Shown: one piece after another, positions 1-64,000 of the stretch
Layout of the letters: each line of letters begins with the position of its first letter
Numbering within the stretch: position 1 is the stretch's first letter
Virus record (IMG/VR): IMGVR_UViG_2896054739_000007
Coordinates: 64,001-128,000 of that record
Direction: 5' to 3' (one strand)
DNA from: a virus
Taxonomy: Duplodnaviria > Caudoviricetes
Length of the DNA stretch: 64,000 bases
The notes under the pieces: model-generated
What the model was told of the DNA's origin: nothing
The model's database searches: none
The model's input: only the letters and a program-made list of their open reading frames with translations
Program-made: the position numbers and the translations under genes

Positions 1-741
1 CACAGATCCCATACTTATACTGAAGATTCTTATATAATTCATTCCACATCTTGCTAAAATGAATTCCTGTCACAGCAGCAAGTTTTCTAATACCGGCATT
101 AAGTTTATTCCTGTCTTTCCATTCCAGAATACCTTCTGCTAACGCCTTATTATCATTTTCTAACTTCTGAATATGACGATTCTTAAATTCTACCAATTTT
201 GCAGATGCTACTGCCACAGCCGTTGCATCACCACTAGCAACTGCCATACCTACTGATAACATAAGACTCTGCTCTTCATCAATGTCGTGTGTCTTAGTTT
301 CGTCAGAAGTTTTCTCTTCTATATTGAGTAACTGTGTGCGAACTTCTTTTGCAACATTTGAATCTCTAAGTAACATTCCAACACGTAATATCGCTCTACG
401 AGGAAAAACTTTCTGACCTCTTGTCGGGAAATCAAGTAATGTCCCATCTTTAAAGAAAAATGTCACCTTCCCTTTTGATGTTTTCAAACTTTCATATTGC
501 AAGTTTGAAAGTTCCTTGTATTTTACAATACACATTCCATCCAATTCTAATTCATCGCAATGCCTACTATAAATAGATACAATTGCATCCTCTCCAACTT
601 CATAGAAATCTGCAACTTGTTTAACAGTCGATAGTTCTGTTCCTGGCAATAATAATAATTTTTTACCTTTTCCAAAACTTCATAATGACACACTGCATTA
701 TCCCTCAATTTCCTGTCATTAATAAATTGTGTTTCTACCAT
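1..741 (-). pseudogene. Phage antirepressor-like protein, frameshifted at a homopolymer run (659-664), runs off window
   Basis: MVETQ..VLEKVK continues in another frame as KLLLLPGTELSTVKQVADFYEV..FPRRAILRVGMLLRDSNVAKEVRTQLL, a motif typical of phage antirepressor-like proteins; may be a sequencing error. Confidence 0.6.
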
Positions 742-995
742 ATTCTATCATTTCCTTTCTGTGAAAAAATCTTGATCAATAGTTCCAATAACTATTTCTA
801 CAAAACTTTTCACATTTTCTCTAAAATCATACTTGCGATGCTCAATATTAAGTTATCAAGGTGCAACTTGGAGAAAATTGTGAGAAATCACTTGAAAAGA
901 AATGAAGTTTCTTTTATAATAGAACAGAAATCATTCTTTGAGTGATTCCATGACTGAGTGTAGCTGAGTTGTCCAGACTGTGAGCTACACTCTAT

Positions 996-1172
996 TTACT
1001 TTACTTCAACTGAAAGAATATTATTTACTAATTTCATTCTAATTTCATCATTTGCAAATGCTTTCATAAATGCTTCGAGAATAACATTTTGAGGTATTCC
1101 AGATTGATTACATTTGTCCTTAAAATCTCTTTGAATATTCTCTTCAATTGAACTTGTAAAGGCTTTTCTCAT
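996..1172 (-). CDS. Small ribbon-helix-helix-like DNA-binding protein (58 aa, not in ORF track)
   Basis: GGAGG RBS; MRKAFTSSIEENIQRDFKDKCNQSGIPQNVILEAFMKAF. Confidence 0.6.
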   Translation of the reverse strand: MRKAFTSSIEENIQRDFKDKCNQSGIPQNVILEAFMKAFANDEIRMKLVNNILSVEVK

Positions 1173-1549
1173 TTATTTCTACCTCCTTTACATTTATAAT
1201 TGTACACCATTTATATATGTTTGTTAACCATAAATCCTATAATAACAAAAGACACTGTATATTTCTATACAATGCCTTAAAATTATTTTTCTGATATTAA
1301 CTTACTCATTGTCATTAAATAAGTCTTCACGCCACTGAATAGGAACAACATCTTTTAAAGCCTCCTCTGATGATATAGTACCTATTTTTCTATTTTCTAA
1401 TTTAGACATATTTATTTTTCTATTCACTTCCCTCAAAGAAGCTTCTAATTCAGATAAGAAAATATCTTTATTATATTCAATATCTTCACTTATCATAAAA
1501 TTCTCCTTTTTAAAGGAATGGAATGTCAGTCCTTTTCAGTTTTTATCAC

Positions 1550-1909
1550 TTAAATACAATATTCTTTTATAATATTTGCAATTTCTTTCTTTGTTGGAAT
1601 GTTCTTATCTTCTTTCTTGTAGTAAATAGTTATCAGATATATTTCTTTATCATCTTTAACCACATAATATATAATCCGATAACCATTTGATTTTCCAACT
1701 TTTGTATTTGAATTAGCAACCCGCACTTTATAAGTATGATTATCTGTTGGAATATCTATATCCGGTATATCATCACCCACTAAATTACCAATCTCTAAAT
1801 CCTTTACAACACTGTCAATGTCATCTGTAATATTTTTAAACTTCTTCTTTTTCTCATAGTAATCAATATCTTGAAGAAATTTAGGAGTTGGTATCACTGT
1901 ATAATACAT
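1550..1909 (-). CDS. RelE/HigB-family toxin
   Basis: TPKF..YKVRVANSNTKVGKSNGYRIIYYV..IYLITIYYK pattern. Confidence 0.85.
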   Translation of the reverse strand: MYYTVIPTPKFLQDIDYYEKKKKFKNITDDIDSVVKDLEIGNLVGDDIPDIDIPTDNHTYKVRVANSNTKVGKSNGYRIIYYVVKDDKEIYLITIYYKKEDKNIPTKKEIANIIKEYCI

Positions 1910-1912
1910 ATC

Positions 1913-2119
1913 TCACTCGTTTTCCTCTCGTTTCTTATGTTCATCCATAAAATCTTTCCACGACTTCTTAGGAAGTTTACCTTCTCGTATGAGTTTTACT
2001 TCCTTAAATGATTCAATTATAGATTCTTGAATTGTACAATATCTTTCATCCAATGCAGCTATACTCATATCATCAACCTCCTTTTCAGCATTTATATCGT
2101 CAGTTTTGTTTGATTTCAT
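1913..2119 (-). CDS. Probable antitoxin of RelE-like toxin
   Basis: Immediately upstream of toxin; IIESFKEVKLIREGKLPKKSWKDF; start moved to ATG 2119 after GGGGTG RBS. Confidence 0.65.
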   Translation of the reverse strand: MKSNKTDDINAEKEVDDMSIAALDERYCTIQESIIESFKEVKLIREGKLPKKSWKDFMDEHKKREENE

Positions 2120-2442
2120 TATAACACCCCTAATTATGTTATGCAATACATTTCTTATTATAACCAAAATCACTTGAAATAGTTATTTTATGTCTAAACT
2201 GGTATTATATCGATAACCTTATCACAATGAATCTTTACTGATTCATCGCCAATATCCAAGTGAAAATCGTCTCCAAATGCTCCAACGCTTGTAAGAACTC
2301 CTTCAAAAATACCTTTGTCCGTCTTAACTTTCAATTTTTCTCCTTCAGAAATATGAAATTCAGAACCACCTTTTTTAAATTTATATTCCTGATATATTTT
2401 TAATGTATCCATAAATCCTCCTTTGAAATTTCACTTTCATAT

Positions 2443-2661
2443 CTATAAAAACAATCCAATTATTTGTAGTATACTCCCCATAATGATCAGAATTGTCCCT
2501 ATAATTACTTTCTTTTTATCCTTTTTAAAATCATCTGATAAGTTAGAAAACCATTCGCATGTCCCATAATATTTTTCTTTAGTAGAAAGAATAGACCATA
2601 AGCTAAATACTGTTCCAATCATAACTAAAATAATTCCTATTACATTCAAAATCTTATCCAT
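2443..2661 (-). CDS. Small two-TM membrane protein
   Basis: Two hydrophobic stretches; AAAGGAG RBS before ATG 2661. Confidence 0.6.
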   Translation of the reverse strand: MDKILNVIGIILVMIGTVFSLWSILSTKEKYYGTCEWFSNLSDDFKKDKKKVIIGTILIIMGSILQIIGLFL

Positions 2662-2702
2662 TAGTACGCTCCTTTCACCTATTGAAACAGAACATTTATG
2701 TC

Positions 2703-3437
2703 CTACATAAAATATTTGCACTTATCAAAATAAAACTGCTGCTCTTTTTCAAAAAGTGTAATCAATTTATCCAGACTTTTTTCTTCTCTATATTCTTTCA
2801 ATGCCTCCAGATACTCATTTCTATTTGCATCTTCAATCACAACCGGCACAACACCATTCTTCAAGCACTCCCTAAAGAGAATTAATCTTCCCGTCCTACC
2901 GTTCCCGTCTTGGAAAGGATGAATGCTTTCGTATCTTGCATGAAACTCAGCTAATACAGAAATATTTATCGTCTGACCATAATACCATTCCATTAGTAAA
3001 TACATTTCTTGGGCAACATCTTCTGGTCTTACAGTTTGATACATTCCAATCATATTAGGACGCTGCTTATAATCACCGATTGCATATCCGTTAGCACGAT
3101 CCTCAAACACTCCAGACTTCAACTCATAATGAAATTTCTTTATTAGTTCCTGTGTCAATGACTCATCCAAAGTGTCCAGCATTTTATTAAACATCAGAAA
3201 ATGACCATTCATCTCCTCAACATCTTTTGCTCTATAATAATCATCTGATTTCGGCAAAGTTCCATTATCAAACAAAGAAGCTGTTTGCTCCTCAGTAAGT
3301 GTGCTACCTTCAATCTTATTTGAGTTATAAGCAAGTAGACGCTGTGTGTATGCATATACACCCGATCTGTCAAATCGCTCTCTTTCAATTTCAAATCGTT
3401 CTAGAAGAAACTTTAAGAATTCTTTATTGTTACTCAT
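2703..3437 (-). CDS. fic: Fic-domain protein (class II-like)
   Basis: HPFQDGNGRTGR active site; N-terminal SNKIEG inhibitory motif. Confidence 0.92.
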   Translation of the reverse strand: MSNNKEFLKFLLERFEIERERFDRSGVYAYTQRLLAYNSNKIEGSTLTEEQTASLFDNGTLPKSDDYYRAKDVEEMNGHFLMFNKMLDTLDESLTQELIKKFHYELKSGVFEDRANGYAIGDYKQRPNMIGMYQTVRPEDVAQEMYLLMEWYYGQTINISVLAEFHARYESIHPFQDGNGRTGRLILFRECLKNGVVPVVIEDANRNEYLEALKEYREEKSLDKLITLFEKEQQFYFDKCKYFM

Positions 3438-3802
3438 ATCACACCTCTTCTCTGTCCATAAACCATCAAACTAGAATTTCAATGCTCTACTCTCCTTGAT
3501 GTCTTAATTTTCGCATATATTTCTCTACACTAATCTTTATATCTACATACGCATTTAGTCTTTCCTTCGCTCGTTCCAATTCAATTTCCGCTGAATCTAT
3601 CAAACATTGTTCATCTTCAAAATAACAACTTCGTTTCGTATCTTGAAAATTCTGTTCAGCTTTTTCAACAAGATTTTTTTGTTCTTTGCATTTTTTATCT
3701 AACCATTTGAATACATCTTTTACGCCTTCAGATTTCAACAATATCCCTCCTAAATACCCTTGAATCCAGCCTTTTATTGACTTTTTCACATAAAAAGATC
3801 TA

Positions 3803-4426
3803 TTATCTGTTATTCTCATAATAAAATGCTCTTAGTATAAGCACATATCTCATTTTAAAGAATCTAACATACCTATTATAAAAAATATATGTCATAAGGC
3901 AACTTATGATAGTCATAAAAAAATATGTACTATTTATGCAAATTAAAAACTTTATCACTGAAATTAAAAAAATCAAAACAAAATATATTGATAAACTTCT
4001 TGCCATACCTCCAATTGATTGTTGCTTATCTATTTCTATTGTGGTTTTATTTGATTTTATATAACATGCTTTACAATAATTATATATTTCTGAAACAGAA
4101 TCGTCCGTAAAGACAATATCCAGTTTATCACAAACGGTATTTGTAATAAAATCTATTTCTTTTTGTGATAAAGAAATATGTAAATCATTTGATACTTTAA
4201 ACACTGGTTTTAATAATTTTCTTCCACTAAATTTTGAACCTAATTCTTGAAAAACCATTCCAATAAAATAACTGATTATTAAAAATTGTAATGAATCATC
4301 AGCATCTATTTTAATATGAAAATTAAAAATCGGAAAAATTTTAATAGTAATAAGCAATATAATCATTCCGGTAAGCAATAGTACCATTAGATCATATATT
4401 CCTAACTTCTCTAATATTTTATCCAT
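3803..4426 (-). CDS. Multi-TM hypothetical membrane protein
   Basis: About four hydrophobic segments, very AT-rich. Confidence 0.6.
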   Translation of the reverse strand: MDKILEKLGIYDLMVLLLTGMIILLITIKIFPIFNFHIKIDADDSLQFLIISYFIGMVFQELGSKFSGRKLLKPVFKVSNDLHISLSQKEIDFITNTVCDKLDIVFTDDSVSEIYNYCKACYIKSNKTTIEIDKQQSIGGMARSLSIYFVLIFLISVIKFLICINSTYFFMTIISCLMTYIFYNRYVRFFKMRYVLILRAFYYENNR

Positions 4427-4450
4427 TCTAACACCTATAAAAACAGCATT

Positions 4451-4720
4451 TTATTTCATCTTATAATCTTTATACCACATTTTATACAATTCCTTATCCG
4501 AATACTTTCTATTTCCATTATACTTAGACCACCCCTTCTTATAGGAGTTAAAGGAATTTAAAAATTTATAGTCACAAATATCATAAGAGCAAAATAATTT
4601 TTTATATGCCCTTCCAGACGGAATGTCCAAATAATTTCTACGCAAATGTCTATTTGCACGCTTTTTCATTCCACGGTTATAATCCTTGCAACATGGAATT
4701 TTCTTATAACTTCTACTCAT
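4451..4720 (-). CDS. Basic hypothetical phage protein
   Basis: MSRSYKKIPCCKD..YKKLFCSYDICDY; bounded by palindromic sites. Confidence 0.65.
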   Translation of the reverse strand: MSRSYKKIPCCKDYNRGMKKRANRHLRRNYLDIPSGRAYKKLFCSYDICDYKFLNSFNSYKKGWSKYNGNRKYSDKELYKMWYKDYKMK

Positions 4721-4756
4721 AACATTTCCCTCTTAAAAGCAACAATTCATTGCAAA

Positions 4757-5859
4757 CTATTTTCTTCGATTCATTTCTTCTTTTAATTCTGATATCGGAA
4801 TTATCCATCCATTTTCTTTATAACTGCTTATTCTAGCAAATATATCATTAGACTGAGAAAATATTTGTACAGCAGTATTGAAAGGTTCTATTGATATCTG
4901 CCCTAAAACATTAAATACTATGTCTGATGCAGAAATTTTTAATGAATTATTTGCAAATTTCCATACTGATTCATCAAAATATTTCACTATATCTTCATGT
5001 GATATTTCCTTAGATACAGAAAGGTCTTCTGCTAATAATGGCAGCGTTCTAAATCTATCTTTCTGTTTTGCATCATATATTGTTTTTATAGGAAGTTCTG
5101 TAATATCTGGAAGAGTTTCTGAAAAAAGCAATTTTACAGTTTCGTCTTTCTTTATTCCCCTAAATTCAAATAATTCTTTAGTATTTGAATAGTATTTTTT
5201 TATTCCTTTAGATGAAAAAAATAATGGCAAATCACTCTCTTCATTACCTATAGTTTCAATATCTTCTCCGTCAAATATAAAAACAGGCATTTCTTTTAAG
5301 AATTCCATCAGCATAATATGGCTTAAAGAATATATTGTATTCACTCCATAAGTTTGTTTATAATACTCAGATATAATCAAATCCTGTAATAATGTTTGTA
5401 TCCATCCAATATTTTTTTCACAATTTTTTCTGGATATATATTGCATAATTTATTATATACAAACAAAAACAATTCTGAACTTGGAAAGATAGAATGTTTA
5501 TCATTATTATAATAATACCAAAAAACATCGTCTATAAAATTATCATTAAAACTATGTAAAGAATATATATTTTGCAGTATTTTTTTATTGATAAGTTTTC
5601 TTACTGTCTCGATATCACCATTTAAATAATATTCTACTAATGAATAAGTGTTAAGATCAAGAAGAGAGCATCCATCTTCATCACTTTTCAATAAATCATT
5701 TTTATCTGCATATAATTCTTTTTTCTTTAGCGATTCCAAATGAAATGTTCTTATATATATTGTATCATATGCCAATATTCCTAAATAGAATGCTTCTTTT
5801 TCATCTTGTCCAATTCTATTTAATTGCGCTCCTGGAAAAAAAGCAGTATATTTCTTCAT
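4757..5859 (-). pseudogene. Hypothetical protein split into two overlapping ORFs, likely one gene frameshifted at an A7 run (~5412-5418)
   Basis: One extra A joins ..IYPEKIVKK to NIGWIQTLLQDLII.. Confidence 0.5.
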
Positions 5860-7181
5860 AATCTATATCCCTCTTCTCTTGTATATTCGATAAAAACCGG
5901 ATTTCAAGACTATCATTTACCAATTACAAACATCTCTATAAAGCAATCTATGAGAATTGCACATTTTTTCTTCGTTAAGAGAATCTAATTCCTTTTGACA
6001 ATCTTCATTCCAAGTTCCAGAAATTTTCTTATTAAGTAAAATTCTTAATTTGCTTTCGATTTCCAATTCAGTATCGTAATCTGTCTTATCATTATTTGGA
6101 AATTCCATATTAAACGCATATGTCATTTTAGAAACCAACACGCCCATGCATTCGGTACATAAATTTATTTTTAATGGATTCAAATTTCCTATAGTAATTG
6201 AATATATTTTTCTATATTCATCTTGCTTCTCGTTACAATTTAAACACGAAGTATATTTACCATTATCTAATCCAACATCAAGCATGATATCCTCCAATCT
6301 AAAAATTTACTGTTGCAAATTTATATCATAAATATTTTCCACAACATTTAGCAATGAGTATCCGTACCCACCAAGCAATCCTTCCCACTCACAATATTCA
6401 TTAAACACATCCTGTTTCGACATACTCATAATATCTCCATCTTGTGATGTATCACCAGGTTCTAATCCTCTACGCTGTCTAAGAGCCTCCATGACTTTCT
6501 TATTATATGTCTTCTGTGCTGGTTCCAACCAATTCACACTGACATGTTTCTGTTCCATTTCTCCATCTTCTGTTTCAAAATTCACATCACATTCTTCCTC
6601 GGATTCCCATGCATATCCAATAAAGAATCCATATTGCTTCAAATTTTTGTGATAAACTCTATCTCCATGTTTGAATTTCTTATCCATACTTACCTCCACT
6701 TTCATCCACACTTTATAACAATCTTATCAAATATTCTCTGCTCTAACTTATCAAAATCAACTGATAAAATTCCATCATTTATCATCTCATTTATTTCATC
6801 CAATCTTACAAATACTCCATTTGGATTAGTCACACTCATACAAAATTCGCTTGGATATAATTTATTCTCATTCCTGATTGTTTGCTACCATAGTTGGCTT
6901 CTAAATGGATTATTCATATAACTTCCTCCAAACGATTTTTCAAATCATTCTGAACCTGTCCAAGTGTCTCAATTCTTGATTCTATTTTTGCGTATTCAAT
7001 GCCGCACAAATAAACTTCTTTTGCTGCATCATTTTCTAACTCAACAAATTTATCTTCGATCAGCTTTACACATCTATCAATTTCTTCCTGAATCTCAGTT
7101 ATGTATTCTTTTACTTTTTCTCTCATATCTGGCATAATACTTCTCTCCTAATGAAAATCGAATTTCATTATCAATCATTCT

Positions 7182-7889
7182 CTACTTATCATTATCTAAT
7201 TTACAAACCAAATATCCAATTACAATTCCTATAGCAATTAAAGCAAGCACTATACAAAAAGTTACTTTTCCAACTATACCAACGATAATTGCTACTATAA
7301 TCAAAATCAATATTATTATTAAAAATTTTATCGGCTTCTTTTTTACTGTATGTACATACTTTTCTCCATTTTTATTTCTATTTATTTTTTCTGCTAATTT
7401 TTTCTCCAATAATTTTAACTCATATTCTTTTTGATTCATTTTATTATCTCCAAACTCAACTAAAAAGTAAAGTGGAGGAAACGGAATAAAAAAGACACCA
7501 ACGAATACCAATACAATTAGAATAAACAATATAATCAAAACAATATATAACCCTAAAAGTTCGTACATGTTTTCTGCTGTGATAGGTATAGATTGCAATT
7601 TCTGAAACATTTCAATAAAATTAGGAATACTACTAATTTTATTGAATACTAAATTGACTAAAAGTCCAAAAATAATAGTAATTATAATTGGAAAAAATAA
7701 AATATTTCTCCTGTTAAGATATGATTTCAATTGATATTTTCTGCATATCATATCATTTTCAGAAATATCTTCTTCGCTATAAAATTTATCAATTCGCTTT
7801 TGTGATTCCAAATTTTCTTCATATAAATCATATTCCCATTTACGTCTTATCTTTTTCAAATCTTTGTCTAATGTTTTGTATTTTTCCAT
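7182..7889 (-). CDS. Multi-TM membrane protein
   Basis: Several long hydrophobic segments. Confidence 0.65.
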   Translation of the reverse strand: MEKYKTLDKDLKKIRRKWEYDLYEENLESQKRIDKFYSEEDISENDMICRKYQLKSYLNRRNILFFPIIITIIFGLLVNLVFNKISSIPNFIEMFQKLQSIPITAENMYELLGLYIVLIILFILIVLVFVGVFFIPFPPLYFLVEFGDNKMNQKEYELKLLEKKLAEKINRNKNGEKYVHTVKKKPIKFLIIILILIIVAIIVGIVGKVTFCIVLALIAIGIVIGYLVCKLDNDK

Positions 7890-7964
7890 ATTTATCTCCT
7901 CAGTTTGAATTCGTTCATTATAACAAATATTATCACCATACCCTTGAAATCAAATTTTCAATTA

Positions 7965-8657
7965 CTAATCCAATTTAATATCAACTGGATTTTCCAATTT
8001 CAAAAATTCGTCCTTATGTTCTACCAAAGCAGCACTAGCAATGGAATTAATCTTATTTTGGCAGAAAGATTCTATTTCTCCTTTTGCTTCCATTACTGTC
8101 TTGTCCATTTGTTCATTAAACTGATCTGCAATAAAATCCATATTACACCCGATTTCCATACTCAGTTTAGACAATTTACTGAGAATTTCTTGCTTGTCTG
8201 CTTTTGTAAGTGTTTTCTTTTGATTAAATAGTTCTGTTACATCTTTAATAATTTGCTGTGACTCCATAGTTGCTTCTTTTCTTTTTTCTTTAAACTCATC
8301 AGCAAATTGTTCTCTCTTACTAACAAAATCACAGTCTGGTATACGTCCATCTCTTTCTGTCCAACGCACAGTAACTGGAACGCCACTTCCCATATTCATT
8401 GATGTAATAGCTTCAGCAAATTGTAAATAACTCATTTCTACTTCTACAATCTTTTTGTCACCATAAATAGAATCATAATGCAACCCCCTTGTAATATCTG
8501 CATGATATAAAGTCATTGCAATTGTGTCCCTATGTTCTATACTACTTCCAAATAGCGGTGTCGTTCCTCCTGTCCTTCTACTAAACGCCAATGTTCCATA
8601 ACTCGGATGACTTGTTTTTGTTCCAAATTGCGTATTTTCTACTTTATAATCACTCAT
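7965..8657 (-). CDS. Hypothetical phage protein
   Basis: 230-aa ORF; HPSYG..VEMSYLQFAEAITSMNMGSGVPVT. Confidence 0.7.
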   Translation of the reverse strand: MSDYKVENTQFGTKTSHPSYGTLAFSRRTGGTTPLFGSSIEHRDTIAMTLYHADITRGLHYDSIYGDKKIVEVEMSYLQFAEAITSMNMGSGVPVTVRWTERDGRIPDCDFVSKREQFADEFKEKRKEATMESQQIIKDVTELFNQKKTLTKADKQEILSKLSKLSMEIGCNMDFIADQFNEQMDKTVMEAKGEIESFCQNKINSIASAALVEHKDEFLKLENPVDIKLD

Positions 8658-8862
8658 AATATTTTCATCTCTTTCTCCAATAAAATCAATCTTTCATTTT
8701 CTGATTTATTTATACACTAATATCTCTAATGCTTTCTCCAATTCTCATCTTCCCACTTTTATATTACTACTATCTGCTAACGCTTCACGCTTTAGCTTCT
8801 CTTAATTTATCATATGCCTCTTTACGAGTCATAATCTTCCTTCCATATTATACCATATATTA

Positions 8863-9858
8863 TTACTCAAGTGTTAATTTTTCTCTAATACCATATCCTC
8901 CATCTACATAAGTATTTACCGTAATATTAACATTTTTATGTCCTAATTGTTGCTGTGCAAAAGCTGCTCCATATTTTTCCGTTGTTACAGTTCCGTACCA
9001 ATGTCTAATCATATGCGGTGTAAGTTTTTTGCAACTATATACCTTAAATATTGCTCTCACATCGGACTCTTGCATTCTTTTCCCTGTCTTATTTAAAAAA
9101 ACTGCTTTATTGTCTACAATGTTTATTGTATTTCTGACTTCAAACCATTCCAAGAATGCGTTTTTTGTAGTATTATTAAGCAAAACATTTCTTCCTTTTT
9201 CAATGTGATACACCCCTTTCCCCATCACTCTGATATGTGGAGACTTTTCAATTTCACTTCCATCTAAAAATAAAGAAGAAAATTCCAATTCTACAAGTTC
9301 ACATTCTCTCAAACCTGTATTCATCAGAATTGTAAGAATAAGAAGATTCCTCTCCCTTACAAAACTATCATTCTTCTTTTTCTGAATAATATTTCTTCTC
9401 ATTTCATCCAAATCTTCTTTTGATGGCATTTTAACATAGCGATTATATCCAGAATCTAAACCTTCATATGCTACATCTTCAACAATATTACAATTTACTG
9501 GGACACTGGGAGAATTAACCATAGATCTCCAAAAACTTCTAAAGATATTCTTCCTTGTATTTAATGTGGTCGGTGATATACCTTCACTTTGTTTTTCTTC
9601 TAAATACATATTTATATAAGCCGATTCTATATATGTCATATCGGACTGCACAATCTCTGATATACTATTTTTCTGAATTATCCTTTTATCAATCAGCCAT
9701 TGTAATAAATTCTTAATTACAGAATAATAATTCAATGCACCTAATTTACTTTTCCTATTTAAAAGATAAAATTGTATAAACATTGGTATATTATCTTCAT
9801 TCATTTTTCTCTGTAACTTTTCTGAATTCTTCTTTTGAACTTCATCTTTATAACACAT
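8863..9858 (-). CDS. Tyrosine recombinase (Xer/integrase family)
   Basis: TGLRECEL, MGKG, TPHMIRH, LGH..TVNTY: catalytic R-K-H-R-H-Y present. Confidence 0.93.
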   Translation of the reverse strand: MCYKDEVQKKNSEKLQRKMNEDNIPMFIQFYLLNRKSKLGALNYYSVIKNLLQWLIDKRIIQKNSISEIVQSDMTYIESAYINMYLEEKQSEGISPTTLNTRKNIFRSFWRSMVNSPSVPVNCNIVEDVAYEGLDSGYNRYVKMPSKEDLDEMRRNIIQKKKNDSFVRERNLLILTILMNTGLRECELVELEFSSLFLDGSEIEKSPHIRVMGKGVYHIEKGRNVLLNNTTKNAFLEWFEVRNTINIVDNKAVFLNKTGKRMQESDVRAIFKVYSCKKLTPHMIRHWYGTVTTEKYGAAFAQQQLGHKNVNITVNTYVDGGYGIREKLTLE

Positions 9859-9965
9859 AATAAATCCATCCTTTCTAAAAGTTTTACCTCTACATTATAT
9901 TTCTACATTAAAAAAGAAAAAAGCACTAACGATTTACGCCAATGCCCTTAATCAACTTACAACTA

Positions 9966-10220
9966 TCAATAATGATATCTACAAGTAAACACTATTAAAT
10001 TGCTTCCTTCTACTTGATATACTAACCTATGTTCATCCGTTATTCTTCTACTCCACTTTCTAGCCAAATCATATTTTAGTGGTTCTGGTTTCCCCACACC
10101 TTCAAAAGGATTTCTCTTTATATCTTTGATCAATTCGTTGATTCTCTTGACAATCTTTTTATCCATCTTTTGCCAGTAAAGATAATCTTCCCAAGCATTT
10201 TCTGTGAAAGACACATTCAT
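9966..10220 (-). CDS. yoeB: Txe/YoeB toxin
   Basis: AWEDYLYWQ..PFEGVGKPEPLKY..WSRRITDEHRLVY..CRYHY. Confidence 0.95.
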   Translation of the reverse strand: MNVSFTENAWEDYLYWQKMDKKIVKRINELIKDIKRNPFEGVGKPEPLKYDLARKWSRRITDEHRLVYQVEGSNLIVFTCRYHY

Positions 10221-10223
10221 AAA

Positions 10224-10475
10224 CTAATCCTCCACATCAAAATTTACAAGTTTTCCATCTTCAGCTTGCTTGATAGACTCTTTCAACCACTCATAATTCG
10301 CTTTACTTTCCCTTATATGAAGATTTTCCATCAGATTATCATACTGTGCCTGAGACATAAGCACAACATTTTCATCGTTTTTTCTCGTAATTATTGCGAT
10401 ATCAGAATCATGTACAACCCGATCGCAAACTTCTTTGAAGTTATTCCTTACATTTGAAAAATTTGTTGCTATCAT
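10224..10475 (-). CDS. yefM: Phd/YefM antitoxin
   Basis: NFSNVRNNFK..IITRKNDENVVLMS; upstream of yoeB. Confidence 0.93.
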   Translation of the reverse strand: MIATNFSNVRNNFKEVCDRVVHDSDIAIITRKNDENVVLMSQAQYDNLMENLHIRESKANYEWLKESIKQAEDGKLVNFDVED

Positions 10476-10497
10476 ACAATCACTCTCCTTTGAATAT

Positions 10498-10550
10498 AGT
10501 ATATGTCATATTCATAGTTTTGTCAATATTTTGTACAATATTCTGTGCAA
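10498..10550 (-). promoter_or_regulatory. sigmaA promoter of yefM-yoeB with TGTACA operator-like palindrome
   Basis: TTGACA(10526-21)-17-TATACT(10503-498); TTGTACAA at 10531. Confidence 0.75.
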
Positions 10551-11203
10551 CTATGTATCACAAGTTGAAACGATGATTTCAAAGCTATATTACCAATACT
10601 TTGATGAATGAATACTTATTTTGTTCATATGTTTTGTGACTTCCATATACTCATCCATTCTTCCATATGTGACTTCATTCATAAAAGAATATAACCATCC
10701 GAATTTTGCAAGTGCAATTTCTGTATTGTGTTTTCTTTCTTCTCTGATCTTTTGTTGACGCTCTAATTCTGTTTTCTGTTCCACATCTGTAAGACTCTTG
10801 AACCATTCACTATATAAGTGCTTCCCATACCATTTATCCAATTTGTATATGGAATTTTCCTCCAAGGAATAAACCATTTATACAATGCATACCAAGCCAT
10901 AAATCAAGCACCTTCTTTCAATTTTTAATCATTTCAAAGTCATTTAACTATATTTAATTATCATTATATTCCAAACAAACATCCATAGATTTTTCTCCGT
11001 CTACACAACAAAAACAATGACTACAAGTTCCACCATTAATTTGACTTTCTTTACAAGTTCTACATTTACAATAAACATCATCATTAGCACAAAAAGCATC
11101 CATATTCATATTCTTCCTCCAATCATTTTATATAAACTACTTCTCTTTTTCGTGAAGAAGTATAAAGCACGATCCAACACATATACAGCGTGGAATATAC
11201 AAA

Positions 11204-12241
11204 TTAACTTGCTAAAGTCTTTACACTTCCAAAATATTTATCATAATCCTTCTTAATTTCTTCCACCCTCTTCATAACAGCAGAATTCTTCCCTGTTCCA
11301 CGTCCGGCAGCATCATTATACGCCTTAGAAGTTGTGGCAGATTTCTTTCCACTAAAGAAATTTACAAACCACTCCATCATCTGTTTGTCTGAATAACCTT
11401 CATTAAGCGACTCTGCAACAATCGGCACAATACTAATCATATGTGTTCTGGCATAAATCCTTTTTGCAATTTTCTTATCCTCTATCATGGTATGAATATT
11501 GTAAATACGATCAAATACTTCTGTTAAAAGAAGTTCATCATCTTTTGTAATATCTGCCTTTCTCATATATGGACGAATCCACTTGGCATCCGTAGAAACT
11601 TCCTTATCATTAAGAATTGCATGTGCTTTTGCCACCATATCTTCATTCACATGTCCATCTAAAGCTGTCTGACTTAAAGCATCAGCAAACAGCTTATGCT
11701 TCCCAAGATTGATAATCTGTTCCTTTGATTTCGCCTTTACACGGTTCATCGTAGCAGCGTTTAATGCCTGACCATTATTCAGATTATAGAATGTATCCGC
11801 CTGTTCTTCCTGATCCGCATTGTCCGTATAGCAAATTGCGAATGAATACTCCTTAATAGCGTTCTGGAAACATTCAGGAAGATCACTAAATTTGTATCCA
11901 TTGACATCAATTTCTTCTGTTTCTCCATCATCATTTACCACTGTAAATTCCTCAAGTCCACTCAATTCAAACTCATCTTTCAGGAATTTAATAATAGTTA
12001 ATGTTCTCTGCTTCCCATCTTCTCCCTCGTAAACATCTTCTACTTTATTGAAATACAGAGGAGGAACATGTCTATCCAATATCAAAGAGCGAATCAAAGC
12101 AGATTTCTTATCATTATCTTTCCACACATAACCCCTTTGAATATCAATGTTAAAATTCACTGTTCCGTCTTCCACTAATTCAACAAGTTTCCGTGCCGTC
12201 CACTCTGTTCTTCCACGATCCGCACCTTTAATTATCTTCAT
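11204..12241 (-). CDS. DUF262/GmrSD-N ParB-like domain protein
   Basis: IQRGYVW, EDGKQRT, FYNLNNG motifs. Confidence 0.8.
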   Translation of the reverse strand: MKIIKGADRGRTEWTARKLVELVEDGTVNFNIDIQRGYVWKDNDKKSALIRSLILDRHVPPLYFNKVEDVYEGEDGKQRTLTIIKFLKDEFELSGLEEFTVVNDDGETEEIDVNGYKFSDLPECFQNAIKEYSFAICYTDNADQEEQADTFYNLNNGQALNAATMNRVKAKSKEQIINLGKHKLFADALSQTALDGHVNEDMVAKAHAILNDKEVSTDAKWIRPYMRKADITKDDELLLTEVFDRIYNIHTMIEDKKIAKRIYARTHMISIVPIVAESLNEGYSDKQMMEWFVNFFSGKKSATTSKAYNDAAGRGTGKNSAVMKRVEEIKKDYDKYFGSVKTLAS

Positions 12242-12264
12242 GACATTTCCTCCATTTCACCAAA

Positions 12265-13194
12265 TCATTTTGAGATTTTAACTTTCTTCCCATTCTCTAC
12301 ATATATCTTCTTCACTATTCCGAGTCCATCACACACTAAATCTTCCACATAAAGTACACATGATACTCTGTGGTCACGTTTCGGATACTTTGCTTTTGCT
12401 TCCGCACTGAATAACGCAGGGTCAATCTGCCTTAATTCCTTTGACAAATACCTATGTATTTCTTTCCTATCATTCGGATGGGCAATCCAAACCTCCCTTA
12501 ATGCCCTCATTACAAATGTTGCATATCCGTTTGTCTCTTTATTCCATCCAGCATTATCAATAATAGAAAAAATAAAGTCCAGGCACTTCTCACCATGAAC
12601 TTTTACGATTGAATATGTATCTGTATAACTTCCAAGAACCGATTCTTCTCTATTTCCTTTTGTAGACACAAACTTGATTCCATATTTGTTCAGAAGTTTA
12701 TCTAAGGAAACGGCAGCGTTGTCTCCAATGATTACCCTTGAAAGATGCTTTTCAAGTGGCTTCACATTTTCCACTTCTGAATCCTGTCCTATGAAGTATT
12801 CAGCTTCAAATTTTAATCGCTCATCTAAGTCTTCAGGAGCGTCCATAAGGATAATTGCATTGAGACGATCCATACCCTTCTCAGGAGCCACAAGACACCT
12901 CCCCTGACCATCTACAACCGCAAATCTGTATTCTTCTGGATGTGGTACTAAGATAATAGGTGTCAACTTTCGTTCATCCCATTTATTCTTTAACCGATTC
13001 AGATGCTTATGTGTTCTCATGCCCTGATACCTAACATCTACAAAACAACGAGATAAGGGAACCACGGCACTACCTGTAATCACTCTCTGATTCTTTCCCT
13101 TCCCAACAGTCATAAGCGGCTTAATATTTGCCACTATATCATTATACTGTTCCATTTTCCTTGTTTCCTCATTCATTGCCACTACTGCACTCAT
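12265..13194 (-). CDS. ParB-like (DUF6551-type) protein
   Basis: VDVRYQ..VVDGQGR; start after GGAGG RBS. Confidence 0.65.
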   Translation of the reverse strand: MSAVVAMNEETRKMEQYNDIVANIKPLMTVGKGKNQRVITGSAVVPLSRCFVDVRYQGMRTHKHLNRLKNKWDERKLTPIILVPHPEEYRFAVVDGQGRCLVAPEKGMDRLNAIILMDAPEDLDERLKFEAEYFIGQDSEVENVKPLEKHLSRVIIGDNAAVSLDKLLNKYGIKFVSTKGNREESVLGSYTDTYSIVKVHGEKCLDFIFSIIDNAGWNKETNGYATFVMRALREVWIAHPNDRKEIHRYLSKELRQIDPALFSAEAKAKYPKRDHRVSCVLYVEDLVCDGLGIVKKIYVENGKKVKISK

Positions 13195-14822
13195 ACTGAA
13201 ACCTCCTTGAATATGTATTTTTTGTATAATAAAAAGCATCTGGATTTTTATTTCCAAATGCTTTACTACCTTAATGTATTTAGTTAAATATCACATTGTC
13301 GTGCTGATTATACAACTAATGCCAATGATTTTTGCAAATTCCTTATTTCTTTTTGAAGTCCTTCAGCAATACATTTTTTTATTTCTCCCAAATAATCATC
13401 TATGTTCTGTTCATTAGTCAAGAAGATAAAATATTCATATGAATTTGAACTCCAATGTTGCATTTTCCATTTTTCAAAGCAATCAAATGGGATATGATAT
13501 CCAAAGCCGAACGTTTTAAACCCGTCTTCATAAACTGCGTCTACTTCACATTCGCTTTTTCTTAAATCTTCTTTTCCTGCTTCGACCTCATATACATATT
13601 TATAAATTTTCCCACCATTTTCTCTCCATTTGATAAATTGTTCTTTATCCATTTATCCTCATCCCTTCCTTAAATATCTAATTTCATTGCCTATTTAATA
13701 TAACTCATCAAGTTTTAACATTGTATATGTAAAACTAAACTCATCAGCCTTGAAAGAATCTTTCTTCCTTATGGCTAAATATTTCTTCTTTCCCTCTTCC
13801 ATCTTTGTCTTTGATGAAAAGATGCCACACTCTTCAAATTCTTCGTCATATATGTGTTTTACTTTCAATAAATACAAATCCATACCAAACCCTCCAATCT
13901 ATACATTACAAGGTAAATAATGCCCTTCTATATGATATTCTCCATCTTCCAAAACCAATGAAGTATTTTTCTTTACCCATTCTACTAATTCCTCTGGACT
14001 CAGAAAATACTTTGCTACCGTAAAATCATTACACACCGGAATACCATCGCCAGCAACTTCTTTTCCCTCAACAATATCTTCATTATCATTATTTAGAATA
14101 ATAAAAAATCTCCATTCGCATTTCATGCAATCACCTCACACCACATCCAGCAGCATACTTCAAAATATCATCATTTGTTGGATATGTATCTTCCCATCCC
14201 AAAACAGTATAACTTTCACCGTTCTTAATGTCATTTATAATTCCTAACAATTCTTCTTTATCCAACTTATATAAACATTTCCATGTAATCATATTATATC
14301 TGCCTCCACTTGAAACTTAGATTTTATCCACTATCTCTTTTACTTTGCTTTTTCAAACAAACACATTATTTTTGATTCAAGTTCTATGCCGTCTGGAGCA
14401 TAGGAAGGTTTTTCATATAGTTTATGGATAAAACCTCTTTTCTGAAATTCCATCATAACTTTTACAGAACTTGTACTTGTTGTGTCTGTAAACAATACAT
14501 TCATATTATGTTTAATTGCATATTCTAAACATCCTTCTACATTAAAAATTGTATCTAAAATTAATAGCTCTTGATCATCCTTATCAAATTTAGGTATATA
14601 TTTTCCCATATTATTATCCACACCCTTCCCATAAATCTATTATTTCATTCCCATATTTCTGTGTTATCTGTTAAGTTGGCTTCCCAATTCCAACTATGAC
14701 CAGTTTTTTGCTTTACAGTATTAATAGCTTCATTTTCTGTTTCTGCTTTTACAACATAACAATAACTTGAACAATCCTCTTGATATTTCGGTATATCTTT
14801 AACTACATATAATCTTTTCATT

Positions 14823-15149
14823 TTAATCACTCTCCATGTTAAATGGCATATACAAATCAGCAATCTTTTCTTTGACATGCTGATAATCGTCTTCTGCCAA
14901 TACATCAACCATTCCATTTATTCTTTTTATGTCTAAATTATTCATATGTTCTGCAATTATAGTACCTTTTCTTCCATTTTTCGTGTTTGCTTGAATATGA
15001 AAACGATTTTTATCATCATCATTTTTTCCAAACATAATTGGAGCACAAAAAATTGCGTTGTTTACAACTCCATTCCCTAAAATAATTACATACGTTCCTG
15101 TTTCTAATCCATACGGTAACTTTGCCGCATATATTTCAAATCTCTTCAT
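14823..15149 (-). CDS. Degenerate PemK/MazF-fold protein
   Basis: MKRFEIYAAKL..VIILGN..CAPI..IIAEHMNNLDIKRI..VLAEDDYQHVKEKI follows the MazF pattern but lacks the RP motif. Confidence 0.5.
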   Translation of the reverse strand: MKRFEIYAAKLPYGLETGTYVIILGNGVVNNAIFCAPIMFGKNDDDKNRFHIQANTKNGRKGTIIAEHMNNLDIKRINGMVDVLAEDDYQHVKEKIADLYMPFNMESD

Positions 15150-16072
15150 ATAACTTCCCTCCATTAAACAATCCTTTCAAGACTTAAATCTCTTTGACAC
15201 TAACAATTTTAGAATTCTTCATGCAACGTGTTCCATCTCCAATATTCATCAAATAATACTCTTCATCTTCATTAAACATTTTAATAGCTCCGCTATCTCT
15301 GTTTTCACTATCTGAAATTTTTAGTCCTTTAACAAATTCTTCTGTTGTAATATGCTTCCCATCTGCAGTCTCTACATTTACAACTTCTTTTTCGTCAACT
15401 TCTACCTCAAGCACAATTTGTAATTTCTTCATCTAATTTTCCTCCATTCTTTCCATCAAATAATCCTTTTAAGATACTTTTGTTTTGTAACCGCCTTCTG
15501 GTGTAAAACTATTCCAATCAACTTTAGTTGCCCATTTATCTTGATGATTGCTGCCGTAAATTTTATGCCATTCCTCTAAACTCATTACATGAGCGTTATT
15601 CTCGATCCTAACAGCCACCATCTGTTCTCCATGACATTCAAACTCTTTTATCACTTCATATTTGTCATTCATACTTATGTCCTCCATATTATATCATTTA
15701 TCCACTATAAAAGCCACCAGATTTTATTTTCCAGTGGCTTTCTATTCGCTTCCATATTCACTTTTTAACATCGTAACCGCCACGATTAGCTTTACTCATC
15801 ACTTCATTCTTAGATTTTCCCATTGCTAAATCATGGCTCATTGCACCGTAATCTGTTTTATATCCTTCTGGTGGCATCCGATTGTCAAATTTAACATTCG
15901 TAATGATTCCAGGTAAAAAGCATACACAAAAGATAACAGCCAATCCAATTAAAGTTTCCATATATTTTCCTTTCTGCCTACTATGTAGGACTTTGATCTA
16001 TTTGTTTATATTTTCATTATACTATTCTATGTGTCCAATTAAAAGAACTTTTCATCAAAGGAAAGGTACATT

Positions 16073-16804
16073 TTAAGACCAATTTATCAAAGCATCATAT
16101 ACTTTTTGAGGTATAATTTCTTTGTACTCTTCCGCAACTTGTTTTATAGCTTCCAATTTGGCTTTATAATGTGCCGTTTCAGCATCTTTTATAGAATCAA
16201 ACTTACCAAGATTTTTTCCATTATAGACTGCCGAAAATGTTCCTTTACTTTCTTTCCTAACACCATTAGGTAATCCACTTTTATTAGGTCTTGTCATGAA
16301 TAACATATTTATTCTCTGTGGAACCAGCAAACACGTTTGCGGAGAATATATTTTGTTTTCTGGATATAATATATCCTTATCCAAATGCAGTCTTCCATCT
16401 ACTTCATATTTATTGTTGTTATACCATTCTGCAAATTTCTGAAAACACTTCCATTCATCGCATACTGTAGCAATGCCATAGTAGGATTTATTATCTTCTT
16501 TATATTTTTCAGAATAGCAGCGTTCCAACATACCTCTCCATACTCTATGCTCTTGTGTTCTTTTCTTTGAAGTACCTGTACTATGGTTGCCTTCTCCTAA
16601 ATATCCTACTCCAAATACTGATCTGTCATACGGATTTAATGCTTGGTGGCGTTTGAAATTGGTATATGTTGTATGCAATCTATAATGATGCTCATCTTGA
16701 AATTCAACAGTTACATCATTATAACCATCATACTTAACAATTTTCATTTCAGTTCCAAAACGATTATTTTCAATTTCTCCCACTCTTGAATTTATATTGT
16801 TCAA
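16073..16804 (-). CDS. Putative homing endonuclease (HNH-like with AP2-like C-terminus)
   Basis: VWRGMLERCY, VCDEW..FAEW, LDKDIL, YSPQTCLLVPQRIN, LGKFDSIKDA. Confidence 0.8.
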   Translation of the reverse strand: MNNINSRVGEIENNRFGTEMKIVKYDGYNDVTVEFQDEHHYRLHTTYTNFKRHQALNPYDRSVFGVGYLGEGNHSTGTSKKRTQEHRVWRGMLERCYSEKYKEDNKSYYGIATVCDEWKCFQKFAEWYNNNKYEVDGRLHLDKDILYPENKIYSPQTCLLVPQRINMLFMTRPNKSGLPNGVRKESKGTFSAVYNGKNLGKFDSIKDAETAHYKAKLEAIKQVAEEYKEIIPQKVYDALINWS

Positions 16805-17848
16805 TTTTTCACCACCCTCTACTAACCATAAACTTTTTCTTCAAAAATCTTATTATGATGTTCTAACACCTCTTGTATCTCATAAATTTTGCCAAGTATC
16901 TTATCATATTCTGCACTCAGTAAATCAGCAGCTTGCTTTTTAACTGCTTCTTGATAATTTCTCTGTAAATTTTCAATGAATCTTTCTACATTTATCTCTT
17001 GATCATTGAACAGAATTTTCACATCATATAATCCATTTTCATCTGCTTGGATATCTATTACATCCCTATCTTGTCCTATTGCTTCACACACCATAAACAT
17101 TGCCATTTTATTATTGATAACATCTATTTTTGCCATATCTTCACCTCATTTCTTCCTTGAAATGCGAATTTTAAGAGAATATAAATTTTTCCAACATATT
17201 CTCCATTTCTTCTTCCAATTCATCATCTATACTACAATTATGATCACATTCTGGATTGCAACATACACATCTAATTTCTGGATCATGTACACATTGTCCC
17301 GTAGTATTGATATTTTTCCTATAACTTTTTCCATTCTTTTCTATAATTTTAAATGCCACACTACACCTCCAAATCTCCATCCAAATACAATCTTTCCATT
17401 TCCATATATTCTTCATGTGCTGCTTCTATTGTTTCCTTCTCTATAATATCTAAGATTCTTTCATCATCTATTTTATTCAATTTTTTATTTCCTCCAATCA
17501 CTCATTTTCTTCTTTAATTTTCGACACAAACAATTCTCTGTCATACCTATAATCTTCTCCATCATAAGGAAGATTATAAACTACATATATGATAACAATC
17601 ACAAGCTAAACAATTCCTGTCTTCATGCTTACAAAAATCATGTATATTATCAAAAGCATCTGTTCTACTTGCTGTTATATATGTTCCCTTTAAGTTATAT
17701 ACAACAACTCCCAGCTCCTTTATATCCAAGATATATTTTTGACCTTCCACCAAGCCAAAATAAGCTGCTCCTTTATAGTTTGCCGTTCCAATTTTCTTTT
17801 CCATATTTTCCTCCAATATACCAAGTTGAAATACGAGTTTCATTACCT

Positions 17849-18301
17849 TTATTTATTCTTATCTTTCTTCTTTGAAATACAACTTTTGCATCTAACAGTG
17901 GGCACTGTAAGTCCATTACCTTTAAAAAATGGTATCTCATAACAATCAAGTACAAAATTCTTTCCACAATCTTTACATTTGCAAAAATACGTTTCATCTC
18001 TACAAGGTATAAGATATGTGTACAAAAGACATTTTGAAGAAGAATAAACCCCCATTATTTCATACGGAATTTTTCCTTTATATAAATAGTGAGGGGTTGA
18101 GAAACTTCTTCCTCTGTAAGTATGATTTGCAAAATATTCAAAATCTTCCACCGCATATTTATCAGGTGAATCAAGACAACCTCCATACTCTAAGCTACTA
18201 CCATTATGCCCTAATACTAAAATACCATTTTCCACATAAGCAGGTATTTCATGATAAAACTCACCAACTGAACCTATATATTTACCAATTGCTATAATCA
18301 T
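17849..18301 (-). CDS. Protein with C-terminal zinc ribbon
   Basis: CKDCGKNFVL..EIPFFKGNGL..PTVRCKSC. Confidence 0.7.
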   Translation of the reverse strand: MIIAIGKYIGSVGEFYHEIPAYVENGILVLGHNGSSLEYGGCLDSPDKYAVEDFEYFANHTYRGRSFSTPHYLYKGKIPYEIMGVYSSSKCLLYTYLIPCRDETYFCKCKDCGKNFVLDCYEIPFFKGNGLTVPTVRCKSCISKKKDKNK

Positions 18302-20341
18302 TCTTTTATTCCTCTCTTTCCTTTATTTTTCGATGAAATTCCGACTTCATTGCCTATTATTCTTCGACAACACCAGTATCAATAATTTCTTTTACAATGT
18401 GTTCATATGTGAAATGATACGCTTCGCCTCTTTTAATTCTGATTTTCCTTCCATTTTTCATTTCAATAATAGTTTTTTCCTTTTTGCAATGACCGGCACA
18501 AATTTCAAATTCACCCTCATATCCATATGAATTGATTTCCTGAATATCATCACTTCCACTTGATACGGTGTTCAATCGCCTATATATCCTCTTAAAGTAA
18601 ATCGGACAGCATAAAATATTCCCTGTAAATCCTCCCCAATCCGCATCATTAGACCACTCTTTGATATTTTTAACAATATTCCCATTGCCGATCAGGATTT
18701 CAAAAACCCTTCTAAAAGGATTATTAATATCATGCAAATATTTCCATGCTGACATTTTAGGTTCGTTATAGTAAGCATCAAAACTAACTTCCTGTAAAGG
18801 GCTCCTGAAAAATAGTCCTTTTTCTGTCCCCTCCTCTGTACTGATAACATATCCTTTATAATTCACAACTCTGTTTTCCATAGTTTTTCTCCTTCCTAAC
18901 TTCTTGAAATCCTGATTTTCAGTCTTTAATCAACTAACTCAAAACCAAAATGACAAAATCCAGTTCTATCTGATAAATAATCAGATACCTCTTCTTCATC
19001 TGTCATATCCCCTGGAATTTCCATTTCTGTCGGTAACTGCTTTAACAATTCCATATGCCCATCTGTGTCCCACTTAATATTTATTGCTTTCATTAAATTT
19101 CCTCCGTTTCTAACTTGAATTTGTGTTTTCATTGCACTATTTCTTTACAATGTTCCAAAAGACCTTCAATAGTTCCTCCATATTCACTATTTAACCTATT
19201 TTCAAAAAATATGTAGCTAATAATCTCATAATCTAACATAGGAATATCAATATTATCGGATTCCATTTCATCAATAAAATCCATTATAGTATCATATTCC
19301 CTATTAATTATTTTTCCATTTTCATTCTTGTATTTAATCCATAAATCCTTCATATATAAAACCTCCACTTCTCCACTTAAAATCATTATTTCCTTGCCAT
19401 TTGTTACTTAAAATTGAGGAATATCTTTTTCATCTTCTCTCCATCCTATCGGCGTAAATTCCAATGCAGTTAAAAAGGCTTGATATACAGTGTTTAACCA
19501 TTCAATCCTTGTATTATCATTACCCTTTATCTTGTCAAACACACCCATATCAATAAATCGCTGCCGTTCTTCATTAGTCAACTTTTCCCACGTCCATGAT
19601 TTTTTAATAACATTTTGGAAGTAATTTTCTACCACATTTGATTTTTTCATAATCACACCTCCATATACTTTTCCGCAAAATAAATATCATTTGCAATAGC
19701 AACTGTCTGTCTTGATTTAAGTTTCCGAAAATACTCTGTCTTTCCATCTGCCACAACAACATCGTTTCCACATATTTTAATATCTACATTCGGATTTTTA
19801 ATACCTCTCATAACTTCTCCTTCCATGAATCCATTGTTCTATTGATATTCTGTTTTCCATTCAAGCCGATTTTTTCCCTCAATCCAATCTCTTATATATT
19901 CAAGTGGCATTTTTTCAATTCTCTTGATAAAATCCGCTGCTTTTATCATCAAATACCCTGACATTTCATTCCATTTGATAGCATCATCTGCATATTTCCT
20001 TAACCATGACGAATACGCTTTATGCTCTTTGAAACTGTCAATTTTTTCATTAAACAATTTGTATCTTTGTTTTGCCCATTCGTTTCTAGCCTGTACTTTT
20101 ACTTTCATATCAATTACCATCCTTTCTACTCTTTATTTCTCCATTTATTCTGTGCTTATATACACTATAGGACACATCATTTTTAATATGTTCTATACTG
20201 GATACAAACCGTATCACATCCTGTTGACCGCTTATCCTTCGCAATACTGCACTCGCTTCACCATCAACCCAAAAGAGGTTTATAAGAGTTCTTTTGGTAC
20301 TCTTCCGAAAACTTATTTATAATTCCGTTTTCGTTATATTT

Positions 20342-20370
20342 ACTATATCATAACGTTTTCGGAATGTCAA
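20342..20370 (-). promoter_or_regulatory. sigmaA promoter with repeated operator GTTTTCGGAAT
   Basis: TTGACA-17-TATAGT; operator copies near 20303 (inverted), 20355, 20395, 20705. Confidence 0.7.
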
Positions 20371-20448
20371 TACCTTTTTGGAATTTATTTTCTGTTTTCG
20401 GAATATTCTTTTACAAAGAAAAAGCACCATGCAATTTGCACAATGCTT

Positions 20449-20661
20449 TTACTTAATCTCATTTCCATCAGGAAATATAAATTTTGATTCATACTTGCAT
20501 CCCATAAATGCAGCCATTTCTTGTAATTCCTCTTGCGTAAACTTTCCTGTTTTTACACGCTTTGAAATAGATGCTTGACTCATGCCCATTTTTGCTCCCA
20601 ACTCTGTCAAACTCATTCCGGCAGTATCACAGGCAACTTTTATTTTTTGTTGTAGCGTTAT
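20449..20661 (-). CDS. XRE-family HTH regulator (probable ATA start)
   Basis: GMSLTELGAKMGMSQASISKRVK; AAGGAAGTG RBS precedes ATA at 20661. Confidence 0.8.
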   Translation of the reverse strand: MTLQQKIKVACDTAGMSLTELGAKMGMSQASISKRVKTGKFTQEELQEMAAFMGCKYESKFIFPDGNEIK

Positions 20662-20795
20662 ACTGGTCACTTCCTTTCCATTCCAATTTATGATATTATA
20701 CAACGTTTTGGGAATTATTTCAACCACTATAAAAGGCACTAACGAATATTCCGCTAATGCCTTCTGACTGGTTATAAATTATTATTCAATTCAGA

Positions 20796-21215
20796 TTAAA
20801 AATTCCGTTGTACATTAAGTACATTCATCAATGCTTCTTGTAAAACTCTCGATATATTAATTCCGGCATGTTCCGCCTCATAATTAAGCCAACTAGGGAT
20901 AGTAACATTTTTTCTAACCGCTTTTGTGTCAATTTTCCTTCGATATTCCCCGGAATCAATATCAACCAGCGATATAACCGTTGTTCCATCCTCCACAAAA
21001 GTTCCGCTATTTACATCTAAAGAACTAATTTCAGACGGCAAAGGAATTTCCATTCCATCATCCTCCATTGATACACATTTCAATTCTATGGCATCTCTTG
21101 CCATTTCAACAGCATTTACCATATCTTTCCCTTCTGTCAAGATTTCCAGATCAGGAACTTCTACAAGTATAACCGTATCTGTTTTTGTAAAAAACACAGG
21201 GTATATATTTTTCAT
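20796..21215 (-). CDS. hicB: HicB antitoxin with C-terminal RHH
   Basis: YPVFF..VPDL..TEG..AVEMARDAI..VRKNVTIPSWLN..INISRVLQEAL. Confidence 0.92.
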   Translation of the reverse strand: MKNIYPVFFTKTDTVILVEVPDLEILTEGKDMVNAVEMARDAIELKCVSMEDDGMEIPLPSEISSLDVNSGTFVEDGTTVISLVDIDSGEYRRKIDTKAVRKNVTIPSWLNYEAEHAGINISRVLQEALMNVLNVQRNF

Positions 21216-21271
21216 TTTCTTTTCTCCTTTCTAGGAACTTATATTCTATATTCTTGAAGAGATAGGGGATT

Positions 21272-21442
21272 TTATAATCCCCTTCTCCTTATGATTGCTT
21301 TTGCTAATCGTTCATCAATCTCTTTATGCCTTGGTACTTCTTCTTTCTCTGTTCCTCTCGCATAAACATCATGATTACTTCCATGCCTTTCAAAAACAAA
21401 TCCACCAGCTTCCAATTTCTTTATCAAATCTCTTTGTTTCAA
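21272..21442 (-). CDS. hicA: HicA toxin (56 aa, TTG start, not in ORF track)
   Basis: MKQRDLIKKLEAGGFVFERHGSNHDVY..VPRHKEIDERLAKAI; GGAGG RBS; promoter TTGACA-17-TATAAT at 21494-21466. Confidence 0.92.
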   Translation of the reverse strand: MKQRDLIKKLEAGGFVFERHGSNHDVYARGTEKEEVPRHKEIDERLAKAIIRRRGL

Positions 21443-21797
21443 TAGTGTTTCCTCCTTATATATGGATTATACACACTTTATACGTATATGTCAACAATAA
21501 TTTATACTTATTTCATGCGCATAAAACGATTCTTTCATTGCTTTACATATTCTCAACAAAATTTTCGATTTCTTCCAACGAAAATATGTAATCTGTTATT
21601 GGTTTTCTATCAAATTGATCCATTGGGAAAATAGCGTATTTACTTCCATCAAACTTAAATATCAACCCTTTATACGCTAATTTCTCTTGTAATCGCCTCA
21701 AACGTTCAATCACATCATTCTCGCAATACATATGGAATGTGTTAAAATAGTTGCCTACTGCTTTTCTTTCTTCCTTTGTCATGTATATATTTCCTCC

Positions 21798-22028
21798 CTA
21801 TCCTTTCTCCATCTCAAAATCTTCCAGTTCCTTCTGTGTCAATTCCCTGTTATAATACAACTCTGCCCACACCATACGCCCATTTACTTCCGTTCTGGTA
21901 TCATAGTTGATAAAATCCATCATACCAGCTTTTGGATGTGTCCCGATTGATACAGGACGCATAACAGAATAATATTTGTTCCAATGATATTTTTGTGCTG
22001 ATTGTCTTATATAGTCGTTTGTACTCAT
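21798..22028 (-). CDS. DarA C-terminal-like domain protein (possible anti-restriction)
   Basis: YYSVMRPVSIGTHPK..WAELYYNRELTQKELEDFEM. Confidence 0.65.
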   Translation of the reverse strand: MSTNDYIRQSAQKYHWNKYYSVMRPVSIGTHPKAGMMDFINYDTRTEVNGRMVWAELYYNRELTQKELEDFEMEKG

Positions 22029-22040
22029 GCTCTGCCCTCC

Positions 22041-22742
22041 CTACGCTGCATAAAATGTTCCATCTTCTAAAAATTCCCATCCATTAGCTTCACAAGTTTC
22101 TGTTACTTCTTCTTCATCCGCTTCATAAAAATATTTATAGCCGTATTCTTCATATTGTTTAGAAAGCATTACAAACATATCAGCAACTAATTTTTCCATT
22201 TTTCGGATTGTGTCAACCTGAATATTTTTATACTGCTGATATTCAAGATCATATATCCAACCTTCAGCAAAATCCGTCTTATCAGATACGCAATAATTAT
22301 AATGTCCGTCATTATAAGGCAATGTAACAGTTCTTCCACAAACTTCCATATATGCCTCTATGGTCTTCTGCTCATGTTCCGTCATATAATCCCAAAAATC
22401 CTTGAATGTTTCACCACAATATAACTTGTTCCGGATTACCTTGAATACGTCCATCAAATCAAGTTTTCCGTATATATTTAAGCCGTCCCCCTGACAATAG
22501 CCTAAAGAATATTGCATCTTTAAGTTACTGTTAGAAAAAATATTGTGTAAATCTTCTGTGTAAATTTTCGAAAATTCGTCATTTCTGCATGGATCATCAA
22601 GATACCACTGATTTACTTTCTCTTTTGCTTCCTCCGATAATTCAGGATAAGTATATACATTATAAGTTTCTGTTACTGTACGCATAAAAATTTTCTCCAT
22701 TCTATTTAATTTTCCAATAATAAAAGCAAGCAACATTTCCAC
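22041..22742 (-). CDS. Hypothetical phage protein
   Basis: VYTYPELSEEAKEK..SLGYCQGDG..EANGWEFLEDG; likely starts at MRTV. Confidence 0.7.
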   Translation of the reverse strand: MEMLLAFIIGKLNRMEKIFMRTVTETYNVYTYPELSEEAKEKVNQWYLDDPCRNDEFSKIYTEDLHNIFSNSNLKMQYSLGYCQGDGLNIYGKLDLMDVFKVIRNKLYCGETFKDFWDYMTEHEQKTIEAYMEVCGRTVTLPYNDGHYNYCVSDKTDFAEGWIYDLEYQQYKNIQVDTIRKMEKLVADMFVMLSKQYEEYGYKYFYEADEEEVTETCEANGWEFLEDGTFYAA

Positions 22743-24250
22743 TTGTCACTTGCTCTATACTTCCCTTTCTATGATGCTTATTTGTCTTATTTAAGGACTT
22801 AATGCAACGCACATACATATTTGCATATGCGCTGATTTAAGGCTTTAAATGGGCTTGTATACGGTTTAAACACCAATGATTTTTTGATTAAATCCAAAAA
22901 GATTTATAAGAAAATCCGTATTGAAATTCAGTAAAAGACGGAAGCCACATTTATTAAAATATCTAAGTGTAATTCCAAACGCTTCCCAAGAAGTCCCTCC
23001 AATTTTAAAACGCCATCCATTATCAAACTTTCTAAATCCATGCTTTTTCATGCTCATTCCTCCATTGTTGAAGCAGTAGTTTCATTGATGTGTCAAATTC
23101 CATTTAAGACACCATGCCTTATATTCTTCATCTGTAATTATTCCATTTTGATAATCATGCTTTATCTCTATTGCATCTAAACACTCTTGAGATAATGTAT
23201 AACTTTTTACTCTTCCTGCAATTTTCCTATTCGCTGCCAAATAACATTGCATGGATAATTCTGCTATAATTTTATCTATTGCATTTACATTCTTTTTCAT
23301 TTTTACGATCTCCATATTTATATTTTATCACTTTCCGATAACCAATGAAATACACGATTTATTCTTTCCAAAATTTCATAATCGTTTCATTATCTTCTAA
23401 TACTAAACCGCACTTATAGCCGTGTCTATCTGCAATCTCAATCAATTCTCTGTTTGTCTTGCTATTTTCATATGGAATCATATAGAAAGAATTTGCTGTT
23501 ACTTTATGTAGTTCCACGCAATTTAACGGATAACATTCCGTTTGCCTAGTTTCGTCATTATAGCAACAGGCGCAATTATTAATCACCATGCAAATATCAA
23601 AAATAATGTCCTTGTGTGCCTTTTTACGTTTCTGTTCTGCATATGCTTTAAAATCCATGTTATCCCCCCAGTTTTTAAAATGTCATAACTTTTTCTTGTG
23701 TCATCATCAAAAATATTCCAAGTGGCAACGCAACAAGTGAAAATGTTGCATCTCCATCCAGCACAAACGGCGTTACAATTCCAATAGTTGCCATTATTGC
23801 ACCTGATAACTGTTGTTTCATATAATAAAAGCGTTCTGTCCTCTGTTTGATTCTCCACTTTTCTTCCCGGCGGTTATATTCTTTGAGCCATTCTTCATAT
23901 GTGTAAACTGTTTCTATTGCTTCAGATCCGATATTGTATATTATCATTATTCTTTTTCCTCTTTGTTTGCTGCCTACTTTGTTTTATATTTTCATTACTT
24001 TAATTACATACTATTCATTAATATTAAAGTAATCATCTATCAAATATTGAAGTTTGTCACATGTATTTAAAATTTCTCTTGTTTGATCGTTTTCAAAAAC
24101 TTCTTCTGAAGCTTTATTACATAAATCTGAAATCTGTTTTAATATATTTTTCATTGTTTCAGTCATTGTCTTTCCCCCTAATCTAAATTTTCTAATAGTT
24201 CCATTGCTATTTTAATTTCCATTTTAGTTATCTCCTTTCAAATTACAATT

Positions 24251-24475
24251 TTATTGTGCCGTTCTTTTATTCCACATTTCAATTACTGTATGTTTGTTTT
24301 GTGCATATCCAGGATCAATCATTGCCATACATCCAGTACAAAAAATTCTAAATCTTTCACCTGCTCTATGTTCGTATTTATCAATAACAATCTCTTTACT
24401 TCCACAAAATGGGCAAGGTTTAGTTTTTTCAGGATTACATTTTTCAATATCTCCACATGTAAAATCATTTTTCAT
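24251..24475 (-). CDS. Lar-family restriction alleviation protein
   Basis: KPCPFCGS..IFCTGC..WNKR. Confidence 0.8.
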   Translation of the reverse strand: MKNDFTCGDIEKCNPEKTKPCPFCGSKEIVIDKYEHRAGERFRIFCTGCMAMIDPGYAQNKHTVIEMWNKRTAQ

Positions 24476-24951
24476 AGCCTTATAACCTCCACTTAAAAGA
24501 ATTTACAACCGCTTTTTAACTCACGATACAACAAATATGTTATCTTTTCTTCTGCCTGTTCTTCTGTGAAACGCTTCTTCTCTTCCTCTGTTTCCTCTAA
24601 CCAGTCTGCAAGTAAATCGATAGCCGACACATTGTAATAGTAAGAAGAATTTACCATACTACAAAGCCCCTGCATCCAGTCTTTGAAATACTCATATTTA
24701 GAAAGTTTCTGGTTATTGTATTTAATTTTTTCTGTATATAAGCATTCATAAATTGCATGAGCCACACAAGAAAAGTTTTCCTTGTCTACGTTGTAATACT
24801 GCTCATAGCCGTATGCTTCCGGCTGGAATCCATCCATAATATACTGCCTTACTTTTGCCTTTACTTCTTTACTATTTGTTCTTAACATAATTTTCACCAT
24901 TTAACCTTTCTTTGATTGTCTATGTATAACAACTATTTCTCTATTGATTTC

Positions 24952-25024
24952 TTGTTACCCTCTGCATTTTCCAGGCTTGGGACTGTCTGAAAGTTGATCA
25001 GACTTTCAGGCTGCATTATAACAA
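24952..25024 (-). ncRNA. Twister ribozyme (P1 type)
   Basis: Minus strand: UUGUUA UAA UGCA GC [CUGAAAGU/ACUUUCAG] A CAG UCCCAAGC CUG GAAAA UGCA GAG GG UAACAA; P1, P2, P4 and both pseudoknot pairings are possible. Confidence 0.88.
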
Positions 25025-25148
25025 TTCTGCATCTAGTGAATTTTTTCTATCAACTGAGGAGTTCACCATCTCCCGGCTGTTTTATACTTGCTATGCCGTG
25101 TTAGCGCAAGTTCAATGTACTGCAACAATTAGTTGTTTTCTTTGTAAA

Positions 25149-25198
25149 TGCCCAAACGGGAAATCGAATCCCGTGTATGTTGCTTGCTCCTGCTGGGT
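25149..25198 (-). ncRNA. tRNA-like minihelix (acceptor stem + T arm only)
   Basis: CCCAG..CGGGA TTCGATT TCCCG TTTGGGCA. Confidence 0.5.
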
Positions 25199-25571
25199 GG
25201 TTAGATTAATCACGGTAACATTTTAAGCCGTCTATTTCTTCACAACATAAATCAAAGAAATATTCACCGTTTGTGTCAATGTCTTCTATGTCTTCACTTG
25301 CAATCTCTACGGCTTTATCAAATGTATAACCTTCTTCAATTGCATCTTTCGCTATCTGTAATTCATTTTCAAATTTCTTTAATGCTTGTGATTTCGTCAT
25401 TGTCCTTACCTCCGTTTGTTTGATTTCTTTAACTGTCTTTATTGTACACTAGTACCAGTATCTTTTCAATATGCAATAGTACCAATGTTTCTATTAAATA
25501 TTTGTGAATTATGTACAATAGTACTATTGTATTTTAAGATAAAAAAATAGAACATATTAAAAATATATGTC

Positions 25572-25760
25572 CTATTCATTCCTTGCCATCTTATCTTTTA
25601 TTGCTTGCCGTATGAATCCAGCTTTTGTATGACCTTTTTCTTTACAATAATTATCAAGTGTTTCCGCTTCTTCGTTTGGCATTGATAATTTTACTTGTGT
25701 ATAATTTTTTTCTGTCCACTTCTTATTAGCTCTTTTCTTTGCGTCTGATACTGGTGAAAT
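25572..25760 (-). CDS. Small RHH-like regulator (probable ATT/ATA start)
   Basis: AKKRANKKW..QVKLSMP..GFIRQAIKDKM; TAGTAC repeats around the adjacent promoter at ~25441-25469. Confidence 0.7.
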   Translation of the reverse strand: MSPVSDAKKRANKKWTEKNYTQVKLSMPNEEAETLDNYCKEKGHTKAGFIRQAIKDKMARNE

Positions 25761-25786
25761 TATTATCACTTCCTTTTCTATATAAT

Positions 25787-25885
25787 AAAAGCACAATTAT
25801 TTTTGGCTGGGCGGTGTATCCAGCATCTCAGGTACTCTTGCGAGTGTGTCGGGAACCATTTCCGACCTCAAAAATAATCATGCTT
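25787..25885 (-). ncRNA. Putative small structured RNA downstream of PBECR nuclease
   Basis: Own promoter TTGACA(25942-37)-17-TATATT(25919-14); long closing stem AAGCATGATTATTTTTG/CAAAAATAATTGTGCTT enclosing several hairpins. Confidence 0.65.
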
Positions 25886-25919
25886 ATTACTATCATATTC
25901 TCTTTGTACCTATAATATA

Positions 25920-26315
25920 CTATGTATTTTCGGCATTGTCAATCTTAAATTCCTTTATTCTGCCACTATATAAACGCCTTTGAATCTTTGATTCCTGTAT
26001 ATCGTGCATAGTAGACACATACAAATAATCATTATCTTTATCTAATTTAATTCCTATCATCACATTATCACGGTATCTTTTTATTAGTTCTATGGATTGT
26101 GTGCCGTTTTCATTTGGATTTATGCCGATATAATCAGGATTATCAATAATATCTGGTATATAGTCGATATATTTCAAACATTTTGCATGTTTACTTTTCA
26201 GCATATGAGCAGGTAAACCTTTTGATCTGTATATATCTTTAGGTTCTATATTTATTCCTAAGATGGAATTAAATTTACTTTTGTATTTCCCTACTATAAT
26301 TAATTTGTCCGACAT
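25920..26315 (-). CDS. PBECR (barnase/EndoU/colicin/RelE-like) nuclease-fold protein
   Basis: GLPAHM..KH..IPDIIDNPDYIGINP..IELIKRY..IGIKLD..YLYVST. Confidence 0.7.
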   Translation of the reverse strand: MSDKLIIVGKYKSKFNSILGINIEPKDIYRSKGLPAHMLKSKHAKCLKYIDYIPDIIDNPDYIGINPNENGTQSIELIKRYRDNVMIGIKLDKDNDYLYVSTMHDIQESKIQRRLYSGRIKEFKIDNAENT

Positions 26316-26467
26316 TTTGTTATATTCCTTTTGTTTAATAGGAAAATTATAACATATATTTTATAGATTATCTACACAAAATTGACAATTGGGGAGGGTA
26401 CTAATTCCAGAATATTCCAACGCCATATCAATTTTCTGTTGTATAGTAATCTTTATCGGCCCCCTAT

Positions 26468-26677
26468 CTAAACTGGCATAGAAAACAAATGTGGCTCTGG
26501 TATTTCTTCCCCGTCTTCTAGTGCCGTTTCAATCCATTCTTGAATAATAATTTCTGCATTTTCTACTGTCTCAGTTGGTGTTTCTCCGTCTGCCATACAT
26601 CCAGGAAGATCGGGAACTGACACAATATAGGCTTGATCTTCCTCAGACCATGACATAACCATAGAATATTTGTACAT
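26468..26677 (-). CDS. hicB: Short HicB antitoxin
   Basis: WSEEDQAYIVSVPDLPGCMADGET..WIETALEDGEEIPEP. Confidence 0.9.
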   Translation of the reverse strand: MYKYSMVMSWSEEDQAYIVSVPDLPGCMADGETPTETVENAEIIIQEWIETALEDGEEIPEPHLFSMPV

Positions 26678-26679
26678 AT

Positions 26680-26883
26680 TTACACCACCATAATATCAGG
26701 ATCTGGAATTGTTTGCCCATCTTCTAAAGCCGTTTCAATCCATAATTCCTTTGCTATTTCAATTTCTTTCAACGCTTCTTCTTTTGTTTCCCCGTGTGCC
26801 ATACATCCTTGTAACTCAGGAACGCTTGCAACATATATTTTATCTTGTGGATCATATTGCATAAAAATAGAATACTCTGCCAT
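26680..26883 (-). CDS. hicB: Short HicB antitoxin (paralog)
   Basis: YVASVPELQGCMAHGETKEEA..WIETALEDGQTIPDP. Confidence 0.9.
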   Translation of the reverse strand: MAEYSIFMQYDPQDKIYVASVPELQGCMAHGETKEEALKEIEIAKELWIETALEDGQTIPDPDIMVV

Positions 26884-26895
26884 CTTAAAACCTCC

Positions 26896-27135
26896 TTATA
26901 AGCCGTGTTTATTAATAATATTCCTTAATTGTCTAACCTGATACCCTTTAGCCTTTGAATTGGCATTCTGTATTGTCATACGTTCATTTATTCCATTATG
27001 ATAATATGACTTGTGGGAGCCTTTCTGTCCTTTAAAAGAAAAACCTAAATCAACAATAAGATTGCAGAAATCACTAAAATTTATATTGTTGTCGGATTTT
27101 CCGCTTATTACATCATTATATGTCTTTTGGTTCAT
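26896..27135 (-). CDS. hicA: HicA toxin
   Basis: INFSDFCNLIVDLGF..KGSH..IQ..KAKGYQVRQ. Confidence 0.9.
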   Translation of the reverse strand: MNQKTYNDVISGKSDNNINFSDFCNLIVDLGFSFKGQKGSHKSYYHNGINERMTIQNANSKAKGYQVRQLRNIINKHGL

Positions 27136-27544
27136 TCTGATTCACTTCCTTTGTGTATATTAATTATATCAGATTTCCCGATTTTTTCAAGCATTATCAA
27201 AAACCGTTCATATCTAATTGAAATAATTGTTTCATTGGCACACGAAAATAAATTCATTGCCAAACATATCCCATTTTGAAAACCTTCTTTGCAATAAATC
27301 AACGGGAATATTATTTGACATTCCCTGAAATAATGTACCTTTCTTTTCGTCAAATTCGCATCCTGAAGGCAATTCATAATTTTCAGAATCAACTATCGCA
27401 CAATATATTCCACTTTCTTCATTTTCAACAAACATTGATAAAAAGTCTTTAATTAACATGATAAATTCCTCCTGATCTTATTTTCTACATTTTTATGAAA
27501 TGAGCTTGCAACTTTTGACGGATGCAAGCCCTTGTATTGCTTTT

Positions 27545-28159
27545 CTACATATTTACTACAATAACTCTATTCAATACCAGAATGTCACAAAATATAGACA
27601 TAAACAACTTACTGAACTGTCTATCTCTCATTGTAGAAGAAAATACGCCCTCTTCTAACAACTGTTTAGAATTGCTAACACTCACACCCAGCCGATCTGC
27701 AATCTGTTCTGATAACTTACAGAGTGCCGATTGACCCACTTCTTCTATACCGATATTCTCAAGAAATCCCCTGATACATTCGATAAAATCCCCACGTTTA
27801 CCAAGTTCAATCTTGCGCACATAAGAATCATACATACCATCAGGCATAAAAGCATATGTGCTTTTCAAGTCTTCATTTAAAGGTTTTAAAGTTTCCTTAT
27901 GTAAATTGTTTTCTGCTCTGATAGCCTTATCTACTTCAACGCTGGAATGTTTGCGGATGACATCATCTAAATTCATGCCATTTTTTAAATCAATTTCCCT
28001 GTTTTCGTGAATTGCTTCAAGTTTTGCTTTTAACGGCTTCATTTCTGCCATGTGTCGCATATCCTCTTTTGCAATGGCGATTCTTGCATCTACAAAAGCA
28101 TTCAGATAAGCAAGTGATTTACTGTCGATTAATTCAAAATTAATAGGTGCTTTACTCAT
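27545..28159 (-). CDS. Hypothetical protein at head of leftward operon
   Basis: 204-aa ORF, GGAGG RBS, long structured leader. Confidence 0.75.
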   Translation of the reverse strand: MSKAPINFELIDSKSLAYLNAFVDARIAIAKEDMRHMAEMKPLKAKLEAIHENREIDLKNGMNLDDVIRKHSSVEVDKAIRAENNLHKETLKPLNEDLKSTYAFMPDGMYDSYVRKIELGKRGDFIECIRGFLENIGIEEVGQSALCKLSEQIADRLGVSVSNSKQLLEEGVFSSTMRDRQFSKLFMSIFCDILVLNRVIVVNM

Positions 28160-28658
28160 AATATGGTTACCTCCTTCAAATTATTTAACCTGTTTTTGCG
28201 TTACCCGTCACATACTACGAGGAAGTACAGGTTATAATGTGACATAGTGTCTGCTTCTAATCTTGTATCATTCCTGCAATACATCGCTACTCTAGCGTGT
28301 TTTATGTGCGTTTCCTTGCTCCCTATTTTGCGGTATATCTCTAACTGCTGATATATCGGTTACTTATCCGCTTGAGCGATGCAGATAAGAGGGTAAACAA
28401 TATACTACAAGTACAGACATATGAAACTTTCAAAGTGCAACCCTCACACAAACACACCTGTAAAAGCACTATTCGGATTTAATAACCCTAGTTTGCGGAT
28501 TGATAAAGCTTTAAGTTTGGGATTTTCACGACTTGACATAGCCTGAATAGATAAGTATAATAAAGATGCAATGGCTATATGCTGTTGTGAAGGTTAGGAA
28601 AGCGGTGATTACTTTGGTCGGTGTCAACCGCTTTTCTTTATTCCCTTAACTTGATTAT

Positions 28659-28687
28659 ATCTTACCATAAATAAAAGTACTTGTCAA
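28659..28687 (-). promoter_or_regulatory. Leftward sigmaA promoter
   Basis: TTGACA-17-TAAGAT. Confidence 0.7.
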
Positions 28688-28720
28688 CACTTTTTCAAGA
28701 TTTTCTTGAATTTTTCAAGA

Positions 28721-28921
28721 TTATTGTTCAATCCATTCTATCAGATCACCCGGTTGACACTTTAAGACATTACAGATTTTGTCTATTACTTTAAGTGAGA
28801 CAGGCTCATTATTGTTAATTGCTTTAATTGCATTAGTTGTAATGCCTGCTTGAATTCTTAATTCTTCCCTTGTCATTCCCTTACGATTTAACAGGTCTAA
28901 TAATTTATAATAAGTAATCAT
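28721..28921 (-). CDS. Cro/C1-type HTH (HTH_26) regulator
   Basis: MITYYKLLDLL..VSLKVIDKICNVLKCQPGDLIE. Confidence 0.88.
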   Translation of the reverse strand: MITYYKLLDLLNRKGMTREELRIQAGITTNAIKAINNNEPVSLKVIDKICNVLKCQPGDLIEWIEQ

Positions 28922-29048
28922 ACAATCACCTTCCTATATTTGATGTATCCATTATACCAAATATTTCTCTTTTTGTAAAAGAACATATTTTCTGATTTAC
29001 CCATCTTCTTTCCTGCTATATAATGGAAATATCATATTACGAAAGAAG

Positions 29049-29522
29049 GTGAAACCAATGCAGAATATACCGTATGACGATCTGGAAATGTTTATGGAAT
29101 GGACTAAAACGAAATCAGAACTAAAATTCAATCCACAAACAAAAACTTTTCCAATTATTCCTAATTGCATTTATTGGGCTTTTATGGGCTGTAATATCGG
29201 CTCAGAGGAAGGGAAACATCGTCCGGTCTTAGTTACAAGGACTTACCCAAATTCGCCGACTATAACAGTATTACCACTTACAACGCAACGTTTGAATGAT
29301 GGGAAACAATATCATGTTGACTTGGAAAAGCAAAATTCTACTGTTTTAGTTGAGCAAATGCGTGTGATTGATATTTCCCGAATTGACAAACCAATGAGAA
29401 AAAGCGGTTCAATTATTTCAATTACTGAAAAAGATTGGAAAGCTATTGACTATCAAATCAAACGTGAATATTTACTTACACCATTACCAAAAGTTCAAAA
29501 AAATAGTATAAAAAGCAAATAA
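29049..29522 (+). CDS. Orphan PemK/MazF-family toxin
   Basis: IYWAFMGCNIGSEEGKHRPVLV..VLPLTT..VEQMRVIDISRI. Confidence 0.85.
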   Translation: MKPMQNIPYDDLEMFMEWTKTKSELKFNPQTKTFPIIPNCIYWAFMGCNIGSEEGKHRPVLVTRTYPNSPTITVLPLTTQRLNDGKQYHVDLEKQNSTVLVEQMRVIDISRIDKPMRKSGSIISITEKDWKAIDYQIKREYLLTPLPKVQKNSIKSK

Positions 29523-29538
29523 ATTGTATCTTTTCTTC

Positions 29539-29675
29539 TTGACATACATATAATAAATGTGTATACTAAAGATACAAAAGATGTGTAAACATCAATTTTC
29601 CACTACTTTTAGTAGTGAGTAGTATCATCAATTATCCGAAAGCACTTAGTTTATACTAGGTGCTTTTGTTTTTTC
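29539..29675 (+). ncRNA. Promoter plus small structured RNA downstream of pemK-like gene
   Basis: TTGACA-17-TATACT; GATAC/GTATC closing stem around two hairpins; terminator AAGCACTTAG/CTAGGTGCTT + T tract. Confidence 0.55.
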
Positions 29676-29756
29676 AACTTATCTTTCCCCAAAACAAAAA
29701 AGGACTGGAAAAACCAATCCTTTTATACTGTCCATACTTATTTCCTTACAATTCCA

Positions 29757-29984
29757 TCATGCAGCACTACTATAATTTACAATAGAAATTTCCTGTGTAA
29801 ATTGTTTCGCCTGTTCTGTGATCTGCTCCAATCTTTTAATAACATCCCCTGTATAGATAACCTCATTACATTCTGTACACTTATAGCAAGGAACATTGCG
29901 CACGATTAAAAGGCAATTACCTAAGTCTGTTACGCTTGTTGTATATCCCTTTTCGGCTTTTGCTCCGCATTCCATACATACCAT
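29757..29984 (-). CDS. YgiT-type zinc-finger (MqsA-like) antitoxin
   Basis: MVCMECG..IVRNVPCYKCTECNE. Confidence 0.85.
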   Translation of the reverse strand: MVCMECGAKAEKGYTTSVTDLGNCLLIVRNVPCYKCTECNEVIYTGDVIKRLEQITEQAKQFTQEISIVNYSSAA

Positions 29985-29986
29985 AA

Positions 29987-30301
29987 TTAACGCCCCTTTC
30001 TTGTCTTAAAATCACTTTCCCACATATCAGGATCGGGAAAATATGCAGTTATAAGATATATAAAATCTGTATCACAACTTACTACTATATGAATATACTG
30101 TGATTTAACAGAAAATCCCAATATCAAACAACTTGCTAGTGGTTTATCGTCTGGATATTGTTTAATAATTTCACCAGTGTTTATACCATTCACAATATCA
30201 TCAATGCTAATATTCCGTTCATACAAGCGAATTCTAGCATGTTCTGTTACTGCTATGTTTTCAGGTTTATTTATTGCCCTTAACTGTTCTATCGTTATCA
30301 T
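29987..30301 (-). CDS. DUF4258-family toxin
   Basis: TEHARIRLYERNI..GEIIKQYPDDKP..HIVV..LITAYFPD..W. Confidence 0.85.
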   Translation of the reverse strand: MITIEQLRAINKPENIAVTEHARIRLYERNISIDDIVNGINTGEIIKQYPDDKPLASCLILGFSVKSQYIHIVVSCDTDFIYLITAYFPDPDMWESDFKTRKGR

Positions 30302-31267
30302 TTTACACCAACTTTTCTATTGATATTCTAATTATAACAGATTATTGAATCATTTAAAACCTTTTTATTACTTATCCATACCCACAAAAGAGACTTTTCA
30401 AAAGATACGGCTAAATGCATCCAGCTTTAATGGCTATGTCCTCATTGTATTGAGTGGTTAATAAAACTATGTATTGCTTTTGTTGCTTCTTATTTCTCGT
30501 TTGAACATCACATTCCTTTTTGAAAAGCAGTTGACCGCTTTTAATATAGAAGAGAGTGCCAAAGGTTCTTGACACTCTCTAAAAGTTCTTGTGTATTTAT
30601 TAATCGCTTTTATTTTGTAGCGATAGAATTTTTATGTTTGATTTACGATTTCAAACTAGCGGTTATTTCAGCTACTTGTTATATTGCATAGTCAATTTTT
30701 CACTTTCTTTCCTTTGCTATACTAGGCTTATTCCGTACCCCTAAGACAATTCCTTGCCCGCTTCCATCAATAGCAATTCAACTTTTCGTGGAATAGGTTT
30801 TTTCTGATAAAACCGTATAAATCAGACTTATAAGCCTATGTAAAGGAATTTGTAACGTGTCCTAATTCACGATAGATTTCATCAAATCTATAAGGAAATA
30901 TGATACCCAGAGATATAAGCCGTTTGTGTCCACCTTATACCATTCCACCGGAATATATACTATGCTATATCTGGATTCGGTCTTCTTTCAATCATACCGC
31001 CGTTTTGTTGTCGTTCTATGTCGGTCATTTGCTTATGCCAAGCAGCCTTGTTTGCTATCGTTTGATTTCCTCTTTTCTGGTCATTACCCAGTTTAATCCT
31101 CCTGATATTGTTTTCTATTTTCGTTTTGGGATTTTTCATTGACTTTTCCAAAGAAATGAATATAATAGAATGTATCAATGGTAAGTGAAAACTTATCTTG
31201 TAGATTAGCAAGTTGTTACTTTGGTAGAGTGGGCAACTTGCTTTTGTTTTCTCCTACTTATCCCAAA

Positions 31268-31307
31268 TGGCAAGTTAGAATTGAATCCCACGGCTTGACC
31301 GCTTGCC
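31268..31307 (-). ncRNA. tRNA-like minihelix
   Basis: GGCAAG..GGGA TTCAATT CTA ACTTGCCA. Confidence 0.45.
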
Positions 31308-31611
31308 TGAATGTGTTAATCTCCTATTATTGCACGAATTTTTCTTTCTTCTACTGTCAAGTAATTATGTATTACTATCTCTCTTGCATCTATGATCTTG
31401 TCTAGCATCTTTTGGGCTTTATTGGATTCCCAATTTTTATAGCCTTCCCAGATCGAATATGCAATTTTAATTTTTTCAACAGCTTTATCATATTTACCAG
31501 CGTTATTATAATATTTTGCCCTGTCCAGAAAATAAATGATTGTTTTCTTGCGTGACTGCTTTTTTAATTTTTTCACTTTTTGACTTGCTCCTTTCTTTAT
31601 CTTATGTACTA

Positions 31612-31747
31612 AGTATAAACGATTTTCATTTAAAAGTCAAGTACTTTTTAAATATTTTTCATTTATTTTTTATTATATAACATTTTCATTTCAACGTTTT
31701 TCGTTTATCTTTAATGGGATTATAAATGATATTCATTTGTATGTCAA
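31612..31747 (-). promoter_or_regulatory. Tandem duplicated leftward promoters facing a divergent HTH pair
   Basis: TTGACT-17-TATACT (31640-31612) and TTGACA-17-TATAAT (31747-31719); each has TTTTAAATATTTTTCATTTATTTTT just upstream of its -35. Confidence 0.75.
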
Positions 31748-31880
31748 TAATTTTTTAAATATTTTTCATTTATTTTTATCGTTTGACAATTAAAAGAAAA
31801 TACTTTATATTTAAGTATAAATAAAAATCAAAAATAGAATATTAAAATAGATATTAAAAATGTGGAGGATATAGAAAAGA

Positions 31881-32117
31881 ATGGCTTTTATTTTTCAAGA
31901 TAATAAACAGGTTAAAAATGAATTTAAGAAATTGACTATTGATAATAATGTAACCATGTCGGAAGTAGCTGGAAAGTGTGGGCTCATACCACAACAATTA
32001 AATAATAGGTTCAATAATAATAGACTTGCTTTTTCAGATTTAAAGCAATATCTGGATAGTATCGGCTATGAGTTGCAAATTGATTTTATCAAGAAAGAAG
32101 AAAAAGAAAATGTTTGA
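31881..32117 (+). CDS. XRE HTH regulator
   Basis: VTMSEVAGKCGLIPQQLNNRF. Confidence 0.8.
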   Translation: MAFIFQDNKQVKNEFKKLTIDNNVTMSEVAGKCGLIPQQLNNRFNNNRLAFSDLKQYLDSIGYELQIDFIKKEEKENV

Positions 32118-32349
32118 ATATATAGACAATGAACATCTAAAAAAAGAAGTTAAAAAAATGATAATTGATTCTGGATTGACACAAAAAGAAGTGGCAGAAA
32201 AGATGGGATGCAAACCACAACAGTATACTAATATTGTAGGAAAAGAAAATTTTGCTTTTCGTGATGTAAAAAGAATTGCGGATGCTGCTGGTTTTAAATT
32301 ATTAATTGAATTTGAAAAAAAGAATAGATATAAAATCTTTATGAATTAG
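32110..32349 (+). CDS. XRE HTH regulator (paralog)
   Basis: GLTQKEVAEKMGCKPQQYTN; ATG overlaps upstream gene end. Confidence 0.85.
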   Translation: MFEYIDNEHLKKEVKKMIIDSGLTQKEVAEKMGCKPQQYTNIVGKENFAFRDVKRIADAAGFKLLIEFEKKNRYKIFMN

Positions 32350-32802
32350 ATTTAGAAATCACAGACAGAGCAACAAAAAAGAGTATAAACTATAATATTT
32401 ATACTCTTAAAAACAAAAGAAAGGTTATGATCTTATGGCACGTCATAGAGATATAAGCAAGGCACATGCAAGATTAGAGGGTGAAGGATGGCACATAGAA
32501 TACCACCGTGAAGCCGTTGTTACATCCAGTAGCAAAAAACCTAAAAAGAAACATATCCCCACTAAAAGAGATAAACGGCGTTGTATTCACTATAACAAGA
32601 CAAATAAAAGTTGCTATAAATTAAAGTGTGCTTGTATGGGGTCTAGCGATTGTGCTTCATATCGTGATTAGTTTCACTGCCTGTGCAAGCTCCTGATTTG
32701 TTTTGATTACCATGTATCCACCTTCCTATATAAAAAACAAGGGCGTAAGCTATATATAATAGACTTGCGCCCTAATCTGCTTACTATTTAGTTACTGGTT
32801 AC

Positions 32803-32994
32803 TCATTCATTAATCTTATCGATCGTTGTAAGATTCACACCCAAACTTGTAAGAATAACTTTTAATGATATATAATCTTCTTTCAAGTCTGCGTAAGTTT
32901 CGACAGCATTTTCTTTTCTTGCTAATAACATACGTTTTTGGACTTTCTGAAAATCGTTTATAGATCTTTCAATAATTTCACCATTACTAGGCAT
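32803..32994 (-). CDS. Small helical protein, inverted-repeat-flanked (copy 1)
   Basis: GGAGG RBS; TAGACT-17-TATACT promoter. Confidence 0.7.
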   Translation of the reverse strand: MPSNGEIIERSINDFQKVQKRMLLARKENAVETYADLKEDYISLKVILTSLGVNLTTIDKINE

Positions 32995-33411
32995 ATTTTC
33001 ACCTCCTAATCATGAAAACAGTTGTTTGATTATATATAGTATACCATAATCAAAGCGCAAAGTCTATTATAATTTAGATGTACACAATTTGCTACACTCT
33101 ATTATACCCACTTCTTTAGTTGTCAAGGTTCAATCCTTACTTCTATTTTTGGGAAATATCTGCCGATTGACAGATTATCAAGAATTGTGTTATACTCAAA
33201 CTGTCTAGGAATGAGTGTTAAAACACTTCTTGAAATTTCCCTGTTTCGTTAAGGAATGGGGATTTTTCTTTTCGCTCCTGGACTTATTGACGCTGCCATG
33301 TTGAGAATGTATCAGGTCTTATTGACACTGCCATGATACCGATTTGTTTTCCCTTGTGTTCCTTTAGCATCTATTGATAGCTCAATAGGAATCACGTTTT
33401 TTAAGGGTTTA

Positions 33412-33588
33412 TTATTCAAGAATCAGTTTTTCTATTGATTCAATGTCAATATTATATGATGACAATTTTACTTTTGTAACTGCTAACTGGATATCTAAGA
33501 CTTTATTTGTTCCGGTTTCTGCTGCTTTAATTTGTAATAGCATAACATATCTATCAATAAGATTCTGTTTTACCTCTTCTTCAGTCAT
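33412..33588 (-). CDS. Small helical protein, inverted-repeat-flanked (copy 2; 58 aa, not in track)
   Basis: MTEEEVKQNLIDRYVMLLQIKAAETGTNKVLDIQLAVTKVKLSSYNI. Confidence 0.7.
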   Translation of the reverse strand: MTEEEVKQNLIDRYVMLLQIKAAETGTNKVLDIQLAVTKVKLSSYNIDIESIEKLILE

Positions 33589-33658
33589 GCATACCTCTTT
33601 CTACCTTAAAACGTGACCCCTATTGAGTTATCAATGTGCTTTGTTCCTTACAAGTATT

Positions 33659-33687
33659 ATTATAGACTATTGTGCTTTACTTGTCAA
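33659..33687 (-). promoter_or_regulatory. Consensus sigmaA promoter followed by boxA-like site (33627-33639)
   Basis: TTGACA-17-TATAAT then GCACATTGATAAC. Confidence 0.8.
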
Positions 33688-33715
33688 CTATTTTCTAAAT
33701 ATTTTTTTTAGTTTT

Positions 33716-33925
33716 CTAAAGTTTCTTGTCTGGTATCCATTCTAAAATATCTCCTGGCTGAACTTTTAATACTTCGCAAATTGCATTGATTGTTTTTAAT
33801 GTTACACTTTCGCCCTTTGAAATTTTAGTCATAGTTGCTGAAGATATACCAGAGGCATTTTTTAATTGTTCTTTTGTCATATCTCTTTTATTAAGTAAGT
33901 CTAACAATTTATAATATGCAATCAT
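33716..33925 (-). CDS. HTH_26 regulator, paralog of 28721..28921
   Basis: MIAYYKLLDLL..ICEVLKVQPGDILEW. Confidence 0.88.
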   Translation of the reverse strand: MIAYYKLLDLLNKRDMTKEQLKNASGISSATMTKISKGESVTLKTINAICEVLKVQPGDILEWIPDKKL

Positions 33926-34057
33926 GTATCCACCTTCCTTATAACCTGATATACTGATTTAGATTATTTCATTATATCAGATTATTTCTACATTAAAAAG
34001 GTGTAAAGCCTTAATAATTCAATAGACTTTACACCGTGATTATGATATACCTATTTG

Positions 34058-34222
34058 CTACATTTCATACTCTTCAGACGGGATGCCCAAAGAAGCAAGT
34101 TTGTTTTTATATACCTTTAGCTGATACTCTAATTCTGGATTGTTGCCCGTATCAGCCTTTTTGATTCGTTGCAAATTTACATAATAATCAATGGTAATCT
34201 GTTTTAATTCGTCAAGCGTCAT
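34058..34222 (-). CDS. Small helical protein, inverted-repeat-flanked (copy 3; 54 aa, not in track)
   Basis: MTLDELKQITIDYYVNLQRIKKADTGNNPELEYQLKVYKNKLASLGI, clearly similar to copy 2. Confidence 0.7.
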   Translation of the reverse strand: MTLDELKQITIDYYVNLQRIKKADTGNNPELEYQLKVYKNKLASLGIPSEEYEM

Positions 34223-34354
34223 ATCTTCTTGTACCATCCTTTCACCTGCTTTCTACATTGTGGCTTATGTTGCTACAATGTAAGTATATCACAACTCAGG
34301 TGCAAAGTCTATTCAATTATCAATGTGCTTGTGGTGCTTATGGATTATGCTGCT

Positions 34355-34413
34355 ATCCCGACTACCCTTGTTTGGGTAGTTTCGCCGGCTCTCACCGTTG
34401 CTCATCAGGGGAT
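34355..34413 (-). ncRNA. Type I hammerhead ribozyme
   Basis: Minus strand: AUCCC CUGAUGA GC AA CGGU GAGA GCCG GC GAAA CUACCC AAACAA GGGUAG UC^ GGGAU; full core, three stems, GUC cleavage triplet. Confidence 0.92.
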
Positions 34414-34734
34414 TTATAATACTTCATAATCTAATTTTGACTTTTTAGAAAACGTAGCTGTTTTACCATCTTCAAAATGTAATCTAATGCAAGCACCTAT
34501 TTTTTCGCCACATTCTTTTTCAATCTCTTTTGCTGTTACTTCTTCAATACAAGTAACATTATGATAGATGTGACTAAAGGATTTTTTGTTTTCAAAACCT
34601 GATACTCTAACTGTTGCATTGTTTAAATGTATTCTCATATTGTGTACCTGCCTTTCATTGTGGTTGTTTGTGTGTAGTTGTTGCTATATACTTCTTTGTT
34701 TTGGTGTGACACTTTATCTTTAACTTATGTATAG

Positions 34735-34875
34735 ATTATAGCACGTAATACCTAGATTGTCAACGTAATACCTAGTTTTTTATAGCAAAATAATACATAA
34801 TTATTTTAGGTATTACCTAGTTATTTTTGTGCAGTTTGCTAATTGATTGACAACTTAGGTAATACGTGTTAAAAT
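34735..34875. promoter_or_regulatory. Divergent near-mirror promoters with shared operator in their spacers
   Basis: Leftward TTGACA atctaggtattacgtgc TATAAT; rightward TTGACA acttaggtaatacgtgt TAAAAT; four GTAATACCTAG-like boxes. Confidence 0.8.
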
Positions 34876-34911
34876 GCAATTTAAGATGGTTTTTAAAAAG
34901 GATGGTATAAA

Positions 34912-35118
34912 ATGTCAGATAGAAAAAAACAGAGCGAATATCAAGCAAAATATGACGCTGAGAACATGAAACAATATAGTGTGAAATACCCACTTTGGAT
35001 ATATGAAGCTGTAGAAAAAGCTATGTCTGATACTGGCATGAACCGGAATAAATGGACAACTACGGCTATTGTGGAAAAACTAAAAAGGGATGGATATATT
35101 CAGGGGAAAGAGGATTGA
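34912..35118 (+). CDS. Small RHH-like regulator
   Basis: YDAENMKQYSVKYP..GMNRNKWTTTAIVEKL. Confidence 0.7.
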   Translation: MSDRKKQSEYQAKYDAENMKQYSVKYPLWIYEAVEKAMSDTGMNRNKWTTTAIVEKLKRDGYIQGKED

Positions 35119-35136
35119 TAGAAAGATGATTATGTG

Positions 35137-35249
35137 GCATTTTGATATATTAGATAGCATTATGATATATTTTGAGTTGTGATATTATGATGTTGCTGGA
35201 TAATATAGATGTAGCATTATGGTATATAAAAATAGCATTTTGATATATT
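35137..35249 (+). repeat. Four direct repeats GCATTWTGRTATAT
   Basis: Copies at 35137, 35157, 35214, 35235. Confidence 0.75.
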
Positions 35250-36943
35250 TTGGCTTTATGCATCGAACTCGTCAAGCAAAATTACTTGACAGCACAGCAA
35301 CTAGTGTAAAGTATTTTTACTTGACGGTATATTTGTTTGTATTTATTCAGATTCAAGTTGCAGAAAATGGACAATTCATAACTTAAATATACCATAATAC
35401 TATACTATTACTGTATGTTTTATAGCCCCAGGTGGGTTTACATTTTCATATAAATACCCATTTACCAAAAACCCCCCTATCTCTTCCATTCACACGTCAC
35501 CCCTAAAAATTGTGTCCGAAACATAAACAATTCACAAAAATAATTCGGAGTCATATTCGGTGCCATTCCTAAAAATCATTATAAATCAATGTAATATAAA
35601 TTTTCTGACAATTCAAATCTATTCCCAAACCACAAAATACAACCTAGAAATCTTCCAAAACCCTTGAAAAATAAGCATTATTCCGAACTTACTCTAAAAT
35701 TGCACTCAAGAAAAGAAATCATATACAAAATCACACTTAAAAATCATTCATCAAAATCTTAAAATATCCTGTAAAATCAATACTTTTACATTCTATTGTT
35801 CCATCAAAACTACTCTCCCACCGAACTCATAAATTAATCTCATACACATCACCTCATTTTTTAATAATATTTCCAACCAGAAAGAGAATATATTCTTGTA
35901 CCAATTAATTCACACAAACACAAACGGAGGATATATTAATGAACAAATACCAGATACAAATTGACCACAGGACTGAAAACAAATGGGATTGGATATGTGT
36001 GTTTGCCAATTCAGATCAAGAAGTCATACAAAATGCAAAAATCAAATTATATGATTTTCAGAATCCTACATACTCACAATCTGATGATTACGATGTAAAA
36101 TATTATTTTCTACTAAGACAGATGAGAAATCGTCTGTCTTATTTTTATGTAAAAGGCAATTAAATGGAGAAATAGTAAATATCCATCACAATATAAAAAA
36201 TCATTTTCCTCAAACAGTATTCAGATAATGGGGGAGTATATTTTACATTATTTAGGATTTATCAGATATCTACTACCCTACTACCAATAAATATAACTTG
36301 AAAACTTATAAATCATTTCACATCAGAATGTAGAAGTAATAAGAAGAGCACATAACAATACCAAATTAAGAATGAAGGAGATAAATATATTATGGCAAAA
36401 CTAACTATCATACCTCAAAAATTTACATTTGAAAAACCAACCATCAAAAATGGTAAAGGTGAAACAATATCTCATGGAATCAGTGTAACCATAGATATAG
36501 ATGCCTTTAAAGCTGACAAAGAAGAAATTAAAAAGGACTTAACAGCTATTTTTGCTGAAGTCCTTGAATACTTTGATTAATTTTATCCAAGGCATTTTCT
36601 ATTGTAGATCTAATACATACAAGGAATTTTATATCCAAAGAAAGAGAATATGTAAATAGACATTGCTACTCTATCTTACAACTTGTAATTTATACCACCT
36701 GTAACTACCAACCATCAACAACCATCAACAATCAAAAATTTTTTAAAAGAGTAATGAATTATGAAGCGTATGCGAATAATTCATTACGATAGTAGTCTTT
36801 ATTTATATAATCAGTCTTTATTTATAAAAAGACGGCTGATTCTGCACACTGTAGTGTGATATACTTTGCCATTTTTTCTTCAAGTATATCACACTCTGAT
36901 GTGATATACATTAAAAATTAAGATAAAAGAAAGGAATAAAATC

Positions 36944-37795
36944 ATGAGAATTACAAACAAAAATACCACAAAACCAAGAAAAGGAAAAGTATATGAAAGC
37001 GAGTCATTCAAAGATGGTCAATTTACTGAAGAAGAATTAAAACAATATAGACTATCTGATAATGAAATAGCCACAATCCTTGAATATCAGTCACTTTTGC
37101 CTATTTTACAAGAAAATGAAAATAATACAATTAGCGCAAAAGAACTACATAATCAATTAAAAGTTAGTCGAGATTTTTCAACTTGGATCAAACAACAAAT
37201 TGAAGATTTGGAACTAGTTGAAAACATAGATTATTTTATTGATTCACCTTTAAAGGGGAGTGGATTAGTTGATTATCAGTTAAAGCTCAGCGATGCAAAG
37301 GAAATTGCAATGCTTGCCGGTTCTAAAGGTGGACGTACATCCGAAGAGCTAAAGAAAATGTCCAAGTTAGTGAGAAAATATTTTATCGCTATAGAAAAAG
37401 CATTTAAAAATCGTACAAACTGGAATACAAACCGCAAAAACACCTTAATTAATTGCAAAGAATTGCGTGGTGCTTTAATCACAAAAAGAGAAGAATTACT
37501 TAATGGTGTTCCTGAATGGATTACTAATGGCAATTTATACTCTATTGAGTTTTCATTACTAAATACTGTAATACTTGGAATGTCTGCAACACAGTATCGC
37601 AAAGAACATAATATATCTTCTAATGAACAGATACGAAATTATTTTTCTGAAGATCAATTAGATGATGTAGAAAGATTAGAACGATATGATGCACAGTTAA
37701 TTATTTCTCAGGAAATTTACTCATACGAAGAGAGAAAACAAATATTACAAACAGAGTATGATCGTGTAAAAAACAGAAAAACTAAGTGGGTATAA
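36944..37795 (+). CDS. AntA/AntB antirepressor-domain protein
   Basis: ISAKELHNQLKVSRDFSTWIK..AKEIAM..VRKYFIAIEK. Confidence 0.85.
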   Translation: MRITNKNTTKPRKGKVYESESFKDGQFTEEELKQYRLSDNEIATILEYQSLLPILQENENNTISAKELHNQLKVSRDFSTWIKQQIEDLELVENIDYFIDSPLKGSGLVDYQLKLSDAKEIAMLAGSKGGRTSEELKKMSKLVRKYFIAIEKAFKNRTNWNTNRKNTLINCKELRGALITKREELLNGVPEWITNGNLYSIEFSLLNTVILGMSATQYRKEHNISSNEQIRNYFSEDQLDDVERLERYDAQLIISQEIYSYEERKQILQTEYDRVKNRKTKWV

Positions 37796-37814
37796 GAAAG
37801 GAGGCGTTTTTTAC

Positions 37815-38669
37815 ATAGAGAATAATAAATCACCAACAGCTACATTAGAATTACCAGATACAGTAAATCGTTTTGTAAAGATTCCAAAAGAAGTAATTTT
37901 GGCAAATACTTTACCAGAACACAGATTATCGGCTTTGCTCTATTTAAATTATAACCAAACATGGGAAAATGTTGTTCACTACTCTCCTATTTATATGATT
38001 CAGTGGTGTAAGTATAAACCAAACTGGCATAGGGGTACTGAAAAAAATATTTTTACCAAGTTTAGAGATTGCATGGATTGGTTCTTTGAAAATGGATACA
38101 TCATTGACTTTGATAAAGAGAAATATATACAGAATACCTTTCAGTCATCATTGATTAATATGGAAAAAATGAATCCAAAAAACAATTTTGGTATTTTATA
38201 TGACTTTGAAGTAGAAACAATCAATAAGTATCAGTCACCATACAAGCCATTAAATAAAAGTATACTATTTCTTCTGTTATCTTATATAAAGGCATTTACT
38301 TGGATCAGAACGAATGAATCATCTGGACATTCTGAAAAATCTAAGAAGAATAAACCAGAAATATTTTATTCACAGTTTCAGTCTATAGCTGCTTTTATAG
38401 GTAGTGATAGAAAAATGATTGCAAAAGCAACAGAAGTATTAGAACAACTTGGTTTAATAAAAACCCATAGGATGCCAAGATATAAAGATTCCAATGATAA
38501 TTGGCACACTGATGATATTATTTATATCTGTCCTTATCGGTATATATTGAGAAATAATCAAATAGTTCAATGTACAAAAGAAGAATATAACTATGAGAAG
38601 GAATTAGAATATGGGATTTTATTTTTGAGAAATCAGAATTATGTAAGTAAAAAATTCTATCAAAATTAA
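37815..38669 (+). CDS. Hypothetical DNA-binding protein (probable ATA start)
   Basis: AAGGAGG RBS then in-frame ATA; wHTH-like FQSIAAFIGSDRKMIAKATEVLEQLGLI. Confidence 0.65.
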   Translation: MENNKSPTATLELPDTVNRFVKIPKEVILANTLPEHRLSALLYLNYNQTWENVVHYSPIYMIQWCKYKPNWHRGTEKNIFTKFRDCMDWFFENGYIIDFDKEKYIQNTFQSSLINMEKMNPKNNFGILYDFEVETINKYQSPYKPLNKSILFLLLSYIKAFTWIRTNESSGHSEKSKKNKPEIFYSQFQSIAAFIGSDRKMIAKATEVLEQLGLIKTHRMPRYKDSNDNWHTDDIIYICPYRYILRNNQIVQCTKEEYNYEKELEYGILFLRNQNYVSKKFYQN

Positions 38670-39929
38670 TTCCAAAACACAGAAATAAGTATTGTAAACA
38701 TGAATCAATATCCATCATCACCACTATCATACCACCAAAAAAGGAGAATCGAAAACCATGACGACAAAGAAGACAACATTAACAACCAAAATTTTATCAA
38801 ACAGAAAAGGAGAATTTACAGTAACTAATGACACAGACAACTAACAGATATGGAATTTATGAAGTAGATCACACAAAATTTGGAGGACTAATTTACCCTT
38901 CCGATTTCAATACATATTATCGAGGGAAAGATAATACAAACGGATCTCAGATAGCAAGTCGTATAGAAGCAGATAAGCAAAGAGAAGAAAAACTTTGGAA
39001 GAAAAATCGAGAAGGTATTGAAAGGAATAAAAATTATGGCAAGTAAATCTGGATACATAAACATTGATGAAAATGAAGAAATAACTATTGAAAAACCAAA
39101 ACTATCAAATTCAGTTTCACTTTCAGAACAGGAAGTATGTATCAATTTTATGAGAGATGAAGATTATGCCACAATCTATACCTCAGATACTACATATATG
39201 ACTAAATTAGATAAATTATGTAAAGCAAATCCAGATATGTACTCTCTCATTGCTGATACAGGTAGAGGAAAAACATATCGTGTTGAAGATAAAACACTTA
39301 TCAGTTTTAGAGCAAAGAAAAGAGAAATGTCTGATGAACAGAAAATTGCTGCAGGTGAACGAATGAGACAATGGCAAGCCAATAAGAAGAATTAGGATGG
39401 TGTTATTTGCTAGAAATTAAATGATGTACATTAGCGTAGAAAATTTTGACGTACTTAATGATAAAAGTATCATCTAAAACTTTTCTTTCTGAAAATCTAA
39501 TGTACATCTTAGAAATTTTTAAATGTGGAGGAATTTATAAAATGTTAAAGGAAATGATGAACCCAAGATATCACGGAAATGCTCTCACAATTGACTTATC
39601 AAATTGGGGATATCCAAATTACATAGCTGAATGTGCATATCATTTTGACAAAAAAGAAAATAAATATTCATTTTCAATGTGGTTGAATCGTACCGATTTG
39701 GAGGATCGGATGAAGTTATCTTCTAAGAAGGTTGATACACAATACATATCAGGAACTAGAGATACCATTATAGAGAATATCTGCAGAATTGTACACCATT
39801 GTGTCACTATCACTGATAACGGAAGCGGCAAAAAATATTTTGATCGCTTTGTAGAAAGATACGAATATGAACTGACATGTTTTGAGCGTGGTAACGAGTT
39901 GTTTGAGAAGGAAAGACTGGCAAAACTAA

Positions 39930-40364
39930 ATGATAACAAAGACTGATTACAAATATTTTGAAAAAGCAAGACAAGCTGCCACTATATCTGATTTTTATAA
40001 AACCCACATTGGATGTGTGGCAGTGTATCAAGGAAATATTATAGGAATTGGTTGTAATTGTAACAAAACTCATCCAATACAGAAGAAATATAATAAATAC
40101 CGCAAACCATCAGATATCATGTTACCAAAGTTACACGCAGAAATTAACTGTATAAATTCTATCAGACGTTTGAATATTAACTTTTCAAAAGTCAAGTTAT
40201 ACATATATAGAATTCGCAATGATCAGCCGTTTGGATTATCACGCCCTTGTCCTTCCTGTATGGTAGCAATTAAGGATCTTAGAATTCAAGATATTTACTA
40301 TACAACCAATGACGGATATGTACATGAACGAATAGAGAAATATGGTGTGGGAGGTGTTGCTTAA
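39930..40364 (+). CDS. Zinc-dependent cytidine/dCMP deaminase-fold protein
   Basis: LHAEI and RPCPSC motifs. Confidence 0.85.
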   Translation: MITKTDYKYFEKARQAATISDFYKTHIGCVAVYQGNIIGIGCNCNKTHPIQKKYNKYRKPSDIMLPKLHAEINCINSIRRLNINFSKVKLYIYRIRNDQPFGLSRPCPSCMVAIKDLRIQDIYYTTNDGYVHERIEKYGVGGVA

Positions 40365-40603
40365 TCTGCGAGATATGTAGAATGACTCCTTGCCATTTCA
40401 TGTGCCCTAATTATTCTCCCAAGAAAACTGTACACTATTGTTCTTCTTGTGGTGACGGAATTTATGATGGAGAAGAATATATTGAAAATTTAGATGGTGA
40501 ATATCGTCATTATGAATGTTTTCATGGCATGAGAGAATTATTGGAATGGCTTGGTTATAAGATTAGAACTATGCAAAATACAACTTGAAAATGAAAGGAA
40601 AGA

Positions 40604-41422
40604 ATGATGAACAAAAATAATAATAATCTGAGAAAGAATAGTTTCAAAGAAGAGGAACTGAAACAATATGTTAAAAACGGAGATCTGAAGGAATCTGATA
40701 TTCAAATCATTTTAGAATATCAGAAACTATTACCTGTATTACAGCAAGAGGATGGTTCTTGGATTGATGCCAGGACATTACATAAAGAATTAAAAGTCGG
40801 GAAAGTTTTTGGTGCTTGGATTGCTGGACGTATTGATAAGTATGAATTTATAGAAAACGAAGATTATAAAGTTTGCTTTCCAAAACGGGAAAGCAAAAAA
40901 GGTAGTGGTGGGCATAACACAAAAGACTACTCTCTCACTCTTGATATGGCAAAGGAATTGTCTATGGTGGAGAATAATAAAATTGGGCGCATTTCTCGTA
41001 AATATTTTATCGCTATTGATAAAGCATTTAAAGCAAGACGCTTGTGGAATATTGATAGATGGGAAACTTTAGAACATTATAAAAACTATCGCAAGATTAT
41101 TAACCTATCCAAAAAGGAACTGATGCCTACAATGCCAGACTGGTGTAAAAAGCGTGGCGATCAGGGAGTATTCATGGGAGAAGCTAACCTGCTTAACGAA
41201 ATCATTATCGGCATGAGTGCATCAGACTATCGTTTTAAATACTGTCTACCTAAAGATGAGCCTGTAAGGAACCATTTCAATAACTTTGAACTCCAGATGG
41301 TCGCTGAGTTGGAAAAGTTTGATACAGATTTGATCCGTCTTCAGGAAATGTATGATTATGAAGAAAGACGAAAGCTGCTTGCAAAAAAGTATCAGTCATT
41401 GCTCGATAATAATAATTTCTAG
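40604..41422 (+). CDS. AntA/AntB antirepressor-domain protein (paralog of 36944)
   Basis: IDARTLHKELKV..DYSLTLDMAKELSMVE..RKYFIAI. Confidence 0.88.
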   Translation: MMNKNNNNLRKNSFKEEELKQYVKNGDLKESDIQIILEYQKLLPVLQQEDGSWIDARTLHKELKVGKVFGAWIAGRIDKYEFIENEDYKVCFPKRESKKGSGGHNTKDYSLTLDMAKELSMVENNKIGRISRKYFIAIDKAFKARRLWNIDRWETLEHYKNYRKIINLSKKELMPTMPDWCKKRGDQGVFMGEANLLNEIIIGMSASDYRFKYCLPKDEPVRNHFNNFELQMVAELEKFDTDLIRLQEMYDYEERRKLLAKKYQSLLDNNNF

Positions 41423-41485
41423 GATAATGACTTAGAATAGAAATTTCATTGGTATAAACATCTTTTATTAAGCAAAGGAGGATAA

Positions 41486-43996
41486 ATGGCTGGAATTAGC
41501 GTACCTCAATATGAGATTTTTAAAATAGGAACTAATAAACTTAAATATTATAATTGGGATTTAAGTATTACAAAAAAAGATGCATTCAAATTCCAGGAAT
41601 TAGTGTCATTGTTTGAAGCACAGGAATTTCGTATAATGGCAAATAAAATTCTAAAACAAGAGATTTCAGAAATTGATTTCTCAAAGATATTTATACAAGT
41701 GGTTATAGATAAGAAATCAGATTTTGGTCGAGCTACTTGTAAGAAAGGCGTAACAGTTAATGGAATAAATTATCGTAGATTTGTAGGAACAACTGGAGGA
41801 TTAAAAAATAACACTCTTCTATTTTGTAATTCAAAATACATAGATGAATTAAATGAACTTTGCGAATGTAAAAGAAATAAAAGTATTCCACTTGTTCCAG
41901 CGAAATACGAAGCATATAAAGCACTGACTTGTTCAGCATCTCAACCAATTTGTATTCCTAATGGAATTTTGGTTGTAAAGGATTGTGTTACACAATATTT
42001 TGCAGATGTAATATCTTTAGATGATGGTAAAGATTCTGATGAACCTGTTATGGAAACAGTATTCCATAAGCAGCTTGAAAATACTGTATCAGATGGTTTT
42101 AATATATGTACCATTGAATATATGAAACGAGTATCCGAATTTTTAGGATTAGATTATATACCAAGTGGTGTTTGTTTAAGAAATGCGTGGTTAAAAGGAA
42201 TGCTCTATCCGTTTCCAATTCTTGAATTTGTTGAAGAATTTAATAATGGTAATTACTTTATAGAAGATATTTGGGGAAATATTCAGGATATTCGTGAATG
42301 CGAAATGATTATAACTGAATCATCTCTTAAACTATGGATGGCTTATGATAATATTGAAAGTTACGAAAATGCTTATAAAGAATGCGGCTATGGATTTTCT
42401 GTAACTAAAATATCACCTTATATATTAGAAGAACAACGAGAACTGAATTATCAGTATTTACAGTCGTATGAATTTACAGATGATGATATAGAAGAACTTT
42501 GTACACCCACAATAAACTATTTGAAAGATGCTATGTGTGGTGACTACGCTTCCACTGTTAAGTTTTTAGGAATTACAGAAAATACAGAAGTTAATTCATG
42601 GCAACGAGCATTATATATAAGTGAATATATGTTGGGTGATCCATATGTAATTGATTCAGTACATAGATTTATTAAAAAGAAAATGAACGATGCTAAGATT
42701 GGTAAATTATTTGTACAAGGTAATTACCAAATTGCCAGTGGTGATCCGTTCGCCTTAATGCAATCTATTTGTGGATTAGAAGTTACAGGATTGCTTAAAG
42801 AAGGTGAATGTTATTCTAAGTTTTGGATTGATAAAAACGAAAATAATGTTGTTGTTTTTAGAAGTCCAATGACAAGTCATAACAATATACGAATGTGTAG
42901 GGTGAATAATGCTGAAGAATGTAAACGTTGGTATCAATATATGGATACTATTATGATTATTAATGCTTGGGATTCATTTTGTATGGCAGAAAATGGATGT
43001 GACTGGGATAGTGATATTTTATTTTCAACAAATAATGATGTACTAAAAAGACGTTATAAGAAACTTCCTGCTATTGAATGTGTACAACGTAATACATCAA
43101 AAATCATTGTTACTGAGGAAGAAGTAAAAAAGACGAATAAAAATGGTATGGGTAATCAGGTCGGTACTATTACTAATTATGTGACATCTATGATGGAAGT
43201 GCAATCACATTTTGAAAAAGAATCTAAGGAATATAAAGAATTGGAATATAGAATTGGTTGTGGACAGCTCTATCAACAGGCAGAATTAGACAAGATTAAG
43301 GGAATTGTTGCAACTCCTATGCCCAGTCGTTGGTATAATATGAGAGCCTGTGCAGATGATAGGTATTTACAATCTATATGCGCATATCGCAAACCATATT
43401 TTATGATTTACATTTACGAAGAAACTAAACGTGATTATAAGAAATATATAAAAGAAAGCAACGATAAATGCTATGCCATATATAACTGTTCTATTCAATA
43501 TTTATATGAAAATATTGATGTTTTATCCGATGAGCAGAAAGAATTTTTATTTTGGTATGAATTTAAAATGCCTGTTGGTATAGGAAAATGTTCAATGAAT
43601 CAAATCTGCCGATATATTGAAAATCAATTAGATGGTTATAAATCTCAATTGCGCAGAAATTCATTATTTGACTATAACACTTTAAAAACAAAAAGACGTT
43701 GCACAGAAGAACATAGACTGGCTCTTAAAGAATTGGAACAATATTATTGTGAATGTGTAAGAGAATACAAAAAACAGAAACATCATGATAAAGGTGAATC
43801 AAATAGAAATAGGCACTTTCTTTATACTAAATTTAATCAAGAAGCAAAAGAAATATGTCCTAATGATGAAGAACGTCTAAATATCATTTTAGACATCACT
43901 TATGGTTATAAAGGAAATAAACAGTTTTGCTGGGATTGTATTGGTGAAAACATTATTTTAAGATTGGAGGAGCTAAACACTGTACATACTAAATGA
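41486..43996 (+). CDS. yonO: YonO-like single-subunit phage RNA polymerase
   Basis: 836 aa; SDG, LRNAWLKG, FRSP and GCDWDSD (DxDxD) motifs of the RdRP-like/YonO two-barrel polymerases; SPbeta-like context. Confidence 0.85.
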   Translation: MAGISVPQYEIFKIGTNKLKYYNWDLSITKKDAFKFQELVSLFEAQEFRIMANKILKQEISEIDFSKIFIQVVIDKKSDFGRATCKKGVTVNGINYRRFVGTTGGLKNNTLLFCNSKYIDELNELCECKRNKSIPLVPAKYEAYKALTCSASQPICIPNGILVVKDCVTQYFADVISLDDGKDSDEPVMETVFHKQLENTVSDGFNICTIEYMKRVSEFLGLDYIPSGVCLRNAWLKGMLYPFPILEFVEEFNNGNYFIEDIWGNIQDIRECEMIITESSLKLWMAYDNIESYENAYKECGYGFSVTKISPYILEEQRELNYQYLQSYEFTDDDIEELCTPTINYLKDAMCGDYASTVKFLGITENTEVNSWQRALYISEYMLGDPYVIDSVHRFIKKKMNDAKIGKLFVQGNYQIASGDPFALMQSICGLEVTGLLKEGECYSKFWIDKNENNVVVFRSPMTSHNNIRMCRVNNAEECKRWYQYMDTIMIINAWDSFCMAENGCDWDSDILFSTNNDVLKRRYKKLPAIECVQRNTSKIIVTEEEVKKTNKNGMGNQVGTITNYVTSMMEVQSHFEKESKEYKELEYRIGCGQLYQQAELDKIKGIVATPMPSRWYNMRACADDRYLQSICAYRKPYFMIYIYEETKRDYKKYIKESNDKCYAIYNCSIQYLYENIDVLSDEQKEFLFWYEFKMPVGIGKCSMNQICRYIENQLDGYKSQLRRNSLFDYNTLKTKRRCTEEHRLALKELEQYYCECVREYKKQKHHDKGESNRNRHFLYTKFNQEAKEICPNDEERLNIILDITYGYKGNKQFCWDCIGENIILRLEELNTVHTK

Positions 43997-44777
43997 GAAA
44001 GAATATATAAGAGACATCTTGGTTTCAAAAAAGAAACCAGACGCTCTCTCTATGGGATATTTCATAACACTTATTGCTAAATACTATTTTTCTGATGAAT
44101 TGAATACAAAACAATTATCTAATATTGTTAAAGAGAGAATACTGGCATTTGATTTAGAAAATTATCAAGAATATAAATATCACAATAAAATCGTGAGTAC
44201 ATGTGAAGGTCTATTTAATAATTCTATTGACAGAACATTTAAGGAAAGAGAATACATACCTATATTTGAAAACGAGTTAAAATTTATCAGTTCATTGCCT
44301 AATGATAGGCAAAAGAAATTAATGTTTACATTCTTTGCTGTTGCAAGATATATGGATTGTGATGGATGGATTAATAAAAAGACTTCAAAAGATATTTCAG
44401 AAGTATTTAAACTTGCAAATGTTACTCTTGCTTCCGATAAGCGAAATGAATTATTACACGAATTATATGCTAATGGATATATTACTTTTGGGAAAAAAGT
44501 TAATAACTTAAATATAAAAGTTAGCTTAGATAATTCTGGAGAGATAAGTTATAAAGTAAGAGAATTTAGTAATATCGGTAATCAATATATCGGCAATTTT
44601 AAAAAGGGTTATAAACAATGTAAAAGTTGTGGCAAAAATTACAGAATTAAATCAGAAAATGATTATTCTAGTAAGTATTGCCAAAAATGTGCAAAAGAAA
44701 AACATAAACAAGTTAATCGTATTTGCATGAAAAAATCAAGAGAAAAGGAAAAAAGTGTACAAAGCCTTGTGTCATAA
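43980..44777 (+). CDS. Hypothetical protein with C-terminal Zn ribbon, coupled to RNAP (probable CTG start)
   Basis: GGAGG RBS at 43966, in-frame CTG; CKSCG..YCQKC. Confidence 0.7.
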   Translation: MYILNEKEYIRDILVSKKKPDALSMGYFITLIAKYYFSDELNTKQLSNIVKERILAFDLENYQEYKYHNKIVSTCEGLFNNSIDRTFKEREYIPIFENELKFISSLPNDRQKKLMFTFFAVARYMDCDGWINKKTSKDISEVFKLANVTLASDKRNELLHELYANGYITFGKKVNNLNIKVSLDNSGEISYKVREFSNIGNQYIGNFKKGYKQCKSCGKNYRIKSENDYSSKYCQKCAKEKHKQVNRICMKKSREKEKSVQSLVS

Positions 44778-44937
44778 AAGTCTTATTTTCCAAGGTTTTC
44801 AAACATTTTTTCAGAAAAAATGTTATTTTCTTTTAATGGTATATAAAGAAAATGACAATAAAATTTATCTTTCCTTGGCAATAAAAGAAAAATAATAAAT
44901 GTAACATAAAATATATTAGTTAAGATAAAGGAGCGAT

Positions 44938-45576
44938 TTGAATATGAGAAAAATAAGTATTACGGAAGCACTTAATGAGTTGAAGTTGTATGATTCAAAA
45001 ATCACAAAGGCAATTACCAACGCTACTCTTTGTGGCGCTGCTAAAAAATCATCTGATAAAGTTGGCGTTGTAAAGAAGGAAGACTTTGAAGATCGTGCAA
45101 AGGCATCTTATCAGTCTGTCACTGATTTAATTGCAAATAGAAACACTCTAAAATCTGCTGTTGTAAAGTCAAATGCAATTACGGAAGTCACTGTTGCTGA
45201 TAAAATTATGACTGTTGCAGAAGCTATTGAGCGTAAAAATTCTATTGAGTATGATGAAACTTTACTTAATGAAATGAAACGTCAATATGCAAACGCTACT
45301 GCTACTGTTGATAAGGAAAATAAGAAAGTGGATGCTAAGGTAGATGATTTACTTACTACTCTTGTTGGGAAAGATTCTGATAAGAAATTGAGTAAAGAGG
45401 ATCAGGAAGCTGTTGAGAAACCTTATAGAGAGAAAAATGAATTTGAATTTGTAGACCCTCTTGGGTTGTATGAAAAGATTCAGACTCTTGAAGCAGACAT
45501 TGATGGTTTTAAGTCTAATGTGGATACGGTGCTTGTTCTTTCTAACGCAACAACCTTCATTGAAGTAGATTTCTAA
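44938..45576 (+). CDS. Coiled-coil protein (resembles DIP1984/DUF6847-like family)
   Basis: ITEALNELK..SNAITEV..MTVAEAIERK..DPL..LSNATTFIE; mostly amphipathic helix. Confidence 0.7.
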   Translation: MNMRKISITEALNELKLYDSKITKAITNATLCGAAKKSSDKVGVVKKEDFEDRAKASYQSVTDLIANRNTLKSAVVKSNAITEVTVADKIMTVAEAIERKNSIEYDETLLNEMKRQYANATATVDKENKKVDAKVDDLLTTLVGKDSDKKLSKEDQEAVEKPYREKNEFEFVDPLGLYEKIQTLEADIDGFKSNVDTVLVLSNATTFIEVDF

Positions 45577-45590
45577 CTTTTAAACTATAT

Positions 45591-45987
45591 TGTAGTTATT
45601 ACGAAAACCTAAAACTTACATCCTGTCACCTATGCAGGACATCATAGGTAAAAACAAGATGAAAGTTTAATGCTTTCTAATGAACAAAATTCCAATATTA
45701 TATAGGAATATTCGATAGAATATTTGAATGAAAATTTATCAAATGGTGATAAATTTACATATACAGATTATTGAGATAACATCGTTTACTGCTCAATAGG
45801 TATTTATGTAAATACTTTTGGAAATGAAAATTCAAAACTCAGCATTTAAAACTTAAAACTCACTTGTCAAAATTCTTTATTTGTAAAGTTTAAAATATAA
45901 TTACTAAAATTCGATAAAATCCATGATTGAGTTTTATTCGTGTTGTGTAATTGACGATTAGGTTTGTACATGGCTGTAATAACTACA
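45591..45987 (+). ncRNA. Large structured ncRNA (~400 nt), family unassigned
   Basis: Perfect 12-bp terminal stem, nested stems, pseudoknots, 7-nt periodic repeats, no ORF. Confidence 0.75.
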
Positions 45988-46079
45988 TTAAAATATTTGA
46001 GATTATAAGTATTCTTATATTCATTTCTTATACAGGTGGCGGTACTGCTATTCTAGCGGTATCGTCATTTGTTTCTTTT

Positions 46080-46154
46080 ACGGACTTAACTCAGTATGGT
46101 AAGAGTGGTGTTCTTATAAAGCACTGGTCATTGGTTCAAATCCAATAGTCCGTA
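46080..46154 (+). tRNA. tRNA-Ile(UAU)
   Basis: ACGGACT/AGTCCGT acceptor, ACTC/GAGT D stem, GTGTT-CTTATAA-AGCAC anticodon arm, ATTGG-TTCAAAT-CCAAT T arm; no encoded CCA. Confidence 0.9.
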
Positions 46155-46274
46155 TTTTTTTGTCTGTTTAGTACAAACAGTCCTCCGTAGCCAGGCTCTC
46201 CGTCAATAGCCCACAAATTGTAAAATATTATAGAGTTTAAAATAAAATATACATATGAAAGGAAAATTTCATTT

Positions 46275-46505
46275 ATGGCAAAATCTAAACTAATTTTCAA
46301 AAGAAGTACGACTGATAAATTATCAGTAAAAGGTGTTTTATCAGAGGATGGAACATTTATTACATATACTGATGAAAATGATGTAGAACAGGATGTAAAA
46401 GTAGCTGATTTGTTAAAAGTATTCATCAATCAGCCAATTGAATTTGGAGTAAGTCTTAAATCAGATGAAGATTTAGACTTAATTACGTCGGAAGATGATG
46501 AATAG
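46275..46505 (+). CDS. YonK-like protein
   Basis: LSVKGVL..VADLLKVF..SLKSDEDL; precedes YonJ-like gene. Confidence 0.65.
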   Translation: MAKSKLIFKRSTTDKLSVKGVLSEDGTFITYTDENDVEQDVKVADLLKVFINQPIEFGVSLKSDEDLDLITSEDDE

Positions 46506-46512
46506 AAAGTAG

Positions 46513-47730
46513 GTGGGTATTATTACTGACTTACATAGATTAGAAAATGAGAATGAAGAACAGTTTATATTTAGGCTCGGTTCTGCTAAAGATTCTGGAA
46601 TTCTTGATATGAGTTGGGAAGAAATAGCTACAATTATAAATTCAGAATTCAGGTCTGACGAATCTGAGTACAGGAGCGAGGCAGCATACAGGAAGCCCTA
46701 TCAGCAAGCTAAGAGATATTTAGATGCTAACGCTTTTAAGACTTGTAAAGATGAAGATTCTTATTTTAAAGAGTTACAGATTCAAAAACAAGATATAAGG
46801 AAGGAAAAGCAAAAACTTTTTGATGAGCGTACAGCCCTAAATAAAACATTACGTGAAAATGCAAGAATTGAAGAAGATTTATCCAAATTAGAACGCTTAA
46901 TTAAAGAGAATGGTTCTACCACTCTTCCACTAGTGAATAATTTTATTGCATCTGCTGACAATGATTTATTTATCTGTTTATCTGATTTTCATTTAGGAAT
47001 TGACACAGATAATTATTTCGGAAAATATAATTCCGACATTGCTGCTAATAGATTATCTCAGTATTTATCAAAAATAATTGAAATACAAAAGATACATAAG
47101 TCGGAAAATGCGTATGTCGGTATATTAGGTGATATTCTTAATGGCGAAATCCATTTTACAACGCAATTGGAAAATAGAGAAAATGTCACTGAGCAAATTC
47201 AAAAGAGTGCGGAGTTAATTTCTGCATTTATTTATGAATTGAGTAAACATTTTAGAAGTGTATATATAAATGGAGTGGCGGGGAATCACTCAAGGACATC
47301 ATTTAAGGATCAGGTTCTTAGAGGAAACCGATTAGATAATCTTATACCCTGGTATATAAAAGCAAAATTAGACCATTTGCAGAATGTAATTTTTATTGAT
47401 GATGAAAATTATGATTCTACTATTGCCACTTGCATAATTCGTGGCAATGAATATCTTATGGTACATGGCGATTGGGATAGTTACTCTGAATCTGGTGTGT
47501 CTAAATTGGTTATGATGCTTAATTTCAAACCAAAAGGAATCTTTTATGGGCATTTACATAGATGTTCATATGATGATATTGCAAACGTAAAAATTATTAG
47601 AAGTGGTAGTTTTAGCGGAACCACTGATGATTATACCATTTCTAAGAGACTTAGTGGAAAGCCTTCACAAATGGTTTGCGTAATTGATAATGATGGAATA
47701 AAGGCTTGTTATCCTGTTTCATTAGATTAA
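46513..47730 (+). CDS. Metallophosphoesterase (YonJ-like)
   Basis: SDFHLG, GD, GNHSR, HGD, GHLH. Confidence 0.85.
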   Translation: MGIITDLHRLENENEEQFIFRLGSAKDSGILDMSWEEIATIINSEFRSDESEYRSEAAYRKPYQQAKRYLDANAFKTCKDEDSYFKELQIQKQDIRKEKQKLFDERTALNKTLRENARIEEDLSKLERLIKENGSTTLPLVNNFIASADNDLFICLSDFHLGIDTDNYFGKYNSDIAANRLSQYLSKIIEIQKIHKSENAYVGILGDILNGEIHFTTQLENRENVTEQIQKSAELISAFIYELSKHFRSVYINGVAGNHSRTSFKDQVLRGNRLDNLIPWYIKAKLDHLQNVIFIDDENYDSTIATCIIRGNEYLMVHGDWDSYSESGVSKLVMMLNFKPKGIFYGHLHRCSYDDIANVKIIRSGSFSGTTDDYTISKRLSGKPSQMVCVIDNDGIKACYPVSLD

Positions 47731-48068
47731 CAAATAGATTACTAATTTTAAGGAGAAATATGAACGAAGATAAAAAAGTACCTGTTTTAGATTTTGAGGA
47801 AATGGTTGATTGGATTCAGTTAGAAACAAAATATGATAGAGATACAATTCAACATATTCTTGAAATGGAAACTGAATGGTTAAAACAAACAGGAGTTGTC
47901 ATTGAAGAAGGAGAAAGCCCTAATGAATAAATTTCTATTCTACATAAAACAGTTATTACCACTAAAATATCACTCAAAATATAGTCTCCAGAATGGAGAA
48001 AAACAGCTCGCAATCTGGAGACAATGGTTTGGTAAACCATTTGAGATCCAACATTTTACATTAGCAGA

Positions 48069-48200
48069 TTAATGGAACTCTGTACCATTACATTTAGGAC
48101 AAGGTGGTAATGTGTCTGTGTTGTCATCTAACACTACTATCTGTCCACAATTATCACAGGTATATGTACCTGCCCCTGGCTTTTCACCTGTAGTTGCCAT
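48069..48200 (-). CDS. YjzC-like zinc-ribbon protein (43 aa, not in track)
   Basis: MATTGEKPGAGTYTCDNCGQIVVLDDNTDTLPPCPKC. Confidence 0.8.
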   Translation of the reverse strand: MATTGEKPGAGTYTCDNCGQIVVLDDNTDTLPPCPKCNGTEFH

Positions 48201-48394
48201 ATTCCCTATCTCCTCTCTTGTGTGATGATATTATTGTACTACAGATTGGAAAGTTATGGAATATTATTTAACAACAGAATCGTCACGAGTGGATGATTAT
48301 TATATTTGGTTGACAAAGCCATAAACACATGTGTTGGAGAGTACGTGCTACTCTCCTATTTTATTAAAATGCAAAAATAAAGGAGATTTTTATA

Positions 48395-48670
48395 ATGGTA
48401 AAGAATAATATGATTAAAGCAATTGCATCTGAGGCAGAAGTCACAAATAAGGTTGCAGAGGCAGTTATGAATGCCTATGGAAAATTTGTACTTGAATCAC
48501 TAAACGAGAATCGTGATGAAAAAATTCCTCTTCCTTGGATTGGTACGTTTTCTGTAAAACATGTTGCTGAGAGAAGTGGTGTTGCTGCTCTTGCAGGAGG
48601 CAAGGAATGGACAAAACCTGCTCATGACGAATTGAAGTTTACAATTTCAAAATCTGTCAAAGGGCTGTAA
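48395..48670 (+). CDS. HU/IHF-like DNA-binding protein
   Basis: MIKAIA..IPLPWIGTFSVKHVAERSG..KPAHDELKF. Confidence 0.85.
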   Translation: MVKNNMIKAIASEAEVTNKVAEAVMNAYGKFVLESLNENRDEKIPLPWIGTFSVKHVAERSGVAALAGGKEWTKPAHDELKFTISKSVKGL

Positions 48671-49125
48671 TTCAGACTGGCGGTGACAATATTGTATGAT
48701 AAAATTGTAAAATCTGTAGATTTGACAGATGATGAACTAACAATCCTCAAAGAACTACTCTTCTATCGTTTAGATGAATGTGTATCTATTGGAGAGGAAA
48801 TTACTGTGAGAGAGTTGATGGAAAAGTTAGAAAATTGATGTTTATAGTATCTGATACTTAATCAGAGTTTATAAAGCAAGGCTTACGTTCAGAAAATGGG
48901 CGTAGGTCTTATTTGTTTGGAGAAGTATAACTTAGAGATTTGCAGTGAGTGAAAATGACTGTCGATCAGTGAAGCGACTGATTACCTTTAGACGGATAAA
49001 CCATTGGTGGTACGCATGTGTAGGGTATGCTCCTACCACACCAACAATGGAGAGACTTGTGGGATAATTACCCACCACTCTCCTTTTACTGAAAATAAAA
49101 TTTTTGAATAAAAGGAGAAAAGTAA

Positions 49126-49884
49126 ATGAATGAAATTTTAAATCAACACAAAAATACTATCACAACGCTTGAAATTGCCGAAATGCTTGGAATGAAGCAC
49201 TATAAAGTTCTTGAGAAATTAGAAGGTACGAAAGACGGAAAAACAAAAGGCATTATTGATATTCTTAACGCCCACGATTTCGTGGTGGTTGAATATTTTA
49301 TAAAATCATCGTATGTAGATGCAAAAGGTGAAGAAAGACCTTGTTATCTCGTTACAAAACTTGGATGTGATTTTCTTGCAAATAAATTTACTGGTGAAAA
49401 GGGTGTTTTGTTTACTGCAAAATATGTAAAGCGTTTTGATGAAATGGAACAAGAACTTAAAAATCCATACAAACTACCGACTACATATAAAGAGGCATTA
49501 GTTCAATTACTTGAAAAAGTAGAAGAGAATGAAAAACTGATTGAAGAAAATAATCACAAGCAAATAGTTATCAATGGGCTTACAGATGAAATTCCTTTAT
49601 ATGAAAAGCCTGATATTATTAATAGAATTTGCAAGAAGTCTCAGGGAGGATATGCAAACAGATATAATGAACTATACAAATGTTTTCGTGAAAATTTTCA
49701 TACAGATCTAAAAATGAAATGTGAAAATTATAATGAAAAACAGATAAAGAAGAAAGATCAACTTACAACAATTCGTTATGCTGAAAAATTTGGATATATA
49801 GATGATTTATATACTTGCTGTGTAAAGTTATATGAATCAGAAGTCAGAGAAATTTTAAAAGAATTAGACGAATTACATAGGTAA
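49126..49884 (+). CDS. Rha-family phage regulatory protein
   Basis: TITTLEIAEM..SSYVDAKGEERPCY..GCDFLANKFTGEKGVLFTAKYVKRF. Confidence 0.9.
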   Translation: MNEILNQHKNTITTLEIAEMLGMKHYKVLEKLEGTKDGKTKGIIDILNAHDFVVVEYFIKSSYVDAKGEERPCYLVTKLGCDFLANKFTGEKGVLFTAKYVKRFDEMEQELKNPYKLPTTYKEALVQLLEKVEENEKLIEENNHKQIVINGLTDEIPLYEKPDIINRICKKSQGGYANRYNELYKCFRENFHTDLKMKCENYNEKQIKKKDQLTTIRYAEKFGYIDDLYTCCVKLYESEVREILKELDELHR

Positions 49885-50096
49885 GTTTTATAGAGATATG
49901 GTATTGGTGAAAGTAAATACCCTACCAGTGATGAGGCTGGTTACTTATTGAACGGAAGGAAGTGAATATTTTATGTTCACTTCTTTTTTGTTTGGAGAAA
50001 AATATAGTGTCCAATGTGATTTCTTAGGGAATCATTTGGCTTACGGACTGGTATGGACTGTAAGCTAAATTGGTATCGGAACCTGCATTTGGAATT

Positions 50097-50191
50097 TGGG
50101 AGAGGATAAGGAAGTCTAGCTAACTTCTGAAGGTGGTACTCCGTATCCCACCGCCCTCTTCTATTTTAATTTTGATACGGAGAGATCGGAG
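50097..50191 (+). promoter_or_regulatory. Three-stem/pseudoknot RNA leader of endonuclease gene
   Basis: P1 50097-105/50155-163; P2 50110-15/50123-28; P3 50132-36/50148-52; loop CTCCGTATC pairs with GATACGGAG (50174-82). Confidence 0.65.
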
Positions 50192-50199
50192 AAATATGA

Positions 50200-52164
50200 A
50201 TGGGAAAAGCAGTTTATTTAGATGTTGGTAATAGAAAAGTATTAGCAACAAAAATAACTTATAATGATTTGATTATTCTATATAAACAATATATAGAAAA
50301 ATATAGCAGTGTTCCTATGCTTACTCAATGTTCATCTAAATACAATCTTCCGCAAGCAGGAATTGTTAAATCTGTTGTTAAAAATGAGGGTATTTCATAT
50401 AATGAATTTTTATTACAATTTGGAAAAGTAAGAACTTTAGATGTAAATGGAACACATAAAAATATTAGAGATTTGAAATATGATGACTTGGTTATTTTAT
50501 ATAATCAATATATAAATAAATTTCATGAATTTCCAACAGCAAATAAATGTACATATCAATATAATTTACCCTCAAGACAAATCATTTTAAAAATATTAAA
50601 AGATTGCCAAATATCTATTGATGAATTTAATAAACAATTTAGCATAAAAGACAAAAGACGTATTTATGAAGATATTCATATTGGTGATATTATTGGCAGA
50701 TGGAAAATAATAGGAAAAGGACAAAGTAAACAATCTAAAAAGAATAAAAATATTCCTTATTGGATTTCTCAATGTACATGTGGAAGCGGAATAATTAAAG
50801 AGGTTAGTGAAAATGCTCTAAAAAGAAAACAATCATTAAGTTGTGGATGTTTGAGAAATGAGGCCGTTGCAAACTTAAAGGGAAGCATTCGTTCACAATC
50901 ATTTTATGATTGGTGCATAGAGCAACATCATGAGGAATGGTTAAAAAGATGGGACTATGATTTAAATAATTTAGATCCAAAACATATCTCATATTGTGCA
51001 CATAAACAAGTCTATTTTAAATGTGATAAAGGAATTCATAATAGTACAAAATATGAATTGGCACATGTTTCTAATATGGACATTATACGATGTAAGTATT
51101 GTAATTCTTTTGCACAAAAGTTAATAGACGAAAAAGGTGAAAATGCTTTAGAATTATACTGGGATTATGATAAAAACAAACAAAATCCATGGGAAATTCC
51201 TGCATATTCAAAAGAACATGTGTGGATTAAATGTACCAAAACAGATTATCATGGGTCATATAAGGTTTCCAGACAAAATGCTTTAAGAAACGAGTGTCCA
51301 TATTGTTCTCATATAAGGATTCATCCAAAAGATAGTTTTGCTCAATGGATGATTGACAAATATGGCAAAAATAATTTTGAAAAAATATGGAATTATGATA
51401 TGAATACAATTAATCCATTTGCAATAGCACCTTCTACAAGAACATCAAAAGTTTGGTTGAATTGTATAGATACAACATATCATCCTCCAACTCATGTATA
51501 TCCTAATGATGTAAAAAATCATGAACATCATTGTAGTTATTGTGCTAAAAAATCTGTTTGCAAAGAAGATAGTCTTGGTTATATATATCCAGAGTCATTT
51601 AAATATTGGTCTGATAAAAATAATAAGACGCCTTATGAATACTTACCATATTCAAGTCAAAAAGTATGGTGGAAATGTAAGGATGATATTCACAAAGATT
51701 ATATTAGAAGTATTTGTGATAGTGTAAATTATGAGTTTAGATGTCCTAAGTGTTCATATGAAAAAGGTATATCATTTTTACAAGAAAAAGTGGATACATA
51801 CATTACGGATAAATATGGATATAATACGCTTCATGAACATAATTGTAATATTGTTCCTATTAATCCAAAAACAAATTTTCCATTACCTTTTGATAATGAA
51901 ATTGTCGAATTGAAATTGATTATTGAAGTCCATGGGAAACAACATTACGAAATAACAGGATTTACACAATTAACAGCAAAGCATTATAATACTACGCCTG
52001 AATATGAATTAAAATATCAAAAATGGAAAGATAAATACAAAAAGGAATATGCTTTAAAAAATGGATATAATTTTTTAGAAATACCATATTGGACTGAAAT
52101 CGACAATACATATCAGTCATTAATAGATAACAAAATTAAAACGATTTTAAAAGAAGCGGTTTAA
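50200..52164 (+). CDS. Free-standing endonuclease: zinc-ribbon repeats + C-terminal Vsr/PD-(D/E)xK-like domain
   Basis: Repeated WDY..N..P..VWxKC..H..CPYC; PFDNEI..IEVHGKQHY..D..K..LEIPYW. Confidence 0.8.
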   Translation: MGKAVYLDVGNRKVLATKITYNDLIILYKQYIEKYSSVPMLTQCSSKYNLPQAGIVKSVVKNEGISYNEFLLQFGKVRTLDVNGTHKNIRDLKYDDLVILYNQYINKFHEFPTANKCTYQYNLPSRQIILKILKDCQISIDEFNKQFSIKDKRRIYEDIHIGDIIGRWKIIGKGQSKQSKKNKNIPYWISQCTCGSGIIKEVSENALKRKQSLSCGCLRNEAVANLKGSIRSQSFYDWCIEQHHEEWLKRWDYDLNNLDPKHISYCAHKQVYFKCDKGIHNSTKYELAHVSNMDIIRCKYCNSFAQKLIDEKGENALELYWDYDKNKQNPWEIPAYSKEHVWIKCTKTDYHGSYKVSRQNALRNECPYCSHIRIHPKDSFAQWMIDKYGKNNFEKIWNYDMNTINPFAIAPSTRTSKVWLNCIDTTYHPPTHVYPNDVKNHEHHCSYCAKKSVCKEDSLGYIYPESFKYWSDKNNKTPYEYLPYSSQKVWWKCKDDIHKDYIRSICDSVNYEFRCPKCSYEKGISFLQEKVDTYITDKYGYNTLHEHNCNIVPINPKTNFPLPFDNEIVELKLIIEVHGKQHYEITGFTQLTAKHYNTTPEYELKYQKWKDKYKKEYALKNGYNFLEIPYWTEIDNTYQSLIDNKIKTILKEAV

Positions 52165-52207
52165 TATTTAATCACTTCTTTTTTTGTTTGAAAGGAAGTG
52201 ATACTTA

Positions 52208-53161
52208 ATGCCAGAACGCAGTAAACGAATTTGTCTTTATGATGAAGAAAAAGCAAAACATATAAATCCAGAAACATTAAAATTGTTCCAAAAATATCAG
52301 ATAGATATGTCAATTCGTGATTTATCTAAAAATACTATTTTACAGTATAATTCAGATCTTATGCAGTGGTTTATTTATATGTATAACAATCAATTTAATT
52401 TATCTGTAGTCGAGGCTAAAGATGAAGATCTCGAAGAATACTATTATTGGAGAAAACAGCAAGGGAATAATGTTAATAGACAAAAACGTGTAATGGCTTC
52501 TATTTCTGCTTTCTATAAGTTTTTGCGTAAGAAAAAATTAATCGTAGAATCTCCTGTTGAATTTATTGAACGTCCAAAAGCAGGACAACCAATTACTGTG
52601 CAAACATATCTTACAAAAGATCAAGTACAGTTAATGCGTGAGAAATTACAGGAGCATGGAGATATTCAATTACAGACTTATGCTTTTGTTTCCTTAACTA
52701 CTATGGCAAGAGTAAATGCTGTTGCAAATTTACGTTGGGAACAGATTGATTGGGATGAAAGAATATTTTCGGACGTATTAGAAAAAGAGGGTAAAATTGT
52801 TGAATTATCTTTTTCGGAAGAAACAAAGAGATATCTTGAAAATCTTGTACAGTACAGAAAAGATAATGAGATAAATGATTATGGTTGGGTATTTATTAGT
52901 CCTTACGTTACTGAAGATAAACCTATAAATAATGGAACTTTGAATGATTGGTGTAAGGTAATTGGAGAAATGATCGGTGAACCAACACTTCACTGCCACG
53001 ATTTTCGTCATTCATATGCCACGTTGCTTAAAAATGAAGGCGTAAATTTAGAGGATGTATCTGTTATGTTAAATCATTCTGGAACTGATGTCACGAAGAA
53101 ATTCTACATAAAAACGGATACTTCCAAAGTTCGTAAAATAAAGGATTCTATCAACATTTGA
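52208..53161 (+). CDS. Tyrosine recombinase (second)
   Basis: TMARVNA, EKEG, HCHDFRHS, LNHS..TKKFY. Confidence 0.9.
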   Translation: MPERSKRICLYDEEKAKHINPETLKLFQKYQIDMSIRDLSKNTILQYNSDLMQWFIYMYNNQFNLSVVEAKDEDLEEYYYWRKQQGNNVNRQKRVMASISAFYKFLRKKKLIVESPVEFIERPKAGQPITVQTYLTKDQVQLMREKLQEHGDIQLQTYAFVSLTTMARVNAVANLRWEQIDWDERIFSDVLEKEGKIVELSFSEETKRYLENLVQYRKDNEINDYGWVFISPYVTEDKPINNGTLNDWCKVIGEMIGEPTLHCHDFRHSYATLLKNEGVNLEDVSVMLNHSGTDVTKKFYIKTDTSKVRKIKDSINI

Positions 53162-53222
53162 CCCAATAAATCTCCAATTTCATCCAAGCACAACAATATA
53201 TCCGCAATTACGTAACAAAACA

Positions 53223-53400
53223 TTGACAACAGTTACGAATTGGTTTAAGATATTCTGTAGAAAGAGATTCTACACAAAACAAACAGCATCCGTTAGACGG
53301 TTGAGCCATAATTTGGTCGATTAATGGCTAATAAAACAAAATTGAATTATTAACACAAAAGTAACCGCTTTATTTCTCATGGCGGTTATTTTTGTGCCTT
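53223..53400 (+). ncRNA. Putative type I TA antisense RNA with its promoter
   Basis: TTGACA-17-TAAGAT; ends in hairpin CACAAAAGTAACCGC/GCGGTTATTTTTGTG overlapping toxin 3' end. Confidence 0.6.
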
Positions 53401-53489
53401 TTATCAAGGAACTTGACTATGTAAGCTGAAACTACTCCGCTTACAACGCCAATAACTAAAGGTATTACAATTAGTTCACAAATTGTCAC
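53370..53489 (-). CDS. Type I TA toxin-like peptide (39 aa, not in track)
   Basis: MTICELIVIPLVIGVVSGVVSAYIVKFLDKRHKNNRHEK: one TM helix + basic tail; GGAGG RBS, GTG start. Confidence 0.8.
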   Translation of the reverse strand: MTICELIVIPLVIGVVSGVVSAYIVKFLDKRHKNNRHEK

Positions 53490-53794
53490 TTCTTTTATCA
53501 CCCTCCTTTCTGAGCAAGGGTATCTATAAGATTAACAGAACATCGCTGTCCTGACGTGACTCAACCGCCTAACCGTCTTATCTAGCCAAAATAAAACGTG
53601 GATGCTGCTTGCACTTATTATTCTACAAAATATCCCATATATTGTCAAATAAATAGTAACAAAAAAAACTATAACAGGCTGACAACTGATAAGGAAAGTG
53701 TTGAGAGATTAAATTAGCGAATGGCTGCTGGGCAGTCTGACATTCTGGAAAGACAGAATATTCAGGAGAGTTTTCAGCACTCTCCTATTTTCAT

Positions 53795-54352
53795 GGGTAG
53801 GTGGCACAGCGGGGATAATAATACAATACATGAGGTGATATTTATAAGACAATGCTATGTTTGGAATCTTAGTAGGGAAGAAATACAAGAAAAAGTAAAT
53901 CATTGTAATAGTATATGTGATATGCTTGAAATTTTTGGATTTAAAAAAACAAGCGGAAGTATGGCTAAAGTAATGAAAAATATAATCGATACATATAACA
54001 TAAACACATCACACTTTAAACCATATAAAAGAACAAATCAAAAGCCAAAATATTCTTTATCTGAAATATTAGTCTGTAATTCCACCTATACAAATATTGC
54101 AAAATTAAAAGAACGAATTATAAAAGCTGGCATTTTAGAATATAGATGCGAATGCTGTGGTAATAAAGGAGTATGGAATGGACAAAAATTAACATTACAA
54201 CTAGATCATAAAAATGGTGATCATACTAATCATTCTATTAATAATTTAAGATTTCTTTGTCCAAATTGTCATTCTCAAACTGAAACATTTGCGGGTAGAA
54301 ATGCTAAATATGGTAGCAGATAACATCAGAGGTTCAAATCCTCTCCTGCCCA
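53795..54352 (+). pseudogene. tRNA (Tyr-like) split by HNH ORF: 5' part 53795-53812, 3' part ~54323-54352
   Basis: GGGTAGG pairs with CCTGCCC-A; intact T arm AGAGG-TTCAAAT-CCTCT; anticodon arm absent, so identity is tentative. Confidence 0.75.
53844..54323 (+). CDS. HNH endonuclease (probable ATA start)
   Basis: CECCG..LQLDHKNGDHTNHSINNLRFLCPNCHSQT; GAGGTG RBS. Confidence 0.9.
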   Translation: MRQCYVWNLSREEIQEKVNHCNSICDMLEIFGFKKTSGSMAKVMKNIIDTYNINTSHFKPYKRTNQKPKYSLSEILVCNSTYTNIAKLKERIIKAGILEYRCECCGNKGVWNGQKLTLQLDHKNGDHTNHSINNLRFLCPNCHSQTETFAGRNAKYGSR

Positions 54353-55190
54353 CTATATAAAAACAAAAATATAAAAAGAAAGTTGGTAAATAAATGGAAA
54401 CTCATGATATTGATAGACCTTTAAAGATGGGAGAAATCAGAAGTGTTAGAAGTAATGGTGGAACAACTCTGAATATGCTGGAATTGCTTTTCTCTCCCAC
54501 TACCATAGCAAAATTTGAAGTAAATAGAAATACAAATAAGGTTGATTTTTTAATAGATAATGTTGATTTAAAGTACCAGGATCTAAGATGTTCTCTCAGT
54601 AAAGATGTACTTAGAGATTTGTACATCTATATCAGGGATCTCTATAATGAATTGAATGATAAAGAAAGCGAGGAAAACAAATAATGAGAATTGAGCCAAA
54701 AAGAGATATTGAGGCGGGAAAATATTCAACTCTTCTAGTACCAATTTGGGGTACAAGCACTATGACAGAAGCAGATGAACTTGAGATGGCAAAGGATTTT
54801 CCACAAGTATTACGTTATGCAGACATAGAATTTAAAGGTAAATTCATTGTTACTAACGGGAATCCTATTATGTCAGACACAGAGGATGCTGTTGAGGTAG
54901 TTTTAGATTTAAATGACCAAAAAATCCCGATTAATGAGAATTTAAGTATTAGTTTGGAACTTGATTATAATAAGGTTTCAAAAGAGTTATTGGATGAAAA
55001 ATATCTAACTACGCAGGAATTATATACACAGGCACAGATTATTTTATTTGAATCAAAGATTAAGACAAAAATTCATGAACTTTTAGAAATTGCCAGAAGC
55101 AACGTAAATGACTTTTTGGTTACATCTGAGGAAGTTCTGTAAAAAAGTATCTGTATTGTGGAGAGTGGCTGTACTGCTCTCCTATTGTTT

Positions 55191-55273
55191 GCAAAGTAAA
55201 CCCATAAGGTTTGGGACTCCGTTGCTAACGGATGTGTTCTAAAAGGAATGGATTTCGATTGTTCCGCTTTGCG
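55191..55273 (+). tRNA. tRNA-Ser(GCU), somewhat degenerate
   Basis: GCAAAGT/GCTTTGC-G acceptor; TCCG-TTGCTAA-CGGA; variable arm; weak T stem. Confidence 0.65.
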
Positions 55274-55278
55274 TTTAT

Positions 55279-55372
55279 GGTGACGTACCGAAATCTGGTT
55301 ATAACGGCGCAGACTTGAAATCTGATGTGTTATGGAAAACATGACCTGTGGGTTCAAATCCTACCGTCACCG
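55279..55372 (+). tRNA. tRNA-Ser(UGA)
   Basis: GGTGACG/CGTCACC-G; CAGA-CTTGAAA-TCTG; long variable arm; GTGGG-TTCAAAT-CCTAC. Confidence 0.92.
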
Positions 55373-55470
55373 CTTCAAATAAGCATTTTATTGGATAATT
55401 TTTATAAAGTTGTTGAAATTCCACGTAACAATATGATATGATGTATATATATGAATAAGGTGGAAATGCT

Positions 55471-56434
55471 ATGCAAAAGATATTCAAAAATAAAGAATTA
55501 AAAAATGCCATTTCACTAATTTTGACGGTTAGTATTGGTTTAATCGGATCATCTATGGGTAGCTGGAATGCAAAAGAAGATAAATTTTTCCAATTAAAGT
55601 TAGTTTCACTTGTTGTTTTATCTTTTATATTTATAATATTTCTTATTTTTTCTTATATATATGATCGAAAAGAAAGCAAAATATTAGATGAATGCTATGA
55701 TGAAATAAAAAATCTAAAATCTGAAATTAAATTAAAAGAAAAAGAAATCAAAGCTTATGAAAAAAGTCAACTTGCGTTATCTGCAATCTTAGAAACAAGT
55801 GCAGATGATATAAATACTACAGCAAATAACATTAAAAAAAATGATGTAATTTCGCTTGATAATTGGAATTTTAGAAAAGAATGTAACTGGATTTGCGAAA
55901 AAATCTTAAGTATAATTTCTGATTTATCAATTAATGGTGAAGATTTTGTCGTAAGTATTTTTCAATTAAATCCATTGTCAAAAGGAAAATCTAAAAGTAT
56001 TACAATGATTGCGCATTCTAGCAAATTTAGAAACACTCCAGATATTTATGGAAAACCATTATCTTTTAGAAGAAACTCTGAATTCTATGCGGTAAAGCTA
56101 TTTAAAAAAAAATAAACATGAACCAGATGTACTTATTGATAAGAATGAAGTAAATGAAAGATTTATATATAAAGATGAAAATAATCATCCTGACTATTCT
56201 CAATACATTGCAATGCCTATACATTGTAGTGGAAATGATATGCTTTCATTATTACAAATCATAGCTTTTGGAGAATCAAAATTGGGGAATACTAAAATTG
56301 AAATTACCCAAAAAATCAACAAATATTTACTTCCTTATATCCGCTTAGGACTTATGTCATATAAATGCGAAAAAGCTCTTCTTGCCAGTGGCTATTTAGT
56401 AGAGAAAATGAAGGGAGGTGCAGGTAATGAATAG
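55471..56434 (+). pseudogene. Two-TM, coiled-coil, GAF-like moron protein frameshifted at A9 run (56104-56112)
   Basis: Removing one A fuses ..AVKLFKK to NKHEPDVL..YSQYIAMPIHC..LLQII. Confidence 0.55.
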
Positions 56435-56855
56435 TATTAAACAAGCATTATTATCAGAAGATGAATATGTCAAAAAAATACTAAGCCCCCTTTATAATAG
56501 TAATGAATCTCAAGAAGCTGTCATAAATAATAACCAAAAACAAATAGATGAGCTACTTAATACAGAGAAACGTATAAAAGAGCAAATGGAAGAACTTTTA
56601 TTAAAGTATGCAAATCAATAATTTGTAGCAAACAACATAACAAAAAGACTGTTAAACTATGATATGACAGTCTTTTTGTATAGTTAGAAGAATGGTTTAA
56701 TTCACTACATAGTAAATACATTATGAAATAGAGCCTTATTGTTCAGTAAAGAGATATTATAATACGCTGAGTATGATATTTTCAGAGTCAGAGTTGCCTC
56801 CAACAATATCTACGATTTATAATAAATCAAAAGAATTAAATCTCCTGCTCTTTTT

Positions 56856-57578
56856 TTAATATGCAGTGAAGGCATCTAATGTATTATCTCTTGCACTCTC
56901 ATCATTATAATCAAGTGAAATCATTATTACTCTGTCACCAACAATACGAAAATAGTTATCTTTATATCTGAAAACATTGTTAAAGTCTACCATGTAACTA
57001 ACCATAATGTAATCATCGTTACCTATTCTTATAGTTTTATCATCACTAATCAGTACATAATTATAAAAGGGATGCCGATCTATTTGCGACTCAAATGACT
57101 CAATAAACTGGAAAATATCTATTTCATCAGTCAATCTCTCTGTACATACTCCTGCAATAATTGACTTGTCATCAGACATACTCATCATTTCAAATACAGT
57201 AGTAAGCTTTGCTTTCCCTAACTCATTTTGATTAAAAACTATAGAAGGACTTCCATCTTCAAACTCATTCATCTTATCAAGCTCTTCTTCTGTAGACATG
57301 TTCATTCCTGCTGGATTGGTATATCGAAGTCCAATAAACTTACTTTCCCAACCTGTTTTTGTTATAGTTCCTCTATAGTATTCCTCTTCTGTATTGTTTC
57401 CAGAAGTTTTTTGCATTAACATTGAAGGTCTAATCGTGAAAATAAGTGACATTATCGTTAATATAACAGCAATAATAGAAGCCCAATTAGGTTTATCTTT
57501 TATATATAAATATATACTAATGCCTCCTAAAACGATAGTCAAAAATAAAGATATATTCTCTCTCATATATACACCCAT
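56856..57578 (-). CDS. Membrane-anchored protein (moron, opposite strand)
   Basis: Two N-terminal TM helices then a soluble domain. Confidence 0.65.
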   Translation of the reverse strand: MGVYMRENISLFLTIVLGGISIYLYIKDKPNWASIIAVILTIMSLIFTIRPSMLMQKTSGNNTEEEYYRGTITKTGWESKFIGLRYTNPAGMNMSTEEELDKMNEFEDGSPSIVFNQNELGKAKLTTVFEMMSMSDDKSIIAGVCTERLTDEIDIFQFIESFESQIDRHPFYNYVLISDDKTIRIGNDDYIMVSYMVDFNNVFRYKDNYFRIVGDRVIMISLDYNDESARDNTLDAFTAY

Positions 57579-57811
57579 AAATAAAATTTAATAATAAACA
57601 TTTCAAATTACAATTAAAGTATATCATACCAGATGTTTAAGTAAATGCTTTTGCCAGAAATAGATAGTGTAATTTTACTTTAGGTCTTGAAATATATACG
57701 TAGTTTATCCAATATCACACCAAAATAGCATGGGACAACAATTTTCCTGCACAATACCAAATTTCATAGGAAATGTTTCTATTTCAAAAATCAAAGAAAA
57801 TTTTACACTAT

Positions 57812-57881
57812 CAAAAAATAAGATAATTGGTAGTCCGCTGGTTGGGACCAGACGCTGTAGGTCCAAGTCCTGCTATTCAGA
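57812..57881 (+). pseudogene. Decayed tRNA-Pro(UGG)-like relic
   Basis: D-loop AATTGGTA, CTGGT-tggg-ACCAG with shortened loop, GTAGG-TCCAAGT-CCTGC; 5' acceptor strand lost. Confidence 0.55.
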
Positions 57882-57885
57882 TTTT

Positions 57886-57911
57886 AGACAGTCATCATGG
57901 CTGTCTTTTTT
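57886..57911 (+). terminator. Intrinsic terminator
   Basis: AGACAGTCA/TGGCTGTCT + T tract. Confidence 0.65.
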
Positions 57912-57960
57912 AATTTCAATTATAACACAATATTTCAAAGAATGAAAGGATGGTGACAAC

Positions 57961-58081
57961 ATGCCAAGAAAAAAAATCACAATCATCTGGCAATAAACCG
58001 TTGCCAGCCAATCAACAAAAAGGGAAAAAAGTATGCACATGCTGTCACGAGGAGAAAAATTTAACAGAAAAAAAGAAATAA
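57961..58081 (+). pseudogene. Truncated N-terminal relic resembling the 59619 gene
   Basis: RBS + MPRKK/SQSSGNKPLPANQQKGKKVCTCCHEEKNLTE, parallel to KKKCPICGDNKSIATGFY. Confidence 0.55.
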
Positions 58082-58138
58082 ATAATAACGACTATGAGAG
58101 GATCGATTTTTGTGTTCGTTACACAAGTGGTTGTATCC

Positions 58139-58242
58139 GAGTAGAAGACGCAAGGAAATCATGAGCCTTGTGAGTTGGTTACTAACCTCACCACTCTTCT
58201 ACTCTTTTAATGATTTTTTTGAGGTTAGGGAAAGAAGGTTAG
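58139..58242 (+). promoter_or_regulatory. Three-stem/pseudoknot RNA leader (same fold as 50097)
   Basis: P1 58139-48/58195-204; P2 58149-55/58166-72; P3 58176-79/58190-93; loop CTAACCTC pairs with GAGGTTAG (58221-28). Confidence 0.65.
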
Positions 58243-58247
58243 AAAAT

Positions 58248-59603
58248 ATGGGAAAGAGAATAACTACAGAAGATTTTAAACACACTATTTTTGAATTAAC
58301 TGGAAACGATTTTGAATTATTATCGGAATATAAAACAGCTAAAACCAAAGTGTTAATGAAGCATAATAAATGTGGCAACAAATTTGAAATTGCTCCAGAT
58401 AATTTTAAATCTGGAAATCGGTGTCCATTTTGTGCTGGTAAGAGACATAATATTGACGAAGCTATTAAAAAAGCATCAAAATTAAATCTTTTACTTTTAG
58501 AAGATAAATATGTTGGAATATTTAACAAAATGAAATGTACATGTAATGCACATCCAGAAGAAGGAATTTTATATACATCAATGAGTGCTTTGAATCTTGG
58601 AAATACATGTTGTCCTAAATGCAGATATATAAAAGCAAGAATCACAGAAACAAAAAATATAAACATTGATGATATAAGAAACGAATTCAAGGAAAGAAAT
58701 TTAACTTTAATTTCTATGGAATATATAAATTGTAAAACTCCATTAACATATATTTGTAATAAACATATTGAAGATGGTGAACAAATAGTTACATATGACG
58801 CATTTAAAAACAATACTAAATTTTGTTGTAATTCATGTGCTAAAGAACACATATCAAATTTACACATGACACCAATAGAAGATATTAAAAAGATTGTAGA
58901 AGAACACAATTTTGAATTTATTAAAATATCAAAAAATGGTCGCAGAACTATGGTTCATTGTATATGTAATGAACATAGAGATAAAGGTATTCAAATAAAA
59001 TCACTTTCTGGAATCAAAAGAGGTTTGGGATGTATTTATTGTGCTGGGATAGCAAAATTTACACAAGAAGAATTTGAATCTAAAGTCAAAGAAAATGATA
59101 GAAATATTCAGATTGTATCCAAATACAACGGAAATAAAAGCAAAGTAAATTGTAAGTGTAAACAATGCGGATACGAATGGTCTTCTATTGCTTCTAATTT
59201 AATGTATGGCGGTGGTTGCCCTAATTGTTCTGGTAGTAAGGGCGAAATGCGAATCCGAGATTATTTAGATGATAATAATTTAAATTATGAAAGAGAGTTT
59301 TCTTTTGATGATTTATATGGTGATTGCAATAAACAGTTACGGTTTGATTTTGTAATATTTAATGAAGATGGAACTATCAAATGTCTTATTGAATATGATG
59401 GTATACAACACTTTAAGCCAATTAACTTCTGGGGTAATGAATATTCACATACACAAATTAGATTTGAAACATTGCAACGATACGATAATAGAAAAAGCAA
59501 TTATTGTAAAGATAATGGAATTTTATTGATTCGTATTCCTTATACTGAGTTTGATAATATAGAAAACATTTTAGAAAGTCGGCTGTCTTGTCAGTCGGCT
59601 TAA
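58248..59603 (+). CDS. Free-standing endonuclease: CxxC repeats + C-terminal Vsr/DUF2726-like domain
   Basis: SKGEMRI..LRFDF..IEYDGIQH..D.RK..C..LIRIPY. Confidence 0.82.
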   Translation: MGKRITTEDFKHTIFELTGNDFELLSEYKTAKTKVLMKHNKCGNKFEIAPDNFKSGNRCPFCAGKRHNIDEAIKKASKLNLLLLEDKYVGIFNKMKCTCNAHPEEGILYTSMSALNLGNTCCPKCRYIKARITETKNINIDDIRNEFKERNLTLISMEYINCKTPLTYICNKHIEDGEQIVTYDAFKNNTKFCCNSCAKEHISNLHMTPIEDIKKIVEEHNFEFIKISKNGRRTMVHCICNEHRDKGIQIKSLSGIKRGLGCIYCAGIAKFTQEEFESKVKENDRNIQIVSKYNGNKSKVNCKCKQCGYEWSSIASNLMYGGGCPNCSGSKGEMRIRDYLDDNNLNYEREFSFDDLYGDCNKQLRFDFVIFNEDGTIKCLIEYDGIQHFKPINFWGNEYSHTQIRFETLQRYDNRKSNYCKDNGILLIRIPYTEFDNIENILESRLSCQSA

Positions 59604-59618
59604 TTTATTTGAAAGGAA

Positions 59619-60566
59619 GTGGCGATTATAGCTACAAAAAAGGAAACTATTAAAAAGAAATGCCCTATTTGTGGCGATAATAAGTCTATTGCCACTGGTT
59701 TTTATAAATCATCTAGTCCTTTATTTTCATTAGATGGGTGTGTACCAATATGTATTTCATGTGTGAAAAAGGAAGTTATAAATAAAGATGGCACTGTTAA
59801 TGAAAATAAATTAAAAACAATGTGTCAGAGATTGGACAAGCCATATTATACAGATGGATTAGATTCTGCATTTTTACAATGCAAAAAGGAACATGGCTAT
59901 TTATCTGATGATGAAATCGCTAAATATGGAAATGAAATTATTGGTTTCTATTTTAAGAATATCAATACATTGAGACAAAATAGAAATAAAAGTTTTGTAG
60001 ATTCTGAAAAAGATGGTTTTTCTCATAAAACTGTGAATACCAATACACAAAATAAGAAAGAGCAAACAATACAAAGATATTCTGATATAAGAGATAAAAA
60101 GCAAAATACAGCTATATCTGTTACAAATAACACCATTGAACAAGAAGAACTTATTTATGATGATAAATGGATGGGTAAGTATAGTCAAAAAGATATTGAT
60201 TACTTAAATAGTTATTATGCTGGACTTGAACGAGACTACAAAATAATCACAGAAAACCACCGTGACTACGCTCGTAAAATTGCAAAAGCAAGCCTTCAGA
60301 TGGATAAAGCATTTGATGAAATGATAAATGGAATTGAAGGCGCTGACGCAAGGTATAAAAATGCAAGGGAAGCTTTTGACACCCTATCAAAATCTGCAAA
60401 ATTCAGTGAAAGTACCAGAAGTGTAAATGATGTAGGTATAAGTAGTTTTTCTAAAGTTGCTGCTATGGTTGAATCCCATAATTGGATTCCAGAACATATT
60501 CCACTAAAGAAAGATACGATTGATGAAATGATAGACTATTTAAGCACTATCACAAAATCGCTATAA
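59619..60566 (+). CDS. Zn-finger protein upstream of terminase (candidate small subunit)
   Basis: CPIC..FY..PICISC; directly before terL. Confidence 0.6.
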   Translation: MAIIATKKETIKKKCPICGDNKSIATGFYKSSSPLFSLDGCVPICISCVKKEVINKDGTVNENKLKTMCQRLDKPYYTDGLDSAFLQCKKEHGYLSDDEIAKYGNEIIGFYFKNINTLRQNRNKSFVDSEKDGFSHKTVNTNTQNKKEQTIQRYSDIRDKKQNTAISVTNNTIEQEELIYDDKWMGKYSQKDIDYLNSYYAGLERDYKIITENHRDYARKIAKASLQMDKAFDEMINGIEGADARYKNAREAFDTLSKSAKFSESTRSVNDVGISSFSKVAAMVESHNWIPEHIPLKKDTIDEMIDYLSTITKSL

Positions 60567-60570
60567 TGGT

Positions 60571-62352
60571 ATGCTTATGGATAAATATGAAAAGCAATTA
60601 AAAAAAGAAAAGCAACTTTATGATAAAAACCATTCAGAAGATTTTGATTCTACATTTTCCAATGATCCAATCAACGAGGCTTCTATTGATTATGAAGCGT
60701 GGACTGAATTTTTCTCATATTACAGATATTACATAGACGAATTTGCAATTAACATACTCCATGTAGACCTTTTCCCTTTTCAAAGAGTAATTCTTAGAGC
60801 AATGGGAAGAGGTCAATTTAGTTGCCTTATTGCTTGTCGTGGTATTGGTAAATCATGGATTGTATGCTTGTTCTATGTATGTGTTTCTATTCTTTATCCG
60901 GGGTTAAAATGTGGTATAGCATCTGGTATGTCACAGCAGAGCCGAAATGTCATTATACAAAAATTAAAAGGCGAACTTTCTAAAAATGAAACTATTGCAA
61001 GAGAAATTAACTTTCCTATCAGGACTGGTGCTGATGACTGTTATGCAGAATTTAAAGGAGGTTCTGAGATTAGGGCTATTACTCTTGCGCAAGATCGTGG
61101 TGGTGAATCTGCGAGATCATGGAGATTCCATTACCTCTTAATTGATGAAGCACGGCTTGTAAAAGATGATATTATCGAAACTATTTTGATTCCTATGACT
61201 AAAACTAAACGCCCTAATGCTTTGAAATGGAAACAAAATGAAAAAGGTAAAGTAATCTTTATATCTTCTGCTTATCTGAAAACAAGTTCTCTATACAAAA
61301 GATTTAAGTACCATTATGAACAAATGATAGATGGTAATAAAAACTATATTGCTATGTGTTTTCCTTATCAAGTAGGAATTCAAGCAGGACTGTTTGGTGA
61401 AGATGATATTGAACAAGAATTATCTAAACCATCTATGACAAAGGATAAATTTGCTTATGAGTATGAAGGAATATTTGTTGGCTCTAGTGGAGAAAGTTAT
61501 TTTCCTTATGAATTAACAAATGAGTGTCGTGTATTAGAAAGACCAGAGTTAGAACAACCAAAAAAATCTAATTCAATTTACATTATCACACATGACGTTG
61601 CTGTTTCTGATGCAAAAGGTTCTGATAATGCTTGTACTCATGTTATAAAACTTAAACCAAGACCAGACGGTACATATCTAAAGCAAATTGTGTTCACTAA
61701 AGTTGTTAATGGTATGCCACTAAATAAACAAAGAGATATGTTAAGAGAATTATTACATTTGAAATTTCCTAACACGGATCGAATATTGATTGACGCTCAA
61801 GGTGCTGGTGCTGGTTTGCCAAGTTTGTTTTATGAATCATGGGAATATAGAGATGAGCGTACTGGTAAAGTCACTGAATATCCACCATTGATACAAGATG
61901 ATGACGAAGTTGGTATTAAAACAATAGAAGGTGCATTACCTATTATTCGTGCAATACATGGTATGAATAATTTCGTAAATTTGTATTATCCATACATGAA
62001 AGCATGTTTTGAAAATCATACATTGGAATTGTTAAAGCAATCCGAGGAAATTGATTCTTTGTATAAGCAAGGACAACTTACTTTAGATGAATATGAACAG
62101 TATATACAACACGATATTCTTCAAAGTGAATTAAGCAACATTAAGCAAGATTTTACAAATGCAGAAAAGATGACCTATACAAGAATTGTGAAATCTACTA
62201 AGCGAGATAGAGCAACAAGTCTTATGTATGGGTTAAGCATTTGTTGTGAAATGGAGAATGAAAATAAAAACAAAATATATAAGAAGCAAACAAAAATCAA
62301 TGTCTCCTCTCTCACTGCTCTTGCACGTAAACCAAAATTATATTCTCACTAG
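60571..62352 (+). CDS. terL: Terminase large subunit
   Basis: LFPFQ, ACRGIGKS (Walker A), LLIDEA (Walker B), FISSA; nuclease HDVA..IDAQG..RDRATS. Confidence 0.93.
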   Translation: MLMDKYEKQLKKEKQLYDKNHSEDFDSTFSNDPINEASIDYEAWTEFFSYYRYYIDEFAINILHVDLFPFQRVILRAMGRGQFSCLIACRGIGKSWIVCLFYVCVSILYPGLKCGIASGMSQQSRNVIIQKLKGELSKNETIAREINFPIRTGADDCYAEFKGGSEIRAITLAQDRGGESARSWRFHYLLIDEARLVKDDIIETILIPMTKTKRPNALKWKQNEKGKVIFISSAYLKTSSLYKRFKYHYEQMIDGNKNYIAMCFPYQVGIQAGLFGEDDIEQELSKPSMTKDKFAYEYEGIFVGSSGESYFPYELTNECRVLERPELEQPKKSNSIYIITHDVAVSDAKGSDNACTHVIKLKPRPDGTYLKQIVFTKVVNGMPLNKQRDMLRELLHLKFPNTDRILIDAQGAGAGLPSLFYESWEYRDERTGKVTEYPPLIQDDDEVGIKTIEGALPIIRAIHGMNNFVNLYYPYMKACFENHTLELLKQSEEIDSLYKQGQLTLDEYEQYIQHDILQSELSNIKQDFTNAEKMTYTRIVKSTKRDRATSLMYGLSICCEMENENKNKIYKKQTKINVSSLTALARKPKLYSH

Positions 62353-62370
62353 GAAAGGCGGTGGTCAAAC

Positions 62371-63936
62371 ATCGAAGAAAATACAAATAACAACGGAGCA
62401 ATAAAAGAACAGTTTCAAGAAGATAAAAAGAATGTGGATAATTTTCTTAATGGGAAATCACCGACTTTCAATTTTGCAAGTTTGAAACGACTGGCGTTAT
62501 CAGAGTTAGCATATAAAGGTGCTTTCAAATATAATCGTATTTGTGGATTTACAAGAAGTCAAATACTTCGTATCGTTCAAAACCCTGAACAGTATGGAAG
62601 TTCTATAATTCGTTTATCACAATATATGTATCTAAAAAGTGGTTATTATAAAAGACTTATTGATTATTTTGTTAATATGGCTGTAGTAAACTGGACTGTT
62701 GATACCGAGATAAAACAAGAGAAAATGTTTTGTACTACTAAAACTGATAAAGCCAAGAAACAATATCAAAAAGATTTTAAAAAGAATTATATCAAATTCA
62801 CAGCGCAAGCAAACAAATTCAAACTAGATAATCGAATTACTGACATTATGAAAAAACTTTTTCTTGAAGATGCTTGTTTTGGATTTGTAACAGAAAATGA
62901 TACTGATATTTCTATATTTTTTATTGATCCAAGATATTGTGAAATCAAAAAACTTTCCAACGGTTCAATTTATCAATATGCTATCAATCGCAGCTTATTA
63001 AGTAATTCATATTTAAAAACACTTCCTTTAGAATTACAGGAATTATTAGAACAATCAAAGGAATTTTCTCTGAATAATATGGTTATGGTTCCATATGAAA
63101 ATTCATTGTGTTTGAAGTATAATAATGATTTTACATATTTGTATAGTCCCTTCTTTCCTTTGATAGCCTCAATACTTGATATAGATGATATAAAAGATTT
63201 GGTCAAAGCAAAATCAGAAGCAGACGCATATAAACTAGTTTATTTCAAGATACCTGTTGATGACGAAGGTCATATAACTATGGGTGATGAGTTAATCTAT
63301 CCATTCGTTGAAATGGCAAAGTCTATCCTACCTGATCGCTTTGGCGTTGTACCATCCCCTATGGACTTACAGCTTATTGAGTCAAAATCTACTATATCAG
63401 ATGATAAAAATAAGGTTGAACAGGCTGTTGAAAATTATTATGGAGAAGCCGGTGTATCTAAAGCACTCATATCTTCTGCTTCTAGCGGTTCTGAATTGAA
63501 ATTGTCTATGAAGGTAGATTCTTCTGATATTTATCGTATATATCGCCAACTTGAATCATGGATGGATTTGCAAATGAAACTTCGTAATTACATCTATGAC
63601 GATTATCAATTTGTCTATCGAATTTTACCAGTTACTATTTTTGACGTAGATGACTATATAGAAAAGAAATTAAAATTGGCACAAGCATCTCTACCAGTTA
63701 AAGGAGAATTATTAGCAGCAACGGGTGTAAATACCGCAAAGATGCTTGGAAATTCATTTACAGAGCAGATGTTTAAAGAAGATATTTATGATAAGTGGGA
63801 AGTGTTAAAAACCTCATACACAACTGCAAATGATGGATCAGAAGGTGGTAGACCAATGAATGATGATACTGATTTGGCTCCTTCTACAGATACGCAGCGT
63901 GGCAACGATTCAAACAATATGGATAATCGCATATAG
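62371..63936 (+). CDS. Portal protein (probable ATC start)
   Basis: Follows terL; ~520 aa; RLSQYMY..GYYKRLIDYF; C-terminal GGRP. Confidence 0.75.
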   Translation: MEENTNNNGAIKEQFQEDKKNVDNFLNGKSPTFNFASLKRLALSELAYKGAFKYNRICGFTRSQILRIVQNPEQYGSSIIRLSQYMYLKSGYYKRLIDYFVNMAVVNWTVDTEIKQEKMFCTTKTDKAKKQYQKDFKKNYIKFTAQANKFKLDNRITDIMKKLFLEDACFGFVTENDTDISIFFIDPRYCEIKKLSNGSIYQYAINRSLLSNSYLKTLPLELQELLEQSKEFSLNNMVMVPYENSLCLKYNNDFTYLYSPFFPLIASILDIDDIKDLVKAKSEADAYKLVYFKIPVDDEGHITMGDELIYPFVEMAKSILPDRFGVVPSPMDLQLIESKSTISDDKNKVEQAVENYYGEAGVSKALISSASSGSELKLSMKVDSSDIYRIYRQLESWMDLQMKLRNYIYDDYQFVYRILPVTIFDVDDYIEKKLKLAQASLPVKGELLAATGVNTAKMLGNSFTEQMFKEDIYDKWEVLKTSYTTANDGSEGGRPMNDDTDLAPSTDTQRGNDSNNMDNRI

Positions 63937-64000
63937 AAAGTTGGTGATTGAATATATGGGTGAGGTGTTGATTTTAGACCAAGTAAAGGCAGATATATTA

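Follow-up and report, generated by a model that had tools for sequence, protein, structure and literature searches.

Tyrosine-recombinase sites are laid out as inverted arms on either side of a 6-bp centre, and at dif, lox and FRT strand exchange requires identical overlaps. Engineered recombinase-mediated cassette exchange uses heterospecific lox and FRT sites, which have arms of 13 bp and spacers of 8 bp and are served by a known enzyme. On Acinetobacter plasmids, pdif sites with 11 bp arms are read by the host XerC/XerD (PMC6449649). The promoter-early stem-loops (PeSLs) of T4-type phages combine a sigma-70 promoter with a terminator stem-loop; the copies are all of one kind, and recombination between them by homology yields mini-circles (PMC2839356, PMC4122927). 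In SPbeta, a 15-bp motif (SPBRE) found at about 10 promoters is bound by MrpR (YopR) (PMC10516654).

The window, the whole 64,000-nucleotide stretch analysed here, belongs to an SPbeta-like prophage of ~160 kb (G000) in which T(G/A)AAA-N6-TTT(C/T)A is the top palindrome. Like PeSLs, its copies are short conserved intergenic motifs around small accessory genes in hyperplastic regions, and they are points of insertion, deletion and replacement between related phages. Unlike the larger, regulatory PeSLs, they are 16 bp long and mostly without promoter or terminator, and each copy has a private centre that is kept in genome order, which indicates exchange between equivalent positions of different phages. 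With pdif/dif modules they share the multiplicity of sites, the inverted arms around a 6-bp centre and the flanking, in accessory regions, of adaptive gene modules that turn up in differing contexts (PMC6449649), but pdif modules are moved between plasmids, whereas the swapping here appears to be slot by slot in a fixed order and the arms are 5–6 bp. A candidate host dif site looks different from the junction sites. As with heterospecific lox/FRT, the arms are identical, the spacer would decide pairing, and order and orientation are kept; unlike that laboratory design, the array would be natural and contain about 60 spacers. No published description of address-coded junction sites was found in the literature.

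The preliminary description had interpreted the array as an integron-like system of cassette capture, and this interpretation is partly supported. Like integron cassettes, the units are small ORFs that share one orientation, mostly lack a promoter and end at or within a palindrome resembling a recombination site. The integron analogy itself did not hold: there is no IntI (scores with the integron-integrase model were 16 and 30 bits, the cutoff being 265), no attC-like structure of 60–140 bp and no single capture site. The sites were rejected as attC, being 16 bp instead of a folded 60–140 bp and lacking IntI, attI and a common promoter. Free capture of cassettes does not fit either, each junction having its own centre, in the same order across phages. 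Unlike integrons, with their end capture, cassettes here seem to be exchanged in place, and the sequence comparison suggests that related phages exchange contents slot by slot instead of capturing them at a single site. The alternative offered at the time, operators of the MrpR type, fared no better. SPBRE too recurs between genes in this phage family, and a protein with a recombinase fold reads it (PMC10516654). Unlike the junction sites, it sits at promoters with another motif: the three MrpR-bound SPBRE promoters compared share TAGACAAA…ATATGTATA and not the junction palindrome, and the sites were rejected as MrpR/SPBRE operators.

The junction palindrome and its position between genes

A scan of all 5-mer palindromes with spacers of 0–12 ranked the motif first both in the prophage (18 observed versus 1.7 expected) and in its closest relative (11 versus 1.5). 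In the window there are 8 copies of the exact form TGAAA-N6-TTTCA where 0.74 are expected, and no count of 8 arose in 100 shuffles. Seven exact copies fall within 2175–27234, one of which (12739–12754) is not a junction site but lies inside ORF 12265–13257, within a block homologous on both sides in the relative G001; the six perfect sites reported previously are the junction copies. When motif frequency inside and between genes was compared, as had been proposed, an intergenic excess was found: coding sequence makes up 83% of this range, yet 18 of its 20 copies with ≤1 arm mismatch are intergenic (binomial estimate, about 1e-12). The observation is therefore confirmed and is larger than noted. 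The array is real, but the limits originally drawn at 2175–27234 were too narrow, as sites span the whole ~90 kb leftward arm and, with ≤2 mismatches, occur at ~68 of 175 junctions between 27 and 120 kb of the contig.

The arms are degenerate (T[G/A][A/G]AA ... TTT[C/T]A), with a stop codon in the left arm and the next ribosome-binding site after the right arm; at the perfect site 2424–2439 (gtgaaa), AAGGAGG and ATG follow directly. All sites lie on the minus strand, and centres are given on this coding strand. The 12 reported overlaps with stop codons were all verified, the first triplet of the site (TGA, TAA or TAG) ending a listed ORF. The stop is TGA at 27219–27234 (caatta, perfect; ORF 27232–27459), 23069–23084 (ctactg), 19116–19131 (acacaa) and 14632–14647 (taatag). 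It is TAA at 24238–24253 (ttgtaa; ORF 24251–24475), 23346–23361 (cgtgta), 17158–17173 (ttcgca), 16060–16075 (tgtacc), 15456–15471 (ggatta) and 4438–4453 (tgctgt), and TAG at the degenerate site 19826–19841 (TAGAA-caatgg-ATTCA), whose G001 ortholog is perfect. A second, weak copy of the motif is present at 16039–16054, beside site 16060.

The cargo is as heterogeneous as first described, comprising Fic, YefM/YoeB, MazF-like, HicB-like and GmrSD-N proteins, a PBECR3 nuclease and a recombinase, and the units indeed mostly lack an obvious promoter. Site 21522–21537 (gaatcg) is followed by a consensus sigma-70-like promoter (21494–21466). The similarity claimed for neighbouring centres amounts to a modest excess only (7 adjacent pairs with ≤2 differences versus ~3 expected, p ~0.02–0.04); site 15164–15179 (ggattg) is one base off its neighbour ggatta. 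The centre ggattg also precedes, in phage L227, the conserved 230-aa gene considered below.

The constant position between stop and ribosome-binding site, the confinement of left-arm variation to three stop codons and the occupation of most of the short intergenic gap by the site would suit an expression signal only, that is, a palindrome bound by a phage regulator or acting in the mRNA, with breakpoints coinciding because viable recombinants break between genes. This explanation is improbable. No compensatory arm changes are seen within a genome and the stems in TAAAA lineages would be all A-T, so that an RNA hairpin is implausible; most sites are without promoter or terminator, and the known operator of SPbeta, SPBRE, is a different motif. 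It also leaves unexplained why identical centres are ordered where both flanks are unrelated, and why a site can stay with either neighbour.

Centres, slots and breakpoints in related phages

The prophage was compared with four related IMG/VR phages for shared sites. Identical 6-nt centres in the same order were found in relatives for ~30 sites of the window and ~55 sites of the arm. With G001, 56 identical-centre sites are collinear (null mean 14, max 18), at 37 of which both flanks are unrelated, and with G308 there are 59 (null max 19); the collinear counts for G309 to G312 are above their nulls too. The centre at 8681–8696 (gattga) is common to G001, G308, G309 and G310, and that at 5891–5906 (tccggt) to four relatives. 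Sites 18905–18920 (tcagga), 17827–17842 (ctcgta, perfect), 17158 and 4734–4749 (tgttgc) are shared with G001, G308 and G310, sites 15456 and 4438 with G001, G308 and G309, and sites 16060 and 14632 with G308, G309 and G310. Pairs of relatives share 23346 and 23069 (G001, G308), 18334–18349 (tcggaa; G001, G310), 19116 and 2175–2190 (taacta; both G308, G310) and 7152–7167 (ttcgat, perfect; G308, G309). Site 24238 is common to G001, 21522 and 19378–19393 (taatga) to G308, and 14311–14326 (tctaag) to G309; at 27219 the same centre is collinear in G001 with both flanks unrelated.

The DNA between shared sites is mostly unrelated. Over the whole prophage, nucleotide sharing is <15% in 34 of 55 and 31 of 58 intervals between consecutive shared centres, and at the protein level G001 has homologs of only 45 of the 176 arm genes; replication genes are 87%–99% identical. 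Some slots, such as 17827 to 17158 and 5891 to 4734, hold four different contents in four phages, while three contents in three phages were found between 23346 and the next site and in each of the slots either side of 18334.

Sites are present at 2 of 19 conserved junctions versus 21 of 44 homology-break junctions, and in many blocks homology begins within a few bases of the site start or stops at or just beyond the site end. Homology to G001 begins one base ahead of the first base of 13671–13686 (ttagat), within three bases of the first base of 10566–10581 (tcatcg, perfect) and ~three bases ahead of 3761–3776 (ggctgg). It stops at 7945–7960 (atttga, perfect), just beyond the last base of 5891 and a few bases beyond 3466–3481 (ttctag). 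The orthologous G001 centre at 7945 is acttga, and atttga occurs again at contig position 84404. Across sites, identity changes in a step at positions −1/0 and again at 13/14. Of the 89 pairs with only the right flank in common, 87 agree fully in the right arm and 44 in the left; of the 93 with only the left flank in common, 80 agree fully in the left arm and 48 in the right. The left arm thus tracks the left flank and the right arm the right flank, which places the crossover between the arms, inside the site. In the alignment of relatives that had been proposed as a check, the gene gain and loss breakpoints fall inside the 16-bp site, and the earlier claim that the sites mark cassette boundaries is supported. 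Judged from these alignments, the sites are ordered, address-coded cassette boundaries. Their positions, the conservation and collinearity of their centres, the unrelated slot contents and the crossovers inside the site make it highly probable that they are the crossover points. A further lineage of the family carries TAAAA-N6-TTTTA, in which the spacing is unchanged (G307, 16 observed versus 2.2 expected).

Candidate mechanisms of exchange

We propose that the sites are fixed crossover points dividing the arm into address-coded slots that are swapped between relatives, a statement that we hold, mechanism included, to be rather probable. The early and accessory arm would be split by the palindromes into about 60 ordered slots, with constant arms (left arm, a stop codon followed by AA; right arm, TTTYA) and the private 6-bp centre serving as the address. 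In a cell shared by two related phages, a crossover in a site would be productive only with a matching centre; the partner's content of the same slot would then take the place of one or more genes, complete with ribosome-binding site, ORF and stop, without disturbing the order of genes, the stop codon ahead of the site or the translation start after it. Our best guess for the enzyme is an Xer-like recombinase that needs identity of the centre: conservative site-specific recombination by a phage- or host-encoded tyrosine recombinase, with identical 6-bp overlaps required for strand exchange. This part of the proposal is tentative, and we give it slightly less than even weight. The inner arms of difH (…TGAAAA) and difSL (…CGAAAA / TTTTC…) resemble the arms of the junction sites (PMC5357621). 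Counting against it, the 5–6 bp conserved in the arms make a short binding site for a recombinase. Selection for functional genes would also drive surviving breakpoints into the short gap between stop and ribosome-binding site, because both flank the site tightly.

The variability of the recombinase within the array also counts against the proposal. This enzyme (8863–9858, minus strand, 331 aa, Pfam Phage_integrase) is intact as described, with all catalytic residues present (R183, H282, R285, H286, H307 and Y317), and its best solved relative is XerH. It had been put forward as the candidate enzyme. However, identity to its counterparts in two relatives is 86% and 33%, it was not found in motif-bearing G307 (a complete relative), G309 and G310, and it has no clear or convincing ortholog in SPbeta. 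By this distribution it looks like variable cargo, lying in the slot tcatcg to gattga: site 10566 opens a cassette with a promoter, a YefM-type antitoxin (10224–10475) and YoeB-type toxin (9966–10220), together 9966–10475 on the minus strand, and the recombinase. A second, Xer-like tyrosine recombinase (52208–53161, plus strand, 317 aa) is located in the rightward arm, with matches of only 21%–28% identity in relatives.

Module moves at other joints are a further point against, as they sometimes occur at ribosome-binding sites (block 14294–13891), and the same gene is sometimes found behind different centres, so that exchange is not strictly address-bound. Behind site 8681 lies a gene (7965–8657, minus strand) for a 230-aa protein of unknown fold, without a match in Pfam, NCBIfam or PDB; it is conserved (44%–94%) in 64 large IMG/VR phage contigs, and the site centre in front of it differs between phages.

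The lack of a conserved recombinase fits the main rival, short-homology recombination, which needs no site-specific enzyme. Identical sites of 16–21 bp, the sole sequence shared between unrelated neighbouring cassettes, would be linkers for a conserved single-strand-annealing module encoded by the phage itself, the homologs of YorF (SSB-like), YorG (an annealase, Sak4-like) and YorK (a RecJ-like exonuclease) of SPbeta, and conservation of the arms would have another cause, such as a protein that binds them or a role as gene punctuation. All the motif-bearing phages compared have retained this module, which is true of few gene sets; yorG of SPbeta is annotated as a Sak4-like annealing protein, and a crossover anywhere in the 16-bp identity predicts the same segregation of arms. 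We nevertheless consider it unlikely, though a serious contender: it leaves unexplained why ~60 junctions per genome retain the same pair of palindromic arms with a constant 6 bp between them and why both arms changed jointly between lineages, 16 bp is very short for annealing-based exchange, and ribosome-binding sites are equally shared, yet serve as joints only now and then.

An interrupted palindrome with a free centre is also the layout of SfiI/BglI-type enzymes. A nuclease might cut the centre to leave site-specific overhangs, with fragments of two phages religated in order by an NAD-dependent ligase. The phage itself encodes such a ligase, and unique overhangs would yield order-preserving exchange. 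This scheme is very improbable: no nuclease that might do this was identified, the ligase is commonplace among replication genes, repeated self-cutting at ~60 places in the genome would be costly, and we know of no precedent.

The pattern in cultured Bacillus phages

The pattern is confirmed in the Bacillus phages SPbeta and Goe12 and is therefore testable. In SPbeta, TAAAA-N6-TTTTA occurs 22 times in 50 kb against 0.85 expected, and there are 34 exact copies of the junction palindrome. SPbeta and Goe12 have 14 collinear centres in common (null max 8), and several of the slots hold unrelated contents.

A junction palindrome along the leftward arm

The window (C112 91646–155645) lies within a low-GC element (∼31%, against 42.6% for the host genome) that extends from ∼27 kb to the end of the 190 kb contig C112. 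Proteins of the element match YonO, YonF, YonJ, YorI, YorJ, YorK and YorL of SPbeta, which indicates that it is a distant SPbeta-like prophage; no close relatives were found by a scan of genome contigs and a family-wide genome search with the terminase. Genes at 27–120 kb of the contig, to which window positions below ∼28 kb belong, run leftward, and those beyond run rightward. The rightward arm encodes antirepressors, the large terminase and structural proteins. The leftward arm carries a replication block (DnaB-like helicase, primase, RecJ, DnaE, RecD2-like helicase, NAD-dependent ligase and NrdD) and, at its far end, a 452-aa tyrosine integrase. An 836-aa protein (window 41486–43996, plus strand), which has no Pfam match, gave a tblastn match to the SPbeta yonO region (24% over 472 aa, E 3e-20) and is probably the counterpart of YonO, the single-subunit RNA polymerase of SPbeta.

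In an unbiased scan of the prophage for all 5-mer palindromes with spacers of 0–12, TGAAA-N6-TTTCA ranked first, with 18 copies observed against 1.7 expected and a spacing of strictly 6 bp. Eight exact copies occur in the window (0.74 expected). Between 2175 and 27234, a range that is 83% coding, of 20 copies with no more than one mismatch, 18 lie between genes, confirming the preliminary description of the motif as a feature of gene junctions. Outside the prophage, the 4.5 Mb of the host genome contain 21 exact copies. On the coding (minus) strand the order is constant: upstream ORF, site, Shine-Dalgarno sequence, and a start codon 8–34 nt past the site. The first triplet of the site is often the stop codon of the upstream gene; all twelve overlaps first listed are correct, and variation of the left arm is confined to TGA, TAA and TAG. 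Conservation is limited to the 16 bp and 1–3 flanking bases, with only 5–6 conserved bp per arm. The array is not bounded by the coordinates first given (2175–27234) and occupies the whole leftward arm, where ∼68 of 175 junctions have a copy with at most two mismatches.

A promoter at these positions was rejected, as promoter-like matches numbered 119 against 114 in shuffled sequence and a strong promoter is present at few junctions only. A terminator was rejected as well: hairpins of that kind are scarce, and in the window range none falls on a site. If the palindrome acted as an RNA hairpin or translational coupling element, its two arms would be expected to covary. Instead, left arms TAAAA, TAGAA or TGAAT stand opposite a right TTTCA, with pairing broken and no compensation, and the counts at positions 2 and 15 (G/C 42, A/C 34, G/T 28, A/T 7) show no positive association. 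With the arm variants uncompensated and stems in the sister lineages made up exclusively of A-T pairs, folding of RNA or DNA into a hairpin is unlikely. The preliminary description had offered an operator of the MrpR type as its alternative. SPBRE, a 15-bp SPbeta operator, is bound by the recombinase-fold repressor MrpR at ∼10 promoters (PMC10516654). Comparison of three promoters from the peak list of that study (yorE, yorZ and yosX) yielded a different shared motif, TAGACAAA…ATATGTATA, and the operator reading was abandoned.

Shared centres and unlike contents in related phages

The same replication block and the same array are present in the IMG/VR phages G001 (159 kb), G308, G309, G310, G311 and G312. 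The prophage of the source genome (G000) and G001 are syntenic and extremely mosaic: only ∼40 kb aligns at the nucleotide level and protein homologs in G001 exist for just 45 of 176 arm genes, with replication proteins 87%–99% identical. Many blocks of homology have a boundary at a site: they open no more than a few bases from its first base, or close on its last base or slightly beyond. Sites are found at 2 of 19 junctions conserved between the two phages, against 21 of 44 junctions where homology breaks.

The 6-nt centre of a site, named on the coding strand, is held in common even where its surroundings are not. About 45 sites of the prophage recur in G001 with an identical centre and in the same order, most of them with both 40-nt flanks unrelated. 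With stricter site calls, collinear chains comprise 56 sites with G001 and 59 with G308 (core-shuffled nulls: mean 14, maximum 18–19), and neither flank is homologous at 37 and 40 of these, respectively. The more distant or fragmentary G309–G312 likewise exceed their nulls for collinear centres. Over the whole prophage, 34 of 55 intervals between consecutive shared centres in G001, and 31 of 58 in G308, share <15% of their nucleotide sequence and differ in length. Within the window, ∼28 junction sites are common to at least one relative, and slots such as ctcgta-ttcgca (17827 to 17158) and tccggt-tgttgc (5891 to 4734) have four different contents in four phages.

At some sites a single flank is retained. 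An inverted repeat (gtctatatatag … ctatatatagac) lies 3′ of the RecD2-like helicase gene at C112 ∼43140–43200, to the left of site taggac. It is conserved in G000, G001, G308, G309, G310 and G312, with five different right flanks past taggac; in G312 the hairpin directly abuts the next address, gatagg. Site agatta (C112 35127) has only its left flank in common with G001.

The averaged identity profile of pairs sharing only the right flank rises from background to ∼100% at position −1/0, and that of pairs sharing only the left flank drops at positions 13–14. Among all phage sequences in hand, right-flank-only pairs (n = 89, 28 centres) have an identical right arm in 87 of 89 cases and an identical left arm in 44 of 89; for left-flank-only pairs (n = 93, 26 centres) the figures are 80 of 93 for an identical left arm and 48 of 93 for an identical right arm. 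The arms thus go with their respective flanks, which places the exchange point between the two. Breakpoints inside the sites were named at the outset as the test of the idea, and the role of the sites as crossover points is well supported.

The address rule has limits. The gene of a conserved 230-aa protein (7965–8657, minus strand) stands behind gattga, tccggt, ccgggt, ggattg, ccaagt and other centres, depending on the phage. A move between centres tttccg and cccacg is seen for one cassette, whose homology begins inside the centre, and a two-gene module (14294–13891) has moved via joints at ribosome-binding sites. The reported similarity of neighbouring cores holds as an excess (7 pairs with at most two differences, against ∼3 expected; p 0.02–0.04), and the signal is weak; such an excess would be expected if cassettes were now and then inserted at a site and the centre, once duplicated, diverged.

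Related lineages have different arms. TAAAA-N6-TTTTA is the top palindrome in G307 (complete, sharing the terminase), where it occupies the same kind of position, and in a large lineage with DnaE ∼63% identical, which has conserved addresses of the TAAAA type and is uninformative on swapping because the intervals around DnaE are homologous. In SPbeta it is again the top palindrome, with 22 copies in the 50-kb early arm against 0.85 expected and a genome total of 34. The cultured phage Goe12 has 14 collinear centres in common with SPbeta (null mean 5.4, maximum 8), seven of them with both flanks unrelated, and the contents of several slots are unrelated. Between lineages, then, the two arms changed in concert and the spacing remained 6 bp, a pattern that argues for a symmetric protein reader. 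Of 16 laboratory junctions in a preprint on SPbeta/phi3Ts hybrids, 15 lie in homologous regions, and one 'non-homologous' junction described there adjoins yosA, near the SPbeta site at 116415 (approximate placement).

A possible exchange scaffold and its candidate enzymes

The initial observation is thus confirmed and extended: judged from these comparisons, the sites appear to form an ordered, address-coded exchange scaffold. It is tentatively proposed that SPbeta-like phages carry a natural genome-scale scaffold for cassette exchange, built of dozens of heterospecific recombination sites that have their arms in common and a 6-bp overlap unique to each. A dedicated site-specific enzyme would read the sites, and co-infecting or resident relatives would trade accessory and defence-related genes slot by slot with gene order undisturbed. 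How phages shuffle genes and keep their genomes working is an old open question, and the usual answer invokes illegitimate recombination, a rare event, with selection acting on the products. In the present case an entire phage family, to which the model phage SPbeta belongs and which is abundant in gut metagenomes, has built-in joints, which supply a stop codon for the left gene, leave the ribosome-binding site of the right gene intact and keep order by a position code. If the proposal is true, the sites are the 'linker sequences' postulated by the modular theory of phage evolution, now with addresses, and a spacer-coded enzyme would provide a natural tool for ordered multi-site cassette exchange. 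No description of the motif was found in the papers covered by full-text searching, and two SPbeta papers searched by term likewise make no mention of a junction palindrome. As the same sites are present in SPbeta and cultured relatives, the idea is testable by ordinary genetics in Bacillus subtilis.

That a site-specific recombinase lies behind the exchange is quite possible, if short of probable. The tyrosine recombinase inside the array (8863–9858, minus strand) is Xer-like and retains every catalytic residue. Among solved structures XerH is closest to it, and at family level it matches XerC and XerS best, all far below the family cutoffs. It is 86% identical in G001 and only 33% in G308, was not found in G307, G309 or G310, of which G307 is complete, and has at most a weak match to YomM of SPbeta. 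Its slot, tcatcg-gattga, contains a consensus-like promoter (10526–10498), YefM/YoeB and a terminator-like hairpin (9949–9919) within 9919–10581 (minus strand), followed by the recombinase gene, and is built like a self-contained unit. Given this variability among relatives, the slot shared with a toxin-antitoxin pair and the weak YomM match, the protein behaves as cargo, and its suggested role as the site enzyme was not upheld. The 230-aa protein was considered as a candidate reader. It is 44%–94% conserved in 64 large phage contigs and was modelled with moderate confidence (pLDDT 67) as an N-terminal beta domain with long helices; Pfam, NCBIfam, PDB sequences and Foldseek/PDB gave no match, and SPbeta has no homolog.

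Across every motif-bearing phage compared, it is the replication block whose proteins are conserved, including homologs of YorF (SSB-like), YorG and YorK (RecJ-like); YorG of SPbeta is annotated as a Sak4-like annealing protein. Conservation of these homologs keeps short-homology annealing at the sites as the main rival to a site-specific recombinase, and we regard it as rather unlikely.

Known systems and the cargo of the slots

The sites were initially compared with integrons. The two window recombinases (8863–9858, minus strand; 52208–53161, plus strand) score 15.7 and 30.4 bits with the TIGR02249 model, against a cutoff of 265, and are therefore not IntI-type integrases. Integron attC sites are imperfect inverted repeats of ∼60–140 bp with GTTRRRY core sites, whereas the phage sites comprise 16 bp and 1–3 further bases with arms TGAAA/TTTCA. 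Integrons capture cassettes at a single attI behind a common promoter; here, the order of the private centres is fixed across 90 kb, and it is the content of individual slots that differs. With no IntI, attC or attI-type capture, the integron-like reading gives way to the address-coded scaffold.

The nearest published systems are the PeSLs of T4-type phages (PMC2839356) and the dif modules of Acinetobacter plasmids (PMC6449649). Each PeSL unit has a strong sigma-70 promoter and a terminator stem-loop, which the junction sites lack. Like Xer/dif sites, the junction sites have two inverted arms around a 6-bp central region, although dif arms are 11 bp (PMC5357621) and only 5–6 bp are conserved per phage arm. 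The arm of difH, AGTTATGAAAA, and those of difSL, TTTCCGAAAA and TTTTCTTGAAA (PMC5357621), indicate that Xer-type enzymes reading GAAA(A)/(T)TTTC beside the central region exist, and the phage arms bear a resemblance to them. In the host assembly, the 28-mer most like dif lies on contig C34 (minus strand, index 63376) and reads TCTTCCAAGAA-AACATA-TTATGTGTACG; it agrees with B. subtilis dif in 21 of 28 positions and may be the host dif site. Its inner arms, AAGAA and TTATG, are unlike the TGAAA/TTTCA of the phage, and this candidate lends no support to mimicry of host dif.

The heterogeneity of the cargo first described was borne out: it comprises Fic, YefM/YoeB, MazF-like, HicB-like, PBECR3 nuclease-like and GmrSD-N proteins, a zinc-finger protein and the tyrosine recombinase. 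Toxin-antitoxin pairs, Fic and nuclease-like proteins are among what is swapped, and the joints may therefore determine how fast competition and counter-defence genes are exchanged. GmrSD-N/DUF262-type paralogues (phrog_2598) occupy two different slots (window 11204–12241 and contig 87675–89129). A TnpB/Cas12f-like protein of 424 aa, with Cas12f1-like TNB and OrfB_IS605 domains, is encoded at C112 73069–74343 (minus strand), in the array region outside the window. The sole megablast match of the array to the phage collection is a 65-bp segment (window 23709–23773), whose counterpart in four Enterocloster phages is 94% identical and lies where nothing is annotated.

Follow-up and report, generated by a model that had tools for sequence, protein, structure and literature searches.

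The interval 45591–45987 on the plus strand of the window (the whole 64-kb stretch of gut-phage DNA that was analysed) is a genuine structured non-coding RNA, confirmed by covariation across distant phages. It is also uncatalogued, lying outside Rfam 15 and unannotated in the phage records that we examined. The original prediction, made by eye from the window alone, had coupled this RNA genetically to the gene for a helical protein directly upstream, and the coupling is borne out in all 24 loci analysed, where RNAs of 281–397 nt each lie behind a homologous gene.

Architecture of the RNA

The 397 nt of the window RNA run from the 5′ arm to the 3′ arm of a closing stem, P1, which pairs 45591–45603 with 45975–45987. 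The RNA starts 14 nt past the stop codon (TAA, 45574–45576) of a 210-aa gene on the same strand (44944–45576; ATG at 44944, alternative TTG at 44938), and no credible open reading frame occurs from that stop up to the next gene, a tRNA-Ile with anticodon UAU at 46079–46155 (plus strand; called by ARAGORN, 65.1 bits against the Rfam tRNA model). Within P1 lies P2 (45605–45612 with 45958–45965), followed by an H-type pseudoknot at 45621–45649, whose stem S1 joins 45621–25 to 45635–39 and whose stem S2 joins 45628–34 to 45643–49. The central region, 45650–45824, is filled with lineage-specific hairpins, differs widely in length and is unalignable across the family. It gives way to a heptamer array at 45825–45920, most of which the minimum-energy fold leaves unpaired. 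An AAAAUCC motif at 45916–45925, invariant in its AAA and CC columns, includes the 5′ arm of a second, crossing pair, PK2, formed by CCAUG (45921–25) and CAUGG (45969–73). Between the two arms of PK2 is hairpin h3 (45938–45957; stem 45938–41 with 45954–57), with a conserved GUAAUUG in its loop. The 3′ strands (45958–45987) then bring together the 3′ arms of P2 (45958–65), PK2 (45969–73) and P1 (45975–87), and carry a conserved GGCUG at 45972–76.

P1, P2, the pseudoknot, PK2 and the heptamer tract had all been named in the original prediction, and each was found where it had been placed. The hairpins that it described in the central region are likewise present, but they are lineage-specific and are missing from relatives with RNAs of 281–350 nt; the extra length of the window RNA consists of such hairpins.

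Covariation and recurrent pseudoknots

Since both strands fold better than shuffled sequences (z −3.8 and −5.0), folding energy by itself is undecisive. To assess covariation, 24 full RNAs from widely differing phages were aligned with MAFFT, blind to structure and trimmed only at the P1 junctions. Taken together, P1, P2, PK2 and h3 pair in 84.0% of the cells of this alignment, as against 57.5% in shuffles and 30–45% when the partners are slid, and the covariation score of 0.652 (0.193 in shuffles) was matched by none of 500 shuffles. Changes on both sides occur in 24 of the 27 pairs; P1, with 91% of cells paired, shows compensatory change in 8 of 10 pairs, and P2, 72% paired in the structure-blind alignment, varies on both sides in all 8. 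A model-based alignment of 22 RNAs gives pairing of 97% for PK2 and 94% for h3, with covariation in nearly all pairs (4 of 5 in PK2, 4 of 4 in h3). An ornate, pseudoknotted RNA had been predicted from the window, with covariation in the 3′ flanks of protein homologs as its proposed check; the 24 compensated pairs make that check positive, and the claim is further upheld by the recurrence of the pseudoknots.

The closing stem illustrates this behaviour well. P1 sequences are wholly different between phages and pairing is always kept; most stems are 12–21 bp long, and a mismatch or bulge interrupts a few. The closing G·U pair is retained in 22 of the 24 RNAs and the neighbouring C-G in 20. The retention of the G·U pair, together with the finding that covariance model matches occur only on the strand of the gene, points to the plus strand as the functional one. 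For the 5′ pseudoknot, an unconstrained finder could not separate real sequences from shuffles, and a geometry-constrained search with shuffle controls was used instead. It recovered an H-type pseudoknot 15–19 nt past P1 in 20 of 24 RNAs, compared with 9.5% of shuffles. The stem sequences of this element are unrelated between lineages, compensatory changes are seen among close relatives, and in the T5-like phage Stitch the pseudoknot is present with a longer loop.

A heptamer-phased array in the 3′ domain

The array follows the consensus U-Y-A-A-A-N-N, with units opening at U 45825, 45832 and onward to 45874. Over seven successive units in 22 RNAs, the first position (U1) and the third (A3) are each conserved at 91–100%, so that the 7-nt period noticed in the window holds family-wide. 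The eighth unit opens a small, poorly conserved hairpin, h1 (45875–45888), which is paired in only 60% of cases across the family and is therefore best regarded as a variable insertion and not as one of the core helices. After the seven or eight heptamers come four looser units, with A at 45885, 45892, 45899 and 45906, and these precede the invariant AAA-N-CC motif at the entry to PK2. The information content of alignment columns is autocorrelated at lags 7 and 14 (r 0.46 and 0.39), the invariant array columns are spaced 7 apart, and the period is kept in phages of both Bacillota and Proteobacteria. Of 16 diverse RNAs, 14 have a 3′ domain of 166–178 nt, so that the unit number is constant.

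Familiar sources of short RNA repeats do not account for the array: the A-R-N triplets bound by Hfq, the GGA sites of CsrA and the YC sites of Rho each have the wrong period or the wrong motif. An idea suggested by inspection, that the heptamers are complementary to a tRNA anticodon loop, was also set aside, since neither position 2 (usually C) nor position 6 suits the partners that tRNAs with U36 would require. An array with two invariant bases in every seven has no described counterpart, and it invites a direct structural answer.

Gene and RNA remain paired in diverse phages

By tblastn, the upstream protein is present in 740 phage records, which include T5-like Demerecviridae, Vequintavirinae, Otagovirus, Bastille-like Herelleviridae, Vibrio phages, Bacillus phage G, Clostridioides difficile phage phiCD211 and Lactococcus 949-like phages. 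Every annotated phage locus that we examined has the same layout, with 360–640 nt devoid of a credible gene behind the gene of this family, PHROG 1491. A covariance model built from the 3′ domain only (155 positions) matched on the gene strand at E ≤ 0.01 in 22 of 24 diverse loci; scores were weak in Milchi (E 0.12) and Hena1 (E 0.35), both of which have the closing stem and the 5′ pseudoknot. The model matched once in the 64-kb window, once in the window's own assembly of 4.7 Mb and once in each of five complete phage genomes (129–498 kb); the matches in the assembly and in the phage genomes all lie just behind the gene. It missed the RNAs of jumbo phage Deimos-Minion and of genome G233, where the frame of P1, pseudoknot and PK2 is visible by eye. 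Of 399 scored genomes sampled from the host's class, only four contain the protein, and in G043, a closed bacterial chromosome, the RNA lies directly downstream of the gene with a model match.

The genes on either side vary between phages, and gene and RNA stay paired. tRNA genes often adjoin the pair, and several loci have none nearby. In T5 the pair consists of T5.085 and nucleotides 43142–43493 of NC_005859 (minus strand), and is flanked by annotated promoters, one upstream of T5.086 and one, for T5.084, directly past the RNA. Nearly all of some 441 T5-like records retain this stretch at 90% conservation or more, and almost all of the records listed leave it without annotation.

Transcription and neighbourhood in the window

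The window has no promoter-like or terminator-like site between the gene and the RNA. The only terminator-like site in 44000–46600 is a G·U-rich, 19-pair hairpin with a U-run behind it (46032–46078, plus strand), which is conserved and covaries in close relatives; judged from its sequence, it is likely to be the end, or a processing site, of a transcript that spans gene and RNA. On these two grounds the RNA is most likely the 3′ part of the gene's transcript.

Beyond the RNA and the tRNA, 46513–47730 (plus strand) encodes an SbcD/Mre11-like exonuclease (phrog_284, E 3.9e-60). The most similar local order (tRNA, protein, RNA, exonuclease) is found in C. difficile phage phiCD211, where the exonuclease also follows (L007, 3755–4954). 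The pair had been described as lying next to a phage RNA polymerase, a description that our searches do not support. The neighbour in question, an 836-aa open reading frame (41486–43996, plus strand), has no match in Pfam, NCBIfam or PADLOC, matches only function-unknown families in PHROG, and has as its sole sequence match in the PDB a stretch that resembles the nucleotidyltransferase motif found in CCA-adding enzymes, which is not significant (E 0.21). Nor is it conserved beside the pair in other phages.

The upstream protein

The 210-aa protein matches the phrog_1491 profile over its full length (residues 1–209, E 8.7e-68) and has no family match in Pfam, NCBIfam or PADLOC. Its gene is single-copy in its own genome. 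At E ≤ 0.001 the family comprises 2371 clusters at 50% identity, nearly all members being 205–213 aa long, and its proteins are acidic (median pI 5.5, net charge about −3). In the confident AlphaFold2 model (pLDDT 95.7), long helical hairpins end in short strands. A conserved S-N-A-x-T strand is present twice and contains the invariant residues N77 and N201, a pattern suggestive of duplication within the protein.

Structure and fold comparisons found no known RNA-binding fold in the family. The sole solved structure to rise above the helical background is 3KDQ (VIA-align Z 11.3 over 151 residues, rmsd 8.1; Foldseek E 4.6e-3; atlas TM 0.50), and the nearest named family is DUF6847 (PF20935), to which similarity is weak: 3 of 50 relatives match it at E ≥ 0.031, far below the cut-off, and the window protein itself does not match. 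A distant relationship to the DUF6847/3KDQ family is possible; the 3KDQ protein, from Corynebacterium diphtheriae, is uncharacterised, and at about 150–177 aa proteins of this kind are shorter than the window protein.

The label carried by PHROG 1491, 'tail fiber protein', is probably wrong and, judged from context, looks propagated. Structure searches found no tail-fibre fold, and in T5, KB57 and the window the gene sits among early or tRNA-region genes, outside the tail module. A published re-annotation grades T5.085 as 'Unknown', and its knock-down was scored 'Not Fit', that is, neutral in laboratory E. coli (PMC11879866, supplementary file 16).

Comparison with known RNAs

Searches of 45577–46000 against Rfam 15 returned no match even at E ≤ 10, GOLLD and ROOL included, in agreement with the earlier failure to assign the RNA by eye to either of these or to any other family. 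The models searched also cover OLE, raiA, tmRNA, RNase P and group I/II introns. At gathering scores, the window and 16 homologous phage loci contained only tRNAs, skipping-rope and BsrG RNAs, all outside the RNA described here. We found no description of the RNA or of the function of the protein in the literature, and anonymous bulk catalogues (PMC10690425, PMC8040213) might contain the RNA unnamed.

Resemblances to three known systems are instructive. With tmRNA and its partner SmpB, the pair shares a length of about 360 nt, paired ends, the order pseudoknot, single strand, pseudoknot, and a small protein gene. However, no tmRNA was found, ARAGORN giving only two tRNAs in the window, and the RNA lacks a tRNA-like acceptor/T-arm domain; its single-stranded part is full of stops and has a period of 7, not 3, and the protein is unrelated to SmpB. 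The TRAP target leader consists of 11 G/UAG triplets spaced 5–6 nt apart, and the RNA wraps on a ring formed by a homo-oligomer. Our array is similar in having evenly spaced short marks, about 12 U-N-A in number, separated by non-conserved spacers of fixed length, a pattern typical of RNAs that wrap around a homo-oligomer. It differs in its 7-nt spacing and in lying within a closed, pseudoknotted RNA behind the gene, whereas that of TRAP is in a 5′ leader. The proteins differ as well, TRAP being a beta-sandwich ring and the window protein an acidic bundle of helical hairpins. The comparison covered the periodic RNA signature, which is present. Like ROOL and GOLLD, finally, the RNA is large, pseudoknotted, phage-encoded and often beside tRNA genes. 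ROOL and GOLLD form protein-free cages (PMC12286853). In contrast, the present type is smaller (about 290–400 nt) and always behind one protein gene, and it alone has a long, single-stranded periodic array.

A possible ribonucleoprotein particle

Three features, namely a conserved, closed and doubly pseudoknotted RNA on the gene strand, a periodic array of constant length, and a strict one-to-one link to a single protein family across distant phages and changing neighbourhoods, together suggest that protein and RNA form one particle, with the array as a multi-site docking platform. We give this reading a probability of about 0.55. The RNA, most likely transcribed as a 3′ extension of the PHROG 1491 gene that ends at the hairpin and U-run at 46032–46078, is closed by P1 and P2, with the H-type pseudoknot towards the 5′ side and PK2 towards the 3′ side. 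The pseudoknots flank a single-stranded array of fixed length that presents seven or eight heptamers, a small hairpin and about four looser units, and the spaced U-N-A marks may be equivalent docking sites for copies of the protein, or for its two repeat halves, in a manner reminiscent of TRAP. The particle could serve an accessory role in early infection that is tied to the phage tRNA region, either in the upkeep of tRNAs or translation or in counter-defence; we propose such a role on the basis of the frequent tRNA neighbours, the early-region position in T5 and the 'Not Fit' result for T5.085. The existence of the RNA, its fold and strand, the array and the tie to the gene are demonstrated; physical binding, stoichiometry and biological role are inferred. 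A more specific version is offered tentatively: the array would be a ruler of some 12 heptamers, each read at its invariant U and A by one half of the duplicated protein (by six protomers, for example), and the complex would guard or service tRNAs or translation against host defences.

Several observations sit uneasily with a particle of this kind. The acidic protein and its lack of a known RNA-binding fold argue against direct binding, adjacency of the genes equally fits a functional link without physical contact, and G233, with four paralogues, one RNA and a reduced array, misfits a simple fixed stoichiometry. The two properties of the protein would be expected if the RNA acted alone or with a host factor and the protein were a mere functional or transcriptional neighbour, whether the RNA were a self-assembling ornate RNA like ROOL and GOLLD, a ribozyme, or a decoy for a single-strand RNA-binding protein or nuclease. 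An array that is predicted to be unpaired and exposed would suit such activities, as would a large size, two pseudoknots and a location beside tRNA genes, where ROOL and GOLLD are often found (PMC12286853). We nevertheless regard an RNA that works without the protein as rather unlikely: strict one-to-one adjacency with a single protein family, in distant phages and changing contexts, makes a direct link likelier, and Rfam searches found no catalytic core or known motif.

It is also conceivable that the structure acts in cis, as a 3′ untranslated element that stabilises or autoregulates the upstream mRNA or organises processing of the adjoining tRNAs. Its position directly past the stop codon and apparent co-transcription with the gene agree with this, as do the tRNA genes that come next in many loci and the tRNA nested in the variable region of G233; yet several loci have no tRNA nearby, some 300–400 nt with two pseudoknots and a fixed periodic array exceed the needs of known 3′ stabilisers, and the P1-closed ends suggest a discrete, stable species. 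We consider a purely cis-acting element improbable. The AT-richness, short repeats and terminal inverted repeat might instead mark an element that works as DNA (an iteron origin, or a packaging or recombination site) or an RNA antitoxin array like those of type III toxin-antitoxin systems, which consist of tandem RNA repeats of about 34–36 nt upstream of an endoribonuclease toxin gene. Conserved G·U pairs, pseudoknots and strand-specific model matches favour RNA over DNA, and a 7-nt period is out of step with DNA helical phasing. An RNA antitoxin had been part of the original prediction, and it fits the anatomy of ToxIN-like systems poorly: the units here are 7 nt as against about 36 nt, the RNA lies downstream of the gene, and the protein is all-helical, not ToxN-like, with nothing in PADLOC matching. 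The knock-down of T5.085, which had no fitness effect (PMC11879866), speaks against DNA element and antitoxin alike, and we hold both to be very improbable.

The RNA is present in hundreds of sequenced phages of Gram-positive and Gram-negative hosts, the 60-year-old model phage T5 among them, and is tied to a single protein family, which exceeds 2000 sequence clusters and whose sole label, as noted above, is probably wrong. Strongly covarying large structured RNAs are rare, and most of the known ones have proved to be central machines. If protein and RNA do form a particle, they would constitute a new class of phage ribonucleoprotein common to T5-like, rV5-like, Bastille-like, jumbo and gut Clostridia phages. 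T5 and E. coli are both tractable, which opens the function of RNA and protein to direct tests. Correction of the annotation would in any case touch the records of hundreds of phage genomes, among them candidates for therapy.

Variant loci

A number of loci depart from the common arrangement. Genome G233, a bacterial genome of the same family, carries on contig 71 four tandem paralogues of the protein gene (one with an internal TAA, one a short fragment with TGA), followed by one RNA (L041, about 1125–1491, minus strand) that has the frame of P1, pseudoknot and PK2 and a heptamer array that looks reduced. Inside the central region of this RNA is a complete tRNA-Asn(GUU) gene (L041, 1300–1375). 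The RNA of the Erwinia jumbo phage Deimos-Minion is 443 nt long (L033, 1711–2153), and its variable region reads like a permuted tRNA-like element, with a T-arm, a capped acceptor-like stem and a D-arm, which neither ARAGORN nor Rfam calls. In an IMG/VR relative with 75% protein identity (L012, 2131–2400), a partial array and a model match (2226–2279, 35.8 bits) persist in the absence of P1, P2 and the pseudoknots, and the locus looks decayed or rearranged.

Other loci differ in what lies around the pair. Aeromonas phage LAh_6 has a gene with a ProQ-like RNA chaperone annotation (L032, 803–1099) immediately upstream of its PHROG 1491 gene, and in this phage the RNA begins 470 nt past the stop codon, compared with about 10–90 nt elsewhere. 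Skipping-rope RNA (RF02924) occurs in the window at a distance from the pair (25798–25876, minus strand, 79.6 bits). In Brevibacillus phage SecTim467, a skipping-rope RNA (L024, 1825–1902, 67.6 bits) lies exactly between the PHROG 1491 stop codon and P1, and a BsrG-like RNA is found downstream at L024 2360–2634.

Follow-up and report, generated by a model that had tools for sequence, protein, structure and literature searches.

Homing nuclease genes usually persist either between genes or within a self-splicing intron or an intein that hides the damage. Free-standing homing nucleases are also found splitting protein-coding genes ('genes in pieces', e.g., mobE in the nrdA gene of Aeromonas phage Aeh1), in which case a functional enzyme is assembled from the two protein fragments. 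An intron-borne homing nuclease has been reported in a tRNA anticodon loop, where the nuclease reportedly targets this region of the uninterrupted gene and the self-splicing ribozyme around the open reading frame (ORF) restores the tRNA. A review of 2014 placed all phage introns then known in protein-coding genes, despite the many tRNA genes of phages (PMC3984707). Free-standing nucleases tied to phage tRNA genes are exemplified by SegB of phage T4, a GIY-YIG enzyme encoded in a tRNA cluster, which targets a motif in the TpsiC stem-loop and promotes the inheritance of the tRNA region; expression of SegB is coupled to the processing of tRNAs, with RNase P clipping the segB stop codon (PMC2330249). 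The SegB homologues are generally tRNA-associated, and SegB has been tied to tRNA-Tyr dynamics (PMC13096335). The F-TflI/II/IV nucleases of phage T5 and the F-TflIV-like HNH proteins, such as gp141 of Escherichia phage ACG-C40 and HegA of Enterococcus phage Bop, belong to the same family as the gene analyzed here, with matches at the DNA level. The homologues of isolated phages that are annotated as similar to T5 F-TflIV adjoin tRNA clusters or reside in them, either immediately ahead of a phage tRNA gene or between two such genes; one, for instance, lies 6 nt ahead of the first tRNA in a T4-like tRNA cluster, and another lies between tRNAs in an Enterococcus phage.

The window analyzed here, a 64,000-nucleotide stretch of phage DNA, contains a gene of this family that differs from these copies in its location: they are intergenic, with whole neighboring tRNAs, whereas the gene in the window lies inside a tRNA gene, which is destroyed. 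The explanation that we favor, with a probability of about 0.7, is that a free-standing F-TflIV-like HNH homing gene was inserted, without an intron, into a phage tRNA-Tyr(GTA) gene, and that the tRNA ends on both sides are relics of that gene. Like SegB, the window HNH protein is a free-standing nuclease tied to tRNA genes; unlike SegB, which belongs to another nuclease superfamily, resides between tRNA genes and has a T-arm target, it appears to be directed at the anticodon loop, as indicated by the insertion point. The site and the predicted target region in the uninterrupted gene are shared with the intron-borne nuclease as reported, but no ribozyme surrounds the window gene and the tRNA is lost. 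The intron-less insertion into a host gene resembles the mobE type, with the difference that the product is an RNA, which, at any rate in the window, cannot be reassembled. The element thus combines known kinds, namely, the homing nucleases of tRNA clusters, the free-standing nucleases that split genes and homing at the anticodon loop. The literature searched, which extended to journals other than subscription ones, contains no description of an intron-less nuclease gene in the anticodon loop of a phage tRNA, which is weak evidence of novelty.

The window belongs to a phage-like 190-kb contig (C112) with a G+C content of 33%, and the other contigs of the assembly average 43% G+C. This phage contig carries no other tRNA-Tyr, and tRNA-Tyr is present on bacterial contigs of the assembly. 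The 5' relic (Table 1) consists of the acceptor 5' strand, U8-G9, the D-stem 5' strand and the D-loop (GGGTAGG-TG-GCAC-AGCGG from 53795). The 3' relic begins with the last bases of the variable arm and overlaps the final two bases of the HNH stop codon (54321-54323); the T arm begins five bases past this stop. The two acceptor strands pair at all seven positions, including one G-U. The absent part, tRNA positions 22-52, corresponds to the entire anticodon arm together with the 3' strand of the D stem and the greater part of the variable arm, such that the window lacks a complete cloverleaf with a GTA anticodon; neither ARAGORN nor Rfam produced a tRNA call at the split locus. To judge from these sequence features, the tRNA-Tyr of the window is a dead split pseudogene that cannot decode.

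Table 1. Features of the split tRNA-Tyr locus and of the corresponding loci in related phages (positions refer to the window).
Feature	Locus	Position	Strand	Remarks
Tyrosine integrase gene	window	52208-53161		630 nt upstream
Terminator-like hairpin AGGAGAGT-TTTCAGC-ACTCTCCT, then ATTTTC	window	53764..53786	+	delimits the tRNA slot on the left; conserved in all relatives
5' relic of tRNA-Tyr(GTA)	window	53795..53815	+	tRNA positions 1-21; 3 differences from the intact tRNA-Tyr of L109
Cassette leader	window	53816..53843	+	same leader and spacing in L119, L120 and L115; absent from the intact allele
Shine-Dalgarno sequence GAGGTGAT	window	53832-53839		GAGG core 8 nt before 53844
F-TflIV-like HNH endonuclease gene	window	53844..54323	+	159 codons and TAA
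HNH/zinc motif CxxC ... DH ... N ... CPNCH	window	~54147-54272		
3' relic of tRNA-Tyr	window	54322..54352	+	96.9% identical with L109 from 54322 onward
T arm AGAGG/TTCAAAT/CCTCT	window	54328-54344		
Acceptor 3' strand CCTGCCC	window	54345-54351		
Discriminator A	window	54352		
Gene for 152-aa protein	window	54684-55142		
Slot content: intact 84-nt tRNA-Tyr(GTA)	L109-L112			
Slot content: different tRNA-Tyr	L001			
Slot content: tRNA-Asn	L092-L097			
Slot content: tRNA-Trp	L098-L108			
tRNA-Asp, HNH, then intact tRNA-Tyr 20 nt past stop	L116			free-standing
Intact tRNA-Tyr, 54 nt, HNH	L121			free-standing
HNH in tRNA-Tyr anticodon loop	L115			both halves complete, every stem perfect
3' tRNA half only	L120			begins at stop codon, TAA-A-TCAAG
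Same slot in a more distant phage	L119			5' half damaged, 4 nt of acceptor strand lost; 3' half full
Split tRNA-Tyr	window			5' acceptor and D-loop kept; 3' anticodon strand and variable arm lost

Related loci were fetched using the 152-aa protein encoded downstream as a handle. The sister contigs L109-L112 share the flanks of the split locus and carry an intact tRNA-Tyr at this locus, with positions 1-21 and 53-84 of the L109-type tRNA aligning with the two pieces in the window (3/21 and 1/30 differences, respectively); the two pieces therefore represent one tRNA rather than a chance resemblance. In the blastn comparison with L109, the alignment breaks between 53815 and 54322, with 82% identity across 53240-53815 and 96.9% identity across 54322-55319, and accordingly, a 506-nt sequence stands in place of 31 nt of the tRNA. 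The jump in identity across the cassette also implies a recombination boundary at the nuclease gene, which fits the previous observation that nuclease genes mark such boundaries (PMC10448857). The identical 152-aa protein is accompanied by the HNH allele in all 7 distinct places read (in L085-L091, the arrangement is that of the window letter for letter), and close variants of this protein are accompanied by an intact tRNA. The HNH allele is thus polymorphic for presence and absence among close relatives, as expected of a homing endonuclease gene. Furthermore, the same mouse-gut runs hold both contigs with the HNH allele and contigs with an intact tRNA-Tyr middle.

The locus is a slot with well-defined borders. 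The hairpin on the left is kept in L001, L092, L098, L109, L113 and L119, directly 5' of whichever tRNA occupies the slot, and the landmark on the right, AAAGAAAGTTGG, which precedes the next gene, is common to all relatives fetched. A single tRNA is located between the two, and its identity varies among the relatives. The limits of the replaced segment coincide exactly with those of the tRNA, pointing to a cassette-like exchange of tRNAs. Among phages with a 95-99% identical 152-aa protein, the slot contains tRNA-Tyr, of which two unrelated types of sequence occur, or else tRNA-Asn, tRNA-Trp or the split Tyr. The single-tRNA slot (53787-54393 in the window; also in L001 and L092-L113) adjoins a gene for a 96-aa protein on the right. 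There is also a second slot approximately 130 nt past the 152-aa gene, which is occupied by tRNA-Ser(TGA) in the window (55279-55373) and by tRNA-Ser(GCT) in L092-L097 (3508-3596 in L092), and is devoid of a tRNA in L098-L108. The motif consisting of the hairpin and CTCTCCTATTTT occurs twice in the window (48335-48362 and 53764-53791), with one copy preceding an HU-like gene (the second of the two), and may be a shared terminator or regulatory element.

The 506-nt cassette consists of the leader and the HNH gene, with 28 nt outside the ORF. The encoded protein contains the HNH/zinc motif, is similar to the family over its full length, and matches Pfam PF01844 (22.4 bits, with a cut-off of 21.4) and PHROG 10822 (E 6.7e-42, residues 26-175); the invariant columns of the family (CxxC, DH, N and CPNCH in an alignment of 16 relatives) are all kept. 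There are 2637 homologues, the nearest of which are 159-166 aa long and show 66-78% identity. A sequence search of solved structures with the HNH protein returned noise only (E at least 0.18), and the NCBIfam search gave no match above the cut-offs. The pairwise dN/dS values among the six members of the clade to which this nuclease belongs, including the lineages with an ATA start (see below), are 0.07-0.17, indicating purifying selection; given these low values and the intact invariant residues, the nuclease gene is likely to be maintained and working. The main descriptive claims of the initial annotation thus hold: an HNH nuclease ORF (as confirmed by the Pfam and PHROG matches) is flanked by the 5' part of a tRNA, a T arm and a complementary acceptor strand, all located as given in Table 1; the tRNA, described there as Tyr-like, is identified as such by the intact tRNA-Tyr(GTA) of the sister contigs, in which the intact allele that had been proposed as a check was indeed found; its anticodon arm is gone, consistent with the missing positions and the null ARAGORN and Rfam results; and the proposed replacement of the tRNA-Tyr middle by a homing-type HNH gene corresponds to the exchange of 31 for 506 nt relative to the L109 allele.

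The start of the HNH gene is unusual. The conserved start of the protein falls on 53844, where the window has ATA and the homologues, which open with MAKS.IWNLSKEEIQ, have ATG. ATA is also found at the start in L119 (465) and L120 (2528), with identical Shine-Dalgarno spacing, and ATG in L115, L116 and L121. The reading frame is open upstream to an ATG at 53793, the G of which is the first base of the tRNA, and to another ATG at 53721; hence gene callers report ORFs of 176 aa (from 53793) or 200 aa (from 53721) that run through the tRNA relic and the hairpin. ATA is a weak initiator codon. Its conservation, together with the low dN/dS, argues that the ATA start is probably functional unless an upstream start is used, and its retention in three lineages with dN/dS near 0.15 suggests initiation at AUA, which would imply low expression of the nuclease, or from upstream starts. 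A sigma-70 promoter scan from 53300 to 53800 detected no convincing promoter on the + strand. Within the last HNH codons, a hairpin (TGCTA-AATATGG-TAGCA, 54302-54318) mimics an anticodon arm (UAU, but with A33); it is absent from the relatives and is probably due to chance.

Association with tRNA genes is a general feature of the family. Among the first 81 loci fetched from IMG/VR (80 of which contain HNH homologues), 78 had tRNAs within 1.5 kb. Across 165 loci, an intact tRNA on the same strand starts between -40 and +60 nt from the HNH stop codon in 64, often with an overlap of 9 nt, and an orphan T arm with the 3' acceptor strand is found 5-36 nt from the stop in 12, the window included. 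Two further large nuclease-like genes (50200-52164 and 58110-59603; PHROG 559, HNH/homing endonuclease, with DUF4379 in relatives) bracket the window locus, making this a region rich in selfish nuclease genes. In L014 and L015 (1366-2025), two copies of tRNA-Trp(CCA), one of them only 70 nt long, flank the HNH gene, and this pair may be a duplication made during insertion. A GOLLD RNA-like element is located among the tRNAs of L115 (1845-2267; Rfam RF02032, 100 bits, E 8e-26, short of the gathering score of 150), and the window itself contains a skipping-rope RNA (RF02924, 25798-25876 on the - strand, 79.6 bits, above the gathering score).

The window nuclease belongs to a clade of six (support 100/99) within a wider group of ten members, almost all of which are located beside tRNA-Tyr. 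Arranged by the state of the tRNA, the loci of this clade form a graded series from free-standing genes to an insertion in an otherwise perfect tRNA and then to increasingly eroded relics (Table 1). In L115, the 5' half of the tRNA ends in ...CCTGA-CTGT and the 3' half begins at the stop codon, TAA-TCAGG...; L119 and the window have a common 5' junction in the D-loop. In all four clade members with an insertion within the tRNA, the T arm and the 3' acceptor strand are perfect and it is the 5' halves that decay; retention of the 3' piece could reflect a role, e.g., in 3'-end formation, in stability or as a homology arm. The arrangement extends beyond this clade. The L143 nuclease, which belongs to another clade and shows 40% identity, is inserted after the CTGT of a tRNA-Tyr-like gene, with AA and the stem following the insert, and thus seems to have entered the same anticodon-loop position independently. 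In L057 (1360-1985), which represents a third clade, a different tRNA is split by a complete tRNA-Phe and an HNH gene; its acceptor strands (GGGGCGG/CCGCCCC) are paired 7/7 and its D arm is intact, and the 5' strand of the anticodon stem is missing. L008 contains this tRNA-Phe-HNH unit as well, with an orphan 3' piece of a tRNA after it. On comparative sequence grounds, naked insertion of a nuclease gene at the anticodon loop, with no intron, appears to have occurred in at least three independent nuclease lineages.

These observations point to the following scenario for homing as the most probable one. When relatives co-infect, the enzyme would recognize the anticodon region of their intact tRNA-Tyr genes and cut there; the break would be repaired from the nuclease-bearing allele, with the conserved tRNA segments and the flanks of the slot providing homology, and the cassette would be copied in. 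The occupied allele would be immune because its target is interrupted and, in the window, deleted. The gene would first have entered the anticodon loop behind C-U-G-U, an arrangement that L115 and L143 still show; the anticodon-loop target is read solely from the position of the insertions in L115, L143, L119 and L120. The window would then represent a more advanced stage of decay, the anticodon arm having been lost along with the 3' strand of the D stem and the variable arm. The host supplies tRNA-Tyr, making the phage copy dispensable, and naked insertion would therefore be tolerated and the remnants would subsequently erode. Comparison of the window with L119 reveals five differing pairs in the acceptor and T stems, all of them fully compensated. 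We attribute these to homing into different tRNA-Tyr alleles, with each transfer resolved within the conserved central segments of the tRNA and the outer stems of the recipient presumably kept; selection for pairing would produce the same pattern, and acceptor/T-stem covariation was therefore set aside as evidence of function. The coexisting alleles, the jump in identity and the compensated stems all fit ongoing exchange.

The alternative that deserves most attention, unlikely as we consider it, is that the tRNA ends are retained for RNA processing, as proposed in the initial annotation. The relics would pair as an acceptor/T-arm minihelix, and RNase P together with 3' trimming, possibly followed by CCA addition at the 3' end, would release an HNH mRNA with protected tRNA-like ends. 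A precedent is known, namely, the cleavage by RNase P at the segB stop codon, and a similar proposal has been made for the F-Tfl genes of T5 (PMC2330249). In the MFE fold of 53765-54375 as well as in the centroid fold, 53795-53801 are paired with 54345-54351 and the T hairpin is formed; however, the fold of the whole region is no more stable than those of shuffled sequences (z = -0.58), and a 7-bp helix would have to close over 500 nucleotides and more that are being translated, which is doubtful on kinetic grounds. The retention of the T arm and the 3' strand in 4/4 in-tRNA members of the clade agrees with a role in processing, but the 5' strand is absent in L120 and 4 nt short in L119, and conservation of the relics does not exceed that of the flanking sequence (3/21 nt changed in the 5' relic vs. 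82% identity of its flank; 1/30 nt in the 3' relic vs. 96.9%). Among the 12 loci with a tRNA 3' piece at most 36 nt past the stop, the acceptor strands pair 7/7 in three (the window, L115 and L057) and 6/7 in L143 and L119, whereas 7 lack an upstream partner, some of these on short flanks. Plausible as the idea is in physical terms, the comparison thus lends no support to the claim that the acceptor/T pairing is maintained for processing, given that the relics have diverged about as much as the flanks and that the 5' strand has decayed in L119 and L120. Engineered tRNA scaffolds are an artificial tool in which an RNA insert is carried between paired tRNA ends, and the picture drawn in the initial annotation resembles them, most literally in L115 and L143. 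A more elaborate version, in which the relics are a natural tRNA scaffold that gives the mRNA exonuclease-resistant ends and, in L115 and L143, the insert is excised and the halves are ligated by RNA-repair enzymes, appears quite improbable; if true, it would amount to protein-dependent tRNA splicing in a bacteriophage, with a translated mRNA as the 'intron'. We found no evidence that the natural arrangement is processed or stabilized in the manner of an engineered scaffold.

Two further readings have very little to recommend them compared with the insertion of a free-standing homing gene. That the insert is an unrecognized intron, removed by proteins or by a cryptic ribozyme to yield a working tRNA, is a highly unlikely proposition, even though the anticodon loop, the position of the insert in the less decayed relatives, is the classic site of tRNA introns. 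In the window, the Tyr anticodon arm is physically missing, so that true splicing is excluded, and the intact, refolding exon halves of a bulge-helix-bulge tRNA intron are not present. Nearly the whole insert is ORF; as the initial annotation had it, there is no room for an intron core, and for 50000-58000, the Rfam searches detected neither group I nor group II introns at E<=10, and they yielded no intron at E<=1 in L115, L143, L119, L120 or L057. In its intron mode, ARAGORN does report a 'tRNA-Ser(aga)' interrupted by an intron of 471 nt, and it accepted 351 of the 2025 in-silico joins as tRNAs, those listed all being 'tRNA-Ile(tat)'. These calls, however, depend on the single hairpin at 54302-54318, for which position 33 is A, the variable loop measures 9 nt and the D arm is poor, and this hairpin is missing from L115, L116 and L119. 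They were rejected as junctions of the true acceptor and T relics with a hairpin in the conserved NAKYGSR codons; moreover, the 'tRNA-Ile(tat)' joins are unlike the real tRNA-Ile of the phage at 46079. Among the contigs from RNA runs, no spliced form was seen, and the apparent 'joints' are the intact tRNA middle, that is, the other allele. Least probable of all is that the 3' piece is an attP-type core of the tyrosine integrase encoded 630 nt upstream, with the 5' piece a coincidence. Phage attachment sites often copy tRNA 3' ends, which together with the proximity of the integrase gene speaks for this reading; however, a single intact phage tRNA of the sister genomes matches both pieces in collinear order, the same slot holds whole tRNAs (Tyr, Asn and Trp) in relatives, and a 25-mer from the 3' piece has no match within 3 mismatches, in a tRNA or any other site, in the rest of the 4.7-Mb assembly. 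The attP reading fails because the assembly contains no matching host tRNA. An exact search of IMG/VR with the 25-nt 3' relic likewise found no match, and a search of 61 genomes (G000 and 60 relatives) yielded only a short flank match.

The series that leads from free-standing genes through clean insertion to relics offers a natural setting in which to study how associations between nuclease genes and introns arise, as well as the fate of the insertion when the host gene is dispensable. On the practical side, split loci of this kind are missed by tRNA finders, and gene callers predict too long a nuclease ORF, one that runs across the tRNA relic. Finally, the locus illustrates one route of turnover of the phage tRNA repertoire, given that near-identical phages fill one and the same slot with a Tyr, Asn or Trp gene or with the dead Tyr. 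Such turnover gains relevance from the link drawn between phage tRNA-Tyr and escape from tRNA-cleaving defense (PMC13096335).
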